Positions 1-64,000 of a stretch of DNA of 64,000 nucleotides are shown here, piece by piece. The translations under genes were made by a program, and so were the position numbers. The number at the start of each line of letters is the position of its first letter. Positions within the stretch are counted from its first letter, which is position 1. The DNA is taken from the sequence record OU509535.1; one strand, given 5' to 3'. The notes under the pieces are model-generated. The model ran no database searches, was not told where the DNA came from, and saw only the letters and a program-made list of their open reading frames with translations.

Positions 1-142
1 TTTTAACAAACAAGAAAGTACTGTCACCGTGCATCTGGGTAAAATCAGTATAAGTCCGTAAAGCACAATGCCAATACTCAACAATCTCCCTACTCCTTGA
101 GATCTACCAAAGTTGAGGGTGGTAGTACTTTCACCTTTTTAG

Positions 143-394
143 ATGAGAAACATTATGATTTTATTAATTATTACTACAGTACTGTTAGGATTATTCAATT
201 GCTGGATTTATTCAAGAATTGAAAAGAAAGAAGGATATTGCTTTCATAGTACAAAAGATGGTCAATTGGTTTCAATGTTTAGTTTAGAAACCCCATCAAT
301 TTGTAAATTCTTTATTCTTTTACAATTCATCCCGTTTGTTAATATTGTTTTCGCACTTTTATATTTCGTAGATATTCTTAATGGACATTTATAA
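143..394 (+). CDS. Small hypothetical membrane protein
   Basis: 83 aa ORF with two hydrophobic stretches; its stop overlaps the next start (TAATG). Confidence 0.6.
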   Translation: MRNIMILLIITTVLLGLFNCWIYSRIEKKEGYCFHSTKDGQLVSMFSLETPSICKFFILLQFIPFVNIVFALLYFVDILNGHL

Positions 395-1050
395 TGAATA
401 TTAAAACAACCGCAGATAAGTACTGGTTCATTATGAACCACCCAAAGTTTTTAAATAAAAATTTCATCACACCAAAAATTGAAATTGAACCACATAACGT
501 ATGTCCACAAACCAACAGAATTGAACCGTATGAATATTTGAATACAAAAGTCCAGTACTGGATTGAATTTTTTATCCCAGTACATGAGGATGGAAAGTGG
601 GATATTGCACATGATTACAAACATGATTGTGGTGGTGATACAATAGATGAAGCAATTGACTGCTTATACAATTCAGTACTAAATGAATATGGAAATTATA
701 CACAAGAAGAATTAGACAAAAAAGAAGATGAAGTATATGATTACAAAAAATTCAAGGTTGGTGGTGCAACAATGTCATATATTTTATCTAAAATTCATGA
801 AGACCTGTTTGAATACGCAAATGATAAAATTGTAACAGATGAAGAAGCAGAACCCTATAATAACAACACAGTTGGTTATTATGAAAACAAAATTAAAGAA
901 TTAAAAGGAACTTTAAATTCATTAATCGAATTCAAAAGAAATTCACCAAAAGAAATGCACAAAGTAATTGACAAAGACATAAAAAACGTAGAACATGACA
1001 TTTTTGCGAATGAAATGAGTATTAAATTTATGGTGGATTTGGATCTATGA
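394..1050 (+). CDS. Hypothetical protein
   Basis: 218 aa ORF, translationally coupled on both sides; no recognisable motif. Confidence 0.75.
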   Translation: MNIKTTADKYWFIMNHPKFLNKNFITPKIEIEPHNVCPQTNRIEPYEYLNTKVQYWIEFFIPVHEDGKWDIAHDYKHDCGGDTIDEAIDCLYNSVLNEYGNYTQEELDKKEDEVYDYKKFKVGGATMSYILSKIHEDLFEYANDKIVTDEEAEPYNNNTVGYYENKIKELKGTLNSLIEFKRNSPKEMHKVIDKDIKNVEHDIFANEMSIKFMVDLDL

Positions 1051-1415
1051 ATAAAGATCTTTCAAAATTAGTTGAAGACCTGCGGCAGTTGCCGAAAGTT
1101 GAACAAGTTGGGTCGTTTAAACGTTTTTTGGTTATTGCACGTGCATTAGATAAAAAGGGACGTGTACTTAGTACCAAAACTAATTCATACACACAAACAC
1201 ATCCAGTACAGAAGAAGTTTGCAGTTAAGGCTGGACGGTGTGAAGCTGTATGGCTCCATGCAGAAATTCGTTGTTTGTTAGCTGCAAGAAAAGATGTTCA
1301 TACATTACTAATTGCCAGAATTAACAAAGAAGGTCTTCCTGTTCCCGCAAAGCCATGTTCTGTTTGTGAACTGGCTATAAAAGAATATGGTGTAAAAAGG
1401 GTGATTTATACATGA
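1047..1415 (+). CDS. Cytidine/dCMP deaminase-like zinc protein
   Basis: HAE (WLHAEIRC) and PCxxC (KPCSVC) zinc-binding motifs of the CDA superfamily. Confidence 0.85.
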   Translation: MNKDLSKLVEDLRQLPKVEQVGSFKRFLVIARALDKKGRVLSTKTNSYTQTHPVQKKFAVKAGRCEAVWLHAEIRCLLAARKDVHTLLIARINKEGLPVPAKPCSVCELAIKEYGVKRVIYT

Positions 1416-1585
1416 AAAATATTTTTAAAAAAGAATATGATGGTGAAAGCCTTTGTGATATTCAACGAGATGTTGTTGAAGCATTCAGTACAGTATTCAA
1501 TCCAGAAATGATTGATATTCCAGTCGATGAATATGGATTCCAAGAAGGTACATTTGTTGTAAGTATTAAATGGAAGCCAGAATAA
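1412..1585 (+). CDS. Small hypothetical protein (57 aa, MKNIFKKEYDGESLCDIQ...)
   Basis: Translated by hand; ATGA overlap with the upstream stop and TAATG overlap with the next ORF. Confidence 0.6.
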   Translation: MKNIFKKEYDGESLCDIQRDVVEAFSTVFNPEMIDIPVDEYGFQEGTFVVSIKWKPE

Positions 1586-1713
1586 TGCGTGATCTTATTA
1601 TGTTCTTTTCTGCAATCATAGGACTATGTACTTATTATTTTTCCAATCATTATATTATAGCTATGGTATTTGCAATTATATATATTGCACTTTACAGTAC
1701 TGACGACGAATAA
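1585..1713 (+). CDS. Small hydrophobic protein (42 aa, MRDLIMFFSAIIGLC...)
   Basis: Translated by hand; coupled start; ends just before a terminator. Confidence 0.5.
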   Translation: MRDLIMFFSAIIGLCTYYFSNHYIIAMVFAIIYIALYSTDDE

Positions 1714-1735
1714 AAGCACCCCAGTGGTGCTTTTT
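1712..1735 (+). terminator. Rho-independent terminator
   Basis: AAAAGCACC-CCAGT-GGTGCTTTTT hairpin with U tract. Confidence 0.8.
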
Positions 1736-1770
1736 GTATTTGTACAAAATATAATCTAAGTGACTTTTTA

Positions 1771-1812
1771 TTGATTTAAATCAAGAATAAAATCACCTTT
1801 TAGTGATATAAT
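1771..1812 (+). promoter_or_regulatory. Class II FNR-type promoter of the nrdD operon
   Basis: Perfect TTGAT-TTAA-ATCAA (1771-1784) and extended -10 TGaTATAAT (1804-1812); box centre lies at -41.5 from the predicted +1 (about 1819). Confidence 0.8.
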
Positions 1813-1867
1813 ATGTTACGTAGCATTTAAATAAATCTACCACATAATAAAAAATCAAGGAAGAAAA

Positions 1868-3673
1868 ATGAATTCAAATAAATTATATGAAGATATTGAA
1901 AATTTTATTAATAATACAAATAAAGATATTACTACTGAAAATGCTAATAAAGATGCCAAAGTAGTTAATACACATAGAGATTTATTTGCTGGTATCCTTT
2001 CTAAACATTACGCCCAAGATACTATCCCAGAAGAATTTATTAAATGGCACAATGATGGTTATGGACACTGCCACGATTTAGATTACTGGATCTCACCATT
2101 AACAAATTGCTGCCTTATTAATTATCCAGATATGCTTAGAAATGGTTTTAAAATTGGTAGTGCTAACATTGAAGAACCAAAAAGTTTTTCTGTGGCTTGT
2201 ACGGTACTAACACAGATTGTGCAAGCGGTTGCAAGTTCACAATATGGTGGACAATCATTAGCTCACATTGACAAATATTTAGAACCATATGTTCAAATGT
2301 CATGGAATAAACTATTAGAAAAACAAAAGAAATATAATTTAAGTACCGAATTTATTGAAGACGAATTAAGAAAAGAAGTATATGATGGGTGTCAAACATT
2401 TTTATATCAATTAAACAGTACTGTGTCCGTGTCAGGCCAAACCCCTTTCATATCTATTAGTTTAGGTTTAAGTACTACGAAATTTGGACGTTTAATTACT
2501 GAACAATATTTAAAAGTTCATGAAAAAGGTTTAGGTAAAGATGGTATTACTCCAGTATTTCCGAAAGTTATTTTCTTTTTAGAAGATGGTATTAATGCTA
2601 ATAGTACTGATCCAAATTATGATTTAAAACAACAAGCATTACATTGTAGTTCTAAGAGAATTTATCCTGATTTCGTTAGTGTTACATTGAATAAAGAAAT
2701 CACAGGTAGTACTACTGAAGCTGTTACTCCAATGAGTTGTCGTTCATTCCTTTCCAAATGGATAAATGAAGATGGCGAAGAGCAATATAATGGCCGCTGC
2801 AATTTAGGGGTGGCATCGATCAACCTACCGTTAATTGCTCTTGAAAGTACGTCAGACGACGTTTTCTTTGACAAGTTACACCATCACATGGACATGGCAT
2901 ATCGCTTCTTATCGCTCCGTGTAGAGCGTTTAAAAGACACAAAAGCCCGACAGAATCCAGTACTGTACATGTACGGAGCCTTAGCTCGTTTAGATCCAGA
3001 TGAGACTATTGAGCAATTATTTTACAATGGAAGAAGTTCCATTAGTATTGGGTATGTTGGTTTATCTGAATGTTCTGAAATTCTTAAAGGAAAAATAGAC
3101 AAAGATTTTGGATTAAAAGTACTGAAATATATGCAAATGAAATGTAATCAATATAAAGAAGAAACTAATATCGCATATAGTTTATATGGAACACCAGCCG
3201 AAAGTTTGTGTTATAAATTTGCAAAAATTATTAATGAGAAATACCCCTCTGTATTGAATAGAGATTACATTAGTAATTCATTCCATTATCCAGTTCATTA
3301 TGATATTTCAATTTTCGATAAATTTGAATATGAAAGTTTATTTGGAAATATCAGTTCAGGTGGCAATATTAGTTATGTTGAAACCCCAAACCTTTCTAAT
3401 AATTTAAAAGCATTAGAAACAATAGTTGATTATGCTAGTACGAAAGTACAATATTTCGGCATAAATCAACCAGTGGATCACTGCTATAAATGTGGTCATG
3501 ATGGTCAGTTCAACGTAGATAAAAATGGATATAGTTGCCCGCATTGTGGTAATAATGATGAAAGTACTATATCAGTTATTAGACGTGTTTCAGGTTATCT
3601 TGGTGCACCAAATAGTCGCCCATTTAATAAGGGAAAACAAGCCGAAGTGATCGAAAGAATTCGTCATATGTAA
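1868..3673 (+). CDS. nrdD: Anaerobic (class III) ribonucleotide reductase large subunit
   Basis: 601 aa; TNCCL, PMSCRSF and GRCNLGV motifs, CxxC...CxxC zinc site, and the glycyl-radical motif RRVSGYL; no ATP cone, as in T4 NrdD. Confidence 0.97.
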   Translation: MNSNKLYEDIENFINNTNKDITTENANKDAKVVNTHRDLFAGILSKHYAQDTIPEEFIKWHNDGYGHCHDLDYWISPLTNCCLINYPDMLRNGFKIGSANIEEPKSFSVACTVLTQIVQAVASSQYGGQSLAHIDKYLEPYVQMSWNKLLEKQKKYNLSTEFIEDELRKEVYDGCQTFLYQLNSTVSVSGQTPFISISLGLSTTKFGRLITEQYLKVHEKGLGKDGITPVFPKVIFFLEDGINANSTDPNYDLKQQALHCSSKRIYPDFVSVTLNKEITGSTTEAVTPMSCRSFLSKWINEDGEEQYNGRCNLGVASINLPLIALESTSDDVFFDKLHHHMDMAYRFLSLRVERLKDTKARQNPVLYMYGALARLDPDETIEQLFYNGRSSISIGYVGLSECSEILKGKIDKDFGLKVLKYMQMKCNQYKEETNIAYSLYGTPAESLCYKFAKIINEKYPSVLNRDYISNSFHYPVHYDISIFDKFEYESLFGNISSGGNISYVETPNLSNNLKALETIVDYASTKVQYFGINQPVDHCYKCGHDGQFNVDKNGYSCPHCGNNDESTISVIRRVSGYLGAPNSRPFNKGKQAEVIERIRHM

Positions 3674-3746
3674 TCTATATAAAAACGACTAAATGAATAG
3701 TGATAATGTAGAATATAAATGAATTATCAAAAATAAGGAGTCAATT

Positions 3747-4109
3747 ATGACAATTAAAGCAAAACAAATTTTATCAGGCGAACATACTGGAACAATCTTT
3801 TTACACGATGATGAATATGCACGTATTTTAGTATCAAAAACATTTTCAGAAGATGATGAAGTATTATTCAGTACTTTTGAACATGAAGAAATGCGTGAAG
3901 TTGATATTCAAGAACAACCCAAAATTGAAGGCGGTCATCATTTAAATGTAAATGTATTATCACGTTCTCAATTAGAAGAAGCACAGAAATTTCCTGAAAA
4001 ATATCCTCAACTTACTATTCGTGTTTCTGGATATGCAGTTCGTTTTAATTCTCTTACGAAAGAGCAACAAAATGATGTAATTTCACGAACTTTCACTACT
4101 AAGTTCTAA
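3747..4109 (+). CDS. grcA: Autonomous glycyl radical cofactor (GrcA/YfiD-like)
   Basis: C-terminal half [10 protein letters not shown]...[35 protein letters not shown] is diagnostic. Confidence 0.93.
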
Positions 4110-4113
4110 TGTA

Positions 4114-4461
4114 ATGTTTTTTGAATATAATGATGAAAATATATATCCAATTGTGGTTAATAAGTACAAAGAACCATATGATGTATATATTGGAAGAGGT
4201 TCAAAATGGGGGAATCCATTCACTCACATAAAAAATCGTGATACGAAAGCTGAGTTTATTGTTAATACCAGAGAAGAATCTATTTCAAAATATAGAGAAT
4301 GGATATTTGATAAAATTGAAAACGGTGAAATTACCATTGATGAGTTACTAGAATTATCTGGTAAAAAATTAGGATGTTTTTGTAAGCCTAAATCATGTCA
4401 TGGTGATGTTCTTGTGGAAATAGTGAGTGCATTATTAGATGAATTATCAAACAATAATTAA
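4114..4461 (+). CDS. DUF4326-like protein
   Basis: YDVYIGRGSKWGNPF and LGCFCKPKSCHGDVL motifs. Confidence 0.8.
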   Translation: MFFEYNDENIYPIVVNKYKEPYDVYIGRGSKWGNPFTHIKNRDTKAEFIVNTREESISKYREWIFDKIENGEITIDELLELSGKKLGCFCKPKSCHGDVLVEIVSALLDELSNNN

Positions 4462-4909
4462 AGATGACTTAATAAATGGGGAGGGAGTTAGATGCTCCCT
4501 TTTTGTTTCGGGATGTTCAATGGGTTGTAAAAATTGCTACAATGAAAAAGCATGGGATTATAGAAGCGGTACTGAATTCGGTACTGAACAAGTTGAACTT
4601 ATACTAAACGAATTATCTAAATCTTATATATCAGGATTATCATTACTTGGTGGTGATCCACTTGCTCCAAAAAATTTCAGTACTATACTGGATTTGTGTA
4701 AGATTGTTAAAGAAAAATACCCAGACAAAAACATATGGTGTTGGTCTGGGTACACATTAGAAGAGATACAAAACAATCATGCAAAAGAAATATTACAGTA
4801 CTGTGATGTATTGGTTGATGGTAAATTCATTAATGAATTAAAAGATTTGTCGTTACCATACAGAGGTTCAATAAATCAACGTATATTAAGAAAAAATATA
4901 AATTATTAA
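4439..4909 (+). CDS. nrdG: Anaerobic RNR activase (radical SAM)
   Basis: NGEGVRCSLFVSGC, CxxxCxxC (CSMGCKNC), LLGGDPL, PYRGSINQR. Confidence 0.96.
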   Translation: MNYQTIIKDDLINGEGVRCSLFVSGCSMGCKNCYNEKAWDYRSGTEFGTEQVELILNELSKSYISGLSLLGGDPLAPKNFSTILDLCKIVKEKYPDKNIWCWSGYTLEEIQNNHAKEILQYCDVLVDGKFINELKDLSLPYRGSINQRILRKNINY

Positions 4910-4915
4910 AAAAAT

Positions 4916-4943
4916 AAAAAAGCCTCTTTTAAGAGGCTTTTTT
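4916..4943. terminator. Bidirectional terminator between convergent genes
   Basis: AAAAAAGCCTCTT-TT-AAGAGGCTTTTTT. Confidence 0.85.
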
Positions 4944-4944
4944 A

Positions 4945-7900
4945 TTATATAGATGTTGTGTTATTCAAATCATCAAATTTTTTTGATAAAATATCATATC
5001 TTCTACGTTGGTACGCAGCTTCAACAATTAAACATTCTTCCATTCTAAGCATATAAATTTCGCCAGCTTCTACAGCTTCCGTTAATTGAACCCCATTTTC
5101 ATCATATGTTTCACTTACTGCGGGCCATGATTCATAAGTTATTAATCCATATTTTGTCCAATCAAGACCAGCAGAAATTAATGCATCTCTAACTTGTTGT
5201 GCAATATACCCAACATGCCATCTAGCATCATCTTCACCTTTTAATGCAACAGCAGCTTTCATTTTCCACATTTGAAAATTAACAGAACCCCATGCGTCTA
5301 ACAATTCATCAGGTATATTTTGTATATCAATTTTATGAGTTTCATCTGATACAACAGTAACCGCGTTTTGTGTATATATATTTTGTATAGTTGAAGATGA
5401 TGAACCAATGTCATATGTAGCTGTTGTAGTTGGAATTATATTACCAGTAACTCTTAAATTTGTTCCTGCATTTATTGTTAATGAAGAAGATCCAGAACAA
5501 CTTATTGTACCAGTTACAGTTGTACCACCGTTATAATAAAATTCCAAACTTTTGCTACCAGCTCCTGAATTATATCCTAAACCAATTGAATATGTTGGTC
5601 TAAAAGCGTTAGCATAAACTACCCCAGAAAATGTTCCAGCAGTTGCTGTTAAATTATTAATAGAATAATCATTATAAAATGAATATGGAGAAATAGATGC
5701 CTGATTTAGAACTAACACATCACCTATATTACCCAAAACACCATATGAAACATATTGATACGAAATGGTACCGGATGAAGTTGTTAATCGTTTAAATAAT
5801 TCATATAATCCAGTAGCTGAAGTACTTGAACCCGATTCAATATATATTGGTATACCAACAGCTAAAAATTTAGCATTATCGGCTGATACAGTAAAAGTAG
5901 TCAAATTATTTGTTGTATCTACCGAGTTTATAGTAGCCAATATTGACACTTTATAACTAGATGGCAATGACATACCATCAGTAACCATTTTCGAAGTATT
6001 AGTATATCCTGATGTAATAGTAGTACTTATAACGTTATTAGATTTAGATTTATATGTGTGTACCCATGGGGCAATTAAATCACCACGTTTGAACAAACCA
6101 CCACCAATACTTCCATCTACTGCGGTATATTGTGATACCGTAGTTAAAATACTTGAAGCTGGGGATTCTGGTATATATGATTGTACACCATTTGGAAATA
6201 ATGGTATACCACCAGTATATGCTTCAACTGCTTTTATTATTATTGGGGTTGTTGATGGAACTGTAATAACTATACTACCATTTCTAGCATAACTGTAAAT
6301 CCCATTCCAAGCACTTAATCTTTTCTGAGAAAGCATCATCATTTTATAACCATTTCCAAAATTAACTACTTTTTCCGCAAATGATTTAACTAAAGCTGCA
6401 TCAGTATTTTGAGAACTTTCTTGTGATGCTGACGTTTGCCATGCAACTGCATTTTTAGTATCAAAATTATCAGATAAATCTTTATACCATATACACACCA
6501 TCGAACGAATCGACGGATTTCTCCAAGGAATGAAAACAGTACCAGAATTTATTTGTAATCCATAGGGATTAAACATTTCATTGGCATATGGACGATCACG
6601 TAAAGATTCCCAATCGGTATCAGTAGTCATGAAAATATTATATGTACCATATTTGAAATCATATCCACCATGATAAAATGCTCCTAAATCTCTAGCTGGT
6701 GCACCAATAGCATATGTTGTTTGTCCATTTGGTGTATCGTAATGAGTTGTACTACTTGGATATAGATAATCACCATTGTCAGAAATAGTTCCAAAACATT
6801 CTTTTTCAAATGTCACTTGGTTATAATCTAAAAAGTTATCTTTATATGTATTCATACAGTTCAATTGTAAACCTTGGAACCTACTTGCTTTACCATTGAA
6901 ACCCCATCTAGAGATGGTTATGAAATTATAATCCCATTCATTATATGTAGCATCGAAGTTATGTTTTTGAACAGTACTATAAACAGTACTTTTATTCGCA
7001 TTATATACCCACGATGCTGCTGGACCAATATAACAACCACTAGCATCGAACGACGTTCCTGTTATTACTGCTATATAATCTGGAATATCTCCAGAAATAT
7101 TATTTGCATGTCTCCAAGCTAAATTATTTATTATTTCACAGTTAGTTGCTGAAGACCAATCACATGCATTTCTGAATATTCCACGGCGACCTGATTCAAA
7201 TTTACATCCATGTAAATTAACACGGTTAAAATTACCAAATCGTGATGTTACACCTTCTGACACCATATAATCTAAAACATATTGATAATCTTTAATATTA
7301 TCATCAAAATTTAAATTATAGTCAGTTTTAAAAACAGTTTCAGTTATCCCAGATGGCATAAAAACACCACACCAGTTTCCATTTTTAGCTCTAGTACCAT
7401 ACATACTAACGCCTTCTGGATTTAGACATAATATTAATGCACCTGCTGAACTATCATCCGACATAGTTGTTATCGAATGATCTCCAATAAAAATACCACC
7501 ATATACAGCAGTATCTTGTAAACTTACAGTGCCCCAATAACTTTGTTTATTAACTGCTAACCATTTTTCTTTAATTTCATCATATCCATGACACAATCCA
7601 GACAGACGCTTACCAGTAGCTTTATAGGTGTATGATTTGCCAGCATAAATCATAAATCTGGATGCACCGAAATGATAATCAACTCCAGTTTTCCATTTTA
7701 TATGTATTTTACCAATTCTATATCTATTTGCTGGTACTGTTATTTGTAAACGTTCTCCACCTGAATAGGTTGATTCGTTATTACTTCCATATATTGCTAA
7801 TGGTATTAAAGATGTAATTCCATTTATTACTTCACCAATACAAACGAAATCATCAGTTGTTGTATCAGTGGCTTTACTATAGGTATATGAAATAGCACCA

Positions 7901-8658
7901 TTTTGTAATGCATTTACTGATCCACTTGATATATCTAATTTATATTCATACCCATTAGCATTATAAATTAGTGCACTGGAAACAATATGCAATGATGCTA
8001 ATGAGGTATCAATATTTCCCGTTGCAATCCATTTTCCGTGACCGCCATCACCGCGAGAATAAAAACCATCGATTTCTATCATATCATAATTTATTGTTGC
8101 ATTTCGAAATTCAATACTTGATGGGAATTTCACTATTAAATTTTGAAAATTAAATAATTTCCAACCACCTGTCGTGAAATCTTCGTCATTTGAAATTATT
8201 TTTGGATATGTTCCGACATAAGTATAAATTGAAGATGTTTTTTCATTATATACTGCATCAGTCGATTGTGTTATGACAGTATTAACTGTAGCATAACCCA
8301 CCAAATTTAGTTCTGAACTATATTCTAAGATATTTTTTAATTGTTCGAAAAATTGATTTCGTAATGAATCTATTTCTATATTGTATTGATACTTTTTCAA
8401 TTCATATGTTGATTCTGACGTCATTAATTTCATTATATCATCTTGTATAACCCAAGAATCAATATTACCAATTTCACTACCAGTCATAATCCAAACTGTT
8501 TCTGTATTTTCATCGTATAAACCTTTTAGTGAACTTACATCAAGACCGTCTTCAATATATTTTACTTCTGAATGTTCACATCCTAATATACGTGCTATAC
8601 CTTGTTTATTAATTTCTTTAGAAACCGAACCTTTCGGTTGAATTAAATTATTTGCCAC
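4945..8658 (-). CDS. Tail fibre/tailspike RBP with C-terminal intramolecular chaperone (peptidase S74-like)
   Basis: Start moved to the GTG at 8658 (GAGG SD, VANNLIQPKGS); shared QPKGS N-terminal module; C-terminal VVSDETHK...WHVGYIAQ...MEEC chaperone. Confidence 0.85.
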   Translation of the reverse strand: MANNLIQPKGSVSKEINKQGIARILGCEHSEVKYIEDGLDVSSLKGLYDENTETVWIMTGSEIGNIDSWVIQDDIMKLMTSESTYELKKYQYNIEIDSLRNQFFEQLKNILEYSSELNLVGYATVNTVITQSTDAVYNEKTSSIYTYVGTYPKIISNDEDFTTGGWKLFNFQNLIVKFPSSIEFRNATINYDMIEIDGFYSRGDGGHGKWIATGNIDTSLASLHIVSSALIYNANGYEYKLDISSGSVNALQNGAISYTYSKATDTTTDDFVCIGEVINGITSLIPLAIYGSNNESTYSGGERLQITVPANRYRIGKIHIKWKTGVDYHFGASRFMIYAGKSYTYKATGKRLSGLCHGYDEIKEKWLAVNKQSYWGTVSLQDTAVYGGIFIGDHSITTMSDDSSAGALILCLNPEGVSMYGTRAKNGNWCGVFMPSGITETVFKTDYNLNFDDNIKDYQYVLDYMVSEGVTSRFGNFNRVNLHGCKFESGRRGIFRNACDWSSATNCEIINNLAWRHANNISGDIPDYIAVITGTSFDASGCYIGPAASWVYNANKSTVYSTVQKHNFDATYNEWDYNFITISRWGFNGKASRFQGLQLNCMNTYKDNFLDYNQVTFEKECFGTISDNGDYLYPSSTTHYDTPNGQTTYAIGAPARDLGAFYHGGYDFKYGTYNIFMTTDTDWESLRDRPYANEMFNPYGLQINSGTVFIPWRNPSIRSMVCIWYKDLSDNFDTKNAVAWQTSASQESSQNTDAALVKSFAEKVVNFGNGYKMMMLSQKRLSAWNGIYSYARNGSIVITVPSTTPIIIKAVEAYTGGIPLFPNGVQSYIPESPASSILTTVSQYTAVDGSIGGGLFKRGDLIAPWVHTYKSKSNNVISTTITSGYTNTSKMVTDGMSLPSSYKVSILATINSVDTTNNLTTFTVSADNAKFLAVGIPIYIESGSSTSATGLYELFKRLTTSSGTISYQYVSYGVLGNIGDVLVLNQASISPYSFYNDYSINNLTATAGTFSGVVYANAFRPTYSIGLGYNSGAGSKSLEFYYNGGTTVTGTISCSGSSSLTINAGTNLRVTGNIIPTTTATYDIGSSSSTIQNIYTQNAVTVVSDETHKIDIQNIPDELLDAWGSVNFQMWKMKAAVALKGEDDARWHVGYIAQQVRDALISAGLDWTKYGLITYESWPAVSETYDENGVQLTEAVEAGEIYMLRMEECLIVEAAYQRRRYDILSKKFDDLNNTTSI

Positions 8659-8700
8659 TATATTAACCCTCAAGTTTTATATATAAGAATATTTATAATT

Positions 8701-8726
8701 AAAAAGTCTATGGGCAGAGACTTTTT
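8701..8726. terminator. Terminator hairpin
   Basis: AAAAAGTCT-ATGGGCAG-AGACTTTTT. Confidence 0.65.
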
Positions 8727-8738
8727 ATTTTTAATTAT

Positions 8739-9056
8739 ATGAAGCATATATTATAACAATTTCTAATGTTGTTAAACTTGGTTAAAATAATAAAGAGAAA
8801 GTAGGTTGATGTTTCTGAATATGATGTAGGTGCTTCTGTAAGCAATGCTTACTGGAATAACACTCGTAGCGATGTAACTATTGATGAGTTAATTTAAGCT
8901 TCTAGTTAAGTTCTACTTCTTTCTGAAAAAGTAGCGGAGGCCAATCGTAATTGTTGAGCTGTTCTATCAAATGGAGAGAAGTCCAAAACTAAACGTAAGC
9001 CGAAAGAATCTAATCCAGTGTTTGCTGTAGACTTCGACGATGATATTCCGTTCTGA
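8739..9056 (+). pseudogene. Decayed ORF ending in an SSB-type C-terminal tip (DFDDDIPF)
   Basis: One frame from ATG 8739 to TGA 9054 is broken by five stops (8754, 8802, 8895, 8907, 8955) but ends PVFAVDFDDDIPF*. Confidence 0.6.
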
Positions 9057-9075
9057 TGCTAAAAAAGCACTAAAG

Positions 9076-9104
9076 AAAAAGGAACCCAACTGGGTTCCCT
9101 TTTT
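9076..9104. terminator. Bidirectional terminator
   Basis: AAAAAGGAACCC-AACT-GGGTTCCCTTTTT. Confidence 0.8.
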
Positions 9105-9269
9105 ATTTTACTTTCTAAAAGAATTAAATCATATATATCTAAACATGTTGCTTGGTATTTTCATTACCCGGTTTAGACTTAATTGAAATTTATTGCTAAT
9201 TGACAGTGTAGTGGTTACTAATACTAATATCGTGTCCAGGATATTTAATTTCTGTAAATATTTCTATTC

Positions 9270-11699
9270 TCAAGAAGATATGGAACCATAAGTTAGCCAG
9301 CCAGTTCCCACATACACTATACCTTCAGCACCCCCTGCCTGTGCTCGTAGATAAGGTACTTTCTCGCCTTGGGCTGGTTTATATGATGCATATATATTAG
9401 CTGCGGTATTTATCTCAGAGTTATATGTCTGTGTCCAGTCGTTTCCAGAAACAAACCATGGACCACTTTGAGAATACATTGTGAACATCTGTCTGGTTGT
9501 ACTATCTGTCCCGTTACCACGACATTCCAGTACTCTCGCCCCCGATGAACCATCGAAAAGCGTAAAACCGAATGTAGCACTACTATCACCAATAACCCTG
9601 TTGTTGAGTATTCTGGTGTAAAAGCACGTGCCATATGTTTTGATTACTGGGATACTCTTAGTTCTTCCCGAACCAGTAGTTGCAGCATAGTTTATGATAT
9701 TACTATCGATGATAGCTCTCGCAGCATTGGATAAGAAAATTATTTGATCCTCATCGTCAGCATTATACTTTGTAATCTGGTTCCTGCGTATAATGCAGTC
9801 AGCCGCTGATGCAACCTGAATTACTAACCCTTTATTGCTAGTATCATCAGTGGATATATTCTCTTCCACTATGCTGCCTGCTGATAACAGGTATATCTGA
9901 ACCCACCCTTTGAAAGTATTGTTACGTATTACAGGGTTGACCATCTGCACTGACATACGGGCTGTGGTGCTTTTATTTTCTATAAAGTTGGCTTCCATCA
10001 CAACCTTAGAACAGTTAGTGACACGCATAGGAACAGTCTGTGTGCAATTTTCAGACATCAGGAGCTTGTTCCCTCTCATCTCCAGCAAGTCTACGTTGAA
10101 GGAAGTAACCGAGTTTATAAATCTGGCTGTGCCTGTGATTGTAAACTGGTTATCATCTATTGTGGCGTAAGCCTTACCAATGGAAATGCAGTTGTACGCA
10201 GCAGAATAAACATAGTTTTGAGCTACATACTGTCGGTGATCTTGCACAGATGATGCCCACCAGGAAAGCATAATCCCACCACGCTGCAATTCAAATCCGT
10301 TCTGTGGGCATTTTTGCAAATCAGCCTGTAATCCATTGATGTAGTTACCTACAACATCGGCTGATGCCTGAACAGATACACCGATATAGTGGTTCAGCAG
10401 CGTATTATTAATGATTCGAGCCGAGGTGGTTGCCTCAGACTTAATGGACATAGTGTAACCCCATACGAGGTTATCTTCCAGTGTAATGTAGGTTCTCTTA
10501 TCGGCGGAAGAATCCGACTGCCATTCAAAGTCAGGTGGATAGATTGTGGAAGTACCACCATTGCTCCCGTACTCCGCGAAAATGCCGATATATCCACAAA
10601 GAGTACCATTATATACCACGTTGTTGTTAGGGGATTTCAATGCTGGATCGCATACGAAAACACGCTTATTAATCGCGGTGTTACGTCGGATAATCGTTTT
10701 TGGGCTGGCACCAGACCAGATAGCCCAACCAAAGTGATCGACAGACTCACTACCACTTGACCCTAAAGGTTGGTTGGCAGATACGTTGTATAGACTGTTG
10801 TTTTCTGCCAGAGCCATCGAGCATTTCCAAAACTGAATACCTGACCCGTAGATCTCTCTCATCGTGACGTTACGCACGACGGGTGATCGACAATAGCTAA
10901 AACGCAGACCAAGAGTGCCATCCGAATATGGTGTAGGATGTGCTCCCACCCCCATCGTCTCATATGTAGGCCCACCTTTATTAGCTTGACGGGTATAGTC
11001 GATACTGAGATTTTCAACAGTTACTGGCTCCACAAAGACGCCTTGTGCGGTTGGCTGTCCACCAAATTCAACAAGGAATGGTTCACTGAACGGCCATGCT
11101 GCACCTGTGGCATTAGCAACCGGATCAACGTTATCGAATGTCCATGTGGTTCCACCATCAGAACCTTTGATAGTACAAGGCTTGCCATTATAGATAGCAA
11201 ATTGATGGCGAGTAGTTCCCCAGTTCACCTCACCTTTAGGAAATATTAGTGTTCCACCATTCTGCATAATATATTCAATAGCCGCTACACATGCAGAACC
11301 ACAGGCAACACCGTCACCTGTTACACCAAATTTTGAGGCAGGTATCTCTGTTAATACGCTTTGAACTGTTCCACCTTGAGATAACCCTATTTTACTTGCA
11401 CCAATATTTGTAGATAAATCTAAAATAGAGGGGGCTTTTTCTAAACCAAATGTACCTACAGCAGTAATTAAAGTTAAATTTTGTCCTGAGATACTCCACG
11501 ATACAGGTATTCCTGTTGCAGTGCTCCTATACCAACAAGTTTGTGTGTTTTCATCATATAAAATTGTATATAAGTCTACTTCTACTGAAGTAGATAGATA
11601 TCCTACCGAAGATTTTTTAATACCAAATATTCTAGCTATAGATTCTTTATTCGTCTCTCTTGATACTGAACCTTTGGGTTGGATTAATTCATTCGCCAT
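9270..11699 (-). CDS. Tailspike / putative polysaccharide depolymerase (beta-helix)
   Basis: QPKGS N-terminal module, then SKFGVTGDGV...LIFPKG entry into Asn-rich parallel beta-helix repeats; body is visibly GC-richer than the genome. Confidence 0.85.
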   Translation of the reverse strand: MANELIQPKGSVSRETNKESIARIFGIKKSSVGYLSTSVEVDLYTILYDENTQTCWYRSTATGIPVSWSISGQNLTLITAVGTFGLEKAPSILDLSTNIGASKIGLSQGGTVQSVLTEIPASKFGVTGDGVACGSACVAAIEYIMQNGGTLIFPKGEVNWGTTRHQFAIYNGKPCTIKGSDGGTTWTFDNVDPVANATGAAWPFSEPFLVEFGGQPTAQGVFVEPVTVENLSIDYTRQANKGGPTYETMGVGAHPTPYSDGTLGLRFSYCRSPVVRNVTMREIYGSGIQFWKCSMALAENNSLYNVSANQPLGSSGSESVDHFGWAIWSGASPKTIIRRNTAINKRVFVCDPALKSPNNNVVYNGTLCGYIGIFAEYGSNGGTSTIYPPDFEWQSDSSADKRTYITLEDNLVWGYTMSIKSEATTSARIINNTLLNHYIGVSVQASADVVGNYINGLQADLQKCPQNGFELQRGGIMLSWWASSVQDHRQYVAQNYVYSAAYNCISIGKAYATIDDNQFTITGTARFINSVTSFNVDLLEMRGNKLLMSENCTQTVPMRVTNCSKVVMEANFIENKSTTARMSVQMVNPVIRNNTFKGWVQIYLLSAGSIVEENISTDDTSNKGLVIQVASAADCIIRRNQITKYNADDEDQIIFLSNAARAIIDSNIINYAATTGSGRTKSIPVIKTYGTCFYTRILNNRVIGDSSATFGFTLFDGSSGARVLECRGNGTDSTTRQMFTMYSQSGPWFVSGNDWTQTYNSEINTAANIYASYKPAQGEKVPYLRAQAGGAEGIVYVGTGWLTYGSISS

Positions 11700-11735
11700 A
11701 TTTATTCCTTAATAAATTGTAAACCTTACTTTTAT

Positions 11736-13682
11736 TTAATCTACAGCCTCTATTTCAATGGATACAGGATACTCGTCATTAACAACGTTAGGATGCGTAC
11801 CATCAAGGTGAATATCAAATCCTAACGTTTTATCTATGCTGTAGGTGTTGTCGACAAGACCTCCAGCGTTAGTTATGTAGAAAGGCCCATAACTCTTGTT
11901 CGTGTTTGTAGTTGTTGAAGTAGATGTGCTAGTTGCAGTTGATCCGCTAATAGTTGTCACAGTGTTTGTTGTTGTTGTTGCCGCAGGCACGGAGTCTGTG
12001 CGAGTTGTAATACCTCCATTGTTTGGTGATGGGACGTTTACAATATACTGTTGCTGTGCAGTAGAGGATAAATTACAACGTAATGTTACTTTATACCTAT
12101 GATATGGAAGTAGACCCCTCACGTTAACTGTCGAGTGCTGCCCTTTGAACAGGGTTCCGGTGAGCTTACACTTCATCCCTGGAGTGCTAACTATTGATTC
12201 CCCCGGGTATTCAGGATGTGCTGTTCCTCTTCCGTTTGTAATATCTGCAATCGCCAGCCAGGGTATAATTGTAAGTTCTGTGGTTCCTAATGTTAAACCA
12301 AGCCCTGCGATATTTTTATAGTTTTCACACTTCAGATTAACATATCCACTGGTGCCAGATTTTCGGATCAATCGGCATGGCTGAGTACTAGAAGTAATCG
12401 TGCTTGCTGCGAATCCGTCATACCTGAACACCACACGACCATCAACTTTAGCTTTATCCAAGGCCCATATCGCAGTGCTATCCCCACCGCCTTCCCACCA
12501 GCCTGACATGTCAATGTCACAGTTATATAGGTTATCAGCTCTGGTTCCATCACCAACTTTAATACCTTGTGAAGCCCCAGCTATCCCATGCTGGAAAGCA
12601 TAATTATTGATTTTGGCTCCAAAGAATGAAAGTGTTTGATTATCAGTTGATGCTGGGTTTGAGTGGAACCAAATACCAACTTGACTTGTTCTTACAATAA
12701 CGTTATCAATAATAATAGCTTCTGTCCAACCTATATTATTATAAACATCTATAGCTCTTCCTGTTGTATAATCTCTAATGAAACTATTCTTAACCTCTGC
12801 ACCATAAAAATCTGAAAATCTTACAAAGGCTTGCCCACTACTACTACCTACAACTGTAAAGTTTTTTAAGCATACACGGTTAAATAGGCTTTGTGCTTGA
12901 GAGTTACGCTTAAAAGTAAGAGCAATATTATTTCCAGTATGAGTTATTACTGGGCTTACACCTTTAGTGGCCATACCTGGTCCATAGATAGTTAATTCAT
13001 TAGTGCTGTTCACGAACTCTAAACCACCATTAATTGTATAACCTGATGCTCCTAGTGAAGGTATTTCTAACCTACGGATAGATTTTGAAATACAATAATT
13101 AATTGCATTAAGTAATATTTGATCAATTGTAGCTCCATCATATAATCCAAATTCTGTGGCACAAACTTTTCCAGGGTTGATAGGAATTCTTTGCCAAAAA
13201 AGAGACGTACTACCAGTTGGTACACATGTATAACCACCATCATCCACTGCTGTACCCAGTACTGCAACAAACTCCCCACCACCTGTTGTACCACCTTCAT
13301 AATAAGAAGAAAGAAGTATTTTTTGTCCAACCTTTCTTGGTGTAATTAGTTTTAGGCTTTCATAAGAACTAACCTGACCAATTAAATCGAATCCTGTTTT
13401 AGAACCTAGCGTTGCTATTTGTAAACTAAATGTACCAGTACTTGTTATCAGTTCAAGTGCTTCATTGTTTATACTCCATGAAATTGGTGTACCAGTGGCA
13501 GTACCAACATTCCAACATGTAGTTGTTTTTGAATCATATAATACCAGTGTAGTACTGGAGATTTCATGTTTATTAGACAAATATTGAATATTTTCTGGAG
13601 AAATTCCATATATTAATGAAATACTAGTTTTTGATGTATGAATCGCAGACGATCCTTTTGCTTGTGTTAAATCAGTTGACAT
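11736..13682 (-). CDS. Tailspike / RBP
   Basis: Start moved to the ATG at 13682 (GGAG SD, MSTDLTQAKGS); divergent QxKGS module, GGGEF...DDGG motif and beta-helix body. Confidence 0.85.
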   Translation of the reverse strand: MSTDLTQAKGSSAIHTSKTSISLIYGISPENIQYLSNKHEISSTTLVLYDSKTTTCWNVGTATGTPISWSINNEALELITSTGTFSLQIATLGSKTGFDLIGQVSSYESLKLITPRKVGQKILLSSYYEGGTTGGGEFVAVLGTAVDDGGYTCVPTGSTSLFWQRIPINPGKVCATEFGLYDGATIDQILLNAINYCISKSIRRLEIPSLGASGYTINGGLEFVNSTNELTIYGPGMATKGVSPVITHTGNNIALTFKRNSQAQSLFNRVCLKNFTVVGSSSGQAFVRFSDFYGAEVKNSFIRDYTTGRAIDVYNNIGWTEAIIIDNVIVRTSQVGIWFHSNPASTDNQTLSFFGAKINNYAFQHGIAGASQGIKVGDGTRADNLYNCDIDMSGWWEGGGDSTAIWALDKAKVDGRVVFRYDGFAASTITSSTQPCRLIRKSGTSGYVNLKCENYKNIAGLGLTLGTTELTIIPWLAIADITNGRGTAHPEYPGESIVSTPGMKCKLTGTLFKGQHSTVNVRGLLPYHRYKVTLRCNLSSTAQQQYIVNVPSPNNGGITTRTDSVPAATTTTNTVTTISGSTATSTSTSTTTNTNKSYGPFYITNAGGLVDNTYSIDKTLGFDIHLDGTHPNVVNDEYPVSIEIEAVD

Positions 13683-13754
13683 TATAATTCTCCAAATATA
13701 ATTATAATAATATTTATAAAAGAAAAAGCCCCATGATGGGGCTTTTTTATTATT
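13683..13754. repeat. 72 bp intergenic direct repeat, copy 1 (terminator + TATAAATA late promoter + RBS)
   Basis: 71/72 identical to 17701-17772. Confidence 0.95.
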
Positions 13755-14300
13755 ATGAAACATATTTAGATAATAATTCTTTAATTTTTTTTATTTCTCT
13801 TCTTTGATATGCTGATTATACAGCTAAACATTCTTCCATTCTTAACATATAGATTTCACCATCTTCTTTTGCAGGAGAAATTTCATTTCCATCATTGTCG
13901 TATACAGCTTCACTTGAATCCAATGATTCATAAGTAATTAAACCATATTGTGTCCAGTCGATACCAGCGTTGGTTAGTGCTTCTTTGACTTCCTGTGTAA
14001 TATAACCAACATTACCATCTTGCTGAATCTACCACTTTCAATTCTACTGCTGATTTCATTTTCCATATTTTAAAATTAACAGTACCCCATGCATCTAGTA
14101 ATTCGTCTGGTATATCACCAATATTAGTTTTATAATTTTCATCCGAAACAACAGTAACAGTGTTTTGACTATATATTATTAAATGCGTTTTATGATACAC
14201 CTAAATTATAAGTTGCTGTTATGTTTGGACTAACCGTAGCTTGAACAACAACTCGATTCGGTGAACCAGGTGGATTTAAAATCAAATTACCAAATGGTTT
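13755..14300 (-). pseudogene. Relic of a tail fibre C-terminus (S74 chaperone domain)
   Basis: Reads ATYNLGVS*NAFNNI/YSQNTVTVVSDENYK...ARW/NVGYITQEVKEALTNAGIDWTQYGLITYES...YMLRMEECLAV*SAYQRR, with two frameshifts and stops; colinear with the C-terminus of 4945-8658. Confidence 0.85.
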
Positions 14301-14315
14301 TCTACTTTACTTATA

Positions 14316-17300
14316 CTATTTGTTAATTGAGGATAATATACTTTCTAACTGTCTACGTTGATACGCAGTTTCCATAGCATTACACTCATCCATCACCAGT
14401 CTCCACTGGTCTATAGCTTCAGTTGCATCCTGAATAATAACGGATCCAGCTTCTTTAACAAGAATCTGTGTTTCAGGAGTAACTACATTACCCTCTGCGT
14501 CATATTCAGCCGGTACTGTCTCATAAACAGCATCCCATGATTCAACAATAGCGTCTTGGGCTTCCTGTGAAACATGCACGATTAACCCCCACTCAGTAGC
14601 ATCCTCACCAGCAGCTTCAAATGCTTCAATGATATCCTGAGCAATGTACCCTATGTGCCAACGAGCATTTTCCTCACCTTTTTCAGCAATGGCCCAGTCA
14701 TACTTATAACGCTTGATGCTGATAGTACCCCATATATCGAGGATGTTATCAGGAATGCTTTCCTGAACAGGCTTATGTCTCCTGTCAGATACAACAGTAA
14801 CAGCATTCTGTGTATAGATGTTATTCCATGCCAATGATGCTGTACCAAGGTTATGAGTGGCTGTCGATGCAGGCTGAACCCCTCGAGTTGTTGCTGTCCC
14901 GGTGAGTGTCACGTTATTAGCAGTGAATAGCCCAGTAGATGTTAGGTTGCTGGTTGTAACATTGTTGAGGGTTACATCACCTTTCACGCTATATCCAGGT
15001 ATCAGTGCCTGATTGATAACCAGTGTATCCCCAGCAGCACCTACAACAGCATCAAGAATATACTGGTTAGAGGCGGTGCCGTTACTGTTCATCACCCTGC
15101 GGTATACCCTGGTGGAACCTGTGTATGACGTAGAAGACCCGGATGCCACATAGACAGGGATGCCCATAGCAATATACGGAAGACTGGCTGGTGGTACTGT
15201 AATAGTCGTGCGACTGTTAGTTGAATCAACCGAATTTACTGTTACATTAAATGACTGCTGATAAGCACTACCAAGCGTCATCCCGCTGGTAATAATTTGT
15301 GGAATAGGATTTCCTGCCACTCCTAAAGTAGCATTGTACTTGTAGTCATTGGAGTGTTTATCGACAGATATCCACGGATAAACTATATCGCCAGGCTTAA
15401 ATAACCCACCTCCCGGAGACTTGATGTAGCCATTGGTGTAGTTACCGAATACGCCAGCCATACCAGATTCAGGCTTATAGGATAAACCTGTAGGGAATAC
15501 AGGTACACCGCCAGTAAAAGCCTGAATAGCTTTCAGTACGATCGGCTTACCAGATGCAACCGTAATAACCAGGTTCTGCTGTGGCGTGAACGTGCCTACG
15601 CCGTCGTTCGCGTTCCACTTGACATTAGGGATGATTGCCATCTTATAGCCATTACCGAAGTCAATACAACCTTCTCCGCGAGACATTACTAGGTTTCCAT
15701 CAACTGAAGGTGTTTCAATGCTCGCAATTGATTGCCAGATAACAAAGTTTACCGGGTCGAAGCTCCCTGTTAAGTCTTTGTACCAGATACAGATATTAGA
15801 CCTGTATGCAGGTGAGTGCATTGGTACATAGAGCGTTCCTGAGTTTACCTGTAGCCCGTATGGGCTGATGAACTCTTTAGACTCTTTGTAGTCACGCAAG
15901 TGGTCAAAATCTACACTTCCAGCAGCCGCACCGTAAAGACCATAAGTACCATACTTAAAGTCATAGCCACCATGAAGGAATGCTCCTACATCATGAAGAG
16001 GTGCACCAATACGAGTAAAGTTGATGCCATTGTATGCGTACTGATTCTCTGTATACAGATCTGGATAAACCCAGTTTCCGTTTTCGTCGTAATATCCAAA
16101 ACATCCATCTTCGAAGGTAATGTAGGTCCATGAAGAAACTGGTTTGTACTGGTGAGCAATCCCATCAATTATCAGTCCAAGTGCTTTAGAGTATACTGGG
16201 TCTCCCATCTGCTTACTAATAACAAAAAGATTGGGTGTATGTTCAAGATAGTTATTAGTGAAAGAATGACCACGGCAGTTGGTATAAATTACTCCCTTAC
16301 CTGGGCGTTTTGTTTCATCAGAAATCTGAGTGTGGCTAACTGTCAAATTCACCCCAGACATTCTGAAACCACCGCCAGTTACAACTAGAAAATAATCTGG
16401 ACGCTTTGCGTCTGGACCTTCAATCCATGCGGCTCCGTCACACAGACTCCCACCTTCCCATGTAGACCAGTCAGTCATGATTTGAGCCAAGCCTTCACGC
16501 CCTTGGTCAAGGAAGACGTTTTTGCAATACAGTCCGTAAAAGTTACCAAAAGTAACACCGGCATCACTAGATGTTGGTAAGTCTGTTGTAATCAAGCCGG
16601 AGTTGATAACACCGCTATTTGCCGGGCGTGCAACTAACGGAAGCTGGAAGCCACGTGCATGGATATTCTCAAGGGTGACATACTCCGGGTTAATCAGGAA
16701 GAACGCCGAGCCAGCAGAACATACAGATTCTGAGAGTGAAACCTTATGATCACCTAGAATTTTAACATTTGATATTTCTACATGATTCACTGCAACAGCA
16801 CCCCAAAATTCTCTTTGATTTATTTTAGCATATACAGCATCAATATCATCATAAGAGTGTTCAAACCCATTTAACCAATTATTGGTTATGGAACGTTTAT
16901 ACTCATTTGCAGCATATACATAAATAACTGATCCTACACAATTATAATTTGCAAACTTTCTAACTTTTATTCCTTGTTTAGATATTCTATAACTCCCACC
17001 TGTTATTTTTATATAAACCTTTTGTGCAATCACTGGTGCTAAAAGATCATCATTTGATAATGAATATGTATCTGTTGGACAGATAGTATATAAAATTCCA
17101 TTTACCGCCTGTCCAAGACAAACTGTGTTTGCTGCATTTACATCTGAAATGAGGCTAGAGTTATCACCACCAGTAATACAAATTGCACCATTTGCACGTG
17201 CATCAATGTCGGTACCAAATAAAACTTTAAGTTGATACTCTATACCATTGGCGTTATAAATCTTAGCTTCTGTTATAACATGACTACTTGCCAAAGAACT

Positions 17301-17699
17301 GTTAGTAACACCAGTTCTCTTCCAAACACCACCTCCGCCATCATTCTTTGTATAAAAACCCTTAACTTGTATTTCATCAAAAACACTAGGTAATGTGAAG
17401 ATATCCACGGCAGCATCCGCAGTAAACGTAGAGCGAGAGGTCAGTGTAAATGTACCTGTAGAGGTAATTAGAGTCATCACATCACCTGAAATACTCCACG
17501 ATACAGGTATACCAGTAGCTGAACCACGATACCAGCAAGTTTGTGTGTCTTCATTATATAAAATTGTGTATGAATCTATTAGTACTGAAGTAGATAGATA
17601 CCCAACTGAAGATTTTTCAATTCCAAAGATTCTAGCTATAGATTCCTTATTTGTTTCTCTTGTAACTGAACCTTTCGGTTGTGTTAACATATTTGCCAT
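14316..17699 (-). CDS. Tail fibre/tailspike RBP with S74-like chaperone; paralog of 4945-8658
   Basis: QPKGS module; shares GAFxHGGYDFKYGTY and VIGAP-like blocks with 4945-8658; C-terminal VVSDRRHK...WHIGYIAQ. Confidence 0.87.
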   Translation of the reverse strand: MANMLTQPKGSVTRETNKESIARIFGIEKSSVGYLSTSVLIDSYTILYNEDTQTCWYRGSATGIPVSWSISGDVMTLITSTGTFTLTSRSTFTADAAVDIFTLPSVFDEIQVKGFYTKNDGGGGVWKRTGVTNSSLASSHVITEAKIYNANGIEYQLKVLFGTDIDARANGAICITGGDNSSLISDVNAANTVCLGQAVNGILYTICPTDTYSLSNDDLLAPVIAQKVYIKITGGSYRISKQGIKVRKFANYNCVGSVIYVYAANEYKRSITNNWLNGFEHSYDDIDAVYAKINQREFWGAVAVNHVEISNVKILGDHKVSLSESVCSAGSAFFLINPEYVTLENIHARGFQLPLVARPANSGVINSGLITTDLPTSSDAGVTFGNFYGLYCKNVFLDQGREGLAQIMTDWSTWEGGSLCDGAAWIEGPDAKRPDYFLVVTGGGFRMSGVNLTVSHTQISDETKRPGKGVIYTNCRGHSFTNNYLEHTPNLFVISKQMGDPVYSKALGLIIDGIAHQYKPVSSWTYITFEDGCFGYYDENGNWVYPDLYTENQYAYNGINFTRIGAPLHDVGAFLHGGYDFKYGTYGLYGAAAGSVDFDHLRDYKESKEFISPYGLQVNSGTLYVPMHSPAYRSNICIWYKDLTGSFDPVNFVIWQSIASIETPSVDGNLVMSRGEGCIDFGNGYKMAIIPNVKWNANDGVGTFTPQQNLVITVASGKPIVLKAIQAFTGGVPVFPTGLSYKPESGMAGVFGNYTNGYIKSPGGGLFKPGDIVYPWISVDKHSNDYKYNATLGVAGNPIPQIITSGMTLGSAYQQSFNVTVNSVDSTNSRTTITVPPASLPYIAMGIPVYVASGSSTSYTGSTRVYRRVMNSNGTASNQYILDAVVGAAGDTLVINQALIPGYSVKGDVTLNNVTTSNLTSTGLFTANNVTLTGTATTRGVQPASTATHNLGTASLAWNNIYTQNAVTVVSDRRHKPVQESIPDNILDIWGTISIKRYKYDWAIAEKGEENARWHIGYIAQDIIEAFEAAGEDATEWGLIVHVSQEAQDAIVESWDAVYETVPAEYDAEGNVVTPETQILVKEAGSVIIQDATEAIDQWRLVMDECNAMETAYQRRQLESILSSINK

Positions 17700-17700
17700 T

Positions 17701-17772
17701 TATAATTCTCCAAATATAATTATAATAATATTTATAAAAGAAAAAGCCCCATCATGGGGCTTTTTTATTATT
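17701..17772. repeat. 72 bp intergenic direct repeat, copy 2
   Basis: 71/72 identical to 13683-13754; contains the hairpin AAAAAGCCCCAT-C-ATGGGGCTTTTT and TATAAATA on the minus strand. Confidence 0.95.
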
Positions 17773-18133
17773 GTGATTTGTAATAAAACATGTGTCTTTT
17801 GAATATATAAACCATCATTTATATTATATTTCTCCATGTATATAAATTAATAGTTAAAGTGTTTGTATAGTTAACGAGATTACATTACCCAATGTTCTAA
17901 CTGAATTTATAACTACATTTTTTTACAATATATCCAGATAGTACTACATATGCGTCGGATACCATTGTAAGTGCTAGGGCCATATTCAGATAACCTTTCA
18001 TATATTACCAAAGCAGATAATGTAAAATTTTAACTTCCTAAGTGATACCAACTAGATCAATTGATATATTTTGTGGAATCTATGTTATGAATAATTTCAT
18101 ATTTTTTTAATACTAAATATTTTTCTTTATCTA

Positions 18134-21100
18134 TTAACGTTTAGGTACTTCCAAATTATAATAAGTAATATAGATTTCATCATTAGCAGACAACCCACCC
18201 AAATTTACAGATAAAAACAAATAATCATACCCTATATAATCATCACTAATAGTTAATTGTCCTCTTGCGTTAAATGTAGATATTGTTGGTGATATTGAAG
18301 TAATTGTAGTAGTAACAACAGGAGTTATTTTTGTATGTAGTGGTTGTCCGTATGGGTCGAACATATTTTTACTTTTAACAAAACCTACAGAGACTGTACA
18401 CGCACCACTTGGTGTAATTTGTGAATTACTCCCAATAGATACTGTTCCAAGTGGACCAAAATTACTATATGGTGCTTTAACATATAGTCTTAAAGTTGCC
18501 CCGGCTGATGTTTTCAATTTTTTCACCTTTAATGCTGGATATGTGATTGCGTTTGAATCAGTGAATGTAGTAACTACACATGAAAGGACGTCGCTAATCA
18601 CAGAACTGGATTTTGTTCCATCTATAACTTGCCAATTATCTAGTGTTGTCGTATTTTCAGATTTTGAAAAATTATTTTCTAAAATTAAATTGCTCTTATC
18701 TGACAAATATCCTCTAACTTGTGAATTGAGTCCATTGATCATTGGGTAAAATTTAGACATTCCTCTATTGGACCATTGTCTAACTCCAGCACCCCATATA
18801 TCTGTACCTTCTATAACAAACTGACCATTTGTACTTTCATCATAGAACCAATATGGACATGAATTATATGTACTACTATGTCTCATCATTCCACCAATTA
18901 TGTTAATTGCTACTGATGTATTAACTTGAAAATAATTTCCTGTCCAATTATCATTGACATTTCCAGATTCAAAGTGGCATCCATAAAAATCAATTTTTGA
19001 TCCTTGTCTGAAATCACTCCATTGAACATAATTATTCTCTACGCTACCACCTGTATAATCAAACGAACACGAATTAAAAGTTAACCCACATTCAAATCCA
19101 GTTAATCTTGAAATCATGTTCGAATCACTTATTATGCAATCATTAAATCTAATATTTTCACCTGCATTATTAAGTGTAGTGGAAGATGTTCCGGTATATT
19201 GAGTAGTACTTAATGCTATATTGCAATTATGTATCACCCAGTTATTATGAATAGTTAAATAAGAATTAGCTGCAAAAACTAAACCACAGTTTACATATCG
19301 AATGTCTATATTATTCATAGAAACACTAGACAAGCTATTTGATGGCTGAATTAAAATACCATGAACATTGCTAGTATTTCGATTTACTGCACCGTAAACT
19401 TCAACATTATTGAATACACATATGTTACCTTTCGATTTCCTGCTACTAACAGAAGAACCATCTAAAATTAATATATAATAAGGGTCATATGAGTTAACAG
19501 TAGTATCGTATAATGATATGTTTTGTAATCCAACTTTAACCAAGTCTATTTCTATGGATGATGATTTTGTAATTGTTTTATTTTCACCGTCTATTACGTA
19601 ACCAGATAATGAGGAACAAACAGAAATTAAATTTACCAATTTAGCTGTTTCGTCGTCACCATTTCCTAAAATCCCAGCCATTGATATATATATAATATTG
19701 TTTTCAAGTTTTCTCTTCCATACTTTCCCGCTATATGTTACAATGTTTATTAAACCATCATCAGTGTTAGTATTATCACTTTCATAAACGAATATACCAC
19801 CACCTACATTTAAATTTTCATAAAATGATTTTACTTCAATATGTTGACCATCATACTCAGGTTCTATCATGCGAAGTGAAGAAACACTTTTAGCCATTCC
19901 TATATATTTTAAACCATCTTCAGATGATAAATTGGATTTTTGTACATAAAAATCTAATTCTGAAGTTTTAGCATAATTTATCAAATCTTGGTTTGTAACA
20001 TATGGATTTGTATTGAAAACCAATTTACCAAGAATTGCAATGAAATTATCCCCAGTTTGTAATGCACCATTTAAATTAATGTATTGTCCATCAATTGTGT
20101 AGTGATTTAAATTAATACTTTGTAATACACCATTAATAAAAATAGCAATACTACCAAAATTATATGGAACGAAAATTCTAGTTACATTATCAGAGGTTGC
20201 AGTATAAGTCCATGTAATGACGTCTTTGTTTGAATCTAATTTATAAAATGGTGTGGCGGGGACAGTACCCAATGTTCCTTCACCAGTCCAGACAGTACCG
20301 TTCACTGGATATAACCAGTACTGGTTCACGGTCGATGTACTACCAACTGTCCATATTTTCAATGATCTTCGTGGTAAACCAAATGCTACTTCAATACTCG
20401 GTAAATGTGGTTGCCATTTTAAATTTATACCTTCATTTTTTAATGAATTTTTTAATTCCTGTAGTTCTTCTTCGGTTGCATAGGAGGTCAAATCTGCCTT
20501 GGTTACTAAATTACTGTTCTGTACTGGAGAGTTATAAACAATAACATGAATATCATCTCCTAATTGTAAAGGAGAACTTAACGTAACTTCAGTACCGTTT
20601 AATATATAAGCACCTCTGTCTGGATTTTGCAAAACACCATTGATAAAAACTTGCAATTCACTAAAATTAAAATAAGGTATATTTAGTTTATTATTCGATT
20701 CATCGGTTATAGTACTGGTATAACTGGCATTAACACTATCAATGAATTTTGGATCATTCAATGTAACAAAAACATTATCATTTTCATCCAAAGACGAAAT
20801 AAATGATAAAGTTGTACCTGATACACTATATGCATTATCGTATTGCAAAACACCATTGATATAAACAAGACCATCATCAAATTCACCAGGTAAAGTAAAA
20901 TCAGTTTGATCTTGAGACGCAAGAGCAGTAAATGAAACCAGGTCAGTCTCATTACCAAGAACAAGAATATCATCATTTAAATACAATTCATCATCAAGAG
21001 TGATAGTACTACCGGATACTGTATATGAATCTGGATATTGTAAAATACCATTAATAAAAACAAAATTAGTTTTTTTAGTAAATGGTAACACGATATCAGT

Positions 21101-21673
21101 TTGATCTTCAGTTGCAGTTGCAGTGAATTCCTCATTATCAGTGTTGATCGTGTCTTCACCAACAACAACATAAATGGTATCGCCTGTACTTAATTTGGAA
21201 TTAAATGTTACAGTACCACCAAATGTTTGGTAAGATAAACCTGGATATTGTAGTACACCGTTAACATAGATAATTGCTTTTTTGAAATCTAGATTAGGAA
21301 CCGTAAATTGAGTTTGTCCGGCAGCGGCGATAGAACTCCACGTTACTGTAGTTTTGGATGAATCAAAGATAGTAACCCAATCCGAATCGTTAACATCGTT
21401 AACGACTCTCATCATCAATTTCACTGGTGCCGAATCGGTGTCTTTCCAATCTCCAGTATTAAAAGAAAACATCCCAGCGATATTTTCTTGTTTACCAAAA
21501 TTTGTTACTAAAGTATTACTTGCTAAATCTGTAGTGCTTTCATCAATTTCATTTATTGTGAATTTTCCTTTAGGCATAATTTTAGAATCTGATAACTTTT
21601 CATTATCAAATATCACTCCACCTTTAAGGGATGCATCTACGGCTGACAAGGAGCCTTTAAATTTATATGCCAT
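18134..21673 (-). CDS. Large RBP with five ~62 aa NG(V/I)LQ docking repeats plus tailspike body (probable branching hub)
   Basis: Five repeats of the type T.F.VP...(I/V).ING.LQ....Y...G..L.GD; a [12 protein letters not shown] module; GGGIF...DDG motif and beta-helix C-terminal part. Confidence 0.8.
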
Positions 21674-21703
21674 TTAATAATCCTTTTATATTAATTTAAA
21701 AAT

Positions 21704-24226
21704 TTATTGTGTTCTATTATAACCAAACATGGTTGCTGTAATTCCCAAATTGTAAGTTCCAGCGGATAATGATGTTATGAAATAAAGATTAATTCTCATA
21801 CTGGTAGAAGTAGATTCAGTTTTATTGTATGAAGCAATTGCAATAATTTCTGCCGGTAAATTTACGGTAACTAAATCTGGTGCCGAGCCATATGTTCCTG
21901 TTACAATCGGTATATTAAATGAATAAGTGGAACCCGAAGAATATGCCGGAACGGTAAGTTGGTAGTTTCTAGAATATAATAATGGTTCAATATTATTATT
22001 ATTATATGTTCCACCAATAAGAGTTGATGTTAATGATATTCCTTTATTTGAACCAGCTATAGTGTTAAGTTGATCTGATGTAGAATCTATATATATGCAA
22101 TTAGTGCAATTATTAGCAATATTAGAAGATATAATATTATTTGTGCTTCCACCAGAAACCTTAACTGAACCACCTGAATTAGTCGAATTACATTCTGATA
22201 TAATCATATTTTTTGAATTATATATTGATATTCCGAAATTATTAATTTTTGTATTTGCAGCACCACTCCCAGCAATATTTACTGAATTAATAATCCCACC
22301 TGAATTATTGTACATATATATTCCGTATGCATTTGTTATGTCTGACCCAGCACTTGCAAATAAGTATAAATTATTAATATGTGGAGTTGTACAATTTTTA
22401 ATATATATACATGAATCTGCACCTAATAATCCCCCTAAATTAATATGACCATTTGATATATATGGACCGTATAATGCACATAATGACTCGCTTATGGCTG
22501 AATATGTTGGATCATATTCTCCACAGATACCACGTAGAACATTTACAAACTCAAAATGACTAATATGTAAACCTTCTATGTAGTCAACCGAATTAATTGC
22601 TCTTCCTACATTATATATCCACATGTTACTAAAATGCATATCAACTGGGAACCCATCACCAGTCATTAGTATACCGTTTGTTTGTGATGACAAATTTGAT
22701 CTATTTCCTCGTATAATAATTTTATCGATTGAATAGTTCATCCATGATATAATTTGTATAGCATTTACAAAACAACCACTTGAAATAACATCAATTGATA
22801 TATTATATATATTACCTCTTCTTATAGTTCTATCTGATAGTAAATATTTTCCAGCAGATGCCTGAGTTGACATTTGTGCAGAACCATCAATTGTTAATAA
22901 TGCATCAATATTTTCTATTTGTGCAGATGATGAAATTGATAAATTTTCTATAGTAATAAAATTTGATGAAACGGTTTGATTTATTTTTAACCCATAAGAA
23001 AGTGGATTATTAAAAATTATTTTTGAAATTTCAGGAGATATACCACATATTTTTATAGGGGATGTTGTGTTTATTTCAATAAATTCAGACACTACATATA
23101 TATTATCAATCAAAAAGGTAATATTATTTTCTAATGCAATACTCAATGCTTGTTTAAAATAAAAACTTGAATCACTTATTCCATCAGTTGGGCAACCATT
23201 CATCATTGATGGTGATATCCACTGAATGGCATCTTGTAGTGTATTAGTACCATAATTAAGACCAATATATTTCAAACCATTCTCTAACATTTCTTGTTTT
23301 AACAAGTACTCATCACTTTGTACAACAACATCACCAAGCATTACAATAATTTCATCATCTTGATATAATTCTTCAGAAAAAGTGATAATTCTATCAGCAC
23401 CAATACTATATGCAGTACTGGGATTCTGTAAAACACCATTAATATAAACAATAGCAGTACTGAAATCATATGGCACTTGAATTGTTGTTTGACCTTGCAT
23501 TGCATTAGCTGTGTAAATTCTATTAAGTTTATCATTAGTACTGATATTAGGATTACCAATAAAAACATACAACAAATCACCAGATTCTAATTCAGTAGTG
23601 AATGTTAATGTACTACCAGATACAGTGTAATTCAATCCTGGTAACTGAATTGAACCATTAACAAATACAGTTATAGTACTAAATGTGAATGGAATATTAA
23701 AATCAGTTTGACCATCGGTTGCTGATGCAGAATATGTTTTAATACTTGCATTAAAATTTGGAGTAATTTTTTCAAAACCAGTACTGGTTTCGGGATTATT
23801 ACCAAGGACACCAACCCCATTCCACACTGTACCATCAGTGTATAACCAATAATCATCTGATGTTGCAGTAGTACCAGATTTCCACATTTTTAATGAATTT
23901 TTAGTTAGTCCATAAGCAACTTCAACAGTAGGGAGATGTGCGTTCCAGTCCAGAGTTAAACCCTCTGTTTCCATTTTTTCTTTTAATTTGCTGTATATAA
24001 CCGGAACCCAAGCAGTATCTGAAATGCCACCATCAGTATTTGGATTATTAGTACTGGTAATATGAGGTAATGTACCTTTCCATACGTATCCAGTTTTAAT
24101 TGAAGTAACTGGATCTGTATAATATAAAATTTGGTTGTTTGATACTAATCGTTTGTTAATAACAAAGTCACCAGCATCAATTAGTGCACTTGAAATATTT
24201 GTTGCACTTAAATTGTTCAATGACAT
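21704..24226 (-). CDS. Tailspike with two docking repeats
   Basis: Start moved to the ATG at 24226 (GAGGT SD, MSLNNLS); Y.WKG.LPH...DGGIS module, HLPTVEV module, two NGxLQ repeats, beta-helix. Confidence 0.85.
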   Translation of the reverse strand: MSLNNLSATNISSALIDAGDFVINKRLVSNNQILYYTDPVTSIKTGYVWKGTLPHITSTNNPNTDGGISDTAWVPVIYSKLKEKMETEGLTLDWNAHLPTVEVAYGLTKNSLKMWKSGTTATSDDYWLYTDGTVWNGVGVLGNNPETSTGFEKITPNFNASIKTYSASATDGQTDFNIPFTFSTITVFVNGSIQLPGLNYTVSGSTLTFTTELESGDLLYVFIGNPNISTNDKLNRIYTANAMQGQTTIQVPYDFSTAIVYINGVLQNPSTAYSIGADRIITFSEELYQDDEIIVMLGDVVVQSDEYLLKQEMLENGLKYIGLNYGTNTLQDAIQWISPSMMNGCPTDGISDSSFYFKQALSIALENNITFLIDNIYVVSEFIEINTTSPIKICGISPEISKIIFNNPLSYGLKINQTVSSNFITIENLSISSSAQIENIDALLTIDGSAQMSTQASAGKYLLSDRTIRRGNIYNISIDVISSGCFVNAIQIISWMNYSIDKIIIRGNRSNLSSQTNGILMTGDGFPVDMHFSNMWIYNVGRAINSVDYIEGLHISHFEFVNVLRGICGEYDPTYSAISESLCALYGPYISNGHINLGGLLGADSCIYIKNCTTPHINNLYLFASAGSDITNAYGIYMYNNSGGIINSVNIAGSGAANTKINNFGISIYNSKNMIISECNSTNSGGSVKVSGGSTNNIISSNIANNCTNCIYIDSTSDQLNTIAGSNKGISLTSTLIGGTYNNNNIEPLLYSRNYQLTVPAYSSGSTYSFNIPIVTGTYGSAPDLVTVNLPAEIIAIASYNKTESTSTSMRINLYFITSLSAGTYNLGITATMFGYNRTQ

Positions 24227-24259
24227 ATTAAACCTCATCTAAAAGTTTATGTATAGTAT

Positions 24260-24287
24260 TATTTATGATGCTCTTTAGAACTAAATA
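24260..24287. promoter_or_regulatory. Back-to-back TAAATA late promoters driving divergent RBP operons
   Basis: TATTTA (minus-strand TAAATA) at 24260-65 and TAAATA at 24282-87 lie in the ~95 bp gap between divergent RBP genes. Confidence 0.6.
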
Positions 24288-24320
24288 CATGAAAGCAAAT
24301 GCAAACTAAGAGGTTTTGAC

Positions 24321-26735
24321 ATGTCTTTAAGTAATTTAAGCTCAAGTAATAGTAATGGGGCATTTCTTGATTATGGAGAATTCAGAAGTGGTGTCTATAT
24401 CCAAACATCAAATCAGATTTTGTACTTCACTGATGAAAATGGAAATAAAGTAGGTTATCAGTGGAAGGGACTTTTACCCCATACAACAACAACGAATGAT
24501 CCAAATACTGATGGTGGTATTTCAGATACTGCTTGGTGTAGCATTGTTGGAAGTGGATTTATTGAAAAATTATCAAAAGAAGGTATTGATTTAAGTTGGC
24601 AAGCACACTTACCAACAGTTGAGGTTTCATATAACTTACCACATAAGACTTTGAAGATTTGGGAAAAAGGTCTAAACAGTACTGTAAATGATTATTGGCT
24701 ATATACCGATGACGGTACTGTGTGGAATGGGGTTGGCGTTCTTGGGGATATCCCGGATGTACCTTTTAAACAAATTGTACCACAAAATAATGTAATAGAG
24801 TGGAGTTCAATTGCAACAGAAGGACAAAACCAATTTACTGTACCGTATGAATTCACAAATATATCAGTTTTTATTAATGGGTTATTGCAGAATAAAAGTA
24901 CTGGTGGATATGTGGTTAATGGTAGTACCGTTACATTAAATGGTTCATTAAAAGCTGGTGATGATATTCATGTTGTTATTAGTAATGTTCCCACTGCTAA
25001 TATTGATTATGTAACACAAGATGAATTATTAAATTATGATTATGTTACAAATAATAATTTAAAGTCTTCATCTGGTGCATCGTTGGTTGGTACATCCAAC
25101 AATGGGAACGTACAACAATATCTACATGATTTTAATATTTTATCATATGGAGCAAAAGACAATACTATACCGGGTAATGATGATTTTGATAACCGAAAAC
25201 CAATACAAGATACAATAGATGCAGCCAACGCCAGATATTTAAGTACTGGGGTTATACAAACTGTCTTGGTTCCTGAAGGTGTATATAAAATGTCAACAGT
25301 TAATTTGATACCAACTGGAAGCTCAACTGCATATGGGATTGTTAGTTTAAAATTACTTAGTGGTATTAATTTAGTAGGTAATGGTACTTTAACTGTTTTT
25401 GATAACGCATATGGTGCTGGTGCATTTTACAGAATTATTGGTTCAGATAGAGGGGCGGCGGTTTCTGATGTTTCAATAAAAGGAATTACTTTGGACGGAA
25501 ATTCTTCCAATCAAATATCTAGTGTACAATGTTCCAATTTAGTCCTCGAAGCTGCTAATAATATACTAATAAATGGTATAAGAAGTATTAATGCAAATGG
25601 TAATGGCATTATGATTAGGGGTATTATAGGAAACCCAATGACTAATGTAAGGATTGTTAACAATTACGTATACAATTGCACATCAATTGGTATACAAAGT
25701 TCTCAATTCAATGGACTAGTGATATCTGGTAATACAGTAGATAAAACCAGTAACAACTGCATTGACATATATGGTGATACTAACGTATCAGCATCAGAAT
25801 CGAATGGTGTAAATTTTTCAATTATTGGCAATACTGTAAGAAATTCATCGATTGCTGGTATTTTTCCTGAAACTGTAGCTAATGGTACAATTGTTGGTAA
25901 CAGTATATATAATTGTCCAGAAGGAATTCATGTAAATAGAATACGTTCAATACCAAAAAATATCATCATTTCCAGCAATTCAATTTATTCGTCATCAGTT
26001 GCCGGTATTTGGATTTCAGGTGATATGGAAGGTATTAATATTGTAGGAAATTCAATATTCGATTTTTCCAACGTAGCAATTCAATTTGGAACATCCAACG
26101 GTAACGTTTCAAATATATCAATGCGAAATAATTTGTTTATTCCATCATCATCAACGAACGTCGTATTAAAAATCATTGCAATCATTGCTTCTAGGATTGA
26201 AGTTAGAAACAATACAGTGAGGAATAATGTTGGTTTAAATATGGGTAATATCTATCAGATCTCAGCTAGTACCGTTTCTGGAGTGAATGTTGATAGCTGG
26301 GCTATTACTGGTAGTTCTTTATCAAATACCGGTCTGGAAATGTATAAAAATGGTACATTTACACCAACTGTTTTTGGTCAAACAACCGCTGGGTCAGCAA
26401 CTTATACTACCCAATCAGGTAATTATGTCAGAATTGGTGAAATTGTACATTTTTCAGCAACCATTGTATATACAGGATTAACGGGAACTGGTGTATTGAT
26501 GATTGGTGGTTTGCCATTTACTCCATCAACGACCAGCAACCAACCTCTGACAAATATCACACATTCTGGTATATCAATGGATGCATATGGAAAACGTTTA
26601 AATGCAAGTGCTATATCAAACGGTTTAACAATTTCTATTATTTCCGATGGTTATGCCGGGGCTGTAACATACCCAGCAGCAAGTACTTACACTTCAGGAA
26701 CTATTCGAGTATCAGGGTTTTATTTCACTACTTAA
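24321..26735 (+). CDS. Tailspike / putative depolymerase (pectate-lyase-like beta-helix)
   Basis: Same MSL.NLS N-terminal modules; ILSYGAKD...AIDAA...VLVPEGVY entry; many I.GN..N repeats; C-terminal GTFTP...GNYVRIGEIVHF. Confidence 0.87.
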   Translation: MSLSNLSSSNSNGAFLDYGEFRSGVYIQTSNQILYFTDENGNKVGYQWKGLLPHTTTTNDPNTDGGISDTAWCSIVGSGFIEKLSKEGIDLSWQAHLPTVEVSYNLPHKTLKIWEKGLNSTVNDYWLYTDDGTVWNGVGVLGDIPDVPFKQIVPQNNVIEWSSIATEGQNQFTVPYEFTNISVFINGLLQNKSTGGYVVNGSTVTLNGSLKAGDDIHVVISNVPTANIDYVTQDELLNYDYVTNNNLKSSSGASLVGTSNNGNVQQYLHDFNILSYGAKDNTIPGNDDFDNRKPIQDTIDAANARYLSTGVIQTVLVPEGVYKMSTVNLIPTGSSTAYGIVSLKLLSGINLVGNGTLTVFDNAYGAGAFYRIIGSDRGAAVSDVSIKGITLDGNSSNQISSVQCSNLVLEAANNILINGIRSINANGNGIMIRGIIGNPMTNVRIVNNYVYNCTSIGIQSSQFNGLVISGNTVDKTSNNCIDIYGDTNVSASESNGVNFSIIGNTVRNSSIAGIFPETVANGTIVGNSIYNCPEGIHVNRIRSIPKNIIISSNSIYSSSVAGIWISGDMEGINIVGNSIFDFSNVAIQFGTSNGNVSNISMRNNLFIPSSSTNVVLKIIAIIASRIEVRNNTVRNNVGLNMGNIYQISASTVSGVNVDSWAITGSSLSNTGLEMYKNGTFTPTVFGQTTAGSATYTTQSGNYVRIGEIVHFSATIVYTGLTGTGVLMIGGLPFTPSTTSNQPLTNITHSGISMDAYGKRLNASAISNGLTISIISDGYAGAVTYPAASTYTSGTIRVSGFYFTT

Positions 26736-26738
26736 AAT

Positions 26739-26760
26739 AAAAGCACCTTCGGGTGCTTTT
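26739..26760 (+). terminator. Terminator with UUCG loop
   Basis: AAAAGCACC-TTCG-GGTGCTTTT. Confidence 0.85.
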
Positions 26761-26806
26761 ATTTTTGCTAAATACATAATAAAATCTTTATAAAGAGGTT
26801 TATTAA

Positions 26807-29452
26807 ATGTCATTAATTCAACTTTCACCAAGTAATGGTGATTCATTATTAATAAATTCAGGTTCTTTTAGTACTGGTAAAGTCATCAGAACCAGAAATG
26901 AACTTGTATTCTACACTGATCAATATGGTAATAGTACTGGATATCGTTGGTTGGGTAATTTACCTCATACAATTAATGGTAATTCACCTCAAACCGATGG
27001 TGGTATTTCAAGTACATCATGGGAATCTTATATTACTGCAAATTTATATGATAAATTAAAATCAGAAAATATAACTCTATCAGGTACAGCACATTTACCA
27101 ACTGTTGAAGTTTCATATGGATTACCAAAAGGTTCATTGAAAGTTTGGACACCGGGTTCTACCAGTTCATCTTCTCAGTACTGGTTATATACTGACGGTA
27201 CTGTGTGGGGTGGTGTTGGTGTTTTAGGCAATGAACCGGTATCACCGTTCACGCAAATACATTTACAGAGAGATATTATAAAGTATACTTATGTGGTTGT
27301 AACTAATGGTACTAACACAGTATATGTACCTTATACATTTAGTTCAGTGGAAGTTTATATAAATGGAGTATTACAAAGTATAGAGGCTGGTAATTTTTCA
27401 GTAAATTCTAATTATGTAATTTTTTCAGAAAATCTAGTAAAAAATGATGTTATTCAATTCTTTTTATCTAATGTTCCTATTAGTAGTTTAGATTATGCAA
27501 CTAAAATATTGTTAGCATCTGTATCTGGTGCATCATTAATCGGAACAAGTGATGGTAAAACAGTACAAGAAACATTGGATAATTCTCCTAAAATTTTAGG
27601 TGATTATGAAGATTCTATTCACACATTAACTACCACAAATGACATTATTACATTCAGAAGCGTACAATATAGAATTAGTGATGAGTCATTATTACCTTAT
27701 ACAACATCAGGTACTACTATTTCTACATGGACACAAGATGTTATTAATTTCAAAGCACAAAATAGCGATATTTACATTTCAGTACTAAATTATGGGGCGG
27801 TTGGTGATTATGATACATCCACAAGCACAGGAACTGACTGTACCAATATGTTCAAAGCAGCAATTAAAGATGCAATTTCCAAAGGAATTAAAAAAGTTTA
27901 TGTACCCGGTGGAAAATATTTAATAACAGATGAAATTAATTTAGGTGGAGAAAATTTCATTTCTGGAGAGGGTACCCGTGATTATTGGCGTGGAATTGTC
28001 GATGGTGTAAGTTTAGTTGGTGATGGTCCTTATAGTACTATACTAGTTTTCGATCCACCATCTAGTGATACACCGTGTATTTCTGCAAGAGGTGGGTGGG
28101 GTACTCATTCACCAAGAGCCGTCTCTCAATTAGCGATTGAGCCAAAAGTATGGGCTGATTATTCTGGTACTGCATCCGGTACAGGTATATTATTACAAGG
28201 TTGCTGTTTTGTTCCTGTCACCGATGTACATATTGGTAGATTCAAGAGAGGTATTCATCTATGGAATTTATTACAAGGTGCGAATGACACATCCAACACA
28301 TTTACACAAGGAGATTTCACTGAATTCAACCGTTTTACCAGAGTTCGTGTATTCAACAGTGATATAAGCGTTGATTATCAAGTAACAAAAGGAAATAATT
28401 CATTTCATGGTAATTCATTTGCTGATTGTATGTTCCAAATAAATTCATATGGTGGTATTGGTCTACGAATGTGGGATGATGGTACAAGAGCTACAATTGT
28501 TCCACCAACTAATGCGTATTATCAATATATTGCAAATGTTTATAATAACAATTTTGATATAAACTTTTTTGGTAGCGATGCAAGAGTTTGTTATCTTATG
28601 TCGTTGATTCGTGCACAGGGACGTGGTTGTGCGGGTACGATGACAGTTGAGGCGGCTGTTACTTTAAAAACTGATACATTTGAATGGTTCCAAAGTTTTG
28701 GTAGCTTACATTCAATTTCAGCTATCAATACTTCAGTTGGTGCTACAGATACAAATACCAGACCGGTTGCTTTTATGTGGAATAATTCAGCATATCCACA
28801 ACCATATTTTGATGGCTCTGATACATCGGGAACTTTATTAGCCACATCATATCCAAGACAATTTGATGTTAATAATTATGGTAATACTGGAATGGATTTA
28901 CTAAATGTTCGTGGTGCACAATCTGGGTCAATATGGTCACAGTTGACAAGTAACGTCTCAGTTGGATGGTTGTTTTCAACAAGAACAGTAGATAAATCTC
29001 GTGCTGGTCAAAATACAGTTTGGCGTTTTTATTATGATGGTACACAAATTAAATCATCAAATACACAGGTTGGATTATACAATAGTACAGTTGGTGTGAA
29101 TCTCACCAGTACTGCATTAGTCCCTTCTATTAATACGACAATAAATTTGGGTTCTGCATCATTGAGATATAATGGGTTATATATTAATGGATGGAATATG
29201 GGTACAGGTGGTATAGTTCCAGTTACAGATTCATCTGTGAATATAGGCAGTAGTTCATATTTTGTAAACAGAACTTATACAAAAACAACCTATTATACAA
29301 GTACAGTGTTTGATTCTGCGGGAACTGGTTCTCCCGAAGGAATTGTTTCGGCAGGCGTTGGTAGTACATACAGACGAACCGATGGTTCATCTGGTTCAAC
29401 ATTTTATGTTAAAGAATCCGGTACCGGAAATACTGGCTGGGTGGCAAAATAA
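26807..29452 (+). CDS. Tailspike / putative depolymerase
   Basis: Shared N-terminal modules; VLNYGAVGD...VYVPGGKY; C-terminal GSPEGIVSAGVGSTYRRTDG...KESGTGNTGWVAK, common in tailspikes. Confidence 0.87.
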   Translation: MSLIQLSPSNGDSLLINSGSFSTGKVIRTRNELVFYTDQYGNSTGYRWLGNLPHTINGNSPQTDGGISSTSWESYITANLYDKLKSENITLSGTAHLPTVEVSYGLPKGSLKVWTPGSTSSSSQYWLYTDGTVWGGVGVLGNEPVSPFTQIHLQRDIIKYTYVVVTNGTNTVYVPYTFSSVEVYINGVLQSIEAGNFSVNSNYVIFSENLVKNDVIQFFLSNVPISSLDYATKILLASVSGASLIGTSDGKTVQETLDNSPKILGDYEDSIHTLTTTNDIITFRSVQYRISDESLLPYTTSGTTISTWTQDVINFKAQNSDIYISVLNYGAVGDYDTSTSTGTDCTNMFKAAIKDAISKGIKKVYVPGGKYLITDEINLGGENFISGEGTRDYWRGIVDGVSLVGDGPYSTILVFDPPSSDTPCISARGGWGTHSPRAVSQLAIEPKVWADYSGTASGTGILLQGCCFVPVTDVHIGRFKRGIHLWNLLQGANDTSNTFTQGDFTEFNRFTRVRVFNSDISVDYQVTKGNNSFHGNSFADCMFQINSYGGIGLRMWDDGTRATIVPPTNAYYQYIANVYNNNFDINFFGSDARVCYLMSLIRAQGRGCAGTMTVEAAVTLKTDTFEWFQSFGSLHSISAINTSVGATDTNTRPVAFMWNNSAYPQPYFDGSDTSGTLLATSYPRQFDVNNYGNTGMDLLNVRGAQSGSIWSQLTSNVSVGWLFSTRTVDKSRAGQNTVWRFYYDGTQIKSSNTQVGLYNSTVGVNLTSTALVPSINTTINLGSASLRYNGLYINGWNMGTGGIVPVTDSSVNIGSSSYFVNRTYTKTTYYTSTVFDSAGTGSPEGIVSAGVGSTYRRTDGSSGSTFYVKESGTGNTGWVAK

Positions 29453-29461
29453 GGATAAAAA

Positions 29462-31546
29462 ATGTCATTAACTAACTTAAATTCATCAAACTCAAAAAGT
29501 ATGTTAATTAATTCTGGTACATTTAGAAGTGGGGTGTACATCACCTCACAAAACCAAATTTTAACATATACAGATAGTAATGGGATGACTGCTGGATATT
29601 ATTACACTGGCCCAGTTCCATATACTACCACCAAAAATACACCACAGAGTGATAGTGCACTTTGGAAAGTTATGTTCATTGCAGATAAGTACTCTTATCT
29701 AAAATCTGACATTGTACCAATTACCAGTGGTGGTACTGGAGCTAATAATATATCTAATGCAAGAACTAACTTTGGTTTAGGGACTGCTGATACCCCAACG
29801 TTCCAGAGTCTCAATATTCAGTACAGTTCTAATGAACCAAAAATTAATTTAAATAATTCCATCATTAGATCCAACACCAGTAACGCATTAGTTGTTAGTG
29901 CATTACAAGGGATTTATTTACGTCCAGCGGGTGACAATGTTTCGAGTACACAAATTTTATATTCTACTGATGGATCATTGACAATGACAAACACTAATGT
30001 TACAGTTAACGGTAATGTTAGTGTTAACGGTAGTTTAACATTAAGTACTGCATTAGCACTTTCAAGTGGTGGTACTGGAGCAACTGATGCACCCACAGCG
30101 AGAACAAATTTAGGATTAGGTACATCATCAACTGTTGATACTGGTACAAGTGGTGCCACAATTCCATTGCTAAGTACTGCAAATACATGGTCATCTACTC
30201 AAACTATACAAGGCAACTTAGTTGTTGGTGTATCAGGTACGAGTACTATTAATTTGGGTGCTTCTGCTTTTATGCGAGATAATGGATCAAAAGCATTAAT
30301 TATCACGTCCAACTCAGCATCTGATGCATCCCCTGCTGGTCTGTATCTAAGACCAATGGGTGATACTGTAAGTACAGTGCAAATTTATGGTAATAGTACT
30401 GGATGGTCAGTCAATGGTAATACTCAAATTTCTGGAACATTTTCTAATACAGGAAATGCTTCATTTTTGAATAGTGCGTATACAGTTGATAGTACTGGGA
30501 TATACTCATCAAGTACTGGTAAAGTGTTGGGTGCTGTTGGTACACCGTGGAGTAATACTTATACTAATACATTAACATCTGGTACATCAGCACAGCTTTA
30601 TTTGAATTCAACATCCGGTACTATAAATTTACAAAATTCCGGTGTAACCACATATACATATACATCTAGTGCTTTTAGTCCAGCAACAACGGGTAAAAAC
30701 TCAGCGGCGGTTGGAACTCCGTGGAGTGTAACATATAGCAATTCTGTTACATCAGGAACCAGTACTGCATTAACTTTAAATGGTACTTCATCCAACATAA
30801 ATATGCAAATAGCTGGAACTACGATATTGCAATTGGGGTCAGCTAACCTAATTATCAACAATAACATAGGAATACAATCTAAAAATACTTCAAATACAGC
30901 ATTAGATTTGATAAAAATTGATAGTTCTAATATTTCACAAATTGGTAATACATCAATTCCAACAAATATTAATTCTTCAGTTAATCCTACGGTCAAGGTT
31001 GGTGCAAATACTTATACATTGTATAGTACTGGAAACAAACCTACGGTAAGTGCATTTAGAGCAAGCTATTTAACCACCGCTGGTTCTGATTCTAAACAAA
31101 CATTAACTGCATCTAATACACCACAGACTTTATTGGTCAATACTATAACTGCTGCGTCGAGTATTATAACTGCTAACACCAGCACTGGAACATTCTTATC
31201 AAATGTCACACAAGGAATGATGTTATGCATAAGTGCTCAAATCATTAGAGAAGTAACTGGTGGTGGTGATGTTTATTGGATGATGTTTTTGGAAACAAGT
31301 CCTGATGGAACGACATGGACACCAGTTACAGGTTCAAATAGAATAGTTACATTAAGTTCTAGTACTACAAATGAAATGAAACAAGTAGATTTTTCAGTAG
31401 CAATACAATCTACAGCGGGAACATATCTTAGAATTCGACATGCATGTACAGATAGTACTAAAACCGTTTCTGTAATTTCTAAAGATTCATTATTTGCCGG
31501 TGTTCCAATTTCATCTGGTTTGATAGTAAGTTTCTTAACTATATAA
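29462..31546 (+). CDS. Tail fibre protein
   Basis: Shortened MSL.NL N-terminal module; two GGTGA...ARTN(F/L)GLG fibre motifs; Ser/Thr/Gly-rich shaft. Confidence 0.82.
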   Translation: MSLTNLNSSNSKSMLINSGTFRSGVYITSQNQILTYTDSNGMTAGYYYTGPVPYTTTKNTPQSDSALWKVMFIADKYSYLKSDIVPITSGGTGANNISNARTNFGLGTADTPTFQSLNIQYSSNEPKINLNNSIIRSNTSNALVVSALQGIYLRPAGDNVSSTQILYSTDGSLTMTNTNVTVNGNVSVNGSLTLSTALALSSGGTGATDAPTARTNLGLGTSSTVDTGTSGATIPLLSTANTWSSTQTIQGNLVVGVSGTSTINLGASAFMRDNGSKALIITSNSASDASPAGLYLRPMGDTVSTVQIYGNSTGWSVNGNTQISGTFSNTGNASFLNSAYTVDSTGIYSSSTGKVLGAVGTPWSNTYTNTLTSGTSAQLYLNSTSGTINLQNSGVTTYTYTSSAFSPATTGKNSAAVGTPWSVTYSNSVTSGTSTALTLNGTSSNINMQIAGTTILQLGSANLIINNNIGIQSKNTSNTALDLIKIDSSNISQIGNTSIPTNINSSVNPTVKVGANTYTLYSTGNKPTVSAFRASYLTTAGSDSKQTLTASNTPQTLLVNTITAASSIITANTSTGTFLSNVTQGMMLCISAQIIREVTGGGDVYWMMFLETSPDGTTWTPVTGSNRIVTLSSSTTNEMKQVDFSVAIQSTAGTYLRIRHACTDSTKTVSVISKDSLFAGVPISSGLIVSFLTI

Positions 31547-31552
31547 TAAAAA

Positions 31553-31583
31553 AAAAAGCCGCAATTTATGTTGCGGCTTTTTT
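31553..31583 (+). terminator. Terminator ending the RBP cluster
   Basis: AAAAAGCCGCAA-TTTATG-TTGCGGCTTTTT. Confidence 0.85.
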
Positions 31584-31631
31584 ACATTATGATATTATTA
31601 CATCATTCTAAATCCATTTAAAAATCTTTTG

Positions 31632-31660
31632 TTGACAAAGGATCTATTTTAAGTTAAAAT
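31632..31660 (+). promoter_or_regulatory. Sigma70-type early promoter
   Basis: TTGACA-17 nt-TAAAAT ahead of 31689. Confidence 0.75.
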
Positions 31661-31688
31661 ACAAAAATAACTATCAAGAGACTGAAAA

Positions 31689-32192
31689 ATGGCGAAATTT
31701 GATCGACTACCAAAAAAGTATACTTTTGTATTACATTTACTAAGAAGAAGTTCAGTACTAAAATCGTTAGTACCTGATGATAAATCAAGAAAAGAACTTA
31801 TTGAATGCATGTATGATATGTCCAGACATACATTATATAAATTATTAAAGGATTATAGTACTGATCCGTTTAATTCACGTTTTGAACTAAATTCTTCACC
31901 GAATTATACATCATTAGCATCCATTGATAAGTTTGAACTAAGAGACAAAACTAACAATATTCTTTTATGTATCAGCAACTATAATGGTAGTACCGAAAAA
32001 TACAATCCAAAGTATATCAAATGTAATGCACATATTAATGGAAAGTACATAAGTGATGTTTTAACTGAAAATGAAAAATTGTACTTTTTACGTTTACATG
32101 AAGATGTGCGTGTAATGATCAAAAACTTTGATGAATTGGAAAAATATCAGGAAATCAACGAAGTCAAAGATAAACTAAAAAGGTTATATTAA
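31689..32192 (+). CDS. Hypothetical protein
   Basis: 167 aa ORF after a sigma70 promoter; coupled to the next gene. Confidence 0.75.
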   Translation: MAKFDRLPKKYTFVLHLLRRSSVLKSLVPDDKSRKELIECMYDMSRHTLYKLLKDYSTDPFNSRFELNSSPNYTSLASIDKFELRDKTNNILLCISNYNGSTEKYNPKYIKCNAHINGKYISDVLTENEKLYFLRLHEDVRVMIKNFDELEKYQEINEVKDKLKRLY

Positions 32193-32680
32193 TGGCTATT
32201 GCACCCAAGAAACCAAAACCAAACGATAACTCAGTAAAATGCATGTTAGGTGCATTGTTATTATCCAAAAGTTTAATACTAATGGAGTATAATAACAAAA
32301 GAGATATTTTAAATGCAAAGTACTACAATTCAAAAGTCTCACAAGAGGTATATCATTTCTGTAAGTACTGTGTTAACAATCCATCAGATATAAGTTATTT
32401 TAATGAAAGTGGTAATTTAAGATATCAAAATCCTGTGTTTGAATTTTATATCGAACATTATGATATGGGGTTCAAATATTCATCACAATCTGATGTTGTG
32501 TACTTTAAAGTTAAAAATAATTGGATGGAATTCAGTACTAACAAATATGACAAAATGTTATTGAGTTCAGTATTTTTTTGTTTATCAGAAAGAGAAAGAA
32601 ATGAAAAAATTCTTTCCAATATACAAAATACAATAGATAGTAAATTGCGTTATCTTGCTATGTATAAGGAGACAAAATGA
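32192..32680 (+). CDS. Hypothetical protein
   Basis: 162 aa coupled ORF. Confidence 0.72.
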   Translation: MAIAPKKPKPNDNSVKCMLGALLLSKSLILMEYNNKRDILNAKYYNSKVSQEVYHFCKYCVNNPSDISYFNESGNLRYQNPVFEFYIEHYDMGFKYSSQSDVVYFKVKNNWMEFSTNKYDKMLLSSVFFCLSERERNEKILSNIQNTIDSKLRYLAMYKETK

Positions 32681-33075
32681 CAATTGATGATATTTACAGT
32701 ACAATAAGGAATTTGGATAAGTACAAAAAAGTTTTTGATTCAATCAACCGTAATATTTTTTACGGTATTGGTACGTATGATATTATACAACTGGAATACG
32801 ATCAGGAAGGGAAAAGTGGTATAAATTTCGTGTGTCCACGTGACAGTGAAAACAATTTCATGTATGTTGAAGTGAACGAAGATGGTATCAAATTTACAAA
32901 AATCTTCAAAGGTGGAATTGATTACGAAGAACTGGATTTGAATGAAGAAGATAGTTTCTTTCAACAAGATACTGTTATAAATCTTGGTTTTTCATTACAA
33001 GAGTACAGAGAAATGCATAAAGATTTTATGCGTTATTACAATGGTTTCCTCAAAGAATTAACGGTACATTTATGA
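32677..33075 (+). CDS. Hypothetical protein
   Basis: 132 aa; GGAG SD and ATGA overlap. Confidence 0.72.
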   Translation: MTIDDIYSTIRNLDKYKKVFDSINRNIFYGIGTYDIIQLEYDQEGKSGINFVCPRDSENNFMYVEVNEDGIKFTKIFKGGIDYEELDLNEEDSFFQQDTVINLGFSLQEYREMHKDFMRYYNGFLKELTVHL

Positions 33076-33536
33076 ATCTCAATACAAGTGAAATGTTCTT
33101 TAACGATGTAAAATCAAAATTTCTAAAAAATGATGGTAGTGGTTTTGATGAAAAAATCAAAGAGGTGGTATTGCGTTGGAAAAATAGTCCAGTACTGAAT
33201 AATATATGCCCTCGATGGTCATGTCAAAGTCATGATTATGATGATTTTAATACTTATTATTACATTATATTCTGTACTCAAAACGATGGTGCGGAATTTC
33301 TGTACAATAAAGTATTGAAAAAGCTAATCGAACTCAGTGCAAAGTACGGTGTGATGGATAATTATTGGGAATACAAGGTAATCCAGTTAATGAACACAAT
33401 TGATAACAATCACACACCCTTTGAACCACACGTAGAAATTGCATGTAGAGTATTTGGGGATTATAATAAAATTTGTATTTTAGAAAAAGTATGGTTAGAA
33501 TTACTAGAAGGTATTGAAAAAGAATATGGGCAATAA
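33072..33536 (+). CDS. Hypothetical protein
   Basis: 154 aa coupled ORF. Confidence 0.72.
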   Translation: MNLNTSEMFFNDVKSKFLKNDGSGFDEKIKEVVLRWKNSPVLNNICPRWSCQSHDYDDFNTYYYIIFCTQNDGAEFLYNKVLKKLIELSAKYGVMDNYWEYKVIQLMNTIDNNHTPFEPHVEIACRVFGDYNKICILEKVWLELLEGIEKEYGQ

Positions 33537-34770
33537 TAATTTTTTAGAACAAAATATAGTTAAACATCTTGCAGGTTCAAATGCATATGGTACTAATACC
33601 CCTGAAAGTGATGTTGATTACAGGGGTATTTTTTTAGCATCAAAAGAATATATCATGACTCCCTTTTATAATGTAAAAGAAGTCACTGATTCTTCAGAAG
33701 AAGATACAAAATTTTATGAATTGAATCAGTACATGAAATTGTATCTGGACGCTAATCCAAACATTCTCGAAAGTTTATGGGTAGATCCATCAGATATCGT
33801 TGATAGTACTGAATTTTATGATTATCTACGCAAACACAATGCTGATTTACTAAGTTCACGAATTGCATTTACTTATACTGGTTATGCTTATAATCAGGTA
33901 ACTCGTATGAAAAATCATCACGGTTGGATGGATAAAGAACGTACAGCAGAAAATAGATTAAATGAAATTATTTCTTTATATCCATATGTTATCACAAAAG
34001 AATGGATGTATGATACGTTTCCAGATTATCTAGTTGAACGCGTATTAAAAGATGTAATCTTATCAAACATGAACATTTCAATTGATTTTGAAAAATTAAT
34101 GCGTGATACTTCATTACAACTGGTTTCTATTGTTCCACTGAAGCAATACCATTTTGTTAAATTGGTGCACAATTACAGTACTGAAAAAGTTCTTGATCGT
34201 GATTTCAATTTACTGAATTACAATAATGGTTATGAATTAATTCACTACGGTGAAAATATTTTTGCTCTTGTAAAAAATAAAAATGAGAGTACAATTAATT
34301 CCGATGGTACGTTGCGTTATTTCAATAAAGAACGTAGTACTGAAGAATTGAAAACTTATCCTGAACTTATTATCAAATTCAATAATAAAGAATGGACTGA
34401 AAATTCTGATAACAGAAAGAACTATCACAAATGGAAGAAAAATCGTAACACTAAACGTTCTATTATGGAAATGCAATCAGGTTATGATCGAAAATTTGCA
34501 ATGCATACTATCAGGTTATTGAACACCGCTGAAGAAGCGTTGGAAAGTGGTATTATTCATGTCAAACGTCCAGATGCACAATTTTTATTGGATATCAGAA
34601 ATGGTAAGTACACCTATGAAGAGATCATGGAAATGTATAATACCAAACAACACAATATCCGAGAAGTTCTGTACAAAAAATCAGTACTACCAAAGAAACC
34701 GAATATCAAATTAGCTACCAAGATTTTACTTGATATTCGTGAAATGCAATTTTATGGCAAAAAATCATAA
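33526..34770 (+). CDS. Pol-beta superfamily nucleotidyltransferase (PF10127/RlaP-like)
   Basis: LAGSNAYGTNTPESDVDYRGIF (GS...DxD), ANPNILESL, and C-terminal GYDRKFAMHTIRLL...S.LP.KP; start probably the ATG at 33526. Confidence 0.8.
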   Translation: MGNNNFLEQNIVKHLAGSNAYGTNTPESDVDYRGIFLASKEYIMTPFYNVKEVTDSSEEDTKFYELNQYMKLYLDANPNILESLWVDPSDIVDSTEFYDYLRKHNADLLSSRIAFTYTGYAYNQVTRMKNHHGWMDKERTAENRLNEIISLYPYVITKEWMYDTFPDYLVERVLKDVILSNMNISIDFEKLMRDTSLQLVSIVPLKQYHFVKLVHNYSTEKVLDRDFNLLNYNNGYELIHYGENIFALVKNKNESTINSDGTLRYFNKERSTEELKTYPELIIKFNNKEWTENSDNRKNYHKWKKNRNTKRSIMEMQSGYDRKFAMHTIRLLNTAEEALESGIIHVKRPDAQFLLDIRNGKYTYEEIMEMYNTKQHNIREVLYKKSVLPKKPNIKLATKILLDIREMQFYGKKS

Positions 34771-34787
34771 TACAAAGAGGTAATTAT

Positions 34788-35252
34788 ATGAGCAACTATT
34801 CAGAATATAAGAAAAAAGAAATCGAATTGAAAGAAATGGTGAAAAACATTGGCGAAGAACTCATTCAAGAAATGTATGAACAGTTCTTTGAAAAGCACCC
34901 AGAAGTTAAATTTGTTAGTACTGTTGGATATATCCCAGGGTTTAACGATGGTGATGCTTGTGAATTCACATCTGATACTGAATTTAGTGGAGATTATGTT
35001 GAAAATCTTAGCGAAGAAAGTTTAGAAGATATGGTCATTGCATTTGGTGGTGAACCAGGTGAAGATGATTTGTTTGATCTTGATACTGCGGAAAATCCAA
35101 ACTGGAATTATCAACAATACAACGCCGCCGGGAAAGATGTGGACGTCGACCTGCTGGAAAAAGTATATGGTTATGATTGGATTGTTGTTGCTTATAAAGG
35201 TATTGATGGAACAGTTTCAATTGTTCAAGAGGATTATGATTGTGGATATTAA
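34788..35252 (+). CDS. Hypothetical protein, paralog A (PGFNDGDACEF...EDYDCGY)
   Basis: 154 aa; GAGG SD; motifs shared with the next gene. Confidence 0.8.
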   Translation: MSNYSEYKKKEIELKEMVKNIGEELIQEMYEQFFEKHPEVKFVSTVGYIPGFNDGDACEFTSDTEFSGDYVENLSEESLEDMVIAFGGEPGEDDLFDLDTAENPNWNYQQYNAAGKDVDVDLLEKVYGYDWIVVAYKGIDGTVSIVQEDYDCGY

Positions 35253-35706
35253 TGCTATTGTTGAAAACATGAATGCAGAAATTGAAGAAGTACGTCAAAA
35301 ATATGTAACTATATTTAATGATGATTTCAATATCGTATTACAAGCTATTAAAGACAAATATCCCGCACTCGAAGTTGTTTACATTCGTGCATGGACACCT
35401 CATTGGAACGACGGCGAAGAATGTAAACACAACATGTCTGTACACGTAGATAACAATGGTAAGTATACTGATATCGAAGAGTTTTTTGAATGTACTGAAC
35501 GTAATTTTGATTGGGATGAAGCACCTGATTGTATTAAGAATGTCAACAAAGGCATAAGTACTAAAATGTCGAAAGAGATTGTCGGTTTATTCGAAGCTTA
35601 TCAGGATTCATTTGAAAGTATTCTAGGCACGAACTGGAAAATGACAATTGATTTTACACAAGAACGACCCATTATGGTTAAAGAAGATTATGAGTGTGGA
35701 TATTAA
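35236..35706 (+). CDS. Hypothetical protein, paralog B (PHWNDGEECKH...EDYECGY)
   Basis: Start at ATG 35236 or GTG 35242, not 35038 as in the track; same NDG and EDYxCGY motifs. Confidence 0.8.
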   Translation: MIVDINAIVENMNAEIEEVRQKYVTIFNDDFNIVLQAIKDKYPALEVVYIRAWTPHWNDGEECKHNMSVHVDNNGKYTDIEEFFECTERNFDWDEAPDCIKNVNKGISTKMSKEIVGLFEAYQDSFESILGTNWKMTIDFTQERPIMVKEDYECGY

Positions 35707-36253
35707 TATCCTTAATCCAGTAGGTAGCATTAGTACTGATCTATTTCAGTTTAATGCTCCTACTGGAGTATTACCTGATTTAGTACTTAAATATGAAAAT
35801 CCAAATAAGGTTCTTGATTTAGCTCATCCAGATTTAGTACCTTTGATTGAACGTATGCTCAAAGAAATTAAGAAATTTGATTCGAGAGATTGTGTTATTG
35901 ATTATAAAGTACGTTCATTGAAAACTGGTGATCCTGGTAGTACTATTCCAGGATTTCATATTGATTGTTGTAATGATATTCATGATGATTTTGAACCAGA
36001 GACTCATTTGATTTATAGTACAGTACAAGGTACAGCATTTGCTGTTAATCAAATCGATGTATCTCGTTATAATTCAGTTCATGAAGTACTTAAAAATGAA
36101 TCTATAACCGAAGTCATTGGTAGTACTGAATCAGTTCATAGATTTACATCTAAGGTATTACACCGATGCCCAATAATCGAACATGATTGTCAACGAATTT
36201 TAATTCGTGTAACATCTGGATTTAAAGATAGATTAAAGAGAAACAGAAAATGA
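35690..36253 (+). CDS. Putative 2OG-Fe(II) oxygenase
   Basis: IDYKV...PGFHIDC (HxD), distal LHR and R.LIRV pattern fit a double-stranded beta-helix oxygenase. Confidence 0.6.
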   Translation: MSVDINILNPVGSISTDLFQFNAPTGVLPDLVLKYENPNKVLDLAHPDLVPLIERMLKEIKKFDSRDCVIDYKVRSLKTGDPGSTIPGFHIDCCNDIHDDFEPETHLIYSTVQGTAFAVNQIDVSRYNSVHEVLKNESITEVIGSTESVHRFTSKVLHRCPIIEHDCQRILIRVTSGFKDRLKRNRK

Positions 36254-36657
36254 ATAAATCAATTAAAGATGCTCTTAATATTCTGGAACGAGAGTATTAT
36301 AAAATCAAAGGTTCAATTGACCAATACAAAGTTAGAGAAGAAATTCTCAATAGAGTAGAGGAAATGAAAAACCGTTCCATTGAAAAGCAAAATATACAAA
36401 ATAATACAACAAAAGAAACAGTATTAAATGCTTTTGTTAAAATTATAGAGGATGCTGGATATTCAGAAACAGATTATGAACTCACAGAAAACATGACTGT
36501 ACTGAATATTAAAGAAAAATTCAATTTGGATACATGGGACTGGTTTGATGTTATGGTTGAAGTATCAGATCTTTTTGATGTACACATTGGTGATGAATTT
36601 TATCTGGATGATGCAGTACTGAAAGATGTTATTGAAGAAATTTTGAAAGATATTTAA
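36250..36657 (+). CDS. Hypothetical protein with an acyl-carrier-protein-like C-terminal domain
   Basis: FNLDTWDWFDVMVEVSDLFDVHIGDE resembles the ACP pattern LGLDSLD.VELVM.LEEEF..EIPDE, with Thr at the Ser position. Confidence 0.45.
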   Translation: MNKSIKDALNILEREYYKIKGSIDQYKVREEILNRVEEMKNRSIEKQNIQNNTTKETVLNAFVKIIEDAGYSETDYELTENMTVLNIKEKFNLDTWDWFDVMVEVSDLFDVHIGDEFYLDDAVLKDVIEEILKDI

Positions 36658-36701
36658 AAATAGACCCTAAATATTCATATATCTTTGAAGGAGATGTGAA
36701 T

Positions 36702-37070
36702 ATGTTAGAGTTTATAATCAAGGTTGTATCCGACAATTATAAACCCATCCTGATTGTATTGGCGATGGGTTTTTGTGTTTTCGGAGGATGGAAAGCAAAT
36801 ACTTATTACACCGGTTATCAATTAAGTATTTCCCAAAAAATTGAGAAAAAAGTAGATGATGCTATTGATAAGCTACAACAAGAAAGTGCAAAAAATTTAG
36901 TTGAAACACAGAAGACAATTAAAGAGAATGCAACTAAAATTGTGGAAACCAAAGTACCAGTTATTATAGAGAAAAAAGTATACCAAAATGTCTGTTTAGA
37001 TGAAGATGGTCTTCAGGTACTAAAAGAATTAAAACTTAATTCAACTGAAGGAAGGAGAAAACTACAATGA
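36702..37070 (+). CDS. Inner-membrane spanin (Rz-like)
   Basis: N-terminal TM segment, coiled-coil periplasmic part, C-terminal VYQNVCLDEDGL; TAAATA at 36668 and AAGGAG SD. Confidence 0.75.
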   Translation: MLEFIIKVVSDNYKPILIVLAMGFCVFGGWKANTYYTGYQLSISQKIEKKVDDAIDKLQQESAKNLVETQKTIKENATKIVETKVPVIIEKKVYQNVCLDEDGLQVLKELKLNSTEGRRKLQ

Positions 37071-37384
37071 AATTTAAATTAAAATATGTTGTACTACTCT
37101 TGGTATTATCTTTAATTGGATGCAATAGTACTGCTCCAGTTGAGATGAAACAACAAGTACAACAGGAAGTACTATTGGAACGCTGTTCAGAAGACACTCC
37201 ATTACCAACACAAAAAACTGTTGACAAAGACGGAAATGTTGGATATGATGGTAAAGAAGTCTTTAGGGTATTACGTGAATGGGATGCAATTTATTTTGAT
37301 TGTGCGAGCCGTTTAGATGCACTCATTACGTATCTACAAAAAACCCAAGATCCTAATTTTAAGGTAACTATAAAGGATAAGTAA
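37067..37384 (+). CDS. Outer-membrane spanin lipoprotein (Rz1-like)
   Basis: Signal peptide with lipobox LIG-C; adjacent to the i-spanin; C...YFDCASR. Confidence 0.78.
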   Translation: MKFKLKYVVLLLVLSLIGCNSTAPVEMKQQVQQEVLLERCSEDTPLPTQKTVDKDGNVGYDGKEVFRVLREWDAIYFDCASRLDALITYLQKTQDPNFKVTIKDK

Positions 37385-37968
37385 TGAATAAGTACAAAGT
37401 ACTAAAAGTATTACCTTTATCATTTTTAAATTCTTTAGATCATACTGATATCAAACTAAAAATAGGACATTTTGGTGGTTCAAAATTTTCATACTATCCA
37501 CAAAAAGTTAAAACATTTTCAAAGAATCACAAATGTGTAGCATGTGGAATTGAAGCCACTGAAGTACGTATTGAATATATGCACGGATGTTCTCATGTAA
37601 TCTATGGCAAACCACACATCAATGTATATGCGGTGCTTGGTAATTATTCAGTACTAATGACAGTTGATCACGATATACTTGCATCCGAAGGCGGAAATGA
37701 TTTAGACAATAATTTTAGTACCATGTGTTCCAAATGTAATAACAAAAGAGGATCAAAGTATAAGACACTCAAATCATTCCTCAAATCAATTGAGGGGCGA
37801 GATCTCTTAAAGGAATACATGTCTGTACCTAAAAAGACAAAAACCAGTCAGAACGCGGCTGAGCAGCGTTTACACGATGAATTTTGGAAATTAGGACATA
37901 ACTGGCATTACAGAGAATATCTTCGTTATCTGAAGGCCAAAAATAAAGCTAAAAAGAAAGGGGCATAA
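37384..37968 (+). CDS. HNH endonuclease
   Basis: CxxC (CVAC), TVDHDILASEGG...MCSKCNNKRG. Confidence 0.85.
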   Translation: MNKYKVLKVLPLSFLNSLDHTDIKLKIGHFGGSKFSYYPQKVKTFSKNHKCVACGIEATEVRIEYMHGCSHVIYGKPHINVYAVLGNYSVLMTVDHDILASEGGNDLDNNFSTMCSKCNNKRGSKYKTLKSFLKSIEGRDLLKEYMSVPKKTKTSQNAAEQRLHDEFWKLGHNWHYREYLRYLKAKNKAKKKGA

Positions 37969-37979
37969 GTTGCCCCTTT
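37957..37979 (+). terminator. Terminator hairpin overlapping the HNH stop
   Basis: AAAGGGGCA-TAAGT-TGCCCCTTT. Confidence 0.7.
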
Positions 37980-38042
37980 ACTTTTATCCAAATTTTGTTT
38001 ATAATATAAAAATCAAAATTTAATAAAAATGAGAAAAGAGTA

Positions 38043-38438
38043 ATGCTCAAAGAGTTTGATTACAGTACTTTAGAAGTTATTTCAGCAGTTAAAAATATCA
38101 ACAATTTAGATGATGAAAAAACAGTACTGATCACGATCACATTTGTAAACAAAGAAGATTCATATAAACATTTATCTGGCATAGAAGAAATGTTGCATAA
38201 ACTTCATTTAGAAGAAAATCGGAAATATATTAAACTACAATGTAGTTATACCCAAAATTTGAACAATTTTTTAATTATAAATAAAACAATTAAGATTAGT
38301 TTCAATGATCCTAAACAAAAATACCGTACTAAATCGTTCAACGAAGATCAGGTTAGTAATGAATTACTAATGGATATTGAATTTATCAATGATTTCTTCG
38401 ATTCATGTGATAATGAATTAAAAAAGGTATACGTGTAA
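38043..38438 (+). CDS. Hypothetical protein
   Basis: 131 aa ORF with phage-typical composition. Confidence 0.7.
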   Translation: MLKEFDYSTLEVISAVKNINNLDDEKTVLITITFVNKEDSYKHLSGIEEMLHKLHLEENRKYIKLQCSYTQNLNNFLIINKTIKISFNDPKQKYRTKSFNEDQVSNELLMDIEFINDFFDSCDNELKKVYV

Positions 38439-38446
38439 AAATATTT

Positions 38447-38476
38447 TTGAACAATTTTAGTACTATGTAATATAAT
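38447..38476 (+). promoter_or_regulatory. Sigma70-type promoter facing a gene-free region
   Basis: TTGAAC-18 nt-TATAAT. Confidence 0.55.
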
Positions 38477-38482
38477 GTAAAT

Positions 38483-39000
38483 AATATCAATTCGAGGACT
38501 GAATTCTGCTGAATATCTATATGTATATGGATATACAAATAAACTTGAACCTATCGAAAACGTAGAGAGGCATTTGAGTGGTTCAGCAGCACGCCTTGCA
38601 GGTAGTACCGGTGATAAAATCCTAAGTGTGAGCTTACAAAGCACAGCCATAATTCCAAAGAGTGCACAGGAGTCATCGCAACACGGCAAGTAAAAGAGAG
38701 CTATAGACATATGCTTTCCATCACTATAATCCTCTGGTGATGATAGATTGAACCTACGGAAAGTATTTTCCATAATTGTTAAGGGAGAATACACCAAAAT
38801 TTTTTCAGGAGAGTTGCGTCTAAATTTTGTTGTATTCAAGTACTGAGATTGGTCAAATAGTCTCAGTATTAAGTGTGTGATATGATACCTACTAAACCAC
38901 ATGACCTCTGCATAAGACTGAGATAGGGAGAAACCGGGCAGACCGCTTCCGTTCTTTATAAAAAAAGAAATTCTCAATTTGACAGTTTCGAAGACTACCA
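38483..39000 (+). ncRNA. Candidate large structured non-coding RNA (unclassified)
   Basis: No plus-strand ORF of 60 aa or more in this interval; several helices of 8-16 bp, some with G:U pairs; upstream promoter; GC higher than the flanks. Confidence 0.45.
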
Positions 39001-39225
39001 TCTTCAAGAAATAAAAAAAAACGTTTTTAAGAACGCGTTCCGTTGCGTTATTTTTTTCTTCCCTCCCTGTGGGGGGGGGATATAAAGTTTCTCTTCCAAA
39101 CCTCTTCAAGAAATAAAAAAGAAAAACAACAATTACCGATTAAAATCAAACAACACAGAACGAAACGAAGTGAAGTGAATGAGTTGTTTGATTTTATGAG
39201 AGATGTGTTGAACGAAGTGAAATAC
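39000..39225. repeat. Repeat/palindrome cluster with G tract (candidate origin-like element)
   Basis: TCTTCAAGAAATAAAAAA twice, AACGAAGTGAA twice, palindromes AAAAACGTTTTT and GAACGCGTTC, and CCCTCCC-TGT-G-run. Confidence 0.5.
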
Positions 39226-39464
39226 ATCTTGACATGGATAAACAATAAGTACTTAATTAATAAAAACAAATAAATCAAGTGCTGAAATAAATTACAAAGG
39301 AATTATATCTAATGAATACTATAAAAAAAGAACCAGATATAATTAAGTACTGAAATTAGTTCTCTTTTTAAATAACCGACTTTAAATTAGCCAAATAAAT
39401 TCATTTAATAAAAAGAAATAAATATTTCTATAAATCCACACCAAAGGACTTATAGGAGAGATTA

Positions 39465-39914
39465 ATGCAAGAACCACAAGACATAAACCAGTTACGAAAT
39501 TTAATGGATTTCATAGTACAATCAGAAGAAGACGAGTCCTATGATCAATTACTGCTTACATTTATTGAAAATAGTTTATTCCTTGAATCAGCAGCACACA
39601 ACTGGCATTTACAAAGCAAACACTACACAAAGCACTTACAATTAGATGAGTTATACAAAGAACTACCGGAGTTCATTGATGCATTTATTGAAGGAATTAT
39701 GGAATCAAGAGGGCCATTGGTAATTGGTACTGGAAATAACTACCAATTCACTGAAATAAGTACTTGTATTCCTACTTTAGAAGAGTATCTAAATCAATGT
39801 GAAGCAATTCACCAGATGCTTGAATCTAATGAGGACTATGGAAGTACTAATACTCTTGAAGACATAATGAGTTTCATTGATGGAGTTCTTTATAAGTTAA
39901 AACACTTACAATAA
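39465..39914 (+). CDS. Ferritin/Dps-like protein
   Basis: AHNWHL...HLQLDELY...D.FIE...E.H...DI...L ferritin-type helix pattern; TAAATA at 39419 and GGAG SD. Confidence 0.75.
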   Translation: MQEPQDINQLRNLMDFIVQSEEDESYDQLLLTFIENSLFLESAAHNWHLQSKHYTKHLQLDELYKELPEFIDAFIEGIMESRGPLVIGTGNNYQFTEISTCIPTLEEYLNQCEAIHQMLESNEDYGSTNTLEDIMSFIDGVLYKLKHLQ

Positions 39915-39919
39915 TACAT

Positions 39920-39945
39920 GGAGAGTCAACTGACTCTCCTTTCTT
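39920..39945 (+). terminator. Terminator
   Basis: GGAGAGTC-AACT-GACTCTCC followed by a U-rich tract. Confidence 0.75.
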
Positions 39946-39961
39946 TTTGGATAAAAATAAT

Positions 39962-40351
39962 ATGAAAATACGAATTCATGAACACACTACTTATAATTAT
40001 TGTGAAGATTGTGGTCTAGAATCTTCATTGATATATTCTGTATCTGGTGATGGAATCTCATTTAAACAGGGAGACCATGCATATTGTTATGGAACTGAAT
40101 CTGGTGATATAGAAAATGTTCTAAAAGAACTATTTTTACGCTTGCAATCCAAGGGAATTGATGCTAGACTACCGGTGATGATAGATAATGACATTGATTC
40201 AGTACTGAATTATGAATCTTTTATCCACTCGGGTTATGTTCATTATCTAAACACATTAGGTGTGAATGTGAAACTAACATACAGTACTGAAGACTATCCA
40301 GATATGGATGGTGGTGATTATATTGATATTGAGGATGATTATGAAAGCTAA
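39962..40351 (+). CDS. Hypothetical protein
   Basis: Probable start MKIRIHEH; Cys/His-containing N-terminus. Confidence 0.65.
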   Translation: MKIRIHEHTTYNYCEDCGLESSLIYSVSGDGISFKQGDHAYCYGTESGDIENVLKELFLRLQSKGIDARLPVMIDNDIDSVLNYESFIHSGYVHYLNTLGVNVKLTYSTEDYPDMDGGDYIDIEDDYES

Positions 40352-40901
40352 AGAACTTGCAGAATTACTAATGAAAAATCCAGAACAAGAAGTATATCTG
40401 GAAGAAACACATTTTGATGATTGGGACTGTTCTGTATTTTATACACCATCTGAAGTTGTAGATGTTCAAATTACTCCAAGTGGAGTTTTTATTAAACACA
40501 ATCCTATGCATAGTCAGGATACAACTTCATTAAAGATGCCAAGTACTGAACCAGTTGTTGGTTCACTCAACGTGTTGTTAAATTGCCCAATTGGTGATCT
40601 ACGATATTTCAGTAATGATACATCCAATCACGTTCAATCATTTGTTGAAGAATTATTGAATTATGGTTCAATTAGTGATTATGTTTCATTTATGGATGCA
40701 CACATTCGTTTTGTGTTACAACAAACTGACGTTGATTACAGTACAGAAGATGGTTATTTTATAGGTCCAGATGATTGTACTTATGAAGTACTAACAAGTT
40801 ATGATCCAAACACTTGGGAACCTTTTTATACTGAAATGACCTACCAAGAAGTTTTTGATTATGCACACAAAAACTTTGAAATTAAGAAATACGAGGAATA
40901 A
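40341..40901 (+). CDS. Hypothetical protein
   Basis: Probable start MKAKELAELL after GAGG. Confidence 0.7.
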   Translation: MKAKELAELLMKNPEQEVYLEETHFDDWDCSVFYTPSEVVDVQITPSGVFIKHNPMHSQDTTSLKMPSTEPVVGSLNVLLNCPIGDLRYFSNDTSNHVQSFVEELLNYGSISDYVSFMDAHIRFVLQQTDVDYSTEDGYFIGPDDCTYEVLTSYDPNTWEPFYTEMTYQEVFDYAHKNFEIKKYEE

Positions 40902-40902
40902 A

Positions 40903-41394
40903 ATGTATACTGTCATTTTTGTATCACAGCCGTATAATAATGAAGATGATTATTCAAAAAGTACAGATGGTTCTATGACAATCAAGAATTCAAATTCTAA
41001 ATTGGAAACAAATAAGATTATCCATGAATTGATTAATGATTATTATCATAAAGATAATAAAAACACAGCATTAAATCATTTAGATTATGGTGATTTCGGC
41101 CTGGTCGTATTACTTGATGGTTGTGTACTACAAGAATTTAACATGAATGATATTGATTACAGTGATTTAACATCACCAATTAAAAGTACTGATTATTTTG
41201 ACATTAAATCAATTGATAATAAAGTTTCCAAGAACATTAGTAATATTAACAAATTTACTCATGATTTTAAACTTGAAGAATCTAATACTTTCAGAAAGTT
41301 GAAAACTATGTATCAGGCGATTGAAATGGAGAAAAATGAACGTAGACAACTTAGTATTTTATTAGAAAAATATCCAGATATGGGTGGTCGATAA
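40903..41394 (+). CDS. Hypothetical protein
   Basis: Probable start MYTVIF after GAGG. Confidence 0.7.
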   Translation: MYTVIFVSQPYNNEDDYSKSTDGSMTIKNSNSKLETNKIIHELINDYYHKDNKNTALNHLDYGDFGLVVLLDGCVLQEFNMNDIDYSDLTSPIKSTDYFDIKSIDNKVSKNISNINKFTHDFKLEESNTFRKLKTMYQAIEMEKNERRQLSILLEKYPDMGGR

Positions 41395-41720
41395 TGGCAT
41401 TGCGTTCAATAAAGAAATATAGTGCAACCACAAAAATAATCAAAAAAGATGGTTATGATTTAGTACTAAAACCTGAATATCAATATATTAAAAATGCTAT
41501 CTTTGAAATGCCATATGGTGCTAAAAGAAGAAAAATTATTCTTGATATGTTAAGAGAAGGTGTTGAATTTAAAGTTAATGGTATGCATGATATCCAAACC
41601 AAAAATGATCCAGATATTAAACGATTGTTGAAGTGCAAGAAAATAGAGATGTTTAATGTGAGAAGTGGTTCATGGTCAGATCGTAGTAAACATACATACT
41701 TGAGGATTAAAAATGGATGA
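41394..41720 (+). CDS. Basic hypothetical protein
   Basis: 108 aa, Lys/Arg-rich, coupled start. Confidence 0.65.
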   Translation: MALRSIKKYSATTKIIKKDGYDLVLKPEYQYIKNAIFEMPYGAKRRKIILDMLREGVEFKVNGMHDIQTKNDPDIKRLLKCKKIEMFNVRSGSWSDRSKHTYLRIKNG

Positions 41721-41883
41721 AAATGATTTAGAAATTTTATTAGCAAATAATCTAAGTATTGAGATCAGTACTGAAGATGATTCATATGAAGATATGGATG
41801 GTAATATTGTTCGTAGAAATCATATTACTGTTAGTATTTTATACAAAGGAAAGGTAATAAGCACAGATATTAGTACTGTATAA
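41713..41883 (+). CDS. Small hypothetical protein (56 aa, MDENDLEILL...)
   Basis: Translated by hand; GAGG SD; fills the gap before tdk. Confidence 0.55.
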   Translation: MDENDLEILLANNLSIEISTEDDSYEDMDGNIVRRNHITVSILYKGKVISTDISTV

Positions 41884-41894
41884 GGAAATACAAA

Positions 41895-42470
41895 ATGAGT
41901 TTGATTTATACTTTCGCGGTGATGGCCGCGGGGAAAAGTACACAATTATTACAAAATGCATATAATCACAGTAAAAATGGATTAAAAGTACTGTATTATA
42001 CAAGTTCATTAGATAATAGATATGGTGTAGGAAAAATAACATCAAGAATTGGTATTAATGCAAATGCTGAGGTGATTCCAAAAGATGATCTTTCAGTACT
42101 GCAAAATATCATCGAACTGTTGAAGAAAGACGACTACGTTGCTATTTTTGTTGATGAGTGTCAATTTTTGAATTCAAAACAGGTTGACTTTTTGAGTGAT
42201 ATCGTTGATAATTACGAAATAGACATTTATTGCTACGGTATTAAAACTGACTTTGAAGGTAAGTTGTTTGAAGGTAGCAAACGATTAATAGAAATTGCTG
42301 ATTCCGTTAAAGAACTGGAAAATTTATGTGAAAATCATAAATGTAAAAACTTAGCTATTATGAATGCTCGTATAGTCGATAGTACTGAACAAGTACTGAT
42401 TGGCGGTTCTGAAGCATACAAAAGCTTATGTAGAAAGTGTTATAAAAATCATATTTCTAAAAGAGGTTAA
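41895..42470 (+). CDS. tdk: Thymidine kinase
   Basis: AVMAAGKST P-loop, VDECQF, YGIKTDF, C-terminal zinc cysteines and IGGSEAY. Confidence 0.95.
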   Translation: MSLIYTFAVMAAGKSTQLLQNAYNHSKNGLKVLYYTSSLDNRYGVGKITSRIGINANAEVIPKDDLSVLQNIIELLKKDDYVAIFVDECQFLNSKQVDFLSDIVDNYEIDIYCYGIKTDFEGKLFEGSKRLIEIADSVKELENLCENHKCKNLAIMNARIVDSTEQVLIGGSEAYKSLCRKCYKNHISKRG

Positions 42471-42474
42471 TGCA

Positions 42475-42702
42475 ATGAAAATCATTAAAAATATTTTCAC
42501 TCGCGTTGGGGAAGGTATTGTTGAATCTTTTTCTTTTATGTTTGGCACAGCCTGTAATTTAATTGCAGTACTGTGGTTTTCTTTGGCTTTACATTTTGTT
42601 CCAGTGTGGTTTATTGCTACAGTTATAATTGTGATTCTGTTAGTGGTAATTTATTTTACATATAAAGATGAACTCGATTCAATTAAAGAATCCGATGATT
42701 AA
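42475..42702 (+). CDS. Small membrane protein
   Basis: Start MKIIKN; two hydrophobic segments. Confidence 0.6.
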   Translation: MKIIKNIFTRVGEGIVESFSFMFGTACNLIAVLWFSLALHFVPVWFIATVIIVILLVVIYFTYKDELDSIKESDD

Positions 42703-42706
42703 TAAC

Positions 42707-42733
42707 AAAAACTTCTCCTTTTGGGGAAGTTTT
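42707..42733 (+). terminator. Terminator
   Basis: AAAACTTCTCC-TTTT-GGGGAAGTTTT. Confidence 0.7.
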
Positions 42734-42750
42734 ATTTTTAAGGTACTAAT

Positions 42751-43215
42751 ATGTTAATTGCTTATTTTGTATTAATGTTCTTTACTTTAGTTATTGTAGT
42801 GCTGGATGGTTCTTATATTGGTTTATTCGGTAAAACTATCCAGAACTATCGTATCGCAGGAGCAGTAAATGATTCAGAGTCAAGACGTGTATCATATCTA
42901 TGTGCGAGAGCATTAAATCATGAAATTGATGTTAAAATAATCGAAGAGAAACATGAATCTTATCTGGTATTCAAAGATGAATTAGTATGTCTTGATATTA
43001 CAGACCGATTGAGATGGACGTTCGGTAATAGAATGAAGATGAACAGTGTAACACAGGAAACTTTTATTAAAAACTGTGATAACGGAAGCAATAATTTGTC
43101 TATTAGTACCAAAAAAGATATTGAAGAAGTTATTCAGTACTGTAAAAATAATAATCTAATTGATTCTTATAAGAGTTACGTGTCAATTAGTGATGACCAT
43201 TGGTGGTTTGAATGA
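42751..43215 (+). CDS. Hypothetical membrane-anchored protein
   Basis: N-terminal hydrophobic segment; 154 aa. Confidence 0.68.
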   Translation: MLIAYFVLMFFTLVIVVLDGSYIGLFGKTIQNYRIAGAVNDSESRRVSYLCARALNHEIDVKIIEEKHESYLVFKDELVCLDITDRLRWTFGNRMKMNSVTQETFIKNCDNGSNNLSISTKKDIEEVIQYCKNNNLIDSYKSYVSISDDHWWFE

Positions 43216-43628
43216 GAGTACGTAAACACAAATTAAAACACTATAACAAAATTATCAAAAAATATTATTTAATTGATGATGATTTTATACGTAAAATGTA
43301 TCGTTCACTACATACCAGAGTATACCCCGACTGTGTATTGAATGATAATAAAAAATACTACAATCCTGGTAAATCCAAGTACAAGAAAAAAGTAAAAAAA
43401 GAAAAATTTAAAACTAAGAATTCTTTTGAAAAATTCATTCCAATGAGTAAAATATATGCATGGATACCAATCACTTATTACAATCCAGTCAAAAGAAGTA
43501 GAATAAAAGATATATCCAATGGTTATATAATGTGCAGCCGAGTTGATCTGAATGAAATTCTTGGTACTGAATACAATGAAATGGATTTCCAAAATATGAA
43601 TTTAATTTCATATTTTTCAGAGTGGTGA
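43212..43628 (+). CDS. Basic hypothetical protein
   Basis: 138 aa, Lys-rich, ATGA overlap. Confidence 0.62.
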   Translation: MRVRKHKLKHYNKIIKKYYLIDDDFIRKMYRSLHTRVYPDCVLNDNKKYYNPGKSKYKKKVKKEKFKTKNSFEKFIPMSKIYAWIPITYYNPVKRSRIKDISNGYIMCSRVDLNEILGTEYNEMDFQNMNLISYFSEW

Positions 43629-43666
43629 TTTAATTTTTTTGGATATTTTTTATTAGGTGTGATATA

Positions 43667-44008
43667 ATGTATACAAATAAAGCACAAGTTGACACAATGT
43701 ACTGGAATATTCATATTGCTGGGGATTTAGCAGCAGCGGAACGTTTTTGTACTGAATATGCATTTCAAAAAGGTTGGTGTACTCAGATTTATCCATGCAA
43801 GTACATTTATACTGGTGGACAGGAATCTGGTATTGTAGCTCGCATTATTTCTTATCCACGTTTCAAGAAGAGTTTTGAAATTCAAAACGCAGAAGTTATT
43901 GATTTTGCCAAGAAATTAGCAGAACGTCTTTGTCAGAAAAGTTTTACAATTGAAAATAAAGATACCAGTACTTATTACGAAAGTGATAATCCACTACATG
44001 GAAAATAA
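43667..44008 (+). CDS. Hypothetical protein
   Basis: 113 aa; AGGTG SD; YIYTGGQESG...ISYPRF motif. Confidence 0.72.
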   Translation: MYTNKAQVDTMYWNIHIAGDLAAAERFCTEYAFQKGWCTQIYPCKYIYTGGQESGIVARIISYPRFKKSFEIQNAEVIDFAKKLAERLCQKSFTIENKDTSTYYESDNPLHGK

Positions 44009-44488
44009 ATGAAAGCTAAAATTACTTATACGTATGAATTTGATCCATCAGAATCTGAGTTTTGGTCACATGAAACTGAACAAGATATGCTTAATGTATT
44101 AACTAGTAATGCTGAATCTGGATTTCATAGAGTTCGTTGGAATCATGAATATCAACATAAAGTTTCTGATTTTAGTTATTCTATAAAACATGCTAAAAAT
44201 ACTTTTGATATAATTATTGAAAGTGAGTATCCGATTCATCGTTGTGAAGAATTTCTTGAAGATTTCAGTGATGATTGTTTTGAAGATCTTATGTCACAAT
44301 TTTCTGTGTATTATTCAAAACATAACGTTGAGATTAAAAATTGGATAGAAATACCTACTAAACCAGGAAAATGTTCTCACATTTATCAACACTTGCAATT
44401 TATGGCAGTTGGTGATAAAATAAAAGAATTGAAGAAATGTGAAAAGTGTGAAGAAGTCTTTACATTTGACGTTAAAAAAGGAAAATAG
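44009..44488 (+). CDS. Hypothetical protein
   Basis: 159 aa; C-terminal C.H...C..C putative zinc ribbon. Confidence 0.7.
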   Translation: MKAKITYTYEFDPSESEFWSHETEQDMLNVLTSNAESGFHRVRWNHEYQHKVSDFSYSIKHAKNTFDIIIESEYPIHRCEEFLEDFSDDCFEDLMSQFSVYYSKHNVEIKNWIEIPTKPGKCSHIYQHLQFMAVGDKIKELKKCEKCEEVFTFDVKKGK

Positions 44489-44623
44489 ATGAAAGGATTG
44501 CGAAATTTTACATATGCTACGTACATTGCAATACGTACTAGTTACGAAATGAACCCAGTACTGACTACTGCTCTTGGAACAGTTACGGTACTTTTTGTTT
44601 TGAGTATATTTGGAGTTATTTAA
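44489..44623 (+). CDS. Small hydrophobic protein (44 aa)
   Basis: Translated by hand: MKGLRNFTYATY...LFVLSIFGVI*. Confidence 0.45.
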   Translation: MKGLRNFTYATYIAIRTSYEMNPVLTTALGTVTVLFVLSIFGVI

Positions 44624-44625
44624 TA

Positions 44626-44832
44626 ATGTCTGTGAAAATCAATGCTGATATTTACTGTAGTGGTGCACCGAACTATTTTATTTTTGCAGTAAGTACATCT
44701 TATGATAGTAAAGGTGATTCTTATACTTTGATTAATAATACACATTGGGTACGTACAAGTAACCCCATTGATATTTCTGAATTATCAAACTATTATAGCA
44801 TTGGAAAAGACAGTATTTTTGTAAACAATTGA
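44626..44832 (+). CDS. Small hypothetical protein
   Basis: 68 aa ORF within the operon. Confidence 0.55.
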   Translation: MSVKINADIYCSGAPNYFIFAVSTSYDSKGDSYTLINNTHWVRTSNPIDISELSNYYSIGKDSIFVNN

Positions 44833-44842
44833 GGAATATTAC

Positions 44843-45250
44843 GTGATTTCATTGGAAGGTACATTACAATATGATCCACCAAGGACTATTAAAATCAATG
44901 AACCTTATTGGTTAGTACTAAACCTACCAGATGAAATTATTAAGTACTACCAATGGTTTGTTCGTAAAGAACTATTCATTGATATTAAAGATCCTCCACA
45001 CAGTGCTCATGTGAGCATAGTTCGTGGTGAAGTTCCTCCTAATATTGATATGTGGAAAAAATATGATGGGATGGAATTACATTTCCAATATTATCCATAT
45101 ATTACAATTAAAAAGGATGAGAAAAATCCAGGAAATTTTTTCTTTATTAACTTTTATTCTGATAAAATAATGAACATTCGAGACGAACTGGGATTATATT
45201 CCAAATATTCCGAGTGGCATTTTACGATTGGTAGAACTCACTACGACTAA
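44843..45250 (+). CDS. 2H phosphoesterase family protein
   Basis: Two HxS/T motifs (AHVSIV, WHFTIG) about 80 aa apart; GAGG SD with GTG start. Confidence 0.72.
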   Translation: MISLEGTLQYDPPRTIKINEPYWLVLNLPDEIIKYYQWFVRKELFIDIKDPPHSAHVSIVRGEVPPNIDMWKKYDGMELHFQYYPYITIKKDEKNPGNFFFINFYSDKIMNIRDELGLYSKYSEWHFTIGRTHYD

Positions 45251-45257
45251 ATATAAT

Positions 45258-45291
45258 TTGACATTAAATGAAATCAGTATTAAAATACTGA
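45258..45291 (+). promoter_or_regulatory. Sigma70 promoter with an inverted repeat across the -10 box
   Basis: TTGACA-17 nt-TAAAAT; TCAGTAT-TAAA-ATACTGA overlaps the -10. Confidence 0.7.
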
Positions 45292-45306
45292 GATTGTTAA
45301 GTCCAT

Positions 45307-45376
45307 AGTGGCTTGATGCGGAAAAGCCACTTTCTGTATCAAGCCTTTTATTAAACAAAAAAGGAGAAATACAGAA
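45307..45376 (+). promoter_or_regulatory. Alternative-structure leader (terminator / antiterminator / anti-RBS)
   Basis: Helix B 45310-45324/45331-45345 (15 bp, 2 G:U) plus U tract; helix A 45307-14/45324-31; helix C 45332-39/45369-76. Confidence 0.6.
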
Positions 45377-45377
45377 C

Positions 45378-46280
45378 ATGGCGAAACATAACAGAAAAAC
45401 CATCAAAAAGCTTATTCTTTTAAGTGGTTTAACTGTTCTTGCTGCCGCTACATTTGAATTTAACGCTTTTTCTAATAACGATCACTTATCATCGCAAAAG
45501 GTAAGTATACAGGAACCGCATATTCAGCAAATTCAAAAGCAAGTACTTAATATTACAGTACTTAACAGCGAGAATGAAAAATACACGGTACAGGCTGGTG
45601 ATACATATAAAAGTATTTCCGTTAAATATAAGCCAAAAAACGTGAAACTATCCGAGTATATCACATTAATAAAAAATATTAATTTGAATGCTCCTATTAG
45701 AACTTCTCAAGTTATCCTCTTACCTAATAAAGAGGATTTGCAGAGCATTATGACTGATGAGGTTATAAAATTCGATTATACAAACCCAAATTTTATTTCT
45801 CACTTAAAAGAACAAGAGGGATCAAAAAAATATCAAAGTACTACTAAACGTAGATTGTTAAATGGTACTTATGGTTATTCTTACAAAAACTCTAAGTTCT
45901 ATCCATACAGAGATAGCTATGGTAATTACACCATAGGCTTCGGTCATTATATTTCTCGTAATGAATCAGTTGCAATGAAGTACAAAAATGGCATCAGTAC
46001 TAAGGAAGCACATGATTTATTACTTGAAGATCTTAAAGTTACTGATTTACAATTAACCAAGTTATTACAAGAAAAGAATGTTAAAAATTTGAGTCCATAC
46101 CAAGAGAGGGTATTATTTGAAATGACATTTATGTTAGGTTCAGATAAATTGTCAAAATTCCATACAATGTGGAGTGGTATTAAAACTGGAAATCATAAAA
46201 AGGTTAAACAGGCTATTGTCAATTCATTGTGGTATCGTCAGGTACCAAATCGTGCTGAATTGCTGGTAAACAATCTTTAA
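45378..46280 (+). CDS. LysM-domain lysozyme (T4-type/GH24-like) with N-terminal hydrophobic segment
   Basis: YTVQAGDTYKSI (LysM), YRDSYGNYTIGFGH, FMLG..LSKF and SLWYRQVPNRA lysozyme motifs. Confidence 0.85.
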   Translation: MAKHNRKTIKKLILLSGLTVLAAATFEFNAFSNNDHLSSQKVSIQEPHIQQIQKQVLNITVLNSENEKYTVQAGDTYKSISVKYKPKNVKLSEYITLIKNINLNAPIRTSQVILLPNKEDLQSIMTDEVIKFDYTNPNFISHLKEQEGSKKYQSTTKRRLLNGTYGYSYKNSKFYPYRDSYGNYTIGFGHYISRNESVAMKYKNGISTKEAHDLLLEDLKVTDLQLTKLLQEKNVKNLSPYQERVLFEMTFMLGSDKLSKFHTMWSGIKTGNHKKVKQAIVNSLWYRQVPNRAELLVNNL

Positions 46281-46296
46281 AACATTTTTTTTGGCA

Positions 46297-46326
46297 TTGA
46301 CAACATTACAGATTGTGTGTTATAAT
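46297..46326 (+). promoter_or_regulatory. Consensus sigma70 promoter
   Basis: TTGACA-18 nt-TATAAT. Confidence 0.8.
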
Positions 46327-46351
46327 AAAGGGACTTTAAGAGTCCCTTTTT
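46327..46351 (+). terminator. Terminator after the lysozyme gene
   Basis: AAAGGGACT-TTAAG-AGTCCCTTTTT. Confidence 0.8.
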
Positions 46352-46366
46352 CTATTTGGAAAATGT

Positions 46367-46828
46367 ATGCAAGAAACAATCAAATCTATTTCATTGAAAA
46401 ATGAATTACAATCTGTACTTGATATTAAAGATATTCATTACTATAAAAATACATATAAAAATAATAAATTTAGTGCAGGATGGTTTAAAATAACAAAAAA
46501 TACAAGTATTTGTCAGGCACGTTGTGGTGTGAATTATGCTTCGTATCTTTGTATTGAAGTACTTTATCCAAACAGAGATGAATTAAAATTTAAGTTATAC
46601 AATGATGCAATTGTATTGGAAGTGAGAAACGGGTTTATTAATATTTTTACGTTTAAACATGTACAACATTGTAGATTTACACCTGATTTATCTTATGATA
46701 TGTACCATCAATATATGTTCATTGAAGACCATTGGAATTTATCATATGATGAGTATTCAGTACTGAACAAGATTTATAATAAATGTAAAGATAATTTATT
46801 GAAAGAAGAAAAAAATATGAAGGGTTAA
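46367..46828 (+). CDS. Hypothetical protein
   Basis: 153 aa; C-terminal resemblance to 32677-33075 (aromatic F..E/D...N.S..EY) is possible but weak. Confidence 0.7.
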   Translation: MQETIKSISLKNELQSVLDIKDIHYYKNTYKNNKFSAGWFKITKNTSICQARCGVNYASYLCIEVLYPNRDELKFKLYNDAIVLEVRNGFINIFTFKHVQHCRFTPDLSYDMYHQYMFIEDHWNLSYDEYSVLNKIYNKCKDNLLKEEKNMKG

Positions 46829-46831
46829 AAT

Positions 46832-47938
46832 ATGAAAAAATATCTGGTAGGTGGTTATTGTCGTGATCGTCTTATGGGATTAAAACCAAAAGACAAAGAT
46901 TATGTCATTGTTGGTGCTAATGAATCAGATATAAAATATCTGGAAAGTGCTGGATACAAACAGGTTGGTGTTGATTTCCCTGTGTATTTGAGTCCAAAGG
47001 GTAATGAATTTGCATTAGCTCGTGTAGAAAGAAAAACAGGGAATGGATATGGTGGTTTTACCGTTGAAACAAAAGGTGTCACTCTTGAAGAAGACTTATC
47101 TCGTCGAGATTTGACAATTAATAGTATTGCATATGAACCACTAATGGGAATCCACATTGACCCATTTAAAGGAAGAGATGATATTAAAAATAAAATCTTG
47201 CGTCATACAAGTTCAGCTTTTAGTGAAGATCCACTCCGTGTTCTAAGGCTTGCTCGTTTTGCTACACGTTTTCAGGATTTTACTATTCATTCTGATACTG
47301 AACAAATGGTAATTGATATGGTACAAAGTGGTGAAACTGATTACTTGGTACCTGACCGAGTTTATGTTGAATTTAAAAAAGCATTTTCAGAAGAAAAACC
47401 AGGTCGATTTATTAAAGTATTAAATGATATTGGATATATTCCCAAAGTACTACCTAAGTTTAAATGTACTAAAAAGAACATCGAATTGATTGATTATATT
47501 TCGATGAATTGTACTGAACAATGGAAAGATTATTTCATTTGGAGTGTATTACTACAGGATGAAATTACTAATATTGAATCTAAAATCCGTGTACCACAAA
47601 AATACATTAAATTTAGTTCTTTTGTAGACCGTATGAAGGAAAATATTAAAACGTTTCGTAAAAAATCAGTAGAGGAAATGTGTGATATTCTCTTTGATAT
47701 GAATATCAAAAATAACGGTGGTGAAGAGTTTTTATATAAAGTACTGGAGTATTTTATTCTACGAAAAGAAATTGATGTAGACTTAGAAGACTTGATTATT
47801 AAAGTATATGACAGATATGATAGTACTGTCATTCCTGATATTCAGGAAATGGTAAAAGCTGGGGAACTTGATCCAAAAGACATTCGTGATTTTGTTCAAA
47901 ATACACGCTATCATGAAATTAAAAAAATGTTTATCTGA
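46832..47938 (+). CDS. cca: tRNA nucleotidyltransferase (CCA-adding enzyme)
   Basis: YLVGGYCRD...KDKDYV, EFALARVERK, EEDLSRRDLTINSIA, FSEDPLRVLRLARF. Confidence 0.95.
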   Translation: MKKYLVGGYCRDRLMGLKPKDKDYVIVGANESDIKYLESAGYKQVGVDFPVYLSPKGNEFALARVERKTGNGYGGFTVETKGVTLEEDLSRRDLTINSIAYEPLMGIHIDPFKGRDDIKNKILRHTSSAFSEDPLRVLRLARFATRFQDFTIHSDTEQMVIDMVQSGETDYLVPDRVYVEFKKAFSEEKPGRFIKVLNDIGYIPKVLPKFKCTKKNIELIDYISMNCTEQWKDYFIWSVLLQDEITNIESKIRVPQKYIKFSSFVDRMKENIKTFRKKSVEEMCDILFDMNIKNNGGEEFLYKVLEYFILRKEIDVDLEDLIIKVYDRYDSTVIPDIQEMVKAGELDPKDIRDFVQNTRYHEIKKMFI

Positions 47939-47998
47939 ACGTAAGACCAAAAAAACGATATAATAAATACCACAACAGCAAGCAAAAAGGAACGTCTT

Positions 47999-48433
47999 AT
48001 GCTTTATAGTTGTGGTATTATATTTTACCAAAATGGACAAATATTATTGGGTCATTGTACTGGTCAAAAACATTGGGATTTACCAAAAGGTAAAGCTGAA
48101 AACAATGAATCATTTGTTGAAGCAGCCATAAGAGAATGCAAAGAAGAAACTGGATTTATTGTAAAAGAAAATGAATTAATTCTATTAGGAGAAGTATCCT
48201 ACCGTAAAGGAAAAAGATTAGTATTATTTTTTTGTACGTCAAAAATTAAACCAAATCCAGATGAGCTTCGATGTAGTACTACATATGTTAACAAACATGG
48301 TAAGAGAAGACCAGATATAGATTCGTACAAATATGTAGATCTAAAAGATTGTCCAAAATATTTAACACAAAGAATGTCTAAAAGTATTTTAAAATGTACA
48401 GAGATTTATAAGAAGAAAAGGGAATCGAAATGA
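47999..48433 (+). CDS. Nudix hydrolase
   Basis: Nudix box PKGKAENNESFVEAAIRECKEETG. Confidence 0.92.
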   Translation: MLYSCGIIFYQNGQILLGHCTGQKHWDLPKGKAENNESFVEAAIRECKEETGFIVKENELILLGEVSYRKGKRLVLFFCTSKIKPNPDELRCSTTYVNKHGKRRPDIDSYKYVDLKDCPKYLTQRMSKSILKCTEIYKKKRESK

Positions 48434-48678
48434 AAGTAACTATCTATGGTCGTAGTAGTGGTTGTAAGTGGTGTGATACCGCCAAAGCAGTATGTGAAAC
48501 CAATGGTTTTGATATGACATTTATTGATATCGATAGTGAAGGTATTGATGCCAATAAACTTGCTGAAATCTGTGGTGAACCAGTACGCTCAGTTCCACAA
48601 ATTTTTGTGAATGGTGAATTCGTGAAAGGTGGTTGTACTGGTTTTGTTGAAGGTCTGAAAGAAGGTAAATTCATTTGA
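48430..48678 (+). CDS. Glutaredoxin
   Basis: CKWC active site, RSVPQIFVNG...GG. Confidence 0.9.
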   Translation: MKVTIYGRSSGCKWCDTAKAVCETNGFDMTFIDIDSEGIDANKLAEICGEPVRSVPQIFVNGEFVKGGCTGFVEGLKEGKFI

Positions 48679-48905
48679 ATATTGAAGAAATCTCTAAACG
48701 TGCAAAAGAAGTTGCAGAACAATTAGGAACTGATTTCGTTATTCCAGATTATAATGCATCTAAAGAAAAAGCCGAACGTAATATTAAAATGCGTATGGAA
48801 TACTTGTCACGCAAAGAAGAATACGATAATGTAATTGAAATGATTTTTGAAAAATACAGTCCAGAAGTCATTAATTGTTTTATTAATGATATCAAGAAAT
48901 CCTAA
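48675..48905 (+). CDS. Small hypothetical protein
   Basis: 76 aa, overlapping start. Confidence 0.6.
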   Translation: MNIEEISKRAKEVAEQLGTDFVIPDYNASKEKAERNIKMRMEYLSRKEEYDNVIEMIFEKYSPEVINCFINDIKKS

Positions 48906-48953
48906 ATAATATTGAAGGAACATGATTCCTTTGTACAATAAGAGGATATTACT

Positions 48954-49193
48954 ATGCTTAGTTTCCGTGAAAAATTAGCTAAAGGTATTTTTGAACACTC
49001 TACTCCTGCTACTTTTATTCCTAAAAAATCAAAATTCTTAGGAACAATTACAGAAGATGGTTATTGTGATTTTGAAGCACCAGAGAGTGATTGGTATCTT
49101 ACTAAGGATTCAACACGAAGTAATAGACTTTATAAAAGTACACTAGCACGACAACATCGTAAAGAAGTGAAACGTATACGTTTCAAAGAATAA
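48954..49193 (+). CDS. Small hypothetical protein
   Basis: 79 aa; GAGG SD. Confidence 0.65.
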   Translation: MLSFREKLAKGIFEHSTPATFIPKKSKFLGTITEDGYCDFEAPESDWYLTKDSTRSNRLYKSTLARQHRKEVKRIRFKE

Positions 49194-49196
49194 ATC

Positions 49197-49228
49197 AAAA
49201 AAGGACTTCAAATATTTGAAGTCCTTTT
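49197..49228 (+). terminator. Terminator
   Basis: AAAAAGGACTTCA-AATATT-TGAAGTCCTTTT. Confidence 0.82.
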
Positions 49229-49244
49229 CTTTTCAGGAAAATAT

Positions 49245-49724
49245 ATGATTCAGATACACAATGGTAATCTGTTTGAAAAATACATCACACTAAACACCCC
49301 ACCAGACGCTCTACACATCATTGTACACGGTTGTAACGCACAGGGTAAGATGGGATCGGGGTTTGCTAAAGAACTCCGCACACGCTTTCCAGTGGCTTAT
49401 ACGGAGTATTCAGAACACATATCAATGATTGGTACGGATAATGTATTAGGTACTGTATCATATGTTGCCATTGATGAAAAGTTGATTATTGCAAATGCCA
49501 TTACACAGCAGTACTATGGATATGATTCCAAAAAATATGTAAGTTATGATGCAGTTGACACTGCGTTTAAAAATTTGAATGCATTTTGTGATTGTGATAA
49601 AATAATACATGTGCATTTCCCTAAGATTGGAGCCGATTTAGGCGGAGGTAACTGGAACGTTATCAAGGAAATCATTGATGGTTCACTCATCAATGCACAC
49701 AAACATTTATATATTCTAAACTAA
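49245..49724 (+). CDS. Macrodomain (ADP-ribose-binding/hydrolase) protein
   Basis: HNGNLF, HGCNAQGKMGSGFA, IANAITQ, FPKIGADLGGGNW. Confidence 0.9.
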   Translation: MIQIHNGNLFEKYITLNTPPDALHIIVHGCNAQGKMGSGFAKELRTRFPVAYTEYSEHISMIGTDNVLGTVSYVAIDEKLIIANAITQQYYGYDSKKYVSYDAVDTAFKNLNAFCDCDKIIHVHFPKIGADLGGGNWNVIKEIIDGSLINAHKHLYILN

Positions 49725-49740
49725 AAAAGGACTTGACACT

Positions 49741-50055
49741 ATGACTAAAAATGTTAAACTATTCCATGTAAATTCAGTTGGTCCAGTACTGGCAATCATC
49801 CAACAAGAAACCGCCGAGGCTATTGTTGTGAATGACCCACTACAATTGGGTACAGATGAAAAAGGTGAACTAATGATGATGGATTATCTTGATATGATTA
49901 CTGAACACAAAGCAGTTGTATTTTACAAAAACAACATCATTAGTGTGAGTACTCCAGTACCACAACTGGCTAAACTTTATGTTGAAGCAGTCAAGGGTGA
50001 AGAAGATTCTGCTCCTAAGCTAATCGTCCCTGACAATAAAATTATCACACGTTAA
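49741..50055 (+). CDS. Hypothetical protein (possible Sm-like beta fold)
   Basis: 104 aa; beta-rich, with a C-terminal KLIVP tail. Confidence 0.6.
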   Translation: MTKNVKLFHVNSVGPVLAIIQQETAEAIVVNDPLQLGTDEKGELMMMDYLDMITEHKAVVFYKNNIISVSTPVPQLAKLYVEAVKGEEDSAPKLIVPDNKIITR

Positions 50056-50075
50056 TATACTAAAAAGGTACAGTT

Positions 50076-50456
50076 ATGTCCAATAAAGAAGCAGTAAACA
50101 CTATTCAAGCTATTCTGATTATGGCAAATGATCAACCAAACCCAAAAGAACTTGTTATGGCTGGCATGACTGTACTACACCAGTACAACCCAGCTTCACC
50201 TAATTTTGTAGGTCAAGCAGAAGCAGAAGAATTTAAAAAGCATTGGGACTCGTGGATTAAAAATAATATGGAACAAGTGGTATACGTATGTAACTCAGAA
50301 GAAGACATGGAACAAATCGAGTACCAGGCTAATATGGAATCTATTCCGCTTAGTATTTTCGGTAATGGTGAAAAATGCCTTGTACTTGGACCATTCAGTG
50401 CTGAAGATATTGAACGAGTGACACATGAACTAGTTGAAGGAAGTATTCAGTACTAA
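50076..50456 (+). CDS. Degenerate peptidyl-tRNA hydrolase 2 (Pth2)-like protein
   Basis: W...QVVYVCNSEEDM...LVLGPFSAEDIERVTHEL follows the Pth2 pattern W...KIVLKV.SEEEL...L.IGP....ID.ITG.L. Confidence 0.5.
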   Translation: MSNKEAVNTIQAILIMANDQPNPKELVMAGMTVLHQYNPASPNFVGQAEAEEFKKHWDSWIKNNMEQVVYVCNSEEDMEQIEYQANMESIPLSIFGNGEKCLVLGPFSAEDIERVTHELVEGSIQY

Positions 50457-50513
50457 TACAATTATAATATAGCACCTCTAAATAATGTATATAACATTAA
50501 AATGAGGTGCTAT

Positions 50514-51302
50514 ATGTACGATTATATGGCTGGTAATCCAGATGCTCCAAATTTTGATCACAGAGAGAAAATTAAAAATACTATTACACAAATGCTTGGT
50601 GCAGGTGCTGTAAATGTAGAACTCACTGATGGTCAACTTGAAATTGCAATAGATAATGCAGTGAGTAATTACAGAGCATGGAGTTCTGCATCAAAAGAAG
50701 AAGCATTTTTACATTTAAAAATGTTCGATTCACAGAGTGTTTATGTACTTCCTACTGAAGTTGAAATAGTACATAAAATTTATCGCTACGGAAATGGATA
50801 TTTAAGTTCTGGACAAGGTTCAGCAACTGACCCTTTTAGTTTAGCATTCACCAATAGTTATGTCCTCCAATCTGCACGAAATGCAGGTGGTTATGATTTA
50901 GCTACTTATGATTTTTCATTCCAATATCAAGAACTTGTCGCCAGAATGTTTGGAAGAGATATTATTTTTCAATTCAATCCAGTAACAAAGAAATTAGTAC
51001 TTGATCGTGATATTCGAGGAAATGAAGAAGTATTAATTCATGTTTTTCAAAACTTACCAGAACCGATGTTATTCCAGAAACAACAATCGTATCCATGGTT
51101 GCGTGATTGGGCTTTATCAGAAGCCATGATCATGTTAGGTAGAAACCGTAATAAATTTGCCACTCTACCCGGTCCACAAGGTACATTTTCAATGGATGGA
51201 CAACAGATGCTCGCAGATGGTCAACAATTGCAACAAGAATTAAAAGAACGATTAAGAAAATACGAAGATGGTTCTCAACCACTTGGTATGATTATTGGAT
51301 AA
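50514..51302 (+). CDS. Neck protein (T4 gp13-like)
   Basis: LGAGAVNVEL...Q...AID.A; WLRDWALSEAM...LPGPQG...DGQQMLADG; TAAATA at 50479 and GAGGT SD. Confidence 0.8.
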   Translation: MYDYMAGNPDAPNFDHREKIKNTITQMLGAGAVNVELTDGQLEIAIDNAVSNYRAWSSASKEEAFLHLKMFDSQSVYVLPTEVEIVHKIYRYGNGYLSSGQGSATDPFSLAFTNSYVLQSARNAGGYDLATYDFSFQYQELVARMFGRDIIFQFNPVTKKLVLDRDIRGNEEVLIHVFQNLPEPMLFQKQQSYPWLRDWALSEAMIMLGRNRNKFATLPGPQGTFSMDGQQMLADGQQLQQELKERLRKYEDGSQPLGMIIG

Positions 51303-51314
51303 TTAAAAAAATAA

Positions 51315-51350
51315 AAAAGTACTAATATGGGTTTCTGTATTAGTACTTTT
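51315..51350. terminator. Terminator hairpin whose two arms each contain AGTACT
   Basis: AAAAGTACTAATA-TGGGTTTCTG-TATTAGTACTTTT. Confidence 0.65.
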
Positions 51351-51368
51351 ATTTTATGGTACTAACAA

Positions 51369-53372
51369 ATGACAAATGCAGAATTAAAAGAATTATTAAA
51401 TTGTAAGAACATAAATTCATGGCCTTACTTGTATAAACATGATATTGAAATACGTGATATTCTTTCAATATATAATATAATCCCAAAAACCAATAAAGAT
51501 ATTTTTAAATTATTTTACCTATTCATGAATTCATATTCTGAAGAACCAAAAGCTTATTGTGGAAAACCAGCAGTGTATGCTAATTATAAGAATGGGTTTT
51601 ATAAAGTATGTTCTGATTTTAATGCAAAAGATAAAAATTCTTGTAAAATTTGTACTGAAATGCGTTACAAATCAAGGACTGAAAATACAAAGAAAAGTAA
51701 TTTGGAAAAATATGGAGTTGAAAATATTTCACAGGTTCAATCCATAAAAGATAAAAAAGAAAAAACATGTATTGAAAAATTTGGTGCAAGTACTAATTTA
51801 AAGACTAAAGAAACCAAAGACAAAATAAAAAATACCAACAGAAAGAAATTCGGTACTGATCATCCTTTGCAAAATACTGATATTTTACTAAAACAACAAA
51901 ATACAAATATAAAACGTTATGGAGTAAAATATCAAGGACAACGAGAAGAAGTAAAGAATAAGATTAAAGAAACGAATTTGAAAATCCGTGGGGTTCCTTA
52001 TGTATTACAAGATGAAAACGTTAGATCAAAGATCAAAGATACTAATATGAAAAAATACGGTGCTTCTTGTATTTTTTCAACACAATATTATAAAGAAATG
52101 ATAATTAATACTAACATAAAAAAATATAATGTATTATATCCAATGCAAAATCCTGATATTCTTAATAAAAGATGTATGACAAATAATAAATTATATGGTG
52201 GTAATTCACCAAGTTGTGATTCTTCAGTACTGAATAAAATGAAGAACACTACACTAGAAAGATATGGGGTTGAATATTATTCCCAAAGCGATGAATATAA
52301 AATTCACATCCAAGATTCATTGTATATGGAAAGATATGATATAATTTCAACACATATTGATTGTAATTACATTCCTCTTTTTGATGAAGATGATTTAGTA
52401 TTCAGAACCAATATGGATTTATTACCATTTTGGTGTAATTATTGTGATAACTTATTCTATTCTAAACACAAACAAAATAATATCAAATGTAATTGTCAAA
52501 TAAAACATGGAGTATCTATTAAAGAATTAGAGTTAAGAAATTATATAGTATCGTTAATTCCAGATGAAGATATTATTTTTAATGATCGCACCATACTTAA
52601 AGGAAAGGAACTTGACATTTATATACCTAATTTGAATTTAGCATTTGAATTCAATGGTATGTATTGGCACAGTGATAACATTATAGACAAAAATAAACAC
52701 CAAAACAAAGTACTACAATGTAAAGAACAAGGTATTAATTTAATTCATGTTTTTGAAGATGAGTGGGATTCCAAAAATGAATTAATTAAAAATCGCATTA
52801 AAAGTAAATTAAATAAATCTCCAAAAATTTATGCAAGAAAATGCACAGTTGGTAATGTCGATAATACTACATACAAAGATTTTTGTAATTTATTTCATAT
52901 TCAGGGTTACACTGAAGCAAAAATCAAAATTGGATTGTATTATGATTATGAACTGGTTGCTGTAATGTCATTTGGAGCACCGAGAAACAAAAGTGATAAA
53001 ATTAAATATGAATATGAATTAATTCGTTACTGTTCAGATGGTTCAGTTATTGGTGGTGCTTCAAAAATACTCAAATATTTTGAAAAGAAATATAAACCAA
53101 AATCACTAATGTCATATGCAGATATGAACTGGAGTAATGGGAACTTATATTCAGTACTGGGATTCACTGAAGAGTCATATACCAAACCTGGGTATTTTTA
53201 TTATAACAAAGAAACCAACGAACGAATTTCCAGACAACGTTGTCAAAAACATAAACTGGTTAAATTGGGATATGATAGTAATTTAACTGAAACTACAATC
53301 TGTTGTGATATTATTGGATATCTAAAAATTTACGATAGTGGTAATTTAAAATACGTTAAAAAATATCAATAA
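51369..53372 (+). mobile_element. Free-standing Hef-like homing endonuclease with nine 23 aa repeats and a C-terminal acetyltransferase-like domain
   Basis: T(N/C).(K/E)(K/R)(Y/F)G repeats; KELDIYIP...AFEFNGMYWHS nuclease motif; YELIRYC...GGASKILKYF...SYAD...GNLY..LGF. Confidence 0.75.
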
Positions 53373-53396
53373 CTCTTTTCTTAAAAGGATAATTAT

Positions 53397-54023
53397 GTGA
53401 AAAGAAATATAGTTGCAATCAATGGAACAATAGGGAGTGGGAAAGATACTTTTGCACAAGCATTTATTGACAATGGATACACGAGATTATCTTTTGCCAA
53501 AAATCTAAAAGATACTGTATCAGCAATATTTGGATGGGATCGTGAAATGCTCGAAGGTACAACACCAGAAAGTAGAAAAATTCGTGAAATGGTTGATCCC
53601 TACTGGTGTGAAAAATTAGGACGAAATGATGTTTCTCCGAGATGGGTGCTACAAAATTTTGGTACAAATGTACTTCGTAAGCATTTCCATGATAACATTT
53701 GGGTTTTTAGTTTAGAAAAAACAATGAACCAAATAGAAGGTAACATTATTATTACTGATTGTAGATTTCCTAATGAACTTGAAATGATTCGTAAAAATAA
53801 TGGAATAGTTATTGAAGTACAAAGAACAATTCCATATTGGTATGGTTTGGCATCAGAATACAATAAAGGATTTATTAATATGCTACCAGTTGAACTGGAA
53901 GATATTCATGAATCAGAATGGAAATGGATTGGTGTAAACGAACCAGATTATGTTGTAAAAAATACAGAAACCCTTCAATCTCTTCAGGATAAAGCATTAA
54001 AAATTATTTCATTAATGAAATAA
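53397..54023 (+). CDS. Deoxynucleoside monophosphate kinase (T4 gp1-like)
   Basis: GTIGSGKDT, FAKNLKD, PRWVLQNFGT, ITDCRFPNE. Confidence 0.9.
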   Translation: MKRNIVAINGTIGSGKDTFAQAFIDNGYTRLSFAKNLKDTVSAIFGWDREMLEGTTPESRKIREMVDPYWCEKLGRNDVSPRWVLQNFGTNVLRKHFHDNIWVFSLEKTMNQIEGNIIITDCRFPNELEMIRKNNGIVIEVQRTIPYWYGLASEYNKGFINMLPVELEDIHESEWKWIGVNEPDYVVKNTETLQSLQDKALKIISLMK

Positions 54024-54118
54024 TTTTCTCATTTCTAACATCCCTCATTAATCCTCCAATAAATAATACTATACGAGAATAATCGAATAGAACCAAATTA
54101 TTTTTGGAGGATTTTTTT

Positions 54119-56785
54119 ATGGCAGATTTAATCAGCCCAGGAGTTGACGTACAGATTACTGATGAAAGTATTAGTACTGCATCCACTCCAGGAACTGTAC
54201 CCCTATTTGTTTTAGCAACTGCTCAAGATAAATTAGTACCTGGATCAACTTCAATTGCATCCGCTACAACTAAAGCGAATGCTAATACACTACAACTAGT
54301 AACATCACAGAAAAATGTACTTGATCTGTTTGGTACTCCAGTTTTTCAGGTTGACAGCACCGGAAGCGTAGTTCAGGGTGATGAACTAAATGAATATGGT
54401 TTACACTCAGTATATTCCTATATGGGAATTTCTAACCGTGCATATGTTGTACGTGCAGATCTCGATCTAGCACAACTATCACCAAGATCAACTGCTCCAA
54501 CTGGCCCAGTTTCTAACGGTACCCTTTGGTTAGATATGACTTCTTCTCAAGTGGAAGCCTATATTGCTAAAGTGGCAAACCCATCAAGTTTCCATGACTG
54601 GGAATTAAAAACAGTACATATGGTAACTGCTGAGGATGTTGATGATGTTGATACTACAGAATATAATATTGACGATTTGGTATTGCGTTTTAAACCAAGT
54701 AATGGTCAATTTTTAATGTATAAACTTGAAGTACAAGGTCTGACACAAACAAACACCATTCTTTCACCAATCAATAAAGTACCAACTGGTACTGGTATTG
54801 CCGAAGGTGATGTGTGGATCCGTGATGGTTATACTCAAAATGGTTCCAATTATTTTGGTACTCGTTTTGTAATTAAACGTTATATGTCACTTACTAGTGT
54901 GTGGACTGTAGTACCTACCTATACTGGTAACAACTTCGCTGAAATCGAAGCTAAGAGTGGCGTTTTCAATGCAAGTTATATTGCATCTCGATTTGATTTC
55001 GATAGTAAGAGTTTTTCTTTCTATCTACAGAGTGAAAAAACAGTAACACAAAACAGCCCTGCTGTTCCAGTTGGTGAACTAACTCCAACAACTGCTACTC
55101 AAAATTCATATTTAACTTTCTCTTATCTGAATAAAGTTATAAAACTGGTAGCAGTTAAACAAGGTGAAACAATTAATACAGCAACCATAATTAGTAATAT
55201 TTCTTCAAGTAAAGATATGGCTAACGCTGGTTTTGGTTTTGTACGTAATTCAGATGGTGCTCTGGTTGTTAGTAACAAAAATGGCTATAGTTTCAAGACT
55301 ACTCAAACTGGTGATGTACTATTCAGTAATACTGAATTTGCTAAACTATCAGTTGTTGAAAGTTCAAACTATTCTATTCTGAATCCTAATAATTTCAAAG
55401 GCAACACTGATACCCCAACCAGTATTGCTAAAGATGGTACTTATTGGTATGATTTTTCCAATAGTGATAACTTGACTGTTACTATGTATACCGCTGATTA
55501 TGCAACTGATTCATGGAAACTTGTTGACAGTTCTAATCAATATGTACAAGTCGATGAACCCACTGCTGATCGTGAATTCTGGGTACTACCACTTTCACAA
55601 GGCGTTGATGGTTATGTTTTCTATCGTAACATCAACGGTTCATGGGTTAAACTTGATACTACGGATCAAAGTACCCTTAACGGCATGATTTTCGAAGATT
55701 TTAACTTCCCTGATACTGTACCAGCACCAGAATTATATCAAAACTCTATGCTCGCTATCGACATGGGTAATACTGAAGGTGTTGTAAAGAAAATGGAAGA
55801 TGGTGAATGGCACGTAGTTAGTGGTACTAACCTAAGTGGTAGTGGTCTTTTCGGTCGTGCCGCACAACGTCAAATTGTTGTACAAGCACTTCAAGCAGTA
55901 CTGGTAGGTAATGAAGATATTCGTTCTGAATGGATTAGCTATAACCTAATCTGTGTTCCTGGATATGTTGAAACACTGGATGAATGTGTTACTCTTAACG
56001 TAGATCGCAAAGAAACAGCATTCATTATTACTGATGTTCCAGCACGATTAGACCCAACTGGTAATGGTAATGAAGTACAAGCATGGGCCAGCAATGCAAA
56101 TAATGCGGCCAGTAATGGTGACATTGGTCGTACAACCACTTATGACTATGCTGCGGAATATATGGGATGGTGCCTGAGTACTAACGTTGACGGTACCGAA
56201 ATCGCAGTTCCAGGTAGTACTGTAGCAATGCGTACTATTGCTTATAGTGATAGTATCAGTCATGTTTGGAACCCACCAGCAGGTACTTCAAACGGTGTTG
56301 TTACCAATGCAAGTTCTGTAGGTTTTATTAACTCAGAAGGTGAATATCAATCTGTTCAGTACTCTGAAGGACAACGTGATGTGATGTACTCAAACAATAT
56401 TAACCCTATTGCTATGCGTCCAACTCGTGGTCTTCTAATTTGGGGTCAAAAAACACTAAGTGCTGACAGTACTTCTGCATTAAGTCGTGTTAACGTTGCT
56501 CGTCTGATGTGTTATATTCGCAAACAAGTTGCTATCATTGCTGAACCATTCCTATTCCGACTGAATACACCAAGTACTCGTCAGGAATTCACTGGTGTGA
56601 TGAATGCATTCTTCAGTGAATTAGTGCAAAATAATGCACTATATGATTTTACTGTAGTGTGTGATGAGAGTAATAACACCTCCGCCCGTATCGACCGTAA
56701 CGAACTGTGGTGTGATATTGCAGTACAACCAGTGCGAGCAATTGAATTCATCTATATTCCAATTCGTATTGAAAACACTCAATAA
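54119..56785 (+). CDS. Tail sheath protein (gp18-like)
   Basis: LISPGVDV N-terminus; C-terminal WNPPAG..NG, NNINPI, WGQKTL, RVNVARL, VVCDESNNT..IDRNE; TAAATA at 54060. Confidence 0.93.
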   Translation: MADLISPGVDVQITDESISTASTPGTVPLFVLATAQDKLVPGSTSIASATTKANANTLQLVTSQKNVLDLFGTPVFQVDSTGSVVQGDELNEYGLHSVYSYMGISNRAYVVRADLDLAQLSPRSTAPTGPVSNGTLWLDMTSSQVEAYIAKVANPSSFHDWELKTVHMVTAEDVDDVDTTEYNIDDLVLRFKPSNGQFLMYKLEVQGLTQTNTILSPINKVPTGTGIAEGDVWIRDGYTQNGSNYFGTRFVIKRYMSLTSVWTVVPTYTGNNFAEIEAKSGVFNASYIASRFDFDSKSFSFYLQSEKTVTQNSPAVPVGELTPTTATQNSYLTFSYLNKVIKLVAVKQGETINTATIISNISSSKDMANAGFGFVRNSDGALVVSNKNGYSFKTTQTGDVLFSNTEFAKLSVVESSNYSILNPNNFKGNTDTPTSIAKDGTYWYDFSNSDNLTVTMYTADYATDSWKLVDSSNQYVQVDEPTADREFWVLPLSQGVDGYVFYRNINGSWVKLDTTDQSTLNGMIFEDFNFPDTVPAPELYQNSMLAIDMGNTEGVVKKMEDGEWHVVSGTNLSGSGLFGRAAQRQIVVQALQAVLVGNEDIRSEWISYNLICVPGYVETLDECVTLNVDRKETAFIITDVPARLDPTGNGNEVQAWASNANNAASNGDIGRTTTYDYAAEYMGWCLSTNVDGTEIAVPGSTVAMRTIAYSDSISHVWNPPAGTSNGVVTNASSVGFINSEGEYQSVQYSEGQRDVMYSNNINPIAMRPTRGLLIWGQKTLSADSTSALSRVNVARLMCYIRKQVAIIAEPFLFRLNTPSTRQEFTGVMNAFFSELVQNNALYDFTVVCDESNNTSARIDRNELWCDIAVQPVRAIEFIYIPIRIENTQ

Positions 56786-56789
56786 TACA

Positions 56790-56817
56790 AAAAAGGGAAC
56801 TTTCGAGTTCCCTTTTT
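56790..56817 (+). terminator. Terminator with UUCG loop
   Basis: AAAAGGGAACT-TTCG-AGTTCCCTTTTT. Confidence 0.88.
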
Positions 56818-56904
56818 ATTTTATAAGTTAGTACAGGTTGTGGTTATTTCTCCAATAAATAAATATAAAGAGAATTATATATTCCTTAGTGGAGAAATTA
56901 TAAT

Positions 56905-57588
56905 ATGGCGACAATGCTTGATAAGTATGGCGTACCCATTAGTGGTGGCGGCAATATGATGAAAAGCCCTAAACCAAAATATCGATACAGAGTTATCTTT
57001 TTTGGTTTTGGTGCAAACGACGATGGTAACATGATTACCCTTGATACCAATACCGTCGGTGCAGTTAGTGTATCACATGAAAATGTAACTGTTCATAGTT
57101 ATAACTCAAGTGCACATTACAAAGGGAAATATTCATGGAACACAATTGAAGTTGCATTCCGTGATTCTGTTGGTAATGACAGTGCTAAAGCAGTTTATAA
57201 CCAAATGCGTAAAGAGTTTAACTATTATACTCAGGAATCACGCACTTCTGATTCACAATTTAAATTCGAAATGTGGATTCAGGAACTGGATGGTAGTAAC
57301 TCATCTGAACGTACCAATTTATTTCAGGGTACTCTGAGTACTTGGGTTTGTCAGGGTTGTTTTATTACTGAAACCAACTTTGGTGAATGGGATTATTCCA
57401 GTTCTGATCCACAAGTTATTACCATGACAGTTCAACCAGATGGTTGTGCTAAACTTGGGCCTACTGGTCTTCCATTCGGTGATGAAGTTTCCGGTAATGG
57501 TACTCCAGAAGGTGCTTCTTCTATTAGTGGGGCACAAACAGTCATTAATGAAACATCTATAACTGATAGTAACTTCTATACTTCATAA
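56905..57588 (+). CDS. Tail tube protein 1 (gp19-like)
   Basis: Follows the sheath; YRYRVIF, GKYSWNTIEVAFRD, W.CQGCFI.E.NFGEWDYS. Confidence 0.8.
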   Translation: MATMLDKYGVPISGGGNMMKSPKPKYRYRVIFFGFGANDDGNMITLDTNTVGAVSVSHENVTVHSYNSSAHYKGKYSWNTIEVAFRDSVGNDSAKAVYNQMRKEFNYYTQESRTSDSQFKFEMWIQELDGSNSSERTNLFQGTLSTWVCQGCFITETNFGEWDYSSSDPQVITMTVQPDGCAKLGPTGLPFGDEVSGNGTPEGASSISGAQTVINETSITDSNFYTS

Positions 57589-57636
57589 TTTATTTGATAA
57601 ATAATAAAGTATGTTTCATATAACTTCCTTGTAAAC

Positions 57637-57672
57637 AAAAGCTCCGATGCTAAAAACGTCGGAGCTTTTTTT
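57637..57672 (+). terminator. Terminator
   Basis: AAAAGCTCCGAT-GCTAAAAAC-GTCGGAGCTTTTT. Confidence 0.82.
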
Positions 57673-57728
57673 GTTTATTATATTCGCTAAATAATAGATA
57701 AAACCTAATATAATACAGAGGTTAAAGT

Positions 57729-58502
57729 ATGGCTGATATGCTATCCAAATACGGTGTACCTATGCCGAGTGGTAAAAACAAAACTATGCTACAACCTAAA
57801 GCACAATATAAATTCAGAGTTATTGTATACAATTTCGGTACAGAAATTGATGAACGAGATCATATTGCTTTAGATGTTGACAAAGTTGACAGACCAAGTA
57901 TTTCATTTTCAACACATAAATTATATCAGTTCACGACTAACACATCCTATATCGGTAGTTATGACTGGAAAGAAATTAAATTAACAATCAGGGATTCGAT
58001 TGGTAATGACAGTGCTAAAGCAGTATCAAGACAATTACAAAAACAAAAAGATTTTCAACGAAGAATTACTTCTAAATCAGAACAGGATTATGCTGGATAT
58101 AAATTCGGTATGATTATTCAGATGCTAAATGGGCGAAACTACGATGATAGTCTAGAATCATTGGGTAGGAATACTGCCACCAGTGTAGCTAGTGCAGTTA
58201 CAAATAATACTGGACTGGTTAATGCAATTGATAAATTTATCGGTGGTTCTACTTATAACACATCAGGTGTAATGGAATATTTTGTATGCACTGGGTGTAT
58301 TATAACTGATATAAGTTATGACTCACTTGATTATGGGTCAAGTTCACCAGTTACTATGCAACTTACTATTAAACCAGATAGCTGTCTACAATTCGATGAT
58401 ATAGAAGAAATGTATAAAGTTAGAATTAGTTCACTTCTCCCAGATAGTGTTAATCAGGGTCTTGATATTTTAGATCGTGTACTCGGTAGTACTGGAATTT
58501 AA
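57729..58502 (+). CDS. Tail tube protein 2 (paralog)
   Basis: Shares KYGVP, FRVI.., RDS(V/I)GNDSAKAV and C.GC.I...DY.SS with tube 1. Confidence 0.78.
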   Translation: MADMLSKYGVPMPSGKNKTMLQPKAQYKFRVIVYNFGTEIDERDHIALDVDKVDRPSISFSTHKLYQFTTNTSYIGSYDWKEIKLTIRDSIGNDSAKAVSRQLQKQKDFQRRITSKSEQDYAGYKFGMIIQMLNGRNYDDSLESLGRNTATSVASAVTNNTGLVNAIDKFIGGSTYNTSGVMEYFVCTGCIITDISYDSLDYGSSSPVTMQLTIKPDSCLQFDDIEEMYKVRISSLLPDSVNQGLDILDRVLGSTGI

Positions 58503-58511
58503 GGAGAATAT

Positions 58512-60671
<2,160 letters not shown>

Positions 60672-60708
60672 ATTAAACGACAACTTTATATTAATTTTGG
60701 AGTTATTA

Positions 60709-61257
60709 ATGATTAATTTACAAAAAATTCTCACCGATAATAAGCCTGTATATGAATACAGGATTAAATTTGCAACTGAACCGAGTACTGAAGACTTGAG
60801 TAAAATTACTCAACGACTTACAGATCGTTATGATGCATTTGAAATTGGTGCAGTTAAGAAAACTATTTTTATGGATAAACCACTTGATTTTTATGATATG
60901 GATTGTGGTGAAATCTGGATGTTTGATTTTAAATGTAATCGTGGAGTACAAACCAATGTTCTTACTTATGAAATTGGTAATCTTCTGAGTATGAGTGAAG
61001 CACTAATTCGAGTGCGTAGTAAAGATTCACCAACTCAAATTGAAATGTCAATTGGTGAAGATGACATTGATTTTGATACAGTAGAAGTAATTGGCGTTGA
61101 TGTAGGTGCGGCTGTGGATAGTACTGGAATTGCTGGTCAGGAACGTGCAGATCAAGCAGTGAAAGATTCACTTAAAGCATCTGAAGAAGTAAGGGGAGCA
61201 CACAAAAAAGATAAGTACACTCACTATATGAGTGCGGCTTTTGGTAATAAGGAATAA
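60709..61257 (+). CDS. Hypothetical (probable virion) protein
   Basis: TAAATA at 60665 and GGAG SD; start MINLQK. Confidence 0.7.
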   Translation: MINLQKILTDNKPVYEYRIKFATEPSTEDLSKITQRLTDRYDAFEIGAVKKTIFMDKPLDFYDMDCGEIWMFDFKCNRGVQTNVLTYEIGNLLSMSEALIRVRSKDSPTQIEMSIGEDDIDFDTVEVIGVDVGAAVDSTGIAGQERADQAVKDSLKASEEVRGAHKKDKYTHYMSAAFGNKE

Positions 61258-61261
61258 TAAT

Positions 61262-61807
61262 ATGAGTTTATTTGATGAAGTAATTACACATAATACCGAA
61301 CTTCAAGAAGACCGTCCATATAGCCGCACACAGGGTGCTATTGATGCTGCTAAAGGTAAAGTCAAAGGTATGTTTGGATCGGGTCAGGTAGAGCAAGGTG
61401 CACAAGAAGTTGGTGCAGAAGCTAACAAGTACTGGAACGAATTTAAACGCTATATTGGTAGAAAATATGGTAAATCCCAAAGTACGGTTCCATATAGTGA
61501 TGTTGAAGAGTTCTTTAAAGGGAATAATCTTGATACTAAGTTTCTTGGTAACAACAATCGTCGTTCATTTACACCCAAAGATGTAGGTAATGCACTATTA
61601 CAGGCAGTTCGTCAGGAAATGAATGATTATAAAAAACAGGAAGAACCAAAACAAGAACAACCAAAACAACAGGATGACACTACTACACAAGAACGTCCTT
61701 CTACTGGTTCAGATCAGGGACAACCGGGTTCGTCTGATTCTCTAAATAATGAAATACAGAGACTTACACCAGCAGAACGCAGTCAATTACTTTCCCTGCT
61801 GGCATAA
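61262..61807 (+). CDS. Hypothetical (probable virion) protein
   Basis: AAGGA SD; start MSLFDEV; Gln/Pro-rich linker. Confidence 0.72.
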   Translation: MSLFDEVITHNTELQEDRPYSRTQGAIDAAKGKVKGMFGSGQVEQGAQEVGAEANKYWNEFKRYIGRKYGKSQSTVPYSDVEEFFKGNNLDTKFLGNNNRRSFTPKDVGNALLQAVRQEMNDYKKQEEPKQEQPKQQDDTTTQERPSTGSDQGQPGSSDSLNNEIQRLTPAERSQLLSLLA

Positions 61808-61818
61808 GAGGTGATTGA

Positions 61819-62766
61819 ATGTTAAATGAATTCAAAAGTGGTGTGACCGTACCAAATGGGTATGTTTACACCAGTAAAACAGGTGCACGTTATGTTTTTC
61901 TGGAGTGTATGTGGTTTAATGAAAGTAATATGATGCTTGTTGATCCTCAAAAATATGGTAATATGTATTTGAGTGCAGTTGCACAGATCAATGAATACAA
62001 TTCATCTTCTAATGAATACAAAATTGGTAATACATATAACAAAGATAACAAAACTTGTGTTTTTCTTGGTGAATCACGATTTATTACTGAAAATGGCACT
62101 ATCATCAATGAAGACGATGAAAATACCAACCAGGTACCAAATGGTATCAGAATCACATCAAAAAATGGTAATGTTTACCAGAAAAAAGATGGTCAGTGGT
62201 TTAACATTGAAACCAAAAAAGCACTGAATAGTTCAGCGGCACAGGGTGCAGAACGTAGTGCACAAAAAATGATTCAAATTCATAATTCAAATGAAGATAA
62301 CATAAAAATTGGTAGTACTGTTACTTCTAAATCAAACAAAACCTATACTTATCTTGGTGGTGATCGTTTTATGGATGCTGGTGGTAGATTATTACCAAAA
62401 AGTACTGCTCAAGCTTTAATTCAAAAACACAAAGATGAAAAAAGTTCTGGGAAAGAAGAAGATGAACAAAAAACTGGTTCATCCGATGATACCAGTACTA
62501 ATACCACTGACAACACCAATACCACTGATAATACAAATAGTTCAGATGATACTTCTGGTGGTAATGGTGATACAGATAATCAAAGTTCTGATAATCCAAT
62601 GCAAGAACTTGCTGATAAAATTAATGCATCTCCATATGCACGTAAAATTAAAGTTCTATTAACTCGTGCTGATAAAGTATCTTTGTTAGCCGCTGATATT
62701 TTTCTTAGTGGGAAACGAGAAGAAGTTACACAATTTATCAAATCATTAAATAATAATAATGAATAA
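61819..62766 (+). CDS. Hypothetical protein with internal repeats
   Basis: Repeated TSK.G/N..Y.(Y/F)...(W/R)F units; TNTTDN tandem linker at 62497-62550. Confidence 0.72.
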   Translation: MLNEFKSGVTVPNGYVYTSKTGARYVFLECMWFNESNMMLVDPQKYGNMYLSAVAQINEYNSSSNEYKIGNTYNKDNKTCVFLGESRFITENGTIINEDDENTNQVPNGIRITSKNGNVYQKKDGQWFNIETKKALNSSAAQGAERSAQKMIQIHNSNEDNIKIGSTVTSKSNKTYTYLGGDRFMDAGGRLLPKSTAQALIQKHKDEKSSGKEEDEQKTGSSDDTSTNTTDNTNTTDNTNSSDDTSGGNGDTDNQSSDNPMQELADKINASPYARKIKVLLTRADKVSLLAADIFLSGKREEVTQFIKSLNNNNE

Positions 62767-62784
62767 TTAAAAGGATTTATTGAA

Positions 62785-63699
62785 ATGTCTAAAAAAATTA
62801 ACGAAGCACAAGTTAAGATTGATATCATGAACTTAAATAGTTCAGATCTATCAACACTTGCTCGAATGATGGAACTTGCTGGACAAGCCGAACAAGGTGC
62901 AGTTCCAAGTACATATAGTTCTATTGGTGTACCAGGTAGTATTGCAGGTGCAGTCGATTCTATGGGTAATACTGAACCATCTGAAGTTGAAGTAGGTTAT
63001 GATGTTGATTCTGAACCAGATGTAAGTTCTTCTCTGGAAGTGGGTTCTGAGCCTGATGTTGATCCACTACAAAGTTCAATTGAAGAACTTGGCGGTATGA
63101 CTGATTTTGGTGCACAAGATGATGAACTAACTGATATCGACGTGGTAGAATCTGAAGAAATTGAAGACGAAGATGATATGATTGAAGAAGAGTTAAAACG
63201 TATGACTCAGTTATCTGGTATTGTCACTGAAGATGAAGATGTTGAAGTCGATTCCGATGATGATGATGACAAAGATGAATCAGATGATGATGTAGATCTC
63301 GATGAATCTCGCATTATTCCAGATCTAAGTCTAGAAGAAGATACCAGTGATGTTACTGAGTATGGTCCTTTTGATTCTGAACAAGATGCTATCCGTGATG
63401 CAAAATGGAAGACTAATGGAGAACTGGGTGATAACTTCAACGTAGATCAAAAAGAAGATGGTCATTTCTACTGGAGTCGTGTGATGCAAGAACAAGCGTT
63501 TAGTACTGAAGCAGATCCTGAATTAGTAGATACAGATGGTATTCAATATTCACGTCACCGTATGAAACCAAAATTTAATGGTGCTGCTCTCGGTGATAAC
63601 CCACTTCGTGAAGAAGAGCAAGAAGACGAAGAAACCGTTGATGATATCTTTGAAAGTCTACAAAAACGCTACACTGCTTTTGTTGGAGGTAAAAAATAA
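62785..63699 (+). CDS. Highly acidic hypothetical protein (possible head scaffold/core protein)
   Basis: 304 aa; long D/E tracts; lies in the late structural region. Confidence 0.7.
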   Translation: MSKKINEAQVKIDIMNLNSSDLSTLARMMELAGQAEQGAVPSTYSSIGVPGSIAGAVDSMGNTEPSEVEVGYDVDSEPDVSSSLEVGSEPDVDPLQSSIEELGGMTDFGAQDDELTDIDVVESEEIEDEDDMIEEELKRMTQLSGIVTEDEDVEVDSDDDDDKDESDDDVDLDESRIIPDLSLEEDTSDVTEYGPFDSEQDAIRDAKWKTNGELGDNFNVDQKEDGHFYWSRVMQEQAFSTEADPELVDTDGIQYSRHRMKPKFNGAALGDNPLREEEQEDEETVDDIFESLQKRYTAFVGGKK

Positions 63700-64000
63700 T
63701 GTTTGATTATCGTAAACTAATGGAAGCACTTGATGCTATTGAAAATGGTGAAGACGTGCAACAGGACAGTGCTCCAGCAGCGAAAGAGGATGTGGTGGGG
63801 CATCTCAAGGATATCACCAATTCAATTATCGACATTCTTGATAAACTACAAAGTGGTGATGCCGATATGAATGAGGTTTGTAAAGATTTGCAAAAAGCTA
63901 GTGACATTCTGTCAGCATTGGCATATAATGATTCTACTGATTCAGATGAAGAATCTGATACAACTGATGATACCAGTACTGATGAAGTAACAGAAGATGT
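63699..64000 (+). CDS. Acidic hypothetical protein, truncated by the window end
   Basis: GGAGG SD and TAATG coupling; open to the end of the window (MFDYRKLMEALDAIENG...). Confidence 0.7.
   Translation, partial: MFDYRKLMEALDAIENGEDVQQDSAPAAKEDVVGHLKDITNSIIDILDKLQSGDADMNEVCKDLQKASDILSALAYNDSTDSDEESDTTDDTSTDEVTED

Follow-up and report, generated by a model that had tools for sequence, protein, structure and literature searches.

Over-representation of an AGTACT-centred palindrome in RaK2-like jumbo phages points to a lineage-peculiar DNA-reading factor or DNA-level bias

Why is one palindromic hexamer, AGTACT, repeated throughout the DNA of a giant Klebsiella phage? The stretch that raised this question (hereafter the window) comprises 64,000 nt, positions 124001-188000 of OU509535.1, and belongs to a RaK2-like jumbo phage. 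A preliminary description of the window had counted about 150 copies by eye against about 20 expected, and had likened the pattern to HIP1. Our count was 151 (2.36/kb), 33 of which are the full octamer CAGTACTG, and included the 17 copies described for the first 4.9 kb. Base composition alone predicts 21.8 copies and dinucleotide-preserving shuffles of the window gave 15.9±4.1 (maximum 25), confirming that the excess is real in the window. An order-3 Markov model, in which GTAC is controlled, predicted 60.5 copies; only an order-4 model, which already includes the enriched pentamers, came near the observed number (127.7).

The 63 called CDS of the window contain 134 AGTACT sites, compared with 39.5±5.5 (maximum 57) after synonymous-codon shuffling that keeps the protein and 24.5±5.0 after codon-order shuffling. 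As had been described, sites fall in all three codon phases (AGT-ACT, 81; xxA-GTA-CTx, 38; xAG-TAC-Txx, 15; Table 1 gives an example of each), and every phase reached 3 to 7 times its own synonymous-shuffle mean. Ser-Thr pairs were written AGT-ACT in 81 of 196 cases (24.5 expected), and the counts of Ser-Thr and Val-Leu dipeptides are themselves raised by the excess. Non-coding DNA carries 5.0 sites per kb vs 2.5 per kb in coding DNA. The excess survives control for codon usage, amino-acid usage and GTAC frequency.

Sites are unevenly divided between the phage backbone and imported DNA (Table 1). The backbone that aligns to RaK2 has 3.12 sites/kb, whereas the three segments without such alignment have 0.94 sites/kb, i.e. 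the swapped-in tail-fibre modules are approximately 3 times weaker. The reported near-absence from the GC-richer tailspike bodies was borne out: 9300-11250 contains a single site and 14350-16750 none. Four sites had been listed as intergenic; three are, whereas the fourth (38459) is uncertain, as it lies inside a minus-strand ORF annotated in RaK2 as ORF014w. A hairpin scan recovered the terminator that had been described with AGTACT in both arms; since the word is a palindrome, its presence in both arms is one event, not two.

Table 1. Features of the window (positions are those of the window; gene names were assigned by homology to the RaK2 annotation)
Feature	Position	Strand	Details
Full octamer CAGTACTG, starts 1-17	177, 553, 1695, 2416, 2958, 4796, 13257, 20316, 23413, 23455, 23779, 24677, 27176, 29107, 30760, 33190, 34176		
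Full octamer CAGTACTG, starts 18-33	36614, 38122, 40200, 40282, 41766, 42094, 42566, 43135, 44556, 46758, 49784, 52225, 53152, 55896, 59819, 63974		
Full 12-bp palindrome TTCAGTACTGAA	40198..40209		
Full 12-bp palindrome TTCAGTACTGAA	46756..46767		
Full 12-bp palindrome TTCAGTACTGAA	52223..52234		
Conserved backbone (nrdD/nrdG region)	1..4888		17 sites, 3.5/kb
Tail-fibre/tailspike (receptor-binding protein) cluster	4889..23306		No alignment to RaK2; 16 sites, 0.87/kb
Tailspike ORF	9273..11699	-	GC 0.427; 1 site (0.41/kb)
Tailspike ORF	14319..17699	-	GC 0.418; 1 site, in N-terminal part
Mostly conserved backbone (last tail-fibre genes and RaK2 ORF001-050 equivalents)	23307..64000		118 sites, 2.9/kb
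Blocks without alignment to RaK2 inside this backbone	25012-26733 and 27293-29461		
Phase example xAG-TAC-Txx	554..559	+	
Phase example AGT-ACT (Ser-Thr)	2417..2422	+	nrdD-like gene, 1868-3670
Phase example xxA-GTA-CTx (Val-Leu)	2959..2964	+	
Intergenic AGTACT	17940..17945		Between two tail-fibre genes
Two intergenic AGTACT (39248, 39346)	39248..39351		Upstream of DUF5856 gene, 39465-39911
Terminator-like hairpin	51315..51350	+	16 pairs, then T run; AGTACT in both arms (51318, 51342)

The hexamer is the core of a longer two-fold symmetric palindrome, (TT)CAGTACTG(AA), the actual unit being at least the octamer CAGTACTG. In the 346-kb RaK2 genome (937 AGTACT sites), the octamer has 247 copies where 2.9-3.0 would be expected (83-85 times), in the window its 33 copies represent 55 times expectation, and the 12-mer TTCAGTACTGAA reaches 866 times. 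Enrichment decreases to 7-18 times with one outer mismatch to CAGTACTG, to 2.7-4.3 times with two, and to 1-3.6 times with a mismatch inside the GTAC core, a falloff resembling that of binding energies, in which the two half-sites multiply and contribute independently. Among hexamers, enrichment is highest for the two strand-specific halves, CAGTAC and GTACTG (11.5-11.7 times), and the GTAC tetramer itself is at 2.5 times expectation. G is the rarest base directly before AGTACT (3-8%), and pyrimidine..purine flanks outnumber purine..pyrimidine flanks by 530 to 89. None of the one-step neighbours of AGTACT was depleted; AGTATT/AATACT, for example, stands at 1.15 times expectation. The genome otherwise purges palindromes: GCGC and 16 palindromic hexamers are absent altogether, and CTTAAG has 1 copy vs 116 expected.

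The excess is a clade trait, intrinsic to the phages and not driven by the host. It was present in 7/7 contigs whose tail-sheath identity is 66% or more and in 0/41 at or below 48%, and across the clade AGTACT and its full form CAGTACTG occur at about 8 to 85 times chance. The clade members Kaldavass and Hallingskeid carry AGTACT at 9-10 times expectation. The hosts of the clade are all Enterobacterales; T4-like phages that infect these hosts do not show the excess, and RB49 avoids the word (0 vs 12.8 expected). Likewise, no excess was seen in the distant relatives of similar GC content that were examined. A 50-kb E. coli sample contained ∼0.14 AGTACT/kb, so that phage DNA (2.4-2.7 sites/kb in the window and RaK2) is 17-19 times denser.

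A small subset of sites has a fixed position. An exact 20-bp spacing between AGTACT copies occurs 19-20 times per genome, compared with 1-5 for neighbouring spacings, and all but two of these pairs are promoters of the form AGTACT-TGACA ... AGTACTG-TATAAT. Each genome thus has ∼20 early sigma-70-type promoters in which one copy abuts the -35 hexamer and the other the -10; the same layout is found in other clade members with 38-41% GC. Only about 38 of the 937 RaK2 sites are fixed in this way, and the window contains no paired promoter-type sites. In addition, a non-coding gap of 1.5 kb contains helix-phased arrays (spacings of 40, 10, 20 and 20 bp); repeats in a neighbouring non-coding stretch may resemble the box of another host regulator.

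Individually, sites turn over. Between genera, 5/56 and 5/50 sites (about 10%) were shared with GAP32, and in this comparison AGTACT sits in less conserved residues. Within the genus, the hexamer was lost at 9.8% vs 12.0-12.6% for control words. Conservation climbs with motif strength: full octamers lost 6.6% of their cores, sites with one C/G flank 10.1% and sites with neither flank 12.2% (background 12%), only 1 of 35 promoter copies was lost, and slower loss appears confined to octamer cores and promoter copies. Counted as an 8-mer, the octamer matched background in its loss, owing to turnover at its outer C/G positions. Synonymous changes that create a site numbered 21 vs 10.5 expected (2.0 times neutral, P = 0.003), whereas synonymous third-position losses were as expected (25 vs 26.1; 0.96 times), i.e. 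existing sites are unprotected; a symmetric weak-selection model would predict ∼14 such losses. Single changes in one-off neighbours completed the hexamer in 41/275 cases vs 5.6% expected (P = 1e-8). Outer-position gains involved A>T, C>T and G>T; inner ones involved C>T and G>A. For the whole hexamer, tip branches showed 87 losses and 58 gains. Site spacing, examined at short range, is random-like (coefficient of variation 1.06), and no positional preference within genes was seen. The null models, the stronger non-coding signal, the weak imported modules and the gains above neutral together uphold the earlier proposal that a lineage-specific DNA-level process favours AGTACT.

These results point to a lineage-peculiar DNA-reading factor, or a DNA-level bias, behind the excess. 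We tentatively favour, with rather less than even confidence, the view that the palindrome is recognised by a symmetric DNA-binding factor and that a weak bias towards the motif maintains its density. The factor would be a sequence-specific double-stranded DNA-binding protein that reads (TT)CAGTACTG(AA) as a symmetric dimer, intrinsic to the RaK2/121Q/GAP32 enterobacterial jumbo phages and probably phage-encoded. The paired copies at ∼20 early promoters would form an operator-like layout, through which the factor could control early transcription. The remaining roughly 900 copies, scattered evenly over coding and non-coding backbone, are not maintained site by site; new copies arise or persist at ∼2 times neutral and the cores of the best copies are lost at about half background, a weak bias that would hold resident phage DNA at 2.5-3 copies/kb (∼0.14 in the host sample and ∼0.9 in imported tailspike modules). 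Its role may be to mark or organise phage DNA apart from host DNA, together with early-promoter shut-off. We favour this reading because of the energy-like motif profile, promoter pairs, helix-phased arrays and non-coding density, and because of the strength-linked conservation, gain bias, clade-intrinsic distribution, weak imported modules and density relative to E. coli. A binding site for a phage protein was among the candidates first put forward and fits best of these, although we infer both the factor and the effect of its genome-wide binding. Pfam scans of 10 window and 30 early-region proteins revealed no clear DNA-binding domain; the only match, between RaK2 ORF332 and the N-terminal domain of H-NS, fell below threshold. 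The unprotected synonymous positions, the background loss of the 8-mer, the random-like placement without preference within genes, the 5 of ∼50 sites shared with GAP32 and the location in less conserved residues also count against a binding factor, and are likewise expected from neutral drive.

Neutral molecular drive, in which a replication, repair, recombination or packaging step of the lineage converts near-matches or preferentially transmits word-bearing DNA and most dispersed copies are functionless, is a somewhat unlikely alternative. Similar drive has been proposed for bacterial DNA uptake sequences. It would account for a synonymous bias confined to gains, for synonymous gains and losses of similar number (about 21 and 25), for complete positional turnover between genera with sites in variable residues, and for random-like placement; low density in newly imported modules is expected if sites accumulate with time in the lineage. 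However, gains arose through many base changes and not one mismatch type, no neighbouring word was depleted, and octamer cores and promoter copies were conserved above background. The excess of whole-hexamer losses over gains on the tips sits better with mutation pressure countered by selection than with pure drive at equilibrium. Moreover, drive would still require a factor that reads the same palindrome.

The clade might also use a self/non-self code based on word content and not on base modification, which we consider unlikely: the dense CAGTACTG-family palindrome (∼940 copies) would be read by a phage-encoded protein, and a phage-encoded GCGC-directed nuclease would cut host DNA only. The word does separate phage DNA from the E. 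coli sample and from imported modules. Total absence of GCGC always accompanied the AGTACT excess (7/7 contigs vs 0/41), both appearing together at one tree node, and GCGC occurs at 8.4 per kb in the E. coli sample. As phage DNA is free of GCGC, the predicted nuclease would leave the phage untouched while destroying host DNA.

It is less probable again that a phage enzyme of replication or DNA topology works on both strands at the palindrome, the sites being kept frequent in a 346-kb AT-rich genome. Type II topoisomerase cleavage staggered across GTAC, or initiation by a primase, would suit the indispensable and enriched GTAC core, the prominence of the two halves and their independent contributions, and the clade encodes a gp39/gp52-type topoisomerase and a gp61-type primase. 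But GTAC already occurs by chance about every 345 bp, so enrichment would be little needed; primase reads 3-5 bases of single-stranded DNA and not a 12-bp dyad; the fixed paired copies at early promoters are left unexplained; and the excess is missing from distant relatives that have these enzymes.

Methylation had been the first candidate offered: a phage methyltransferase marking AGTACT/GTAC, with mark-directed repair of the HIP1 or very-short-patch type regenerating the site. The phage does encode three DNA-modification enzymes, a C5 methyltransferase, a small Dam-family enzyme without a solved relative, and a Mom homologue. However, the C5 enzyme resembles DNMT3 along its entire length (E = 2e-22) and is CpG-type, in line with the CpG methylation reported by the RaK2 authors, and AGTACT contains no CpG. 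For Kaldavass and Hallingskeid, a native-versus-amplified nanopore comparison listed no modified motifs besides GATC, CCWGG and TGCAT, although both phages carry the excess. AGTATT/AATACT, the deamination-product neighbour, is not depleted as very-short-patch repair predicts, and the RaK2 annotation has no Vsr-type gene. Neither the C5 enzyme nor the published methylomes of these two clade members thus identify AGTACT as a methylation target, and we regard this explanation as improbable.

Equally hard to sustain is a host Enterobacterales protein that reads the word and is used or soaked up by the phage. SlmA, a nucleoid-occlusion factor, is the closest known example: its 12-bp site GTGAGTACTCAC has the same AGTACT core, and all clade hosts are Enterobacterales. 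The possible likeness of the repeats in the neighbouring non-coding stretch to another host regulator's box would point the same way. The SlmA half-site has G, T, A and G at positions 1, 2, 4 and 5 and a purine at 3; the phage consensus has T and C at the required positions 1 and 3, the flank preferences described above run the other way, and RaK2 contains one exact SlmA-pattern site in 346 kb. Finally, there is virtually no probability that the excess simply follows from base composition and the usage of codons and amino acids: the codons AGT, ACT and GTA are frequent and more sites fall in phase AGT-ACT than in any other, but this reading is refuted by the synonymous shuffles (also for Ser-Thr pairs), by enrichment in every phase, by the doubled non-coding density and by the distant relatives of similar GC content.

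How does the phage word compare with known systems? HIP1 is the cyanobacterial highly iterated palindrome GCGATCGC, present at 15-300 times excess (Xu, Lawrence and Durand 2018, PMC5861425). If HIP1-like is taken to mean a palindromic octamer at least 15 times over-represented, the likeness first suggested holds in form: CAGTACTG exceeds this, within and between ORFs and in all reading phases, although the class is also described by a periodic distribution over 10-90 kb. Both are octamer palindromes in excess by tens to hundreds of times, in and between genes, and neither has a settled function. In contrast to HIP1, the phage word is viral, AT-rich and without a GATC or CG core, and no methyltransferase link was found for it. 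HIP1 sites are conserved between genomes, whereas conservation above background among phage sites appears confined to octamer cores and promoter copies; a further difference is that early promoters carry the phage word at set positions.

DNA uptake sequences of Haemophilus and Neisseria are short words that mark their own DNA at approximately one or more copies per kb. They occupy all reading frames, shape peptides, turn over, often lie in terminator hairpins and have been ascribed to gain-biased drive. The phage word is alike in density, phases, peptide effect, turnover and terminator hairpins. Uptake sequences are, however, not palindromic, and their reader is the DNA-uptake machinery of competent bacteria; we know of no uptake-type step for a lytic phage. 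Chi and uptake-type words are defined by a known reading machine, RecBCD or the uptake apparatus, and by orientation dependence, and the palindromic phage word has no orientation.

SlmA sites of E. coli are 12-bp palindromes bound by a helix-turn-helix dimer, number ∼50 per chromosome and are not in promoters (Tonthat et al. 2011, PMC3020112). They share with the phage word the AGTACT core and dispersal over the genome, but the phage flanks differ at two SlmA-required positions and there are ∼940 sites per 346 kb. Relative to restriction-site avoidance the sign is opposite, since AGTACT, itself a type II restriction site, is enriched in a genome that elsewhere avoids palindromes. The promoter copies have their own parallel. 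In phage and bacterial promoters, paired operators flanking the -35 are dyad-symmetric sites two helical turns apart that lie over RNA polymerase contacts. To our knowledge, no repressor has been described for the phage paired sites, but they too are two dyads two helical turns apart, overlapping RNA polymerase contacts; unlike paired operators, the phage word is also spread through coding DNA.

OU509535.1 is a 347,546-bp unannotated Klebsiella pneumoniae phage assembly, and the window matches its positions 124001-188000 identically. Identity to the jumbo myoviruses RaK2, K64-1, Muenster and KP13-7 (genus Alcyoneusvirus) is 96-98%, and genes in the window were named by homology to the RaK2 annotation (see table). 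The equivalents of RaK2 ORF001-050 include genes for a nucleotidyltransferase, spanin, thymidine kinase, lysozyme, CCA-adding enzyme, homing endonuclease, tail sheath and tail tube.

The over-representation of AGTACT noted in the preliminary description was borne out: the palindrome occurs 151 times in the window, compared with 15.9 ± 4.1 in dinucleotide-preserving shuffles and 21.8 expected from base composition. That description had also named codon usage, amino-acid content and GTAC frequency as controls under which the enrichment might disappear. It survived all of them. The 63 window coding sequences contain 134 copies (39.5 ± 5.5 expected with protein and per-gene codon usage preserved), and a tetramer-preserving model predicts only 60.5 copies in the window. 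Coding constraints therefore do not account for the excess. All three reading phases are enriched (81, 38 and 15 copies; 26.8, 10.6 and 2.2 expected). Ser-Thr pairs in these coding sequences are written AGT-ACT in 81 of 196 cases (24.5 expected), and the dipeptides themselves are in excess (Ser-Thr, 196 vs 128; Val-Leu, 134 vs 92). Genome-wide, RaK2 carries 937 copies against 116.5 expected (∼8-fold). The individual sites picked out earlier held on re-examination, except that site 38459, described as intergenic, lies inside a RaK2-annotated ORF and therefore may not be.

The true unit is longer than the hexamer. A 5′ C and a 3′ G are strongly preferred as flanks and a 5′ G and 3′ C are avoided. 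The two strongest hexamers in RaK2 are CAGTAC and GTACTG, and the octamer CAGTACTG occurs 247 times (2.9 expected, ∼85-fold). Enrichment in RaK2 is graded and multiplicative per half-site, falling from 83-fold for the octamer to 7- to 18-fold with one outer mismatch, 2.7- to 4.3-fold with two, and 1- to 3.6-fold with a mismatch in GTAC. The profile extends out to the 12-bp form TTCAGTACTGAA, which is present in 34 copies in RaK2 (866-fold over expectation).

Phages are a textbook example of palindrome avoidance, and the RaK2 and window sequences otherwise avoid palindromes to an extreme degree. GCGC is absent from the window (48 expected), from the 346-kb RaK2 genome and each other 346-kb Alcyoneusvirus genome, and from every sampled member of the RaK2/121Q/GAP32 clade of enterobacterial jumbo phages (the window and records L001-L007, L008, L010, L018-L026 and L034-L040). 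Sixteen palindromic hexamers do not occur in RaK2, CTTAAG is found once in RaK2 (116 expected) and never in the window (22 expected), and CTAG is reduced to 0.29-fold and 0.31-fold of expectation, respectively. CCAG/CTGG, at 2.3- to 2.5-fold of expectation, accompanies this low CTAG in RaK2, a combination that in enterobacteria is commonly attributed to very-short-patch repair. Provisional counts for the E. coli Chi octamer were 15 on the main coding strand and 3 on the other strand of RaK2 (<1 expected per strand) and 2 + 2 in the window.

AGTACT excess with zero GCGC was also found in CMSTMSU (Asteriusvirus), GAP32 (Mimasvirus), the Erwinia phages Kaldavass and Hallingskeid, and all seven IMG/VR contigs with a tail sheath ≥66% identical to that of the window. 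The excess was found in none of 41 contigs at ≤48% tail-sheath identity, nor in Stenotrophomonas phage RAS14. GCGC was present in all relatives examined outside the clade, and its absence matches the AGTACT excess exactly. A host-driven bias was rejected, because T4-like phages of the same hosts lack the excess: RB49 (L231, 68291-108776) has 0 sites in 40 kb (12.8 expected) and a Klebsiella Slopekvirus has 5 (12.4 expected). A 50-kb E. coli sample contained 0.14 AGTACT and 8.4 GCGC per kb. The trait is thus one of the phage lineage rather than of its hosts. RB49 shares a host with the jumbo clade, yet avoids the word that the clade multiplies.

AGTACT is denser in non-coding than in coding DNA (5.0 vs 2.5 sites/kb), with random-like spacing (coefficient of variation 1.06) and a flat distribution without positional preference inside genes. 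Window segments without an alignment to RaK2, for the most part receptor-binding modules, have 0.94 sites/kb, and the backbone has 3.12. The sole regular spacing detected was an exact 20-bp interval, occurring 19-20 times in each of three Alcyoneusvirus genomes. With two exceptions, the pairs belong to early sigma-70-type promoters located where the small early genes lie. Their design is rigid: AGTACT joins directly onto the -35 hexamer and AGTACTG onto the -10 hexamer. It recurs in further members of the clade with 38-41% GC (L175, L121 and L146); no such promoter lies within the window. Promoters were rejected as the whole explanation, since they account for only ∼40-60 of the 937 RaK2 sites. 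Near the paired promoters, a 1.5-kb non-coding gap contains an array of AGTACT sites, and some copies of the dyad repeat families D1 and I1 are followed immediately by CAGTACTG. The D1/I1 repeats bear a possible resemblance to the box of the iron regulator Fur. Unrelated environmental viral contigs (L028-L033; 41-43% GC, GCGC present, AGTACT only ∼1.6-3-fold over expectation) each carry one promoter of the paired layout, and an Rfam scan of these contigs gave no matches.

Features of the window and of RaK2 (records L004 and L005)
Feature	Location	Source or basis
nrdD/nrdG	window 1-4.9 kb	homology to RaK2 annotation
Large tail-fibre and tailspike gene cluster	window 4.9-31.5 kb	homology to RaK2 annotation
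RaK2 ORF001-050 equivalents	window 31.7-64 kb	homology to RaK2 annotation
C5 cytosine methyltransferase (ORF194)	L004:16708-17598	RaK2
50-bp tandem duplication, AGTACT spacings 40, 10, 20, 20 bp	L005:24703-24802	
5-6 copies of 22-30-nt AT-rich dyad repeat (families D1 and I1)	L005:25600-26141	
∼19 paired-AGTACT early promoters	L005:26268-43930 (RaK2 226-244 kb), outside window	
ORF332	L005:30247-30744	sub-threshold H-NS N-terminal domain match
ORF354	L005:40711-40926	ParE-like toxin domain match

Next, we consider how the sites evolve. Between genera (window vs GAP32; 30 orthologues, 56% amino-acid identity), only 5/56 and 5/50 aligned sites are common to both, and residues under AGTACT sites are 12-24% identical, compared with 35% for dipeptides in general. 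Within the genus, an alignment of OU509535, RaK2 and K64-1 (313 kb; 8311 polarised changes) showed loss of 87 of 884 ancestral sites (9.8%, compared with 12.0% of hexamers overall and 12.6% of composition-matched words) and 58 gains. Among synonymous third-position changes in AGT-ACT codon pairs, after correction for local divergence, losses were as expected (25 vs 26.1) and gains were doubled (21 vs 10.5; P = 0.003). Single changes in one-off neighbours completed the hexamer in 14.9% of cases (5.6% expected; P = 1e-8) and the octamer in 19.8% (4.2% expected). No non-synonymous excess was seen among site-creating changes (31% vs 40.5%). Core loss depended on strength: it fell from 12.2% where neither flank was present to 10.1% with a single flank and 6.6% in complete octamers, and was 1/35 at promoter copies. 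Overall, these figures indicate a slight net bias in favour of AGTACT, mainly as extra gains; the best copies are partly protected and the remainder turn over freely.

These observations are best explained by a putative symmetric, sequence-specific DNA-binding factor, peculiar to the clade, that would read the palindrome, together with a weak pro-motif bias that would hold the dispersed copies dense. The dyad symmetry, additive half-site profile and helically phased arrays suggest such a factor, as do the fixed paired promoter copies and strength-dependent conservation. Pfam searches of 10 window and 30 early-region proteins found no DNA-binding domain above threshold, with a sub-threshold H-NS match in ORF332 (E = 1.7e-4). 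ORF354 gave a ParE-like toxin match (E = 1.9e-10). The bias itself may be selection for density, e.g. for marking or organising the phage DNA; conservation of strong copies and an excess of losses on tip branches favour weak selection. Alternatively, it may be a drive exerted by that putative reader, a reading favoured by the unprotected synonymous sites.

The methylation-directed repair suggested in the preliminary description was not supported. Of the three modification enzymes of RaK2, one is a C5 methyltransferase, one a small member of the Dam family and one a Mom homologue; Pfam and PDB searches with them, together with published methylomes, provided no link to AGTACT. Among solved structures, those closest to the C5 enzyme over its full length are the DNMT3A/3B catalytic domains. 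The authors of the RaK2 study, using bisulfite, reported CpG methylation, and AGTACT has no CpG. ORF194 is closer to these eukaryotic domains than to bacterial type II enzymes. Native-versus-amplified nanopore sequencing of Kaldavass and Hallingskeid, both of which carry the excess, reported only GATC, CCWGG and TGCAT as modified motifs, although a modification at AGTACT may have been missed by that method. A very-short-patch signature was rejected, as no one-step neighbour word is depleted. SlmA sites were rejected because their flanks do not fit.

None of the papers searched mentions the AGTACT excess in these jumbo phages. Across this clade, whose 350-kb members infect Klebsiella, E. coli, Cronobacter and Erwinia, most palindromes have been purged and one multiplied 8- to 85-fold, strongly enough to shift phage protein sequences. 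This points to a putative DNA-reading factor and an early-promoter layout, both undescribed, in phages under consideration for Klebsiella therapy. The simple signature of high AGTACT and zero GCGC recognises clade members and freshly imported modules. With many close and distant genomes already at hand, the clade adds another test system, much smaller and easier to handle, for the question that HIP1, the iterated palindrome to which AGTACT had been likened, has posed for 25 years: are such words maintained through selection or through drive?

Follow-up and report, generated by a model that had tools for sequence, protein, structure and literature searches.

Oxygen destroys the class III ribonucleotide reductase (RNR), and the giant phages considered here, which encode this enzyme, carry an aerobic one as well. 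This raises the question of how expression of the oxygen-labile enzyme in a strictly lytic phage might be matched to the oxygen state of the host cell. The window analysed here is a stretch of 64,000 nucleotides from sequence record OU509535.1, corresponding to positions 124001-188000 of a genome of 347,546 bp with 32% G+C. Its first 5 kb match RaK2 (Alcyoneusvirus, 346 kb) at 96%, and the window is that of a RaK2-like Klebsiella jumbo phage. We propose that the leader of its class III RNR operon holds the answer in the form of a 14-bp palindrome, which is probably a selected site for the FNR protein of the host and would make transcription of nrdD, the grcA-like gene, the DUF4326 gene and nrdG dependent on anaerobiosis. 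The features of the leader and the operon, in the coordinates of the window, are the following.

1712..1738, plus strand: intrinsic terminator with a 9-bp stem and a T-run, closing the upstream gene block (terminator scan)
1740..1753, plus strand: weak FNR-like half-site TTGTA-N4-ATATA, centred 31 bp 5' of the main box, with a match in the left half only
1771..1784, no strand assigned: perfect FNR box TTGATTTAAATCAA (TTGAT-TTAA-ATCAA), predicted dimer site of host FNR (sequence and conservation)
1804..1812, plus strand: extended -10 TGATATAAT (TGaTATAAT) of a putative class II sigma-70 promoter, P1, 22 nt past the box and without a -35
1818..1820, plus strand: predicted start of P1, placed from the -10 hexamer, which would set the box centre at -40.5 to -42.5
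1828..1836, plus strand: TAAATAAAT, a T4-late-like element with TAAATA at 1828-1833 and a candidate second promoter, P2 (conservation)
1857..1863, plus strand: ribosome-binding site AAGGAAG, read from the sequence
1868..3673, plus strand: nrdD, class III (anaerobic, glycyl-radical) ribonucleotide reductase, 601 aa (Pfam NRDD, E=9.6e-168; Gly_radical)
3747..4109, plus strand: grcA-like glycyl-radical spare-part protein, 120 aa (Pfam Gly_radical, E=1.2e-16)
4114..4461, plus strand: DUF4326 protein, 115 aa (Pfam PF14216, E=6.4e-25)
4439..4909, plus strand: nrdG, radical-SAM activase of NrdD, 156 aa (Pfam Fer4_12, E=4.2e-52; Radical_SAM)
4913..4946, no strand assigned: bidirectional terminator with a 15-bp stem, ending the operon (terminator scan)

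The nrdD-grcA-nrdG module that the initial annotation had placed downstream of the palindrome is borne out by Pfam matches to NRDD, Gly_radical and Fer4_12/Radical_SAM, with the DUF4326 gene as a further member of the operon. The counterpart of nrdD in RaK2 is annotated as nrdD, and the grcA-like protein is 59% identical to E. coli GrcA. As the terminator at 1712-1738 closes the upstream block, the nrdD operon needs a promoter of its own; the next strong terminator along this strand is the one at 4913-4946. The Alcyoneus-, Asterius- and Munch-like phages keep a hairpin homologous to the first of these, likewise 5' of the box. When 1500-5000 was scanned against Rfam by E-value, terminator-like noise came up near 4900 and no leader RNA element. 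Within the operon, nrdD and the grcA-like gene are 73 nt apart, and in this gap lie CTAAATG at 3689-3695 and TATAAATG at 3714-3721, near-matches to a phage late motif that could represent an internal promoter.

The palindrome at 1771-1784 matches all ten specified positions of the FNR consensus TTGAT-N4-ATCAA, in agreement with the initial annotation, every feature of which lies where it had been placed. In the 64-kb window one perfect box is observed against 0.40 expected per 64 kb from shuffles, with at least one in 33 of 100 shuffled windows, and the whole 347,546-bp genome likewise has one against 2.45 +/- 1.49 expected under a first-order Markov simulation. Hence, a perfect FNR box somewhere in one AT-rich genome is not significant by itself, and the case for this one rests on its conservation. 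The combination of a box with TATAAT 22-23 nt further on is expected 0.017 times per genome strand in the Markov simulation, and here it precedes the one operon whose host counterparts are FNR-regulated.

To follow the box across relatives we gathered nrdD leaders from annotated phage records and 80 IMG/VR loci (retrieved by NrdD alignment, not selected on the box), and compared 17 distinct jumbo-phage leaders, with NrdD 64-100% identical, in an ungapped alignment anchored on the box. The annotated leaders come from phages of at least five host genera, namely Klebsiella, Escherichia, Salmonella, Cronobacter and Erwinia. Whether related jumbo phages conserve the box had been set beforehand as a check, and it is present in all 17 distinct nrdD leaders; every locus whose NrdD is at least 64% identical has it about 90-103 nt before the nrdD start. 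The groups that bear it are Alcyoneusvirus, Asteriusvirus, Mimasvirus GAP32, the Munch-like phages, fENko-Kae01 and Erwinia phage Hallingskeid. The left half-site is TTGAT in 17 of 17 and the right one ATCAA in 13 and GTCAA in four, so that pairwise identity among the leaders reaches 1.00 and 0.94 in the two halves against 0.40-0.53 in the neighbouring spacers. A half-site that stays invariant while its surroundings diverge speaks for a function under selection. The central N4 occurs as TTAA, ATAT, TTAG, ATAG, CTAG, CCAG and TTAT, a variation that is expected of a site read only through its half-sites. A CRP-dependent promoter (TGTGA-N6-TCACA) was rejected, as the discriminating position is T rather than G in 17 of 17 leaders, with TTGA/TCAA throughout. 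Also dropped was an inverted repeat ATCAC..GTGAT in the spacer (1792-1807), which is not conserved in the relatives. At the weak site at 1740-1753, a TTG exactly 31 nt upstream of the box start is kept in 12 of the 17 relatives; it may represent a second, degenerate half-site for FNR or be no more than the tail of the terminator.

Beyond this set, no usable box was seen at nrdD in T4-like loci (NrdD about 45% identical), T5-like and FelixO1-like phages or Aeromonas phage LA93P1, which makes the feature lineage-specific rather than universal to phage nrdD genes. That T4-like, T5-like and FelixO1-like phages do without it counts against the FNR reading. Boxes that lie 233-236 nt before the NrdD match in some T4-like loci were discarded as promoters, the one in L022 being inside an extended NrdD reading frame, and in three T4-like representatives there was no box upstream of the first candidate nrdD start. 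In rV5-like phages (L064:2907-3003 and L017) a box with one mismatch, TTGACTAAGATCAA, overlaps the stop codon of an upstream 316-aa ORF; TAAAAT comes 22 nt further on, and a terminator-like hairpin separates it from the ribosome-binding site of nrdD. This case is ambiguous and was left out of the support. By comparison, two unrelated GC-rich (56-57%) viral contigs that resemble Aeromonas phages and encode a bacterial-type nrdD-nrdG pair (L053:2920-2990 and L054:2900-2990) have, before nrdD, a terminator and a perfect FNR box, with TAACCT or TACCCT 22 nt past the box. Vibrio phage ICP1 (L100:844-890) has a perfect palindrome, TTGACACAAGTCAA, with two mismatches to the FNR consensus, 22 nt before a TATAAT that lacks a -35 and 78 nt before nrdD, and the same FNR logic may operate in this Vibrio cholerae phage. 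A scan of IMG/VR with the composite of a box, 43 nt and TAAATAWNT matched at least 116 loci; among the matches listed, eight are nrdD leaders and the rest are chance matches in AT-rich DNA.

The core promoter next to the box is of a kind that would suit an activator. The hexamer TATAAT occupies 1807-1812, leaving exactly 22 nt between it and the box, and the top -35 candidate at a 17-nt spacer, AGAATA, has two of six matches. The extended -10 had been described at 1804-1812 without a good -35; these coordinates are right, and a sigma-70 promoter scan lists none at the nrdD leader. Strong canonical sigma-70 promoters are found elsewhere in the window, one at 31600-31690 (TTGACA, 17 nt, TAAAAT) and another at 46290-46366 (TTGACA, 17 nt, TATAAT with TG), so that the missing -35 at nrdD is not the norm for this phage. 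With its -35 weak or absent, P1 would be expected to depend on an activator, with the caveat that the TGn extension could compensate; the TGn-TATAAT of this phage could fire without an activator, giving oxygen-independent basal expression. A start at 1819 would place the box centre (1777.5) at -41.5, as against -40.5 for A1818 and -42.5 for G1820. The earlier claim of a box at exactly -41.5 thus stands as arithmetic for a start at 1819, and its precision does not carry over to the relatives, where the spacing depends on the lineage, being 22 nt in some and 23 nt in others, and where the extended -10 is unconserved. At one of these two distances past the box, 15 of 17 relatives have a TAnnnT, which in ten is TATAAT. 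Asteriusvirus and Hallingskeid lack the TG extension and retain the box; in part of the GAP32-like group the -10 is degenerate, L019 and L079 being without TAnnnT.

This layout has a close counterpart in the host. The same 14-mer, TTGATTTAAATCAA, stands in the E. coli grcA (yfiD) promoter, also flanked by TTTTTA and followed after 22 nt by TATATA, and in the genomes of at least 37 enterobacterial species the exact 20-mer is found about 105-114 nt ahead of the coding match to GrcA. FNR site I of grcA, with its centre at -40.5, is a proven class II site; of 23 E. coli promoters activated by FNR, 19 have their site at -41.5 +/- 4 (PMC3688515). The class II geometry first proposed for the phage is supported in that box, 22 nt and hexamer equal the layout of the FNR-activated grcA promoter.

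As to what reads the box, E. coli FNR was compared by tblastn with 50,697 phage records, and none of these jumbo phages had an FNR/CRP-type match. The sole match was a fragment in one Listeria phage, and a phage-encoded FNR/CRP protein was rejected at this sensitivity. With no such protein found in the phages themselves, the reader is most likely host FNR. The earlier suggestion that the module is wired to the oxygen sensor of the host is thus supported by conservation, by the grcA-like layout and by the lack of a phage FNR homologue in this search. Binding and activation by FNR, the positions of the starts and any response to oxygen are inferred.

The TAAATA at 1828 had been named as a rival start that would speak against the box. 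It is a start candidate that may not refute the box, and it proved to be its most conserved partner, being present in 17 of 17 leaders always exactly 43 nt past the box, with a conserved CA or CAC directly after it, while its distance to the ATG varies from 33 to 46 nt. In GAP32-like phages (L006:2420-2465, L010, L011, L016, L019, L079 and L081) a terminator hairpin (CCCC..GGGG and a T-run) lies between box and TAAATA and replaces the TATAAT of the other lineages, its T-run supplying a weak TATTTT or TATTAT, and the total spacing is still 43 nt. The local TTTAAATA agrees with the T4-type late promoter TATAAATA at six of eight positions. Genome-wide, [AC]TAAATA shows a sense bias 30-50 nt upstream of genes (36 versus 13). 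If TAAATA acts as a T4 late element, the candidate start would be near A1839, 6 nt past it, and the box centre would fall at -61.5, a class I position; the class I and class II readings are 20 bp, or two helical turns, apart. It is accordingly possible, though we think it doubtful, that FNR serves mainly or only as a class I activator of a TAAATA promoter, perhaps read by polymerase with a gp55-like sigma, and that the TATAAT at 1807 is secondary or incidental; this would not be exclusive of FNR control. The fixed 43 nt despite the variable distance to the ATG, the replacement of the intervening sequence by a hairpin and the CA at the expected start all favour such a role, as does the promoter-like distribution of the motif. 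Against it, TAAATA lacks the T at -7 needed by sigma-70, the base before it is T in this phage (C, G or T in relatives) rather than the enriched A or C, and we know of no activator-dependent T4-type late promoter. In the phage family, a late motif ATAAATA has been reported for CBB and GAP32 together with a gp55-like sigma (PMC5259590), in line with this role. Precedent comes from a class I site for FNR in E. coli, at about -60.5 (PMC3688515). Class I FNR promoters are rare (PMC3688515), which counts against such a role, as does the fact that the class II layout is itself kept in 15 of 17 leaders and copies the host grcA promoter. We therefore lean towards the class II route over class I action on TAAATA.

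Taken alone, the class II model offers no explanation for the invariant 43 nt to TAAATA. TAAATA may be a second, FNR-phased promoter at -61.5, and one box serving both starts would account for all of the conserved spacings. More specifically, and as a tentative idea that we rate as somewhat unlikely, the box could be phased for an early class II sigma-70 promoter and for a TAAATA promoter at which FNR at -61.5 would activate the gp55-like-sigma polymerase via alpha. The TGnTATAAT of this phage has a perfect hexamer, and extended -10 promoters can work without a -35, so the promoter might be essentially constitutive, with FNR at most modulating an operon that is not really oxygen-gated; we consider this unlikely, since Asteriusvirus and Hallingskeid lack the TG extension yet have the box, and since the invariant half-site in a diverged context points to a selected function. 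The palindrome might also be read by another protein, either a phage DNA-binding protein or another host factor of the CRP/FNR family, given that many jumbo-phage proteins are of unknown function and that a palindrome alone does not name its reader. We find this very unlikely in view of the exact match to the FNR consensus, the T in place of the G of CRP sites in 17 of 17, the negative tblastn search for FNR/CRP homologues in these phages, and the retention of the site across phages of five host genera, among which FNR is near-identical. That the 14-mer is the one of a proven host FNR site (grcA; PMC3688515) weighs against another reader as well. That the palindrome arose by chance in AT-rich DNA and was passed on without a function would fit the expectation of 2.45 boxes per genome and the 33 shuffled windows in 100; it is hardly credible beside invariant half-sites and a fixed spacing in 17 relatives with spacers 40-53% identical and the recurrence of the arrangement in the unrelated GC-rich contigs L053 and L054, and conservation already contradicts it.

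Returning to the preferred reading, in an anaerobic cell the [4Fe-4S] FNR dimer that the host already contains would bind the box and recruit host RNA polymerase to a promoter that has no -35. The likeliest route would be the class II sigma-70 one, through box, 22 nt and TATAAT to a start at about 1818-1820, with the box centre at about -41.5. In air FNR would be inactive, and the oxygen-labile enzyme set would be made little or not at all. With the TAAATA at 1828 two helical turns further downstream, FNR would also be in phase at -61.5 for a start near 1839, and one box may serve the two starts.

Control by FNR could be disturbed if the phage modifies RNA polymerase or DNA. Two GATC sites lie inside the box in ten of 17 relatives, and methylation has been reported for RaK2 DNA (PMC3622015). 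Separately, the window has 33 copies of an 8-bp palindrome, CAGTACTG (at, for example, 177, 553, 1695, 2416, 2958, 4796 ... 63974), where 0.53 would be expected; none of 100 shuffles reaches that count. Across the genome the palindrome is found in 50 of 230 upstream regions. It may be a repeat element, or a site for a methylase or a regulator.

Class II promoters activated by FNR are textbook matter. In the literature searched in full text, including papers on RaK2, CBB and phage RNRs, no phage nrd promoter is described as carrying an FNR site. With a host FNR site kept in its leader, a giant phage that is strictly lytic would be able to pick its RNR without encoding a sensor itself, namely by reading the iron-sulphur state of a host protein already in the cell. 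The two-promoter reading, if true, would mean that the host oxygen sensor gates a phage operon all through infection in cooperation with a phage sigma factor, of which we know no described example. Several of these phages are candidates for phage therapy, for which their behaviour in the anaerobic gut matters, and a review of phage RNRs asked for expression studies under different conditions (PMC3653736).

Several known systems may be set beside this leader. It resembles T4-type late promoters in having a TAAATA core about 40 nt 5' of the start codon and in coming from a phage family with a gp55-like sigma; it differs in that the element stands in fixed phase with a host activator site, to our knowledge not a feature of T4 late promoters. 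The host grcA promoter is alike in the 14-mer, the 22 nt to a TATA-type -10, the absence of a -35 and the glycyl-radical nature of the product. It differs in having a second, down-regulating FNR site at -93.5, to judge from the title of a paper cited in PMC3688515, where the phage has a weak half-site 31 bp upstream only; in addition, nrdD is the first gene behind the phage promoter and the grcA-like gene the second, and the spacer sequences are unrelated. The E. coli nrdDG operon likewise joins a class III RNR to its activase, and is itself FNR-controlled (PMC4009431) as well as repressed by NrdR. Its promoter has two FNR-like sites 31 bp apart, the distance also seen between the weak half-site and the main box of the phage; these host sites are imperfect and placed differently from that of the phage, and no homology between the two promoters was seen. 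It also has two NrdR boxes, against none in the phage leaders: taking a pair of 16-bp boxes about 31 bp apart in a promoter as the test for NrdR, a scan with the consensus acaCwAtATaTwGtgt recovered two boxes in the E. coli nrdD promoter (13/16, core 6/6) and no conserved box in the 17 leaders, and NrdR control of phage nrdD was rejected.

That phages carry sites for host sensor-regulators is already known, for example from cyanophages, in which pstS and other genes are under the host PhoBR system as judged by EMSA and expression data (PMC10976474). There, as is proposed here, a lytic phage carries a host-derived metabolic gene together with the binding site of a host sensor-regulator; the signal is phosphate rather than oxygen, and the regulator family and the hosts are others. 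If the present reading holds, stress-specific phage promoters for host regulators would extend from phosphate in marine cyanophages to oxygen in phages of gut enterobacteria.

Follow-up and report, generated by a model that had tools for sequence, protein, structure and literature searches.

A large, structured non-coding RNA encoded in several diverged copies by RaK2-type jumbo phages

The DNA analysed here (64,000 nt of sequence record OU509535.1, hereafter the window) originated from a Klebsiella RaK2-like jumbo phage (Alcyoneusvirus). A gap of 1 kb was located between a DUF7325 gene (38043-38438; Pfam) and a Dps-like rI.-1 gene (39465-39914). Positions 38440-39460 of the window aligned with positions 6764-7784 of RaK2 at 97.9% identity (blastn), and the RaK2 annotation of this gap consists of a minus-strand hypothetical ORF alone. 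Upstream of the DUF7325 gene lie a spanin pair (36696-37384) and, after it, an HNH endonuclease gene (37384-37968). The first-pass annotation, made from the letters of the window, had described the region as GC-richer than its surroundings, and indeed the GC content was 0.34-0.41 between 38500 and 39100 versus 0.235-0.30 in the flanks. Its statement that the gap holds a single plus-strand ORF of at least 60 amino acids (39043-39273) was confirmed by the ORF list. The spacer preceding the rI.-1 gene (39240-39460) was AT-rich (GC ~0.24) and contained a perfect 12-nt inverted repeat (39248-59/39340-51) as well as several short direct repeats. Farther away in the window, the stretch 10000-16000 was GC-rich (up to 0.43, compared with ~0.31 elsewhere), and the GC skew switched sign near 24 kb.

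The gap encodes a large non-coding RNA. Its gene occupies 38447-39233 on the plus strand and consists of a promoter, a core of ~575 nt, a terminator and a conserved tail. The promoter TTGAAC-18-TATAAT, noticed in the first reading of the sequence, was recovered by a consensus scan at 38447-38476 (plus strand), with a -35-like hexamer at 38447-52, the TATAAT box at 38471-76 and a predicted transcription start near 38483. A TATAAT or TATACT box was found in 37 out of 37 aligned copies of the element, an extended TG in 31 and a -35-like element of the TGRRAC type in 34. The promoter of the RNA copies matches a divergent RpoD-like promoter class of CBB and GAP32, which is composed of a -35 TGAAACG plus a -10 TATA box; 11 of the 18 CBB promoters of the TGAAACG class precede DNA-synthesis genes (PMC5259590).

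The short form of the RNA core (~575 nt) was delimited to 38483-39056 on the plus strand by nhmmer, alignments and covariation, both ends being predicted; the nhmmer profile match to the window copy spans 38448-39125. A terminator scan located an intrinsic terminator, a hairpin followed by a U-run, at 39032-39056 (plus strand). In approximately half of the paralogs, the window copy among them, the terminator is situated between hairpin Hm and a hairpin with a G-run, Hl. The terminator hairpins covary, and in the alignment the insertion was present or absent depending on the copy. The conserved tail (39060-39110, plus strand) comprises Hl (39062-66/39072-76) and the repeated motif R2 (39098-39110). 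Hl was paired in 99.5% of cells, with an invariant G-run and a partner strand that varied from C to U only. A direct repeat, D1, was present at 38984-39021 and 39086-39123. Farther downstream, a probable 3' extension (39141-39233, plus strand) is made up of two hairpins (39141-57/39180-96 and ~39201-33), both of which carry GAACGAAGTGAA or a near copy of it in the loop; similar hairpins were found downstream of other paralogs. The extent of ~500 nt with an end at 39000, as initially estimated, was therefore too short: the core extends as far as the terminator, and conservation persists up to ~39110 and probably up to ~39233. Since Hl, R2 and the GAACGAAGTGAA-loop hairpins stay conserved past the terminator, short (~575 nt) and long (~750 nt) forms of the RNA are both plausible. 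The extension hairpins are candidate, and probable, parts of the transcript.

A 253-codon ORF spans the region on the minus strand (38348-39109), and a shorter form of it is annotated in RaK2 as ORF014w. This raises the alternative that the locus is not an RNA gene but a protein-coding gene, a DNA-level repeat or a chance structure. The ORF was not conserved: within the element, the longest open frame measured 50-120 codons in 37 other copies versus 225 in the window, no conserved or shared reading frame was detected among these 37 copies, and indels were not multiples of three. From this comparison of sequences, the minus-strand ORF was judged not to be a gene. The annotations of relatives over the RNA conflict with each other or are empty. 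Several relatives carry small 'hypothetical protein' calls there, which look like annotation artefacts.

Homologs were numerous. With the gap of Escherichia phage EJP2 that is homologous to this region as the query, blastn returned 290 places in 72 phage genomes, with identities of 67-82% over ~500 nt; with a second paralog as the query, it returned 293 places (4-5 per genome). The phages with the element belong to Alcyoneus-, Asterius-, Mimas- and Eneladusvirus and to unclassified relatives; RaK2 has at least three copies and other genomes have 4-5. The element forms a multi-copy family of diverged copies across the RaK2/121Q/GAP32/BF jumbo phage group. The 64-kb window contains one copy alone. 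In RaK2, the copies are located at 6.8 kb (the window copy), at 191.3 kb (L368:1148-1690), directly after the sigma-factor gene ORF244, and at 279.7 kb (L125:2180-2717), upstream of Dam methyltransferase/cytidylyltransferase genes. The 3' halves of the 191.3- and 279.7-kb copies were near-identical to one another. Each paralog has its own neighbourhood that is conserved across genera (the Dam, endonuclease VII and DUF7325 loci); it follows that the copies are old duplicates maintained by selection rather than recent mobile insertions. In the DUF7325 locus, the upstream protein was 52% identical in an unrelated contig. When the genes next to the window copy, the Dam-locus copy and the distant copies described below were searched with Pfam, no recurring partner protein family emerged; the only matches were DUF7325, on the upstream side of the window copy, and a T4 baseplate gene in the vicinity of one distant copy.

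Some copies had peculiarities. In Dam-locus copies (e.g., L006:1430-1465), a terminator-like hairpin plus U-run separates the -10 box from the first conserved RNA segment, and the true transcription start is therefore uncertain there. In phage UE-S1, the Dam-locus copy (L016, ~1500-1620) has an internal tandem duplication of ~55 nt over the helices He and Hd, and a 'repeat_region' is annotated inside the endonuclease VII-locus copy.

Further members of the family were among the matches listed in scans of IMG/VR, metagenomes and genome bins. Because scanning metagenome and genome contigs for a gapped motif proved insufficiently specific, real members were selected with the nhmmer profile. In two distant metagenomic relatives with a GC content of 44% (L218:8020-8720 and L228:9150-9850, both on the minus strand), the 3' domain, Hm, Hl and the tail with R2 are preserved, while the 5' domain is divergent and the R1/R2 motif is changed. 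The L228 copy adjoins the T4-type baseplate gene. Their sequences point to a wider family that would extend outside the cultured RaK2 group.

The fold was analysed in an alignment of 37 non-redundant copies (A3), onto which helices were mapped from window coordinates. RNAalifold was uninformative on the full-length alignment, and helices assigned manually and guided by covariation were used instead. The pair statistics cover 68 pairs in 13 helices, after removal of two alignment artefacts; the structure before this removal gave the same picture. Standard pairs made up 94.8% of the cells in the 37 copies, compared with 78.5% for shuffled partners and 39-45% for slid partners. Both sides had changed in 48 of the 68 pairs, the covariation score was 0.50 versus 0.21, and none of 500 shuffles reached any of the observed measures. 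The covariation that the first-pass annotation proposed to look for in homologs was thus present, and another of its yardsticks, the folding energy relative to shuffled sequences, gave a concordant result: for 38483-39062, the plus strand had a z-score of -3.66, with 0 of 100 shuffles as good, and the minus strand a z-score of -1.81, which is no clear departure from shuffles. In the reliable helices, read on the plus strand, G·U pairs accounted for 10.4% of cells and A·C for 0.5% (229 vs 12). This excess of G·U bears out the early suspicion of pairing at the RNA level and implies that the pairs form in plus-strand RNA, and not in the minus strand or in DNA. It rules out minus-strand or symmetric DNA-level pairing and, together with covarying helices and a non-conserved ORF, makes it highly improbable that the locus is anything other than an RNA gene.

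The RNA folds into two domains, a 5' domain (38506-38690) and a compact 3' domain (38839-38983), and three pseudoknots between a loop and a strand (PK1-PK3) covary. All features of the fold lie on the plus strand. The 5' domain consists of PK1, Hb, Hc, Hd and He. In PK1 (38506-38589), the strand 38506-13 pairs over 8 bp with 38582-89, the loop of hairpin Hc (38578-80/38590-92), which was itself paired in 100% of cells with two of its three pairs covarying. Because MAFFT misaligned PK1, this pseudoknot was given a separate custom test: at least 7 bp could form at the same place in 29 of the 37 copies, compared with 9.8% in a cross-sequence control, and at least 10 different compensated variants were counted. 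Hairpin Hb (38550-38570) has a conserved 9-nt loop, was paired in 93.7% of cells and had changed on both sides in all five pairs. The long-range helix Hd (38595-99/38686-90; 97.3% paired, 4/5 pairs covarying) encloses the helix He (38609-12/38675-78; 99.3% paired) and a variable hairpin.

The 3' domain contains Hg, Hh, PK2, PK3, Hi, Hj and Hk and is followed by Hm, the terminator and Hl. Hairpin Hg (38839-38870; strands 38839-43/38866-70 and 38845-50/38859-64) was paired in 90.9% of cells, with 10 of 11 pairs covarying. PK2 (38852-38983) forms between the loop of Hg (38852-58) and the strand 38977-83, which immediately follows Hi on the 3' side; in it, 99.2% of cells were paired and all seven pairs had changed on both sides. 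PK2 is retained in the distant relatives L218 and L228. Hairpin Hh (38874-38903) was paired in 94.8% of cells with 4/5 pairs covarying. The most conserved core (38907-38976) holds PK3 (38907-11/38938-42; 100% paired), whose 3' strand lies within the loop of hairpin Hj (38926-30/38946-50; 100% paired), together with helix Hi (38919-23/38972-76; 99.5% paired) and hairpin Hk (38953-55/38966-68; 97.3% paired). The junction nucleotides of this core were invariant in A3, and the blastn match of the window copy to the Asteriusvirus phage EJP2 was limited to it. When RNAalifold was applied to the 3' domain alone with one distant relative added, it independently returned Hg, Hh, Hi, Hj and Hk; of the 30 pairs in this prediction, 24 were compensated.

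Downstream of the 3' domain, the fold includes hairpin Hm (38990-39005), the 3' strand of which is R1, the first copy of the repeated motif. Hm was compensated in the RaK2 lineage and in L218; its value of only 67% paired in A3 is lowered by a shift of the alignment register. The 5' strand of Hm, R1 and R2 showed a concerted three-way change. Two further pairings, a closing 5'-3' helix (38544-49/39105-10) and a pairing of the conserved segment 38571-78 with R2, were dropped, as neither was compensated in the second RaK2 copy.

The seven helices that had been listed from the window sequence were all complementary as described, and the evidence from relatives differed among them. Covariation could be quantified for two of them (38506-13/38582-89 and 38839-50/38859-70, corresponding to PK1 and Hg). 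The 16-bp helix (38787-802/38822-37, inverted repeat I2), spanning 38787-38837, closes a variable peripheral domain that is absent from several paralogs; it is complementary on the plus strand, and equivalents of different sequence were seen in other copies by eye in the alignments, not by a formal count. The hairpin 38514-22/38525-33 was present in all copies with variable sequence. The remaining three (38489-93/38501-05, 38719-24/38737-42 and 38763-71/38784-92) are complementary on the plus strand and lie within sequence specific to the RaK2 lineage.

No Rfam 15 family matched the window at the gathering score. Relaxed searches of 38300-39500 (E up to 10) and of six diverse homologs (E up to 5) gave chance-level matches only, which were to unrelated small RNAs lying outside the core. 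No model of RNase P RNA, 6S RNA, group I or II introns, known self-cleaving ribozymes or riboswitches in Rfam 15 was matched, and ARAGORN detected neither tRNA nor tmRNA in the 64-kb window, in line with the initial failure to recognise tRNA, tmRNA, RNase P or group I/II features. A group I or II intron was also rejected on the grounds that the element has its own promoter and that the flanking genes are complete, differ by paralog and lie on the opposite strand in one group. With covariation, the G·U excess, a conserved promoter, no conserved ORF and no Rfam match, ROOL and GOLLD included, the original classification as an unclassified large phage non-coding RNA stands. No earlier description of the RNA was found in the literature searched, and to that extent it is previously undescribed. 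We consider it very likely that it represents a genuine family of structured non-coding RNAs.

By analogy, the nearest kind of RNA may be GOLLD and ROOL, large ornate RNAs known from phages and prophages. These are often located beside tRNA islands, whereas no tRNA was found in the window by ARAGORN and none is annotated beside the other fetched copies of the present RNA. Membership in either class was excluded because of this missing tRNA linkage and because the RNA matches neither Rfam model. The RNA also differs from them in its carriers, which are Enterobacterales-type jumbo myoviruses, and in its copy number: a genome contains several diverged copies, all of which have promoters of their own. 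Shared features are an origin in phages, a size of 0.6-0.8 kb, many covarying helices, and pseudoknot or kissing contacts. The 3' region of GOLLD is conserved and the 5' region diverges (10.1101/2024.12.08.627333), just as the 3' region of the present RNA is universally conserved and its 5' region divergent. A covarying loop contact in ROOL proved to be intermolecular (10.1101/2024.12.08.627333). The covarying loop contacts of PK1 and PK2 could be intra- or intermolecular.

A precedent for expression comes from the related jumbo phage PA5oct, in which RNA-seq revealed abundant intergenic non-coding transcripts of 0.24-0.62 kb (PMC7318152). They resemble the present RNA as intergenic non-coding RNAs of a jumbo phage and provide a precedent for expression only, not homology; homology to these transcripts was ruled out, as there was neither a profile match nor a common motif.

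We hypothesized that the RNA, in its folded state, might act in trans, with an architectural or partner-binding function or by RNA-only assembly. Its role would then be of the kind discussed for GOLLD and ROOL, and it would be made from a promoter class that is typical of these phages and lies in CBB mostly 5' of DNA-synthesis genes. Such a scaffold or assembly mechanism is tentatively favoured, with a likelihood that we place a little below even. The explanation as a whole, an RNA gene family that produces a trans-acting folded RNA, has in our estimate an even chance of being correct.

Of the roles suggested in the first-pass annotation (protein sponge, anti-defence decoy and replication primer), all of which stay hypothetical, the last is kept as an alternative. 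The RNA might instead serve as a primer for replication, with each copy marking an origin at which a persistent RNA-DNA hybrid forms at the G-run and is processed to prime DNA synthesis. RNA II of ColE1 is a folded primer transcript, and oriF and oriG of T4 are promoter-dependent origins. Like these systems, the element has a promoter-driven transcript (~0.55-0.6 kb) for which folding may be important. A conserved G-run is located close to the 3' part of this transcript, and there are several promoter-dependent sites per phage genome (3-5 dispersed copies per ~350 kb). The promoter-to-G-run distance of ~590 nt, a G-run conserved beyond the needs of pairing, the AT-rich non-coding spacer with repeated motifs downstream of the element in the window, and a promoter class that in CBB mostly precedes DNA-synthesis genes (PMC5259590) would also fit such a role. 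However, the cumulative GC skew was unchanged at 38-39 kb, and approximately half of the copies have an intrinsic terminator before the G-run is reached, unlike ColE1 RNA II and T4 oriF/oriG. The conserved tertiary structure is far richer than in these systems: the covarying tertiary architecture and the invariant junction nucleotides exceed what known primer RNAs need. No antisense RNA comparable to the regulator of ColE1 RNA II was evident. A primer function is thus considered unlikely.

The invariant junction nucleotides, which stay fixed while the helices around them covary, would also fit a ribozyme or a ligand-sensing RNA, with the 3' domain of ~145 nt (38839-38983) as the catalytic or binding core and the R1/R2 motif marking sites of processing or alternative pairing. 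In this domain, two pseudoknots surround a three-way junction and there are invariant unpaired nucleotides; it is also what the distant relatives have preserved. The concerted three-way change in R1, R2 and the 5' strand of Hm counts in favour of this reading as well. Set against this are the lack of any ribozyme or riboswitch match in Rfam 15, even when E-values up to 10 were allowed, and the fact that no cleavage site or ligand can be named. Moreover, inspection of A3 by eye revealed no conserved alternative pairing between the terminator hairpins and the core. Catalysis or ligand sensing is accordingly rated as improbable, to the same degree as the primer function.

The positions of the copies relative to genes bear on a role in cis, in which the RNA would form the 5' untranslated region of a downstream operon and control that operon, for instance through terminator read-through. 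Most paralog groups are co-oriented with the next gene at a distance of 20-160 nt, and the Dam-locus copies are without an internal terminator. In the endonuclease VII locus, however, both neighbouring genes lie on the opposite strand, so that the RNA is a stand-alone unit there. In addition, the downstream genes differ among paralogs, and in the window a terminator and a spacer of 340 nt precede the next gene. A leader function is therefore regarded as very unlikely, and a trans-acting folded RNA is retained as the preferred explanation.

Relative to the first-pass annotation, the analysis added a length of more than 500 nt, three pseudoknots and a multi-copy family. To our knowledge, RNAs of this size and complexity are rare once the classical ribozymes and ribonucleoprotein RNAs are set aside, and the majority of those that remain are without a known function. 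The finding also corrects annotation, as spurious hypothetical proteins cover the RNA in many deposited genomes, e.g., RaK2 ORF014w. The carriers are cultivable phages of E. coli, Klebsiella, Salmonella, Erwinia and Yersinia, and ~290 natural sequences provide a well-resolved covariation map. With cultivable phages, several diverged copies and this number of sequences, work on the structure, expression and partners of the RNA is directly feasible. There is a minor but real chance that the RNA represents a new functional class specific to RaK2-type jumbo phages, either a new ribozyme or sensor with the invariant double-pseudoknot 3' domain as its basis, or a structured primer that defines the multiple replication origins of the phage. 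If so, it would be more than another passive ornate RNA.

Follow-up and report, generated by a model that had tools for sequence, protein, structure and literature searches.

The window (the whole stretch of DNA that was analyzed, 64,000 nucleotides of sequence record OU509535.1) comes from a RaK2/K64-1-like Klebsiella jumbo phage of the genus Alcyoneusvirus, and the 1.5 kb around the leader described here are 97.8 to 100% identical to nine Klebsiella jumbo-phage records, among them RaK2, K64-1, Muenster, RCIP0023, and KP13-7. The gene that follows this leader encodes a protein with an N-terminal hydrophobic segment, a LysM match below threshold, and a Phage_lysozyme domain, which the literature predicts to be the SAR-type endolysin of Rak2-like phages. 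Its ortholog in phage CBB, CBB_187, has been named a predicted endolysin with a signal-arrest-release-type N-terminal transmembrane domain and weak LysM homology, and its cloning met toxicity; the CBB-related phage group is described as having RpoD-like early promoters, a gp55-like late sigma factor, and an ATAAATA late motif (PMC5259590). The start codon is ATG in the window and the weak TTG or GTG in all relatives outside the genus. The public runs that contain the window sequence are wastewater metagenomic libraries kept as contigs, probably of DNA, with patchy depth and neither ends nor strand direction. The features of the locus are as follows (window coordinates):

45258-45286, plus strand: sigma70-like promoter, TTGACA (45258-63), N17, TAAAAT (45281-86); 11/12 match, intergenic
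45274-45291, plus strand: small inverted repeat, 7 bp with loop TAAA, overlapping the -10 element
45294-45308, plus strand: conserved box, UUGUUAAGUCCAUAG in the window and GUAGAAAGUCCAAA in relatives
45296-45303 with 45310-45317, plus strand: helix H0, 8 bp, with the box as its 5' strand
45307-45314 with 45324-45331, plus strand: helix A hairpin, 8 bp, its 5' strand common to helices B and H0
45310-45324 with 45331-45345, plus strand: helix B, 15 bp including 2 G:U pairs, 6-nt loop; the putative anti-sequestor, which leaves the RBS free
45346-45352, plus strand: U-run UUUUAUU directly after B, forming the anti-SD together with CC at 45344-45
45326-45382, plus strand: RBS-masking hairpin (the mask), 18 bp, hiding the SD (45361-66) and the AUG (45378-80)
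45332-45339 with 45369-45376, plus strand: helix C, 8 bp, between the SD AAGGAG (45361-45366) and the ATG (45378)
45378-46280, plus strand: putatively regulated gene, 300 aa, with N-terminal TM, LysM-like region, and T4-type lysozyme domain

A preliminary description of this DNA had reported a sigma70 promoter, three helices (A, B, and C), and the TTTTATT run, SD, and ATG; the helices and these three elements were all found in the sequence. It had overlooked H0, the conserved box, and the small inverted repeat. The promoter, with a predicted +1 at about 45293, is a good match in intergenic DNA, but it is not special by count, since matches of at least 11/12 number eight in the window against 7.3 expected. 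Five of the seven such matches on the plus strand fall in intergenic DNA, and the leader that follows a second strong intergenic promoter, at 31632, is unstructured. The position of the small inverted repeat agrees with that of a hairpin that relatives carry 2 to 4 nt 5' of the box; these small hairpins, unrelated in sequence, are found at the equivalent position in 16 to 18 lineages.

The leader (93 nt) folds at -26.4 kcal/mol (z = -3.97), a value equaled by one of 200 shuffles. Helices A and B use overlapping strands and are mutually exclusive, as had been proposed. The stem of B contains six G:C pairs, and its two arms form a duplex of -23.0 kcal/mol (z = -7.6 relative to shuffled partners); the loop of A has 9 nt in the window versus a GNRA tetraloop (GCAA) in most relatives. 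Helix C had been described as a separate third helix. It is present, and through it the 3' arm of B does pair with the RBS region, but it proved to be the middle of the 18-bp mask, which extends beyond C on both sides: GCCA (45326-29) pairs with UGGC (45379-82) over the AUG, and CCUUUU (45344-49) pairs with AAAAGG (45359-64) over the SD. The mask pairing amounts to -20.7 kcal/mol (z = -5.5). The competing states of the window leader are nearly isoenergetic, with best energies of -27.8 kcal/mol for A plus mask and -26.4 kcal/mol for both B and H0 plus mask, and the predicted ensemble holds ∼51% A and ∼23% B. When the transcript is grown in steps from 45293, the MFE structure is H0 at 24-36 nt, A at 40-44 nt, and B at 48-88 nt, so that B is the MFE of the nascent RNA while the U-run is made; at 92 nt the MFE is H0 plus mask, and from 96 nt, with the RBS by then present, it is A plus mask.

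Orthologs of the lysozyme at 38 to 50% identity occur in several jumbo-phage groups, comprising Asteriusvirus (PBECO4 and JNE01), Eneladusvirus (BF and Yen9-04), Mimasvirus (GAP32, CBB, and XbC2), the unclassified phages fENko-Kae01, Kaldavass, and Hallingskeid, and jumbo contigs from IMG/VR. A homologous leader precedes every one of them, giving 18 distinct leaders with Alcyoneusvirus included. All 18 are built alike, from a small hairpin, the box, helix A, a long helix B in which the 5' strand of A is used again, and an RBS mask that likewise draws on the 3' arm of B; in linear order, the box is followed by the conserved strand G-N-G-N-CUUUGUGCA, which reads GUGGCUUGAUGC in the window, then by sequence that varies, and lastly by a strong SD with the start codon. 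Inside the genus Alcyoneusvirus there is conservation without co-variation: across seven genomes the 127-nt spacer has one variable column, a single A inserted in an A-run, and variable columns make up 8.3% of the upstream ORF and 1.0% of the lysozyme ORF.

Between genera, the pairings are kept by co-variation, the check that the preliminary description had suggested. For helix A, a G-N-G-N-C 5-mer has its perfect complement 16 to 20 nt downstream in 14 of the 18 leaders. Over the four alignable pairs in 16 leaders, 96.9% of cells are paired and 12 are compensatory, with C:G, A:U, and U:A all seen at one position; no shuffle in 500 scored as well, and slid controls gave 33 to 72% pairing. In most relatives A extends inward to the GCAA tetraloop. 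The 5' strand of B consists in each lineage of the A 5' strand, the loop, and part of the A 3' strand, and it is complementary to a segment farther downstream; the 3' arms that these segments provide have no sequence in common from one lineage to another. These arms were unalignable by MAFFT across clades, and we used permutation tests on the duplex energies of own versus foreign partners, which handle phylogeny by one representative per lineage only. B duplex energies range from -10 to -23.5 kcal/mol, and 17 of 18 beat at least 96% of shuffled partners. The mean is -18.0 kcal/mol with the own partner versus -13.4 kcal/mol with foreign ones (0/5000 permutations as good); with one representative for each of seven lineages, the true assignment ranks 1 of 5040, and it stays in the best 5 when B is restricted to the variable distal half of the arm. 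Within the Mimas/Eneladus clade, where a MAFFT alignment could be used, B is 82% paired, not above shuffles, and shows little co-variation; support for B is therefore support between clades.

The mask is formed by the 3' arm of B, joined in some lineages by the 3' strand of A, as the complement of the SD/start region. It pairs significantly in 16 of 18 leaders, all but the two from Asteriusvirus, and own-versus-foreign comparison found 0/5000 permutations and 3/5040 assignments as good as the true one. In the Mimas/Eneladus clade, 94% of mask cells are paired with four compensatory cells, and RNAalifold run on this clade independently gives H0 plus mask. At equilibrium the full-length leaders of relatives are predicted to have the SD mostly paired, the masked state dominant, and B at no more than 0.16; in 11 of the 18 leaders B is the MFE structure just as the SD emerges, and in the other 7 it is never the MFE with the box included. 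Helices A and B and the mask are thus present, mutually exclusive, and each kept by co-variation in at least four phage lineages, which supports the earlier proposal of a multi-conformer leader placed to silence a muralytic gene. The wiring is lineage-specific in places: the Kae01 clade builds its mask with the A 3' strand. In Asteriusvirus there are two tandem anti-SD copies, which blur the ON/OFF logic.

The box that opens the leader is nearly invariant across genera (GUAGAAAGUCC, with UUGUUAAGUCC as the window form), a conservation that far exceeds what pairing requires. It can plausibly pair with the shared strand as H0, where 99.3% of alignment cells are paired and the single compensatory change lies in the window; its invariance may reflect the three alternative partners of the strand it pairs with, or the binding of something to the box itself. 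The RaK2, CBB, GAP32, and PBECO4 genomes each hold a single copy, and in these four genomes near-matches are no commoner than those of a reversed control. In a strict pattern scan of IMG/VR the box appeared solely in contigs of these jumbo phages, and the same pattern run against 185,579 prokaryote genomes gave a single hit, a chance one within GC-rich sequence of coding-like character in a cyanobacterial MAG. One occurrence per genome also ruled out the box as a repeated promoter motif or cassette. A search for a long-range partner of the box, from 400 nt upstream to 1100 nt downstream, returned no position consistent across clades, and a literature search on the box sequence and on Alcyoneusvirus transcriptomes returned nothing relevant.

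We considered several other explanations for this leader. The preliminary description had favored an attenuator, in which B and the U-run would act as terminator and A as antiterminator, a sensed signal deciding read-through. The terminator part holds in the window: B followed by UUUUAUU fits the pattern of an intrinsic terminator (stem, short loop, and U tail) as far as a pattern match goes, and in a pattern scan it is the strongest terminator-like site in the 10 kb between 40 and 50 kb, a region with eight such sites against 2.3 expected. That A excludes B, that B is the MFE when the U-run is made, and that a promoter-like site lies just upstream would also fit attenuation. However, the U-run after B is confined to Alcyoneusvirus and is missing from Asterius-, Mimas-, and Eneladusvirus and the unclassified relatives, although A and B are kept there; the same U's are required in the window as the anti-SD, and RNA that read through would stay masked. 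A search for a sensing element turned up no conserved leader peptide and no Rfam aptamer; the invariant box could be a protein site. A 12-codon ORF (45316-45354) was considered as a leader peptide and rejected, as its counterparts run from 3 to 47 codons with neither an SD nor peptide conservation; its AUG, in the shared strand, aligns with GUG in relatives. The restriction of the U-run to one genus, and the double use of its U's, argue that the conserved function is translational and that termination is not the ancestral role. We consider attenuation unlikely as the primary role and at most an addition peculiar to one lineage, and the alternative helices are best read as sequestor and anti-sequestor rather than terminator and antiterminator. 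The stretch from promoter to terminator (∼45293-45352) had alternatively been proposed as a small RNA of ∼55 nt, and one can picture a trans-acting RNA of ∼57 nt with the nearly invariant box as a single-stranded 5' seed and B with its U tail as the terminator hairpin. We hold this to be very unlikely, because the combination of promoter and terminator is confined to Alcyoneusvirus: relatives keep the box without the terminator, and no promoter lies at the leader in the Mimas-, Eneladus-, and Kae01-like lineages either. Co-variation ties the element in cis to the RBS of the downstream gene, sites complementary to the box in the phage genomes do not exceed the control frequency, and no conserved partner lies nearby.

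Another idea takes the box, the small 5' hairpin, and H0 as an operator or processing site, where binding or cutting by a protein or RNase would set the fold of the leader. It would explain why a single-copy box is conserved well past the needs of pairing next to a hairpin fixed in position and not in sequence, but no candidate factor was found, and the three alternative partners of the box's partner strand could explain the conservation. We rate this as improbable; it is a specific version of a trigger for the leader rather than a full rival. The riboswitch-like device of the preliminary description fared worse. Alternative structures that control an RBS, with no other sensor identified, are what a metabolite-binding riboswitch or RNA thermometer would show, but there is no conserved junction or pocket, the A loop varies by lineage, and folding predictions for 20 to 45 °C leave both the A/B balance and the exposure of the SD almost unchanged (P(B) 0.31-0.38, SD exposure 0.45-0.49). 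Against Rfam 15 the window had no matches at gathering score and five relatives had none at E<=1, and permissive thresholds (E <= 1-5) gave only sub-threshold noise for the window leader, making either device extremely unlikely. Finally, the hairpins could be fortuitous in AT-rich intergenic DNA, or simply the terminator of the upstream gene, with no regulatory role. AT-rich phage DNA does yield many chance promoter-like matches, yet we give this explanation almost no credence given the fold stability (z -3.97), the co-variation of A, B, and mask, and the conservation of the intergenic region within the genus.

Our preferred reading, which we hold to be rather probable on the strength of these pairings and of predicted folds, is that the leader is a cis-acting, multi-conformer element that gates translation initiation of the membrane-anchored lysozyme. 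As far as sequence comparison can tell, the conserved function is translational masking and unmasking, not attenuation. In our model, the strand at 45307-45324 would choose among three partners, namely the upstream box (H0), the local 3' strand (A), and the distal arm at 45331-45345 (B), and the distal arm could alternatively pair with the RBS region to form the mask, helix C included. When A or H0 is formed, the distal arm would be free and the SD and AUG masked (OFF); when B is formed, the RBS would be exposed (ON). The mask would thus be the sequestor, B the anti-sequestor, and A and H0 the competitors of B. A toxic muralytic enzyme would be held at a low level by the leader and made from a transient or stabilized B conformer, and in this way the leader probably keeps a cell wall-cutting enzyme from premature synthesis. 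Candidate triggers are a factor that binds the box, processing of the RNA at that site, co-transcriptional kinetics, and a late RNA polymerase that resists termination. B may in addition terminate transcription in the window, since a 15-bp stem that has G:C pairs at the base and UUUUAUU behind it would be expected to stop bacterial RNA polymerase to some extent. If so, some of the transcripts started at the neighboring early-type promoter would end at B and the U-run in Alcyoneusvirus, giving a double lock in which early transcripts either end at B or read through and are masked (A plus mask). We know of no described precedent for such a double lock of terminator and RBS mask.

A more speculative extension, to which we give only limited weight, is that in Rak2-like jumbo phages the leader is a riboregulator dedicated to the timing of lysis, flipped by a late trans-acting factor, with the open conformer doubling as a terminator in Alcyoneusvirus. 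A late factor (protein, RNase, or RNA) would recognize the invariant 11- to 14-nt box and switch the leader from masked to open, releasing the endolysin; in Alcyoneusvirus, translatable mRNA would come solely from a late, termination-resistant mode of transcription. To our knowledge, lysis timing in jumbo phages with long latent periods is largely unknown, and such phages, the RaK2- and K64-1-like Klebsiella phages among them, are being considered for therapy. A conserved RNA element that is single-copy and tied to the predicted SAR endolysin of four or more genera would offer a handle on lysis timing that can be tested by mutation, and the leader would give phage biology a cis-regulatory RNA family not described before. 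The Alcyoneusvirus layout, in which the RBS-opening conformer resembles a terminator, is unusual and, if our reading of it is true, would be a new combination of transcriptional and translational silencing. If the element just passively dampens translation, it would be an ordinary, though well conserved, RBS hairpin.

Several known systems resemble parts of this leader. In T4, the leaders of gene e, soc, 49, and I-TevI sequester the RBS (McPheeters et al. 1986; reviewed in PMC3014915). The preliminary description had drawn the analogy to T4 gene e, and its central point stands: this too is a phage lysozyme gene in an early-read region, and in both the window and relatives the SD and start of the lysis gene lie inside an intramolecular helix, which in T4 leads to poor early translation. 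The analogy fails at the mode of relief. The block on T4 gene e is relieved by late promoters situated within the DNA that encodes the helix's 5' strand, whereas none of the 18 leaders contains an TATAAATA-like late promoter with at most one mismatch; the nearest late-promoter-like site, TGCAAATA, has two mismatches, lies in the A/B 5' strand, and would not relieve masking. Unlike gene e, moreover, this leader carries helix B as a built-in competitor, A/H0 as a second one, and the invariant box, and the two show no sequence similarity.

Terminator/antiterminator attenuators are known from trp, pyr, bgl, T-box, and similar systems. As in these, the local hairpin A of the window excludes a downstream B with a U-run; unlike in these, the RBS is open in the terminator-like conformer and masked in the one that reads through, we identified no sensor, and the U-run is missing from all other genera though A and B are kept. 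In hok/sok and other type I toxin mRNAs, and in the MS2 maturation gene, metastable or sequential folding delays the expression of a toxic gene. Like these mRNAs, the leader has a chain of alternative pairings that connects a conserved 5' element to the RBS ahead of a toxic product. The masked state is predicted to dominate at equilibrium, and stepwise MFE shows B transiently in 11 of 18 leaders, which would suit metastable folding. Unlike hok/sok, no antisense RNA and no long-range 5'-3' pairing were found, and the genes are unrelated. The PeSL (promoter-early stem-loop) cassettes of T4-type phages, reportedly described by Arbiol et al. in 2010 as occurring in many copies per genome before diverse small ORFs, likewise place an early-type promoter and then a stem-loop before a gene in a T4-related phage. 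In contrast to PeSL, the leader element is single-copy and bound to one orthologous gene across genera.

Four sequence features lie around the lysozyme gene and in its leader:
44843-45250, upstream ORF of 135 aa, PHROG 12204 (unknown function)
45274-45291, perfect inverted repeat of 7 bp, TCAGTAT/ATACTGA, overlapping the -10 hexamer
45316-45354, ORF of 12 codons, MRKSHFLYQAFY, crossing helices A and B, with its stop codon in the U-run
46327-46349, hairpin of 10 bp with a T-run, immediately after a sigma70 consensus promoter

The inverted repeat occupies the same position as the small hairpin that precedes the near-invariant leader motif (the box) in all relatives. This shared position implies that the functional RNA begins upstream of the predicted +1, or else that the repeat works on DNA. 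The AUG of the short leader ORF is aligned with a GUG in the relatives, where the counterpart is not constant in length (3 to 47 codons), and the ORF lacks a Shine–Dalgarno (SD) sequence.

The lysozyme ORF of the window starts with ATG, 11 nt past its SD, and this long spacer is taken up by helix C. All orthologs outside Alcyoneusvirus (loci L003-L007, L012-L022, and L294-L296) start with TTG or GTG; in these orthologs, a strong SD is followed by the start codon 5 to 6 nt on. Within Alcyoneusvirus (n = 7 genomes), two haplotypes of the upstream ORF can be distinguished, and 8.3% of its columns are variable; the spacer and lysozyme gene vary by ∼1% in the same genomes. This pattern points to a boundary of recombination at or close to the upstream ORF's stop codon.

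In Asterius-, Eneladus-, and Mimasvirus, the gene after the lysozyme gene encodes a ribosome hibernation factor resembling HPF/RaiA, and such a gene also follows in the Kae01-like phage, with two small ORFs intervening. In the window, its place is taken by a 153-aa ORF of unknown function, and a CCA-adding tRNA nucleotidyltransferase gene (46832-47938) lies two genes downstream of the lysozyme gene. Between the lysozyme gene and the following ORF are a perfect sigma70 consensus (TTGACA-N18-TATAAT, 12/12 match) and the 10-bp hairpin, together spanning 46297-46349. Because the predicted +1 of this promoter (∼46333) falls within the 5′ arm of the hairpin, the hairpin could terminate lysozyme transcripts yet be missing from RNAs begun at the 46297 promoter; the Muenster record (Alcyoneusvirus) annotates it as a terminator.

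Elsewhere in the window, at 31520-31600, a promoter-like TTGATA-N16-TATAAT overlaps the end of an ORF. After it come an A-run, a G+C-rich hairpin of 12 bp, and a T-run, which together make up a symmetric terminator. The promoter that comes next, at 31632-31660, has hexamers identical to those of the 45258 promoter, and its leader is short and unstructured.
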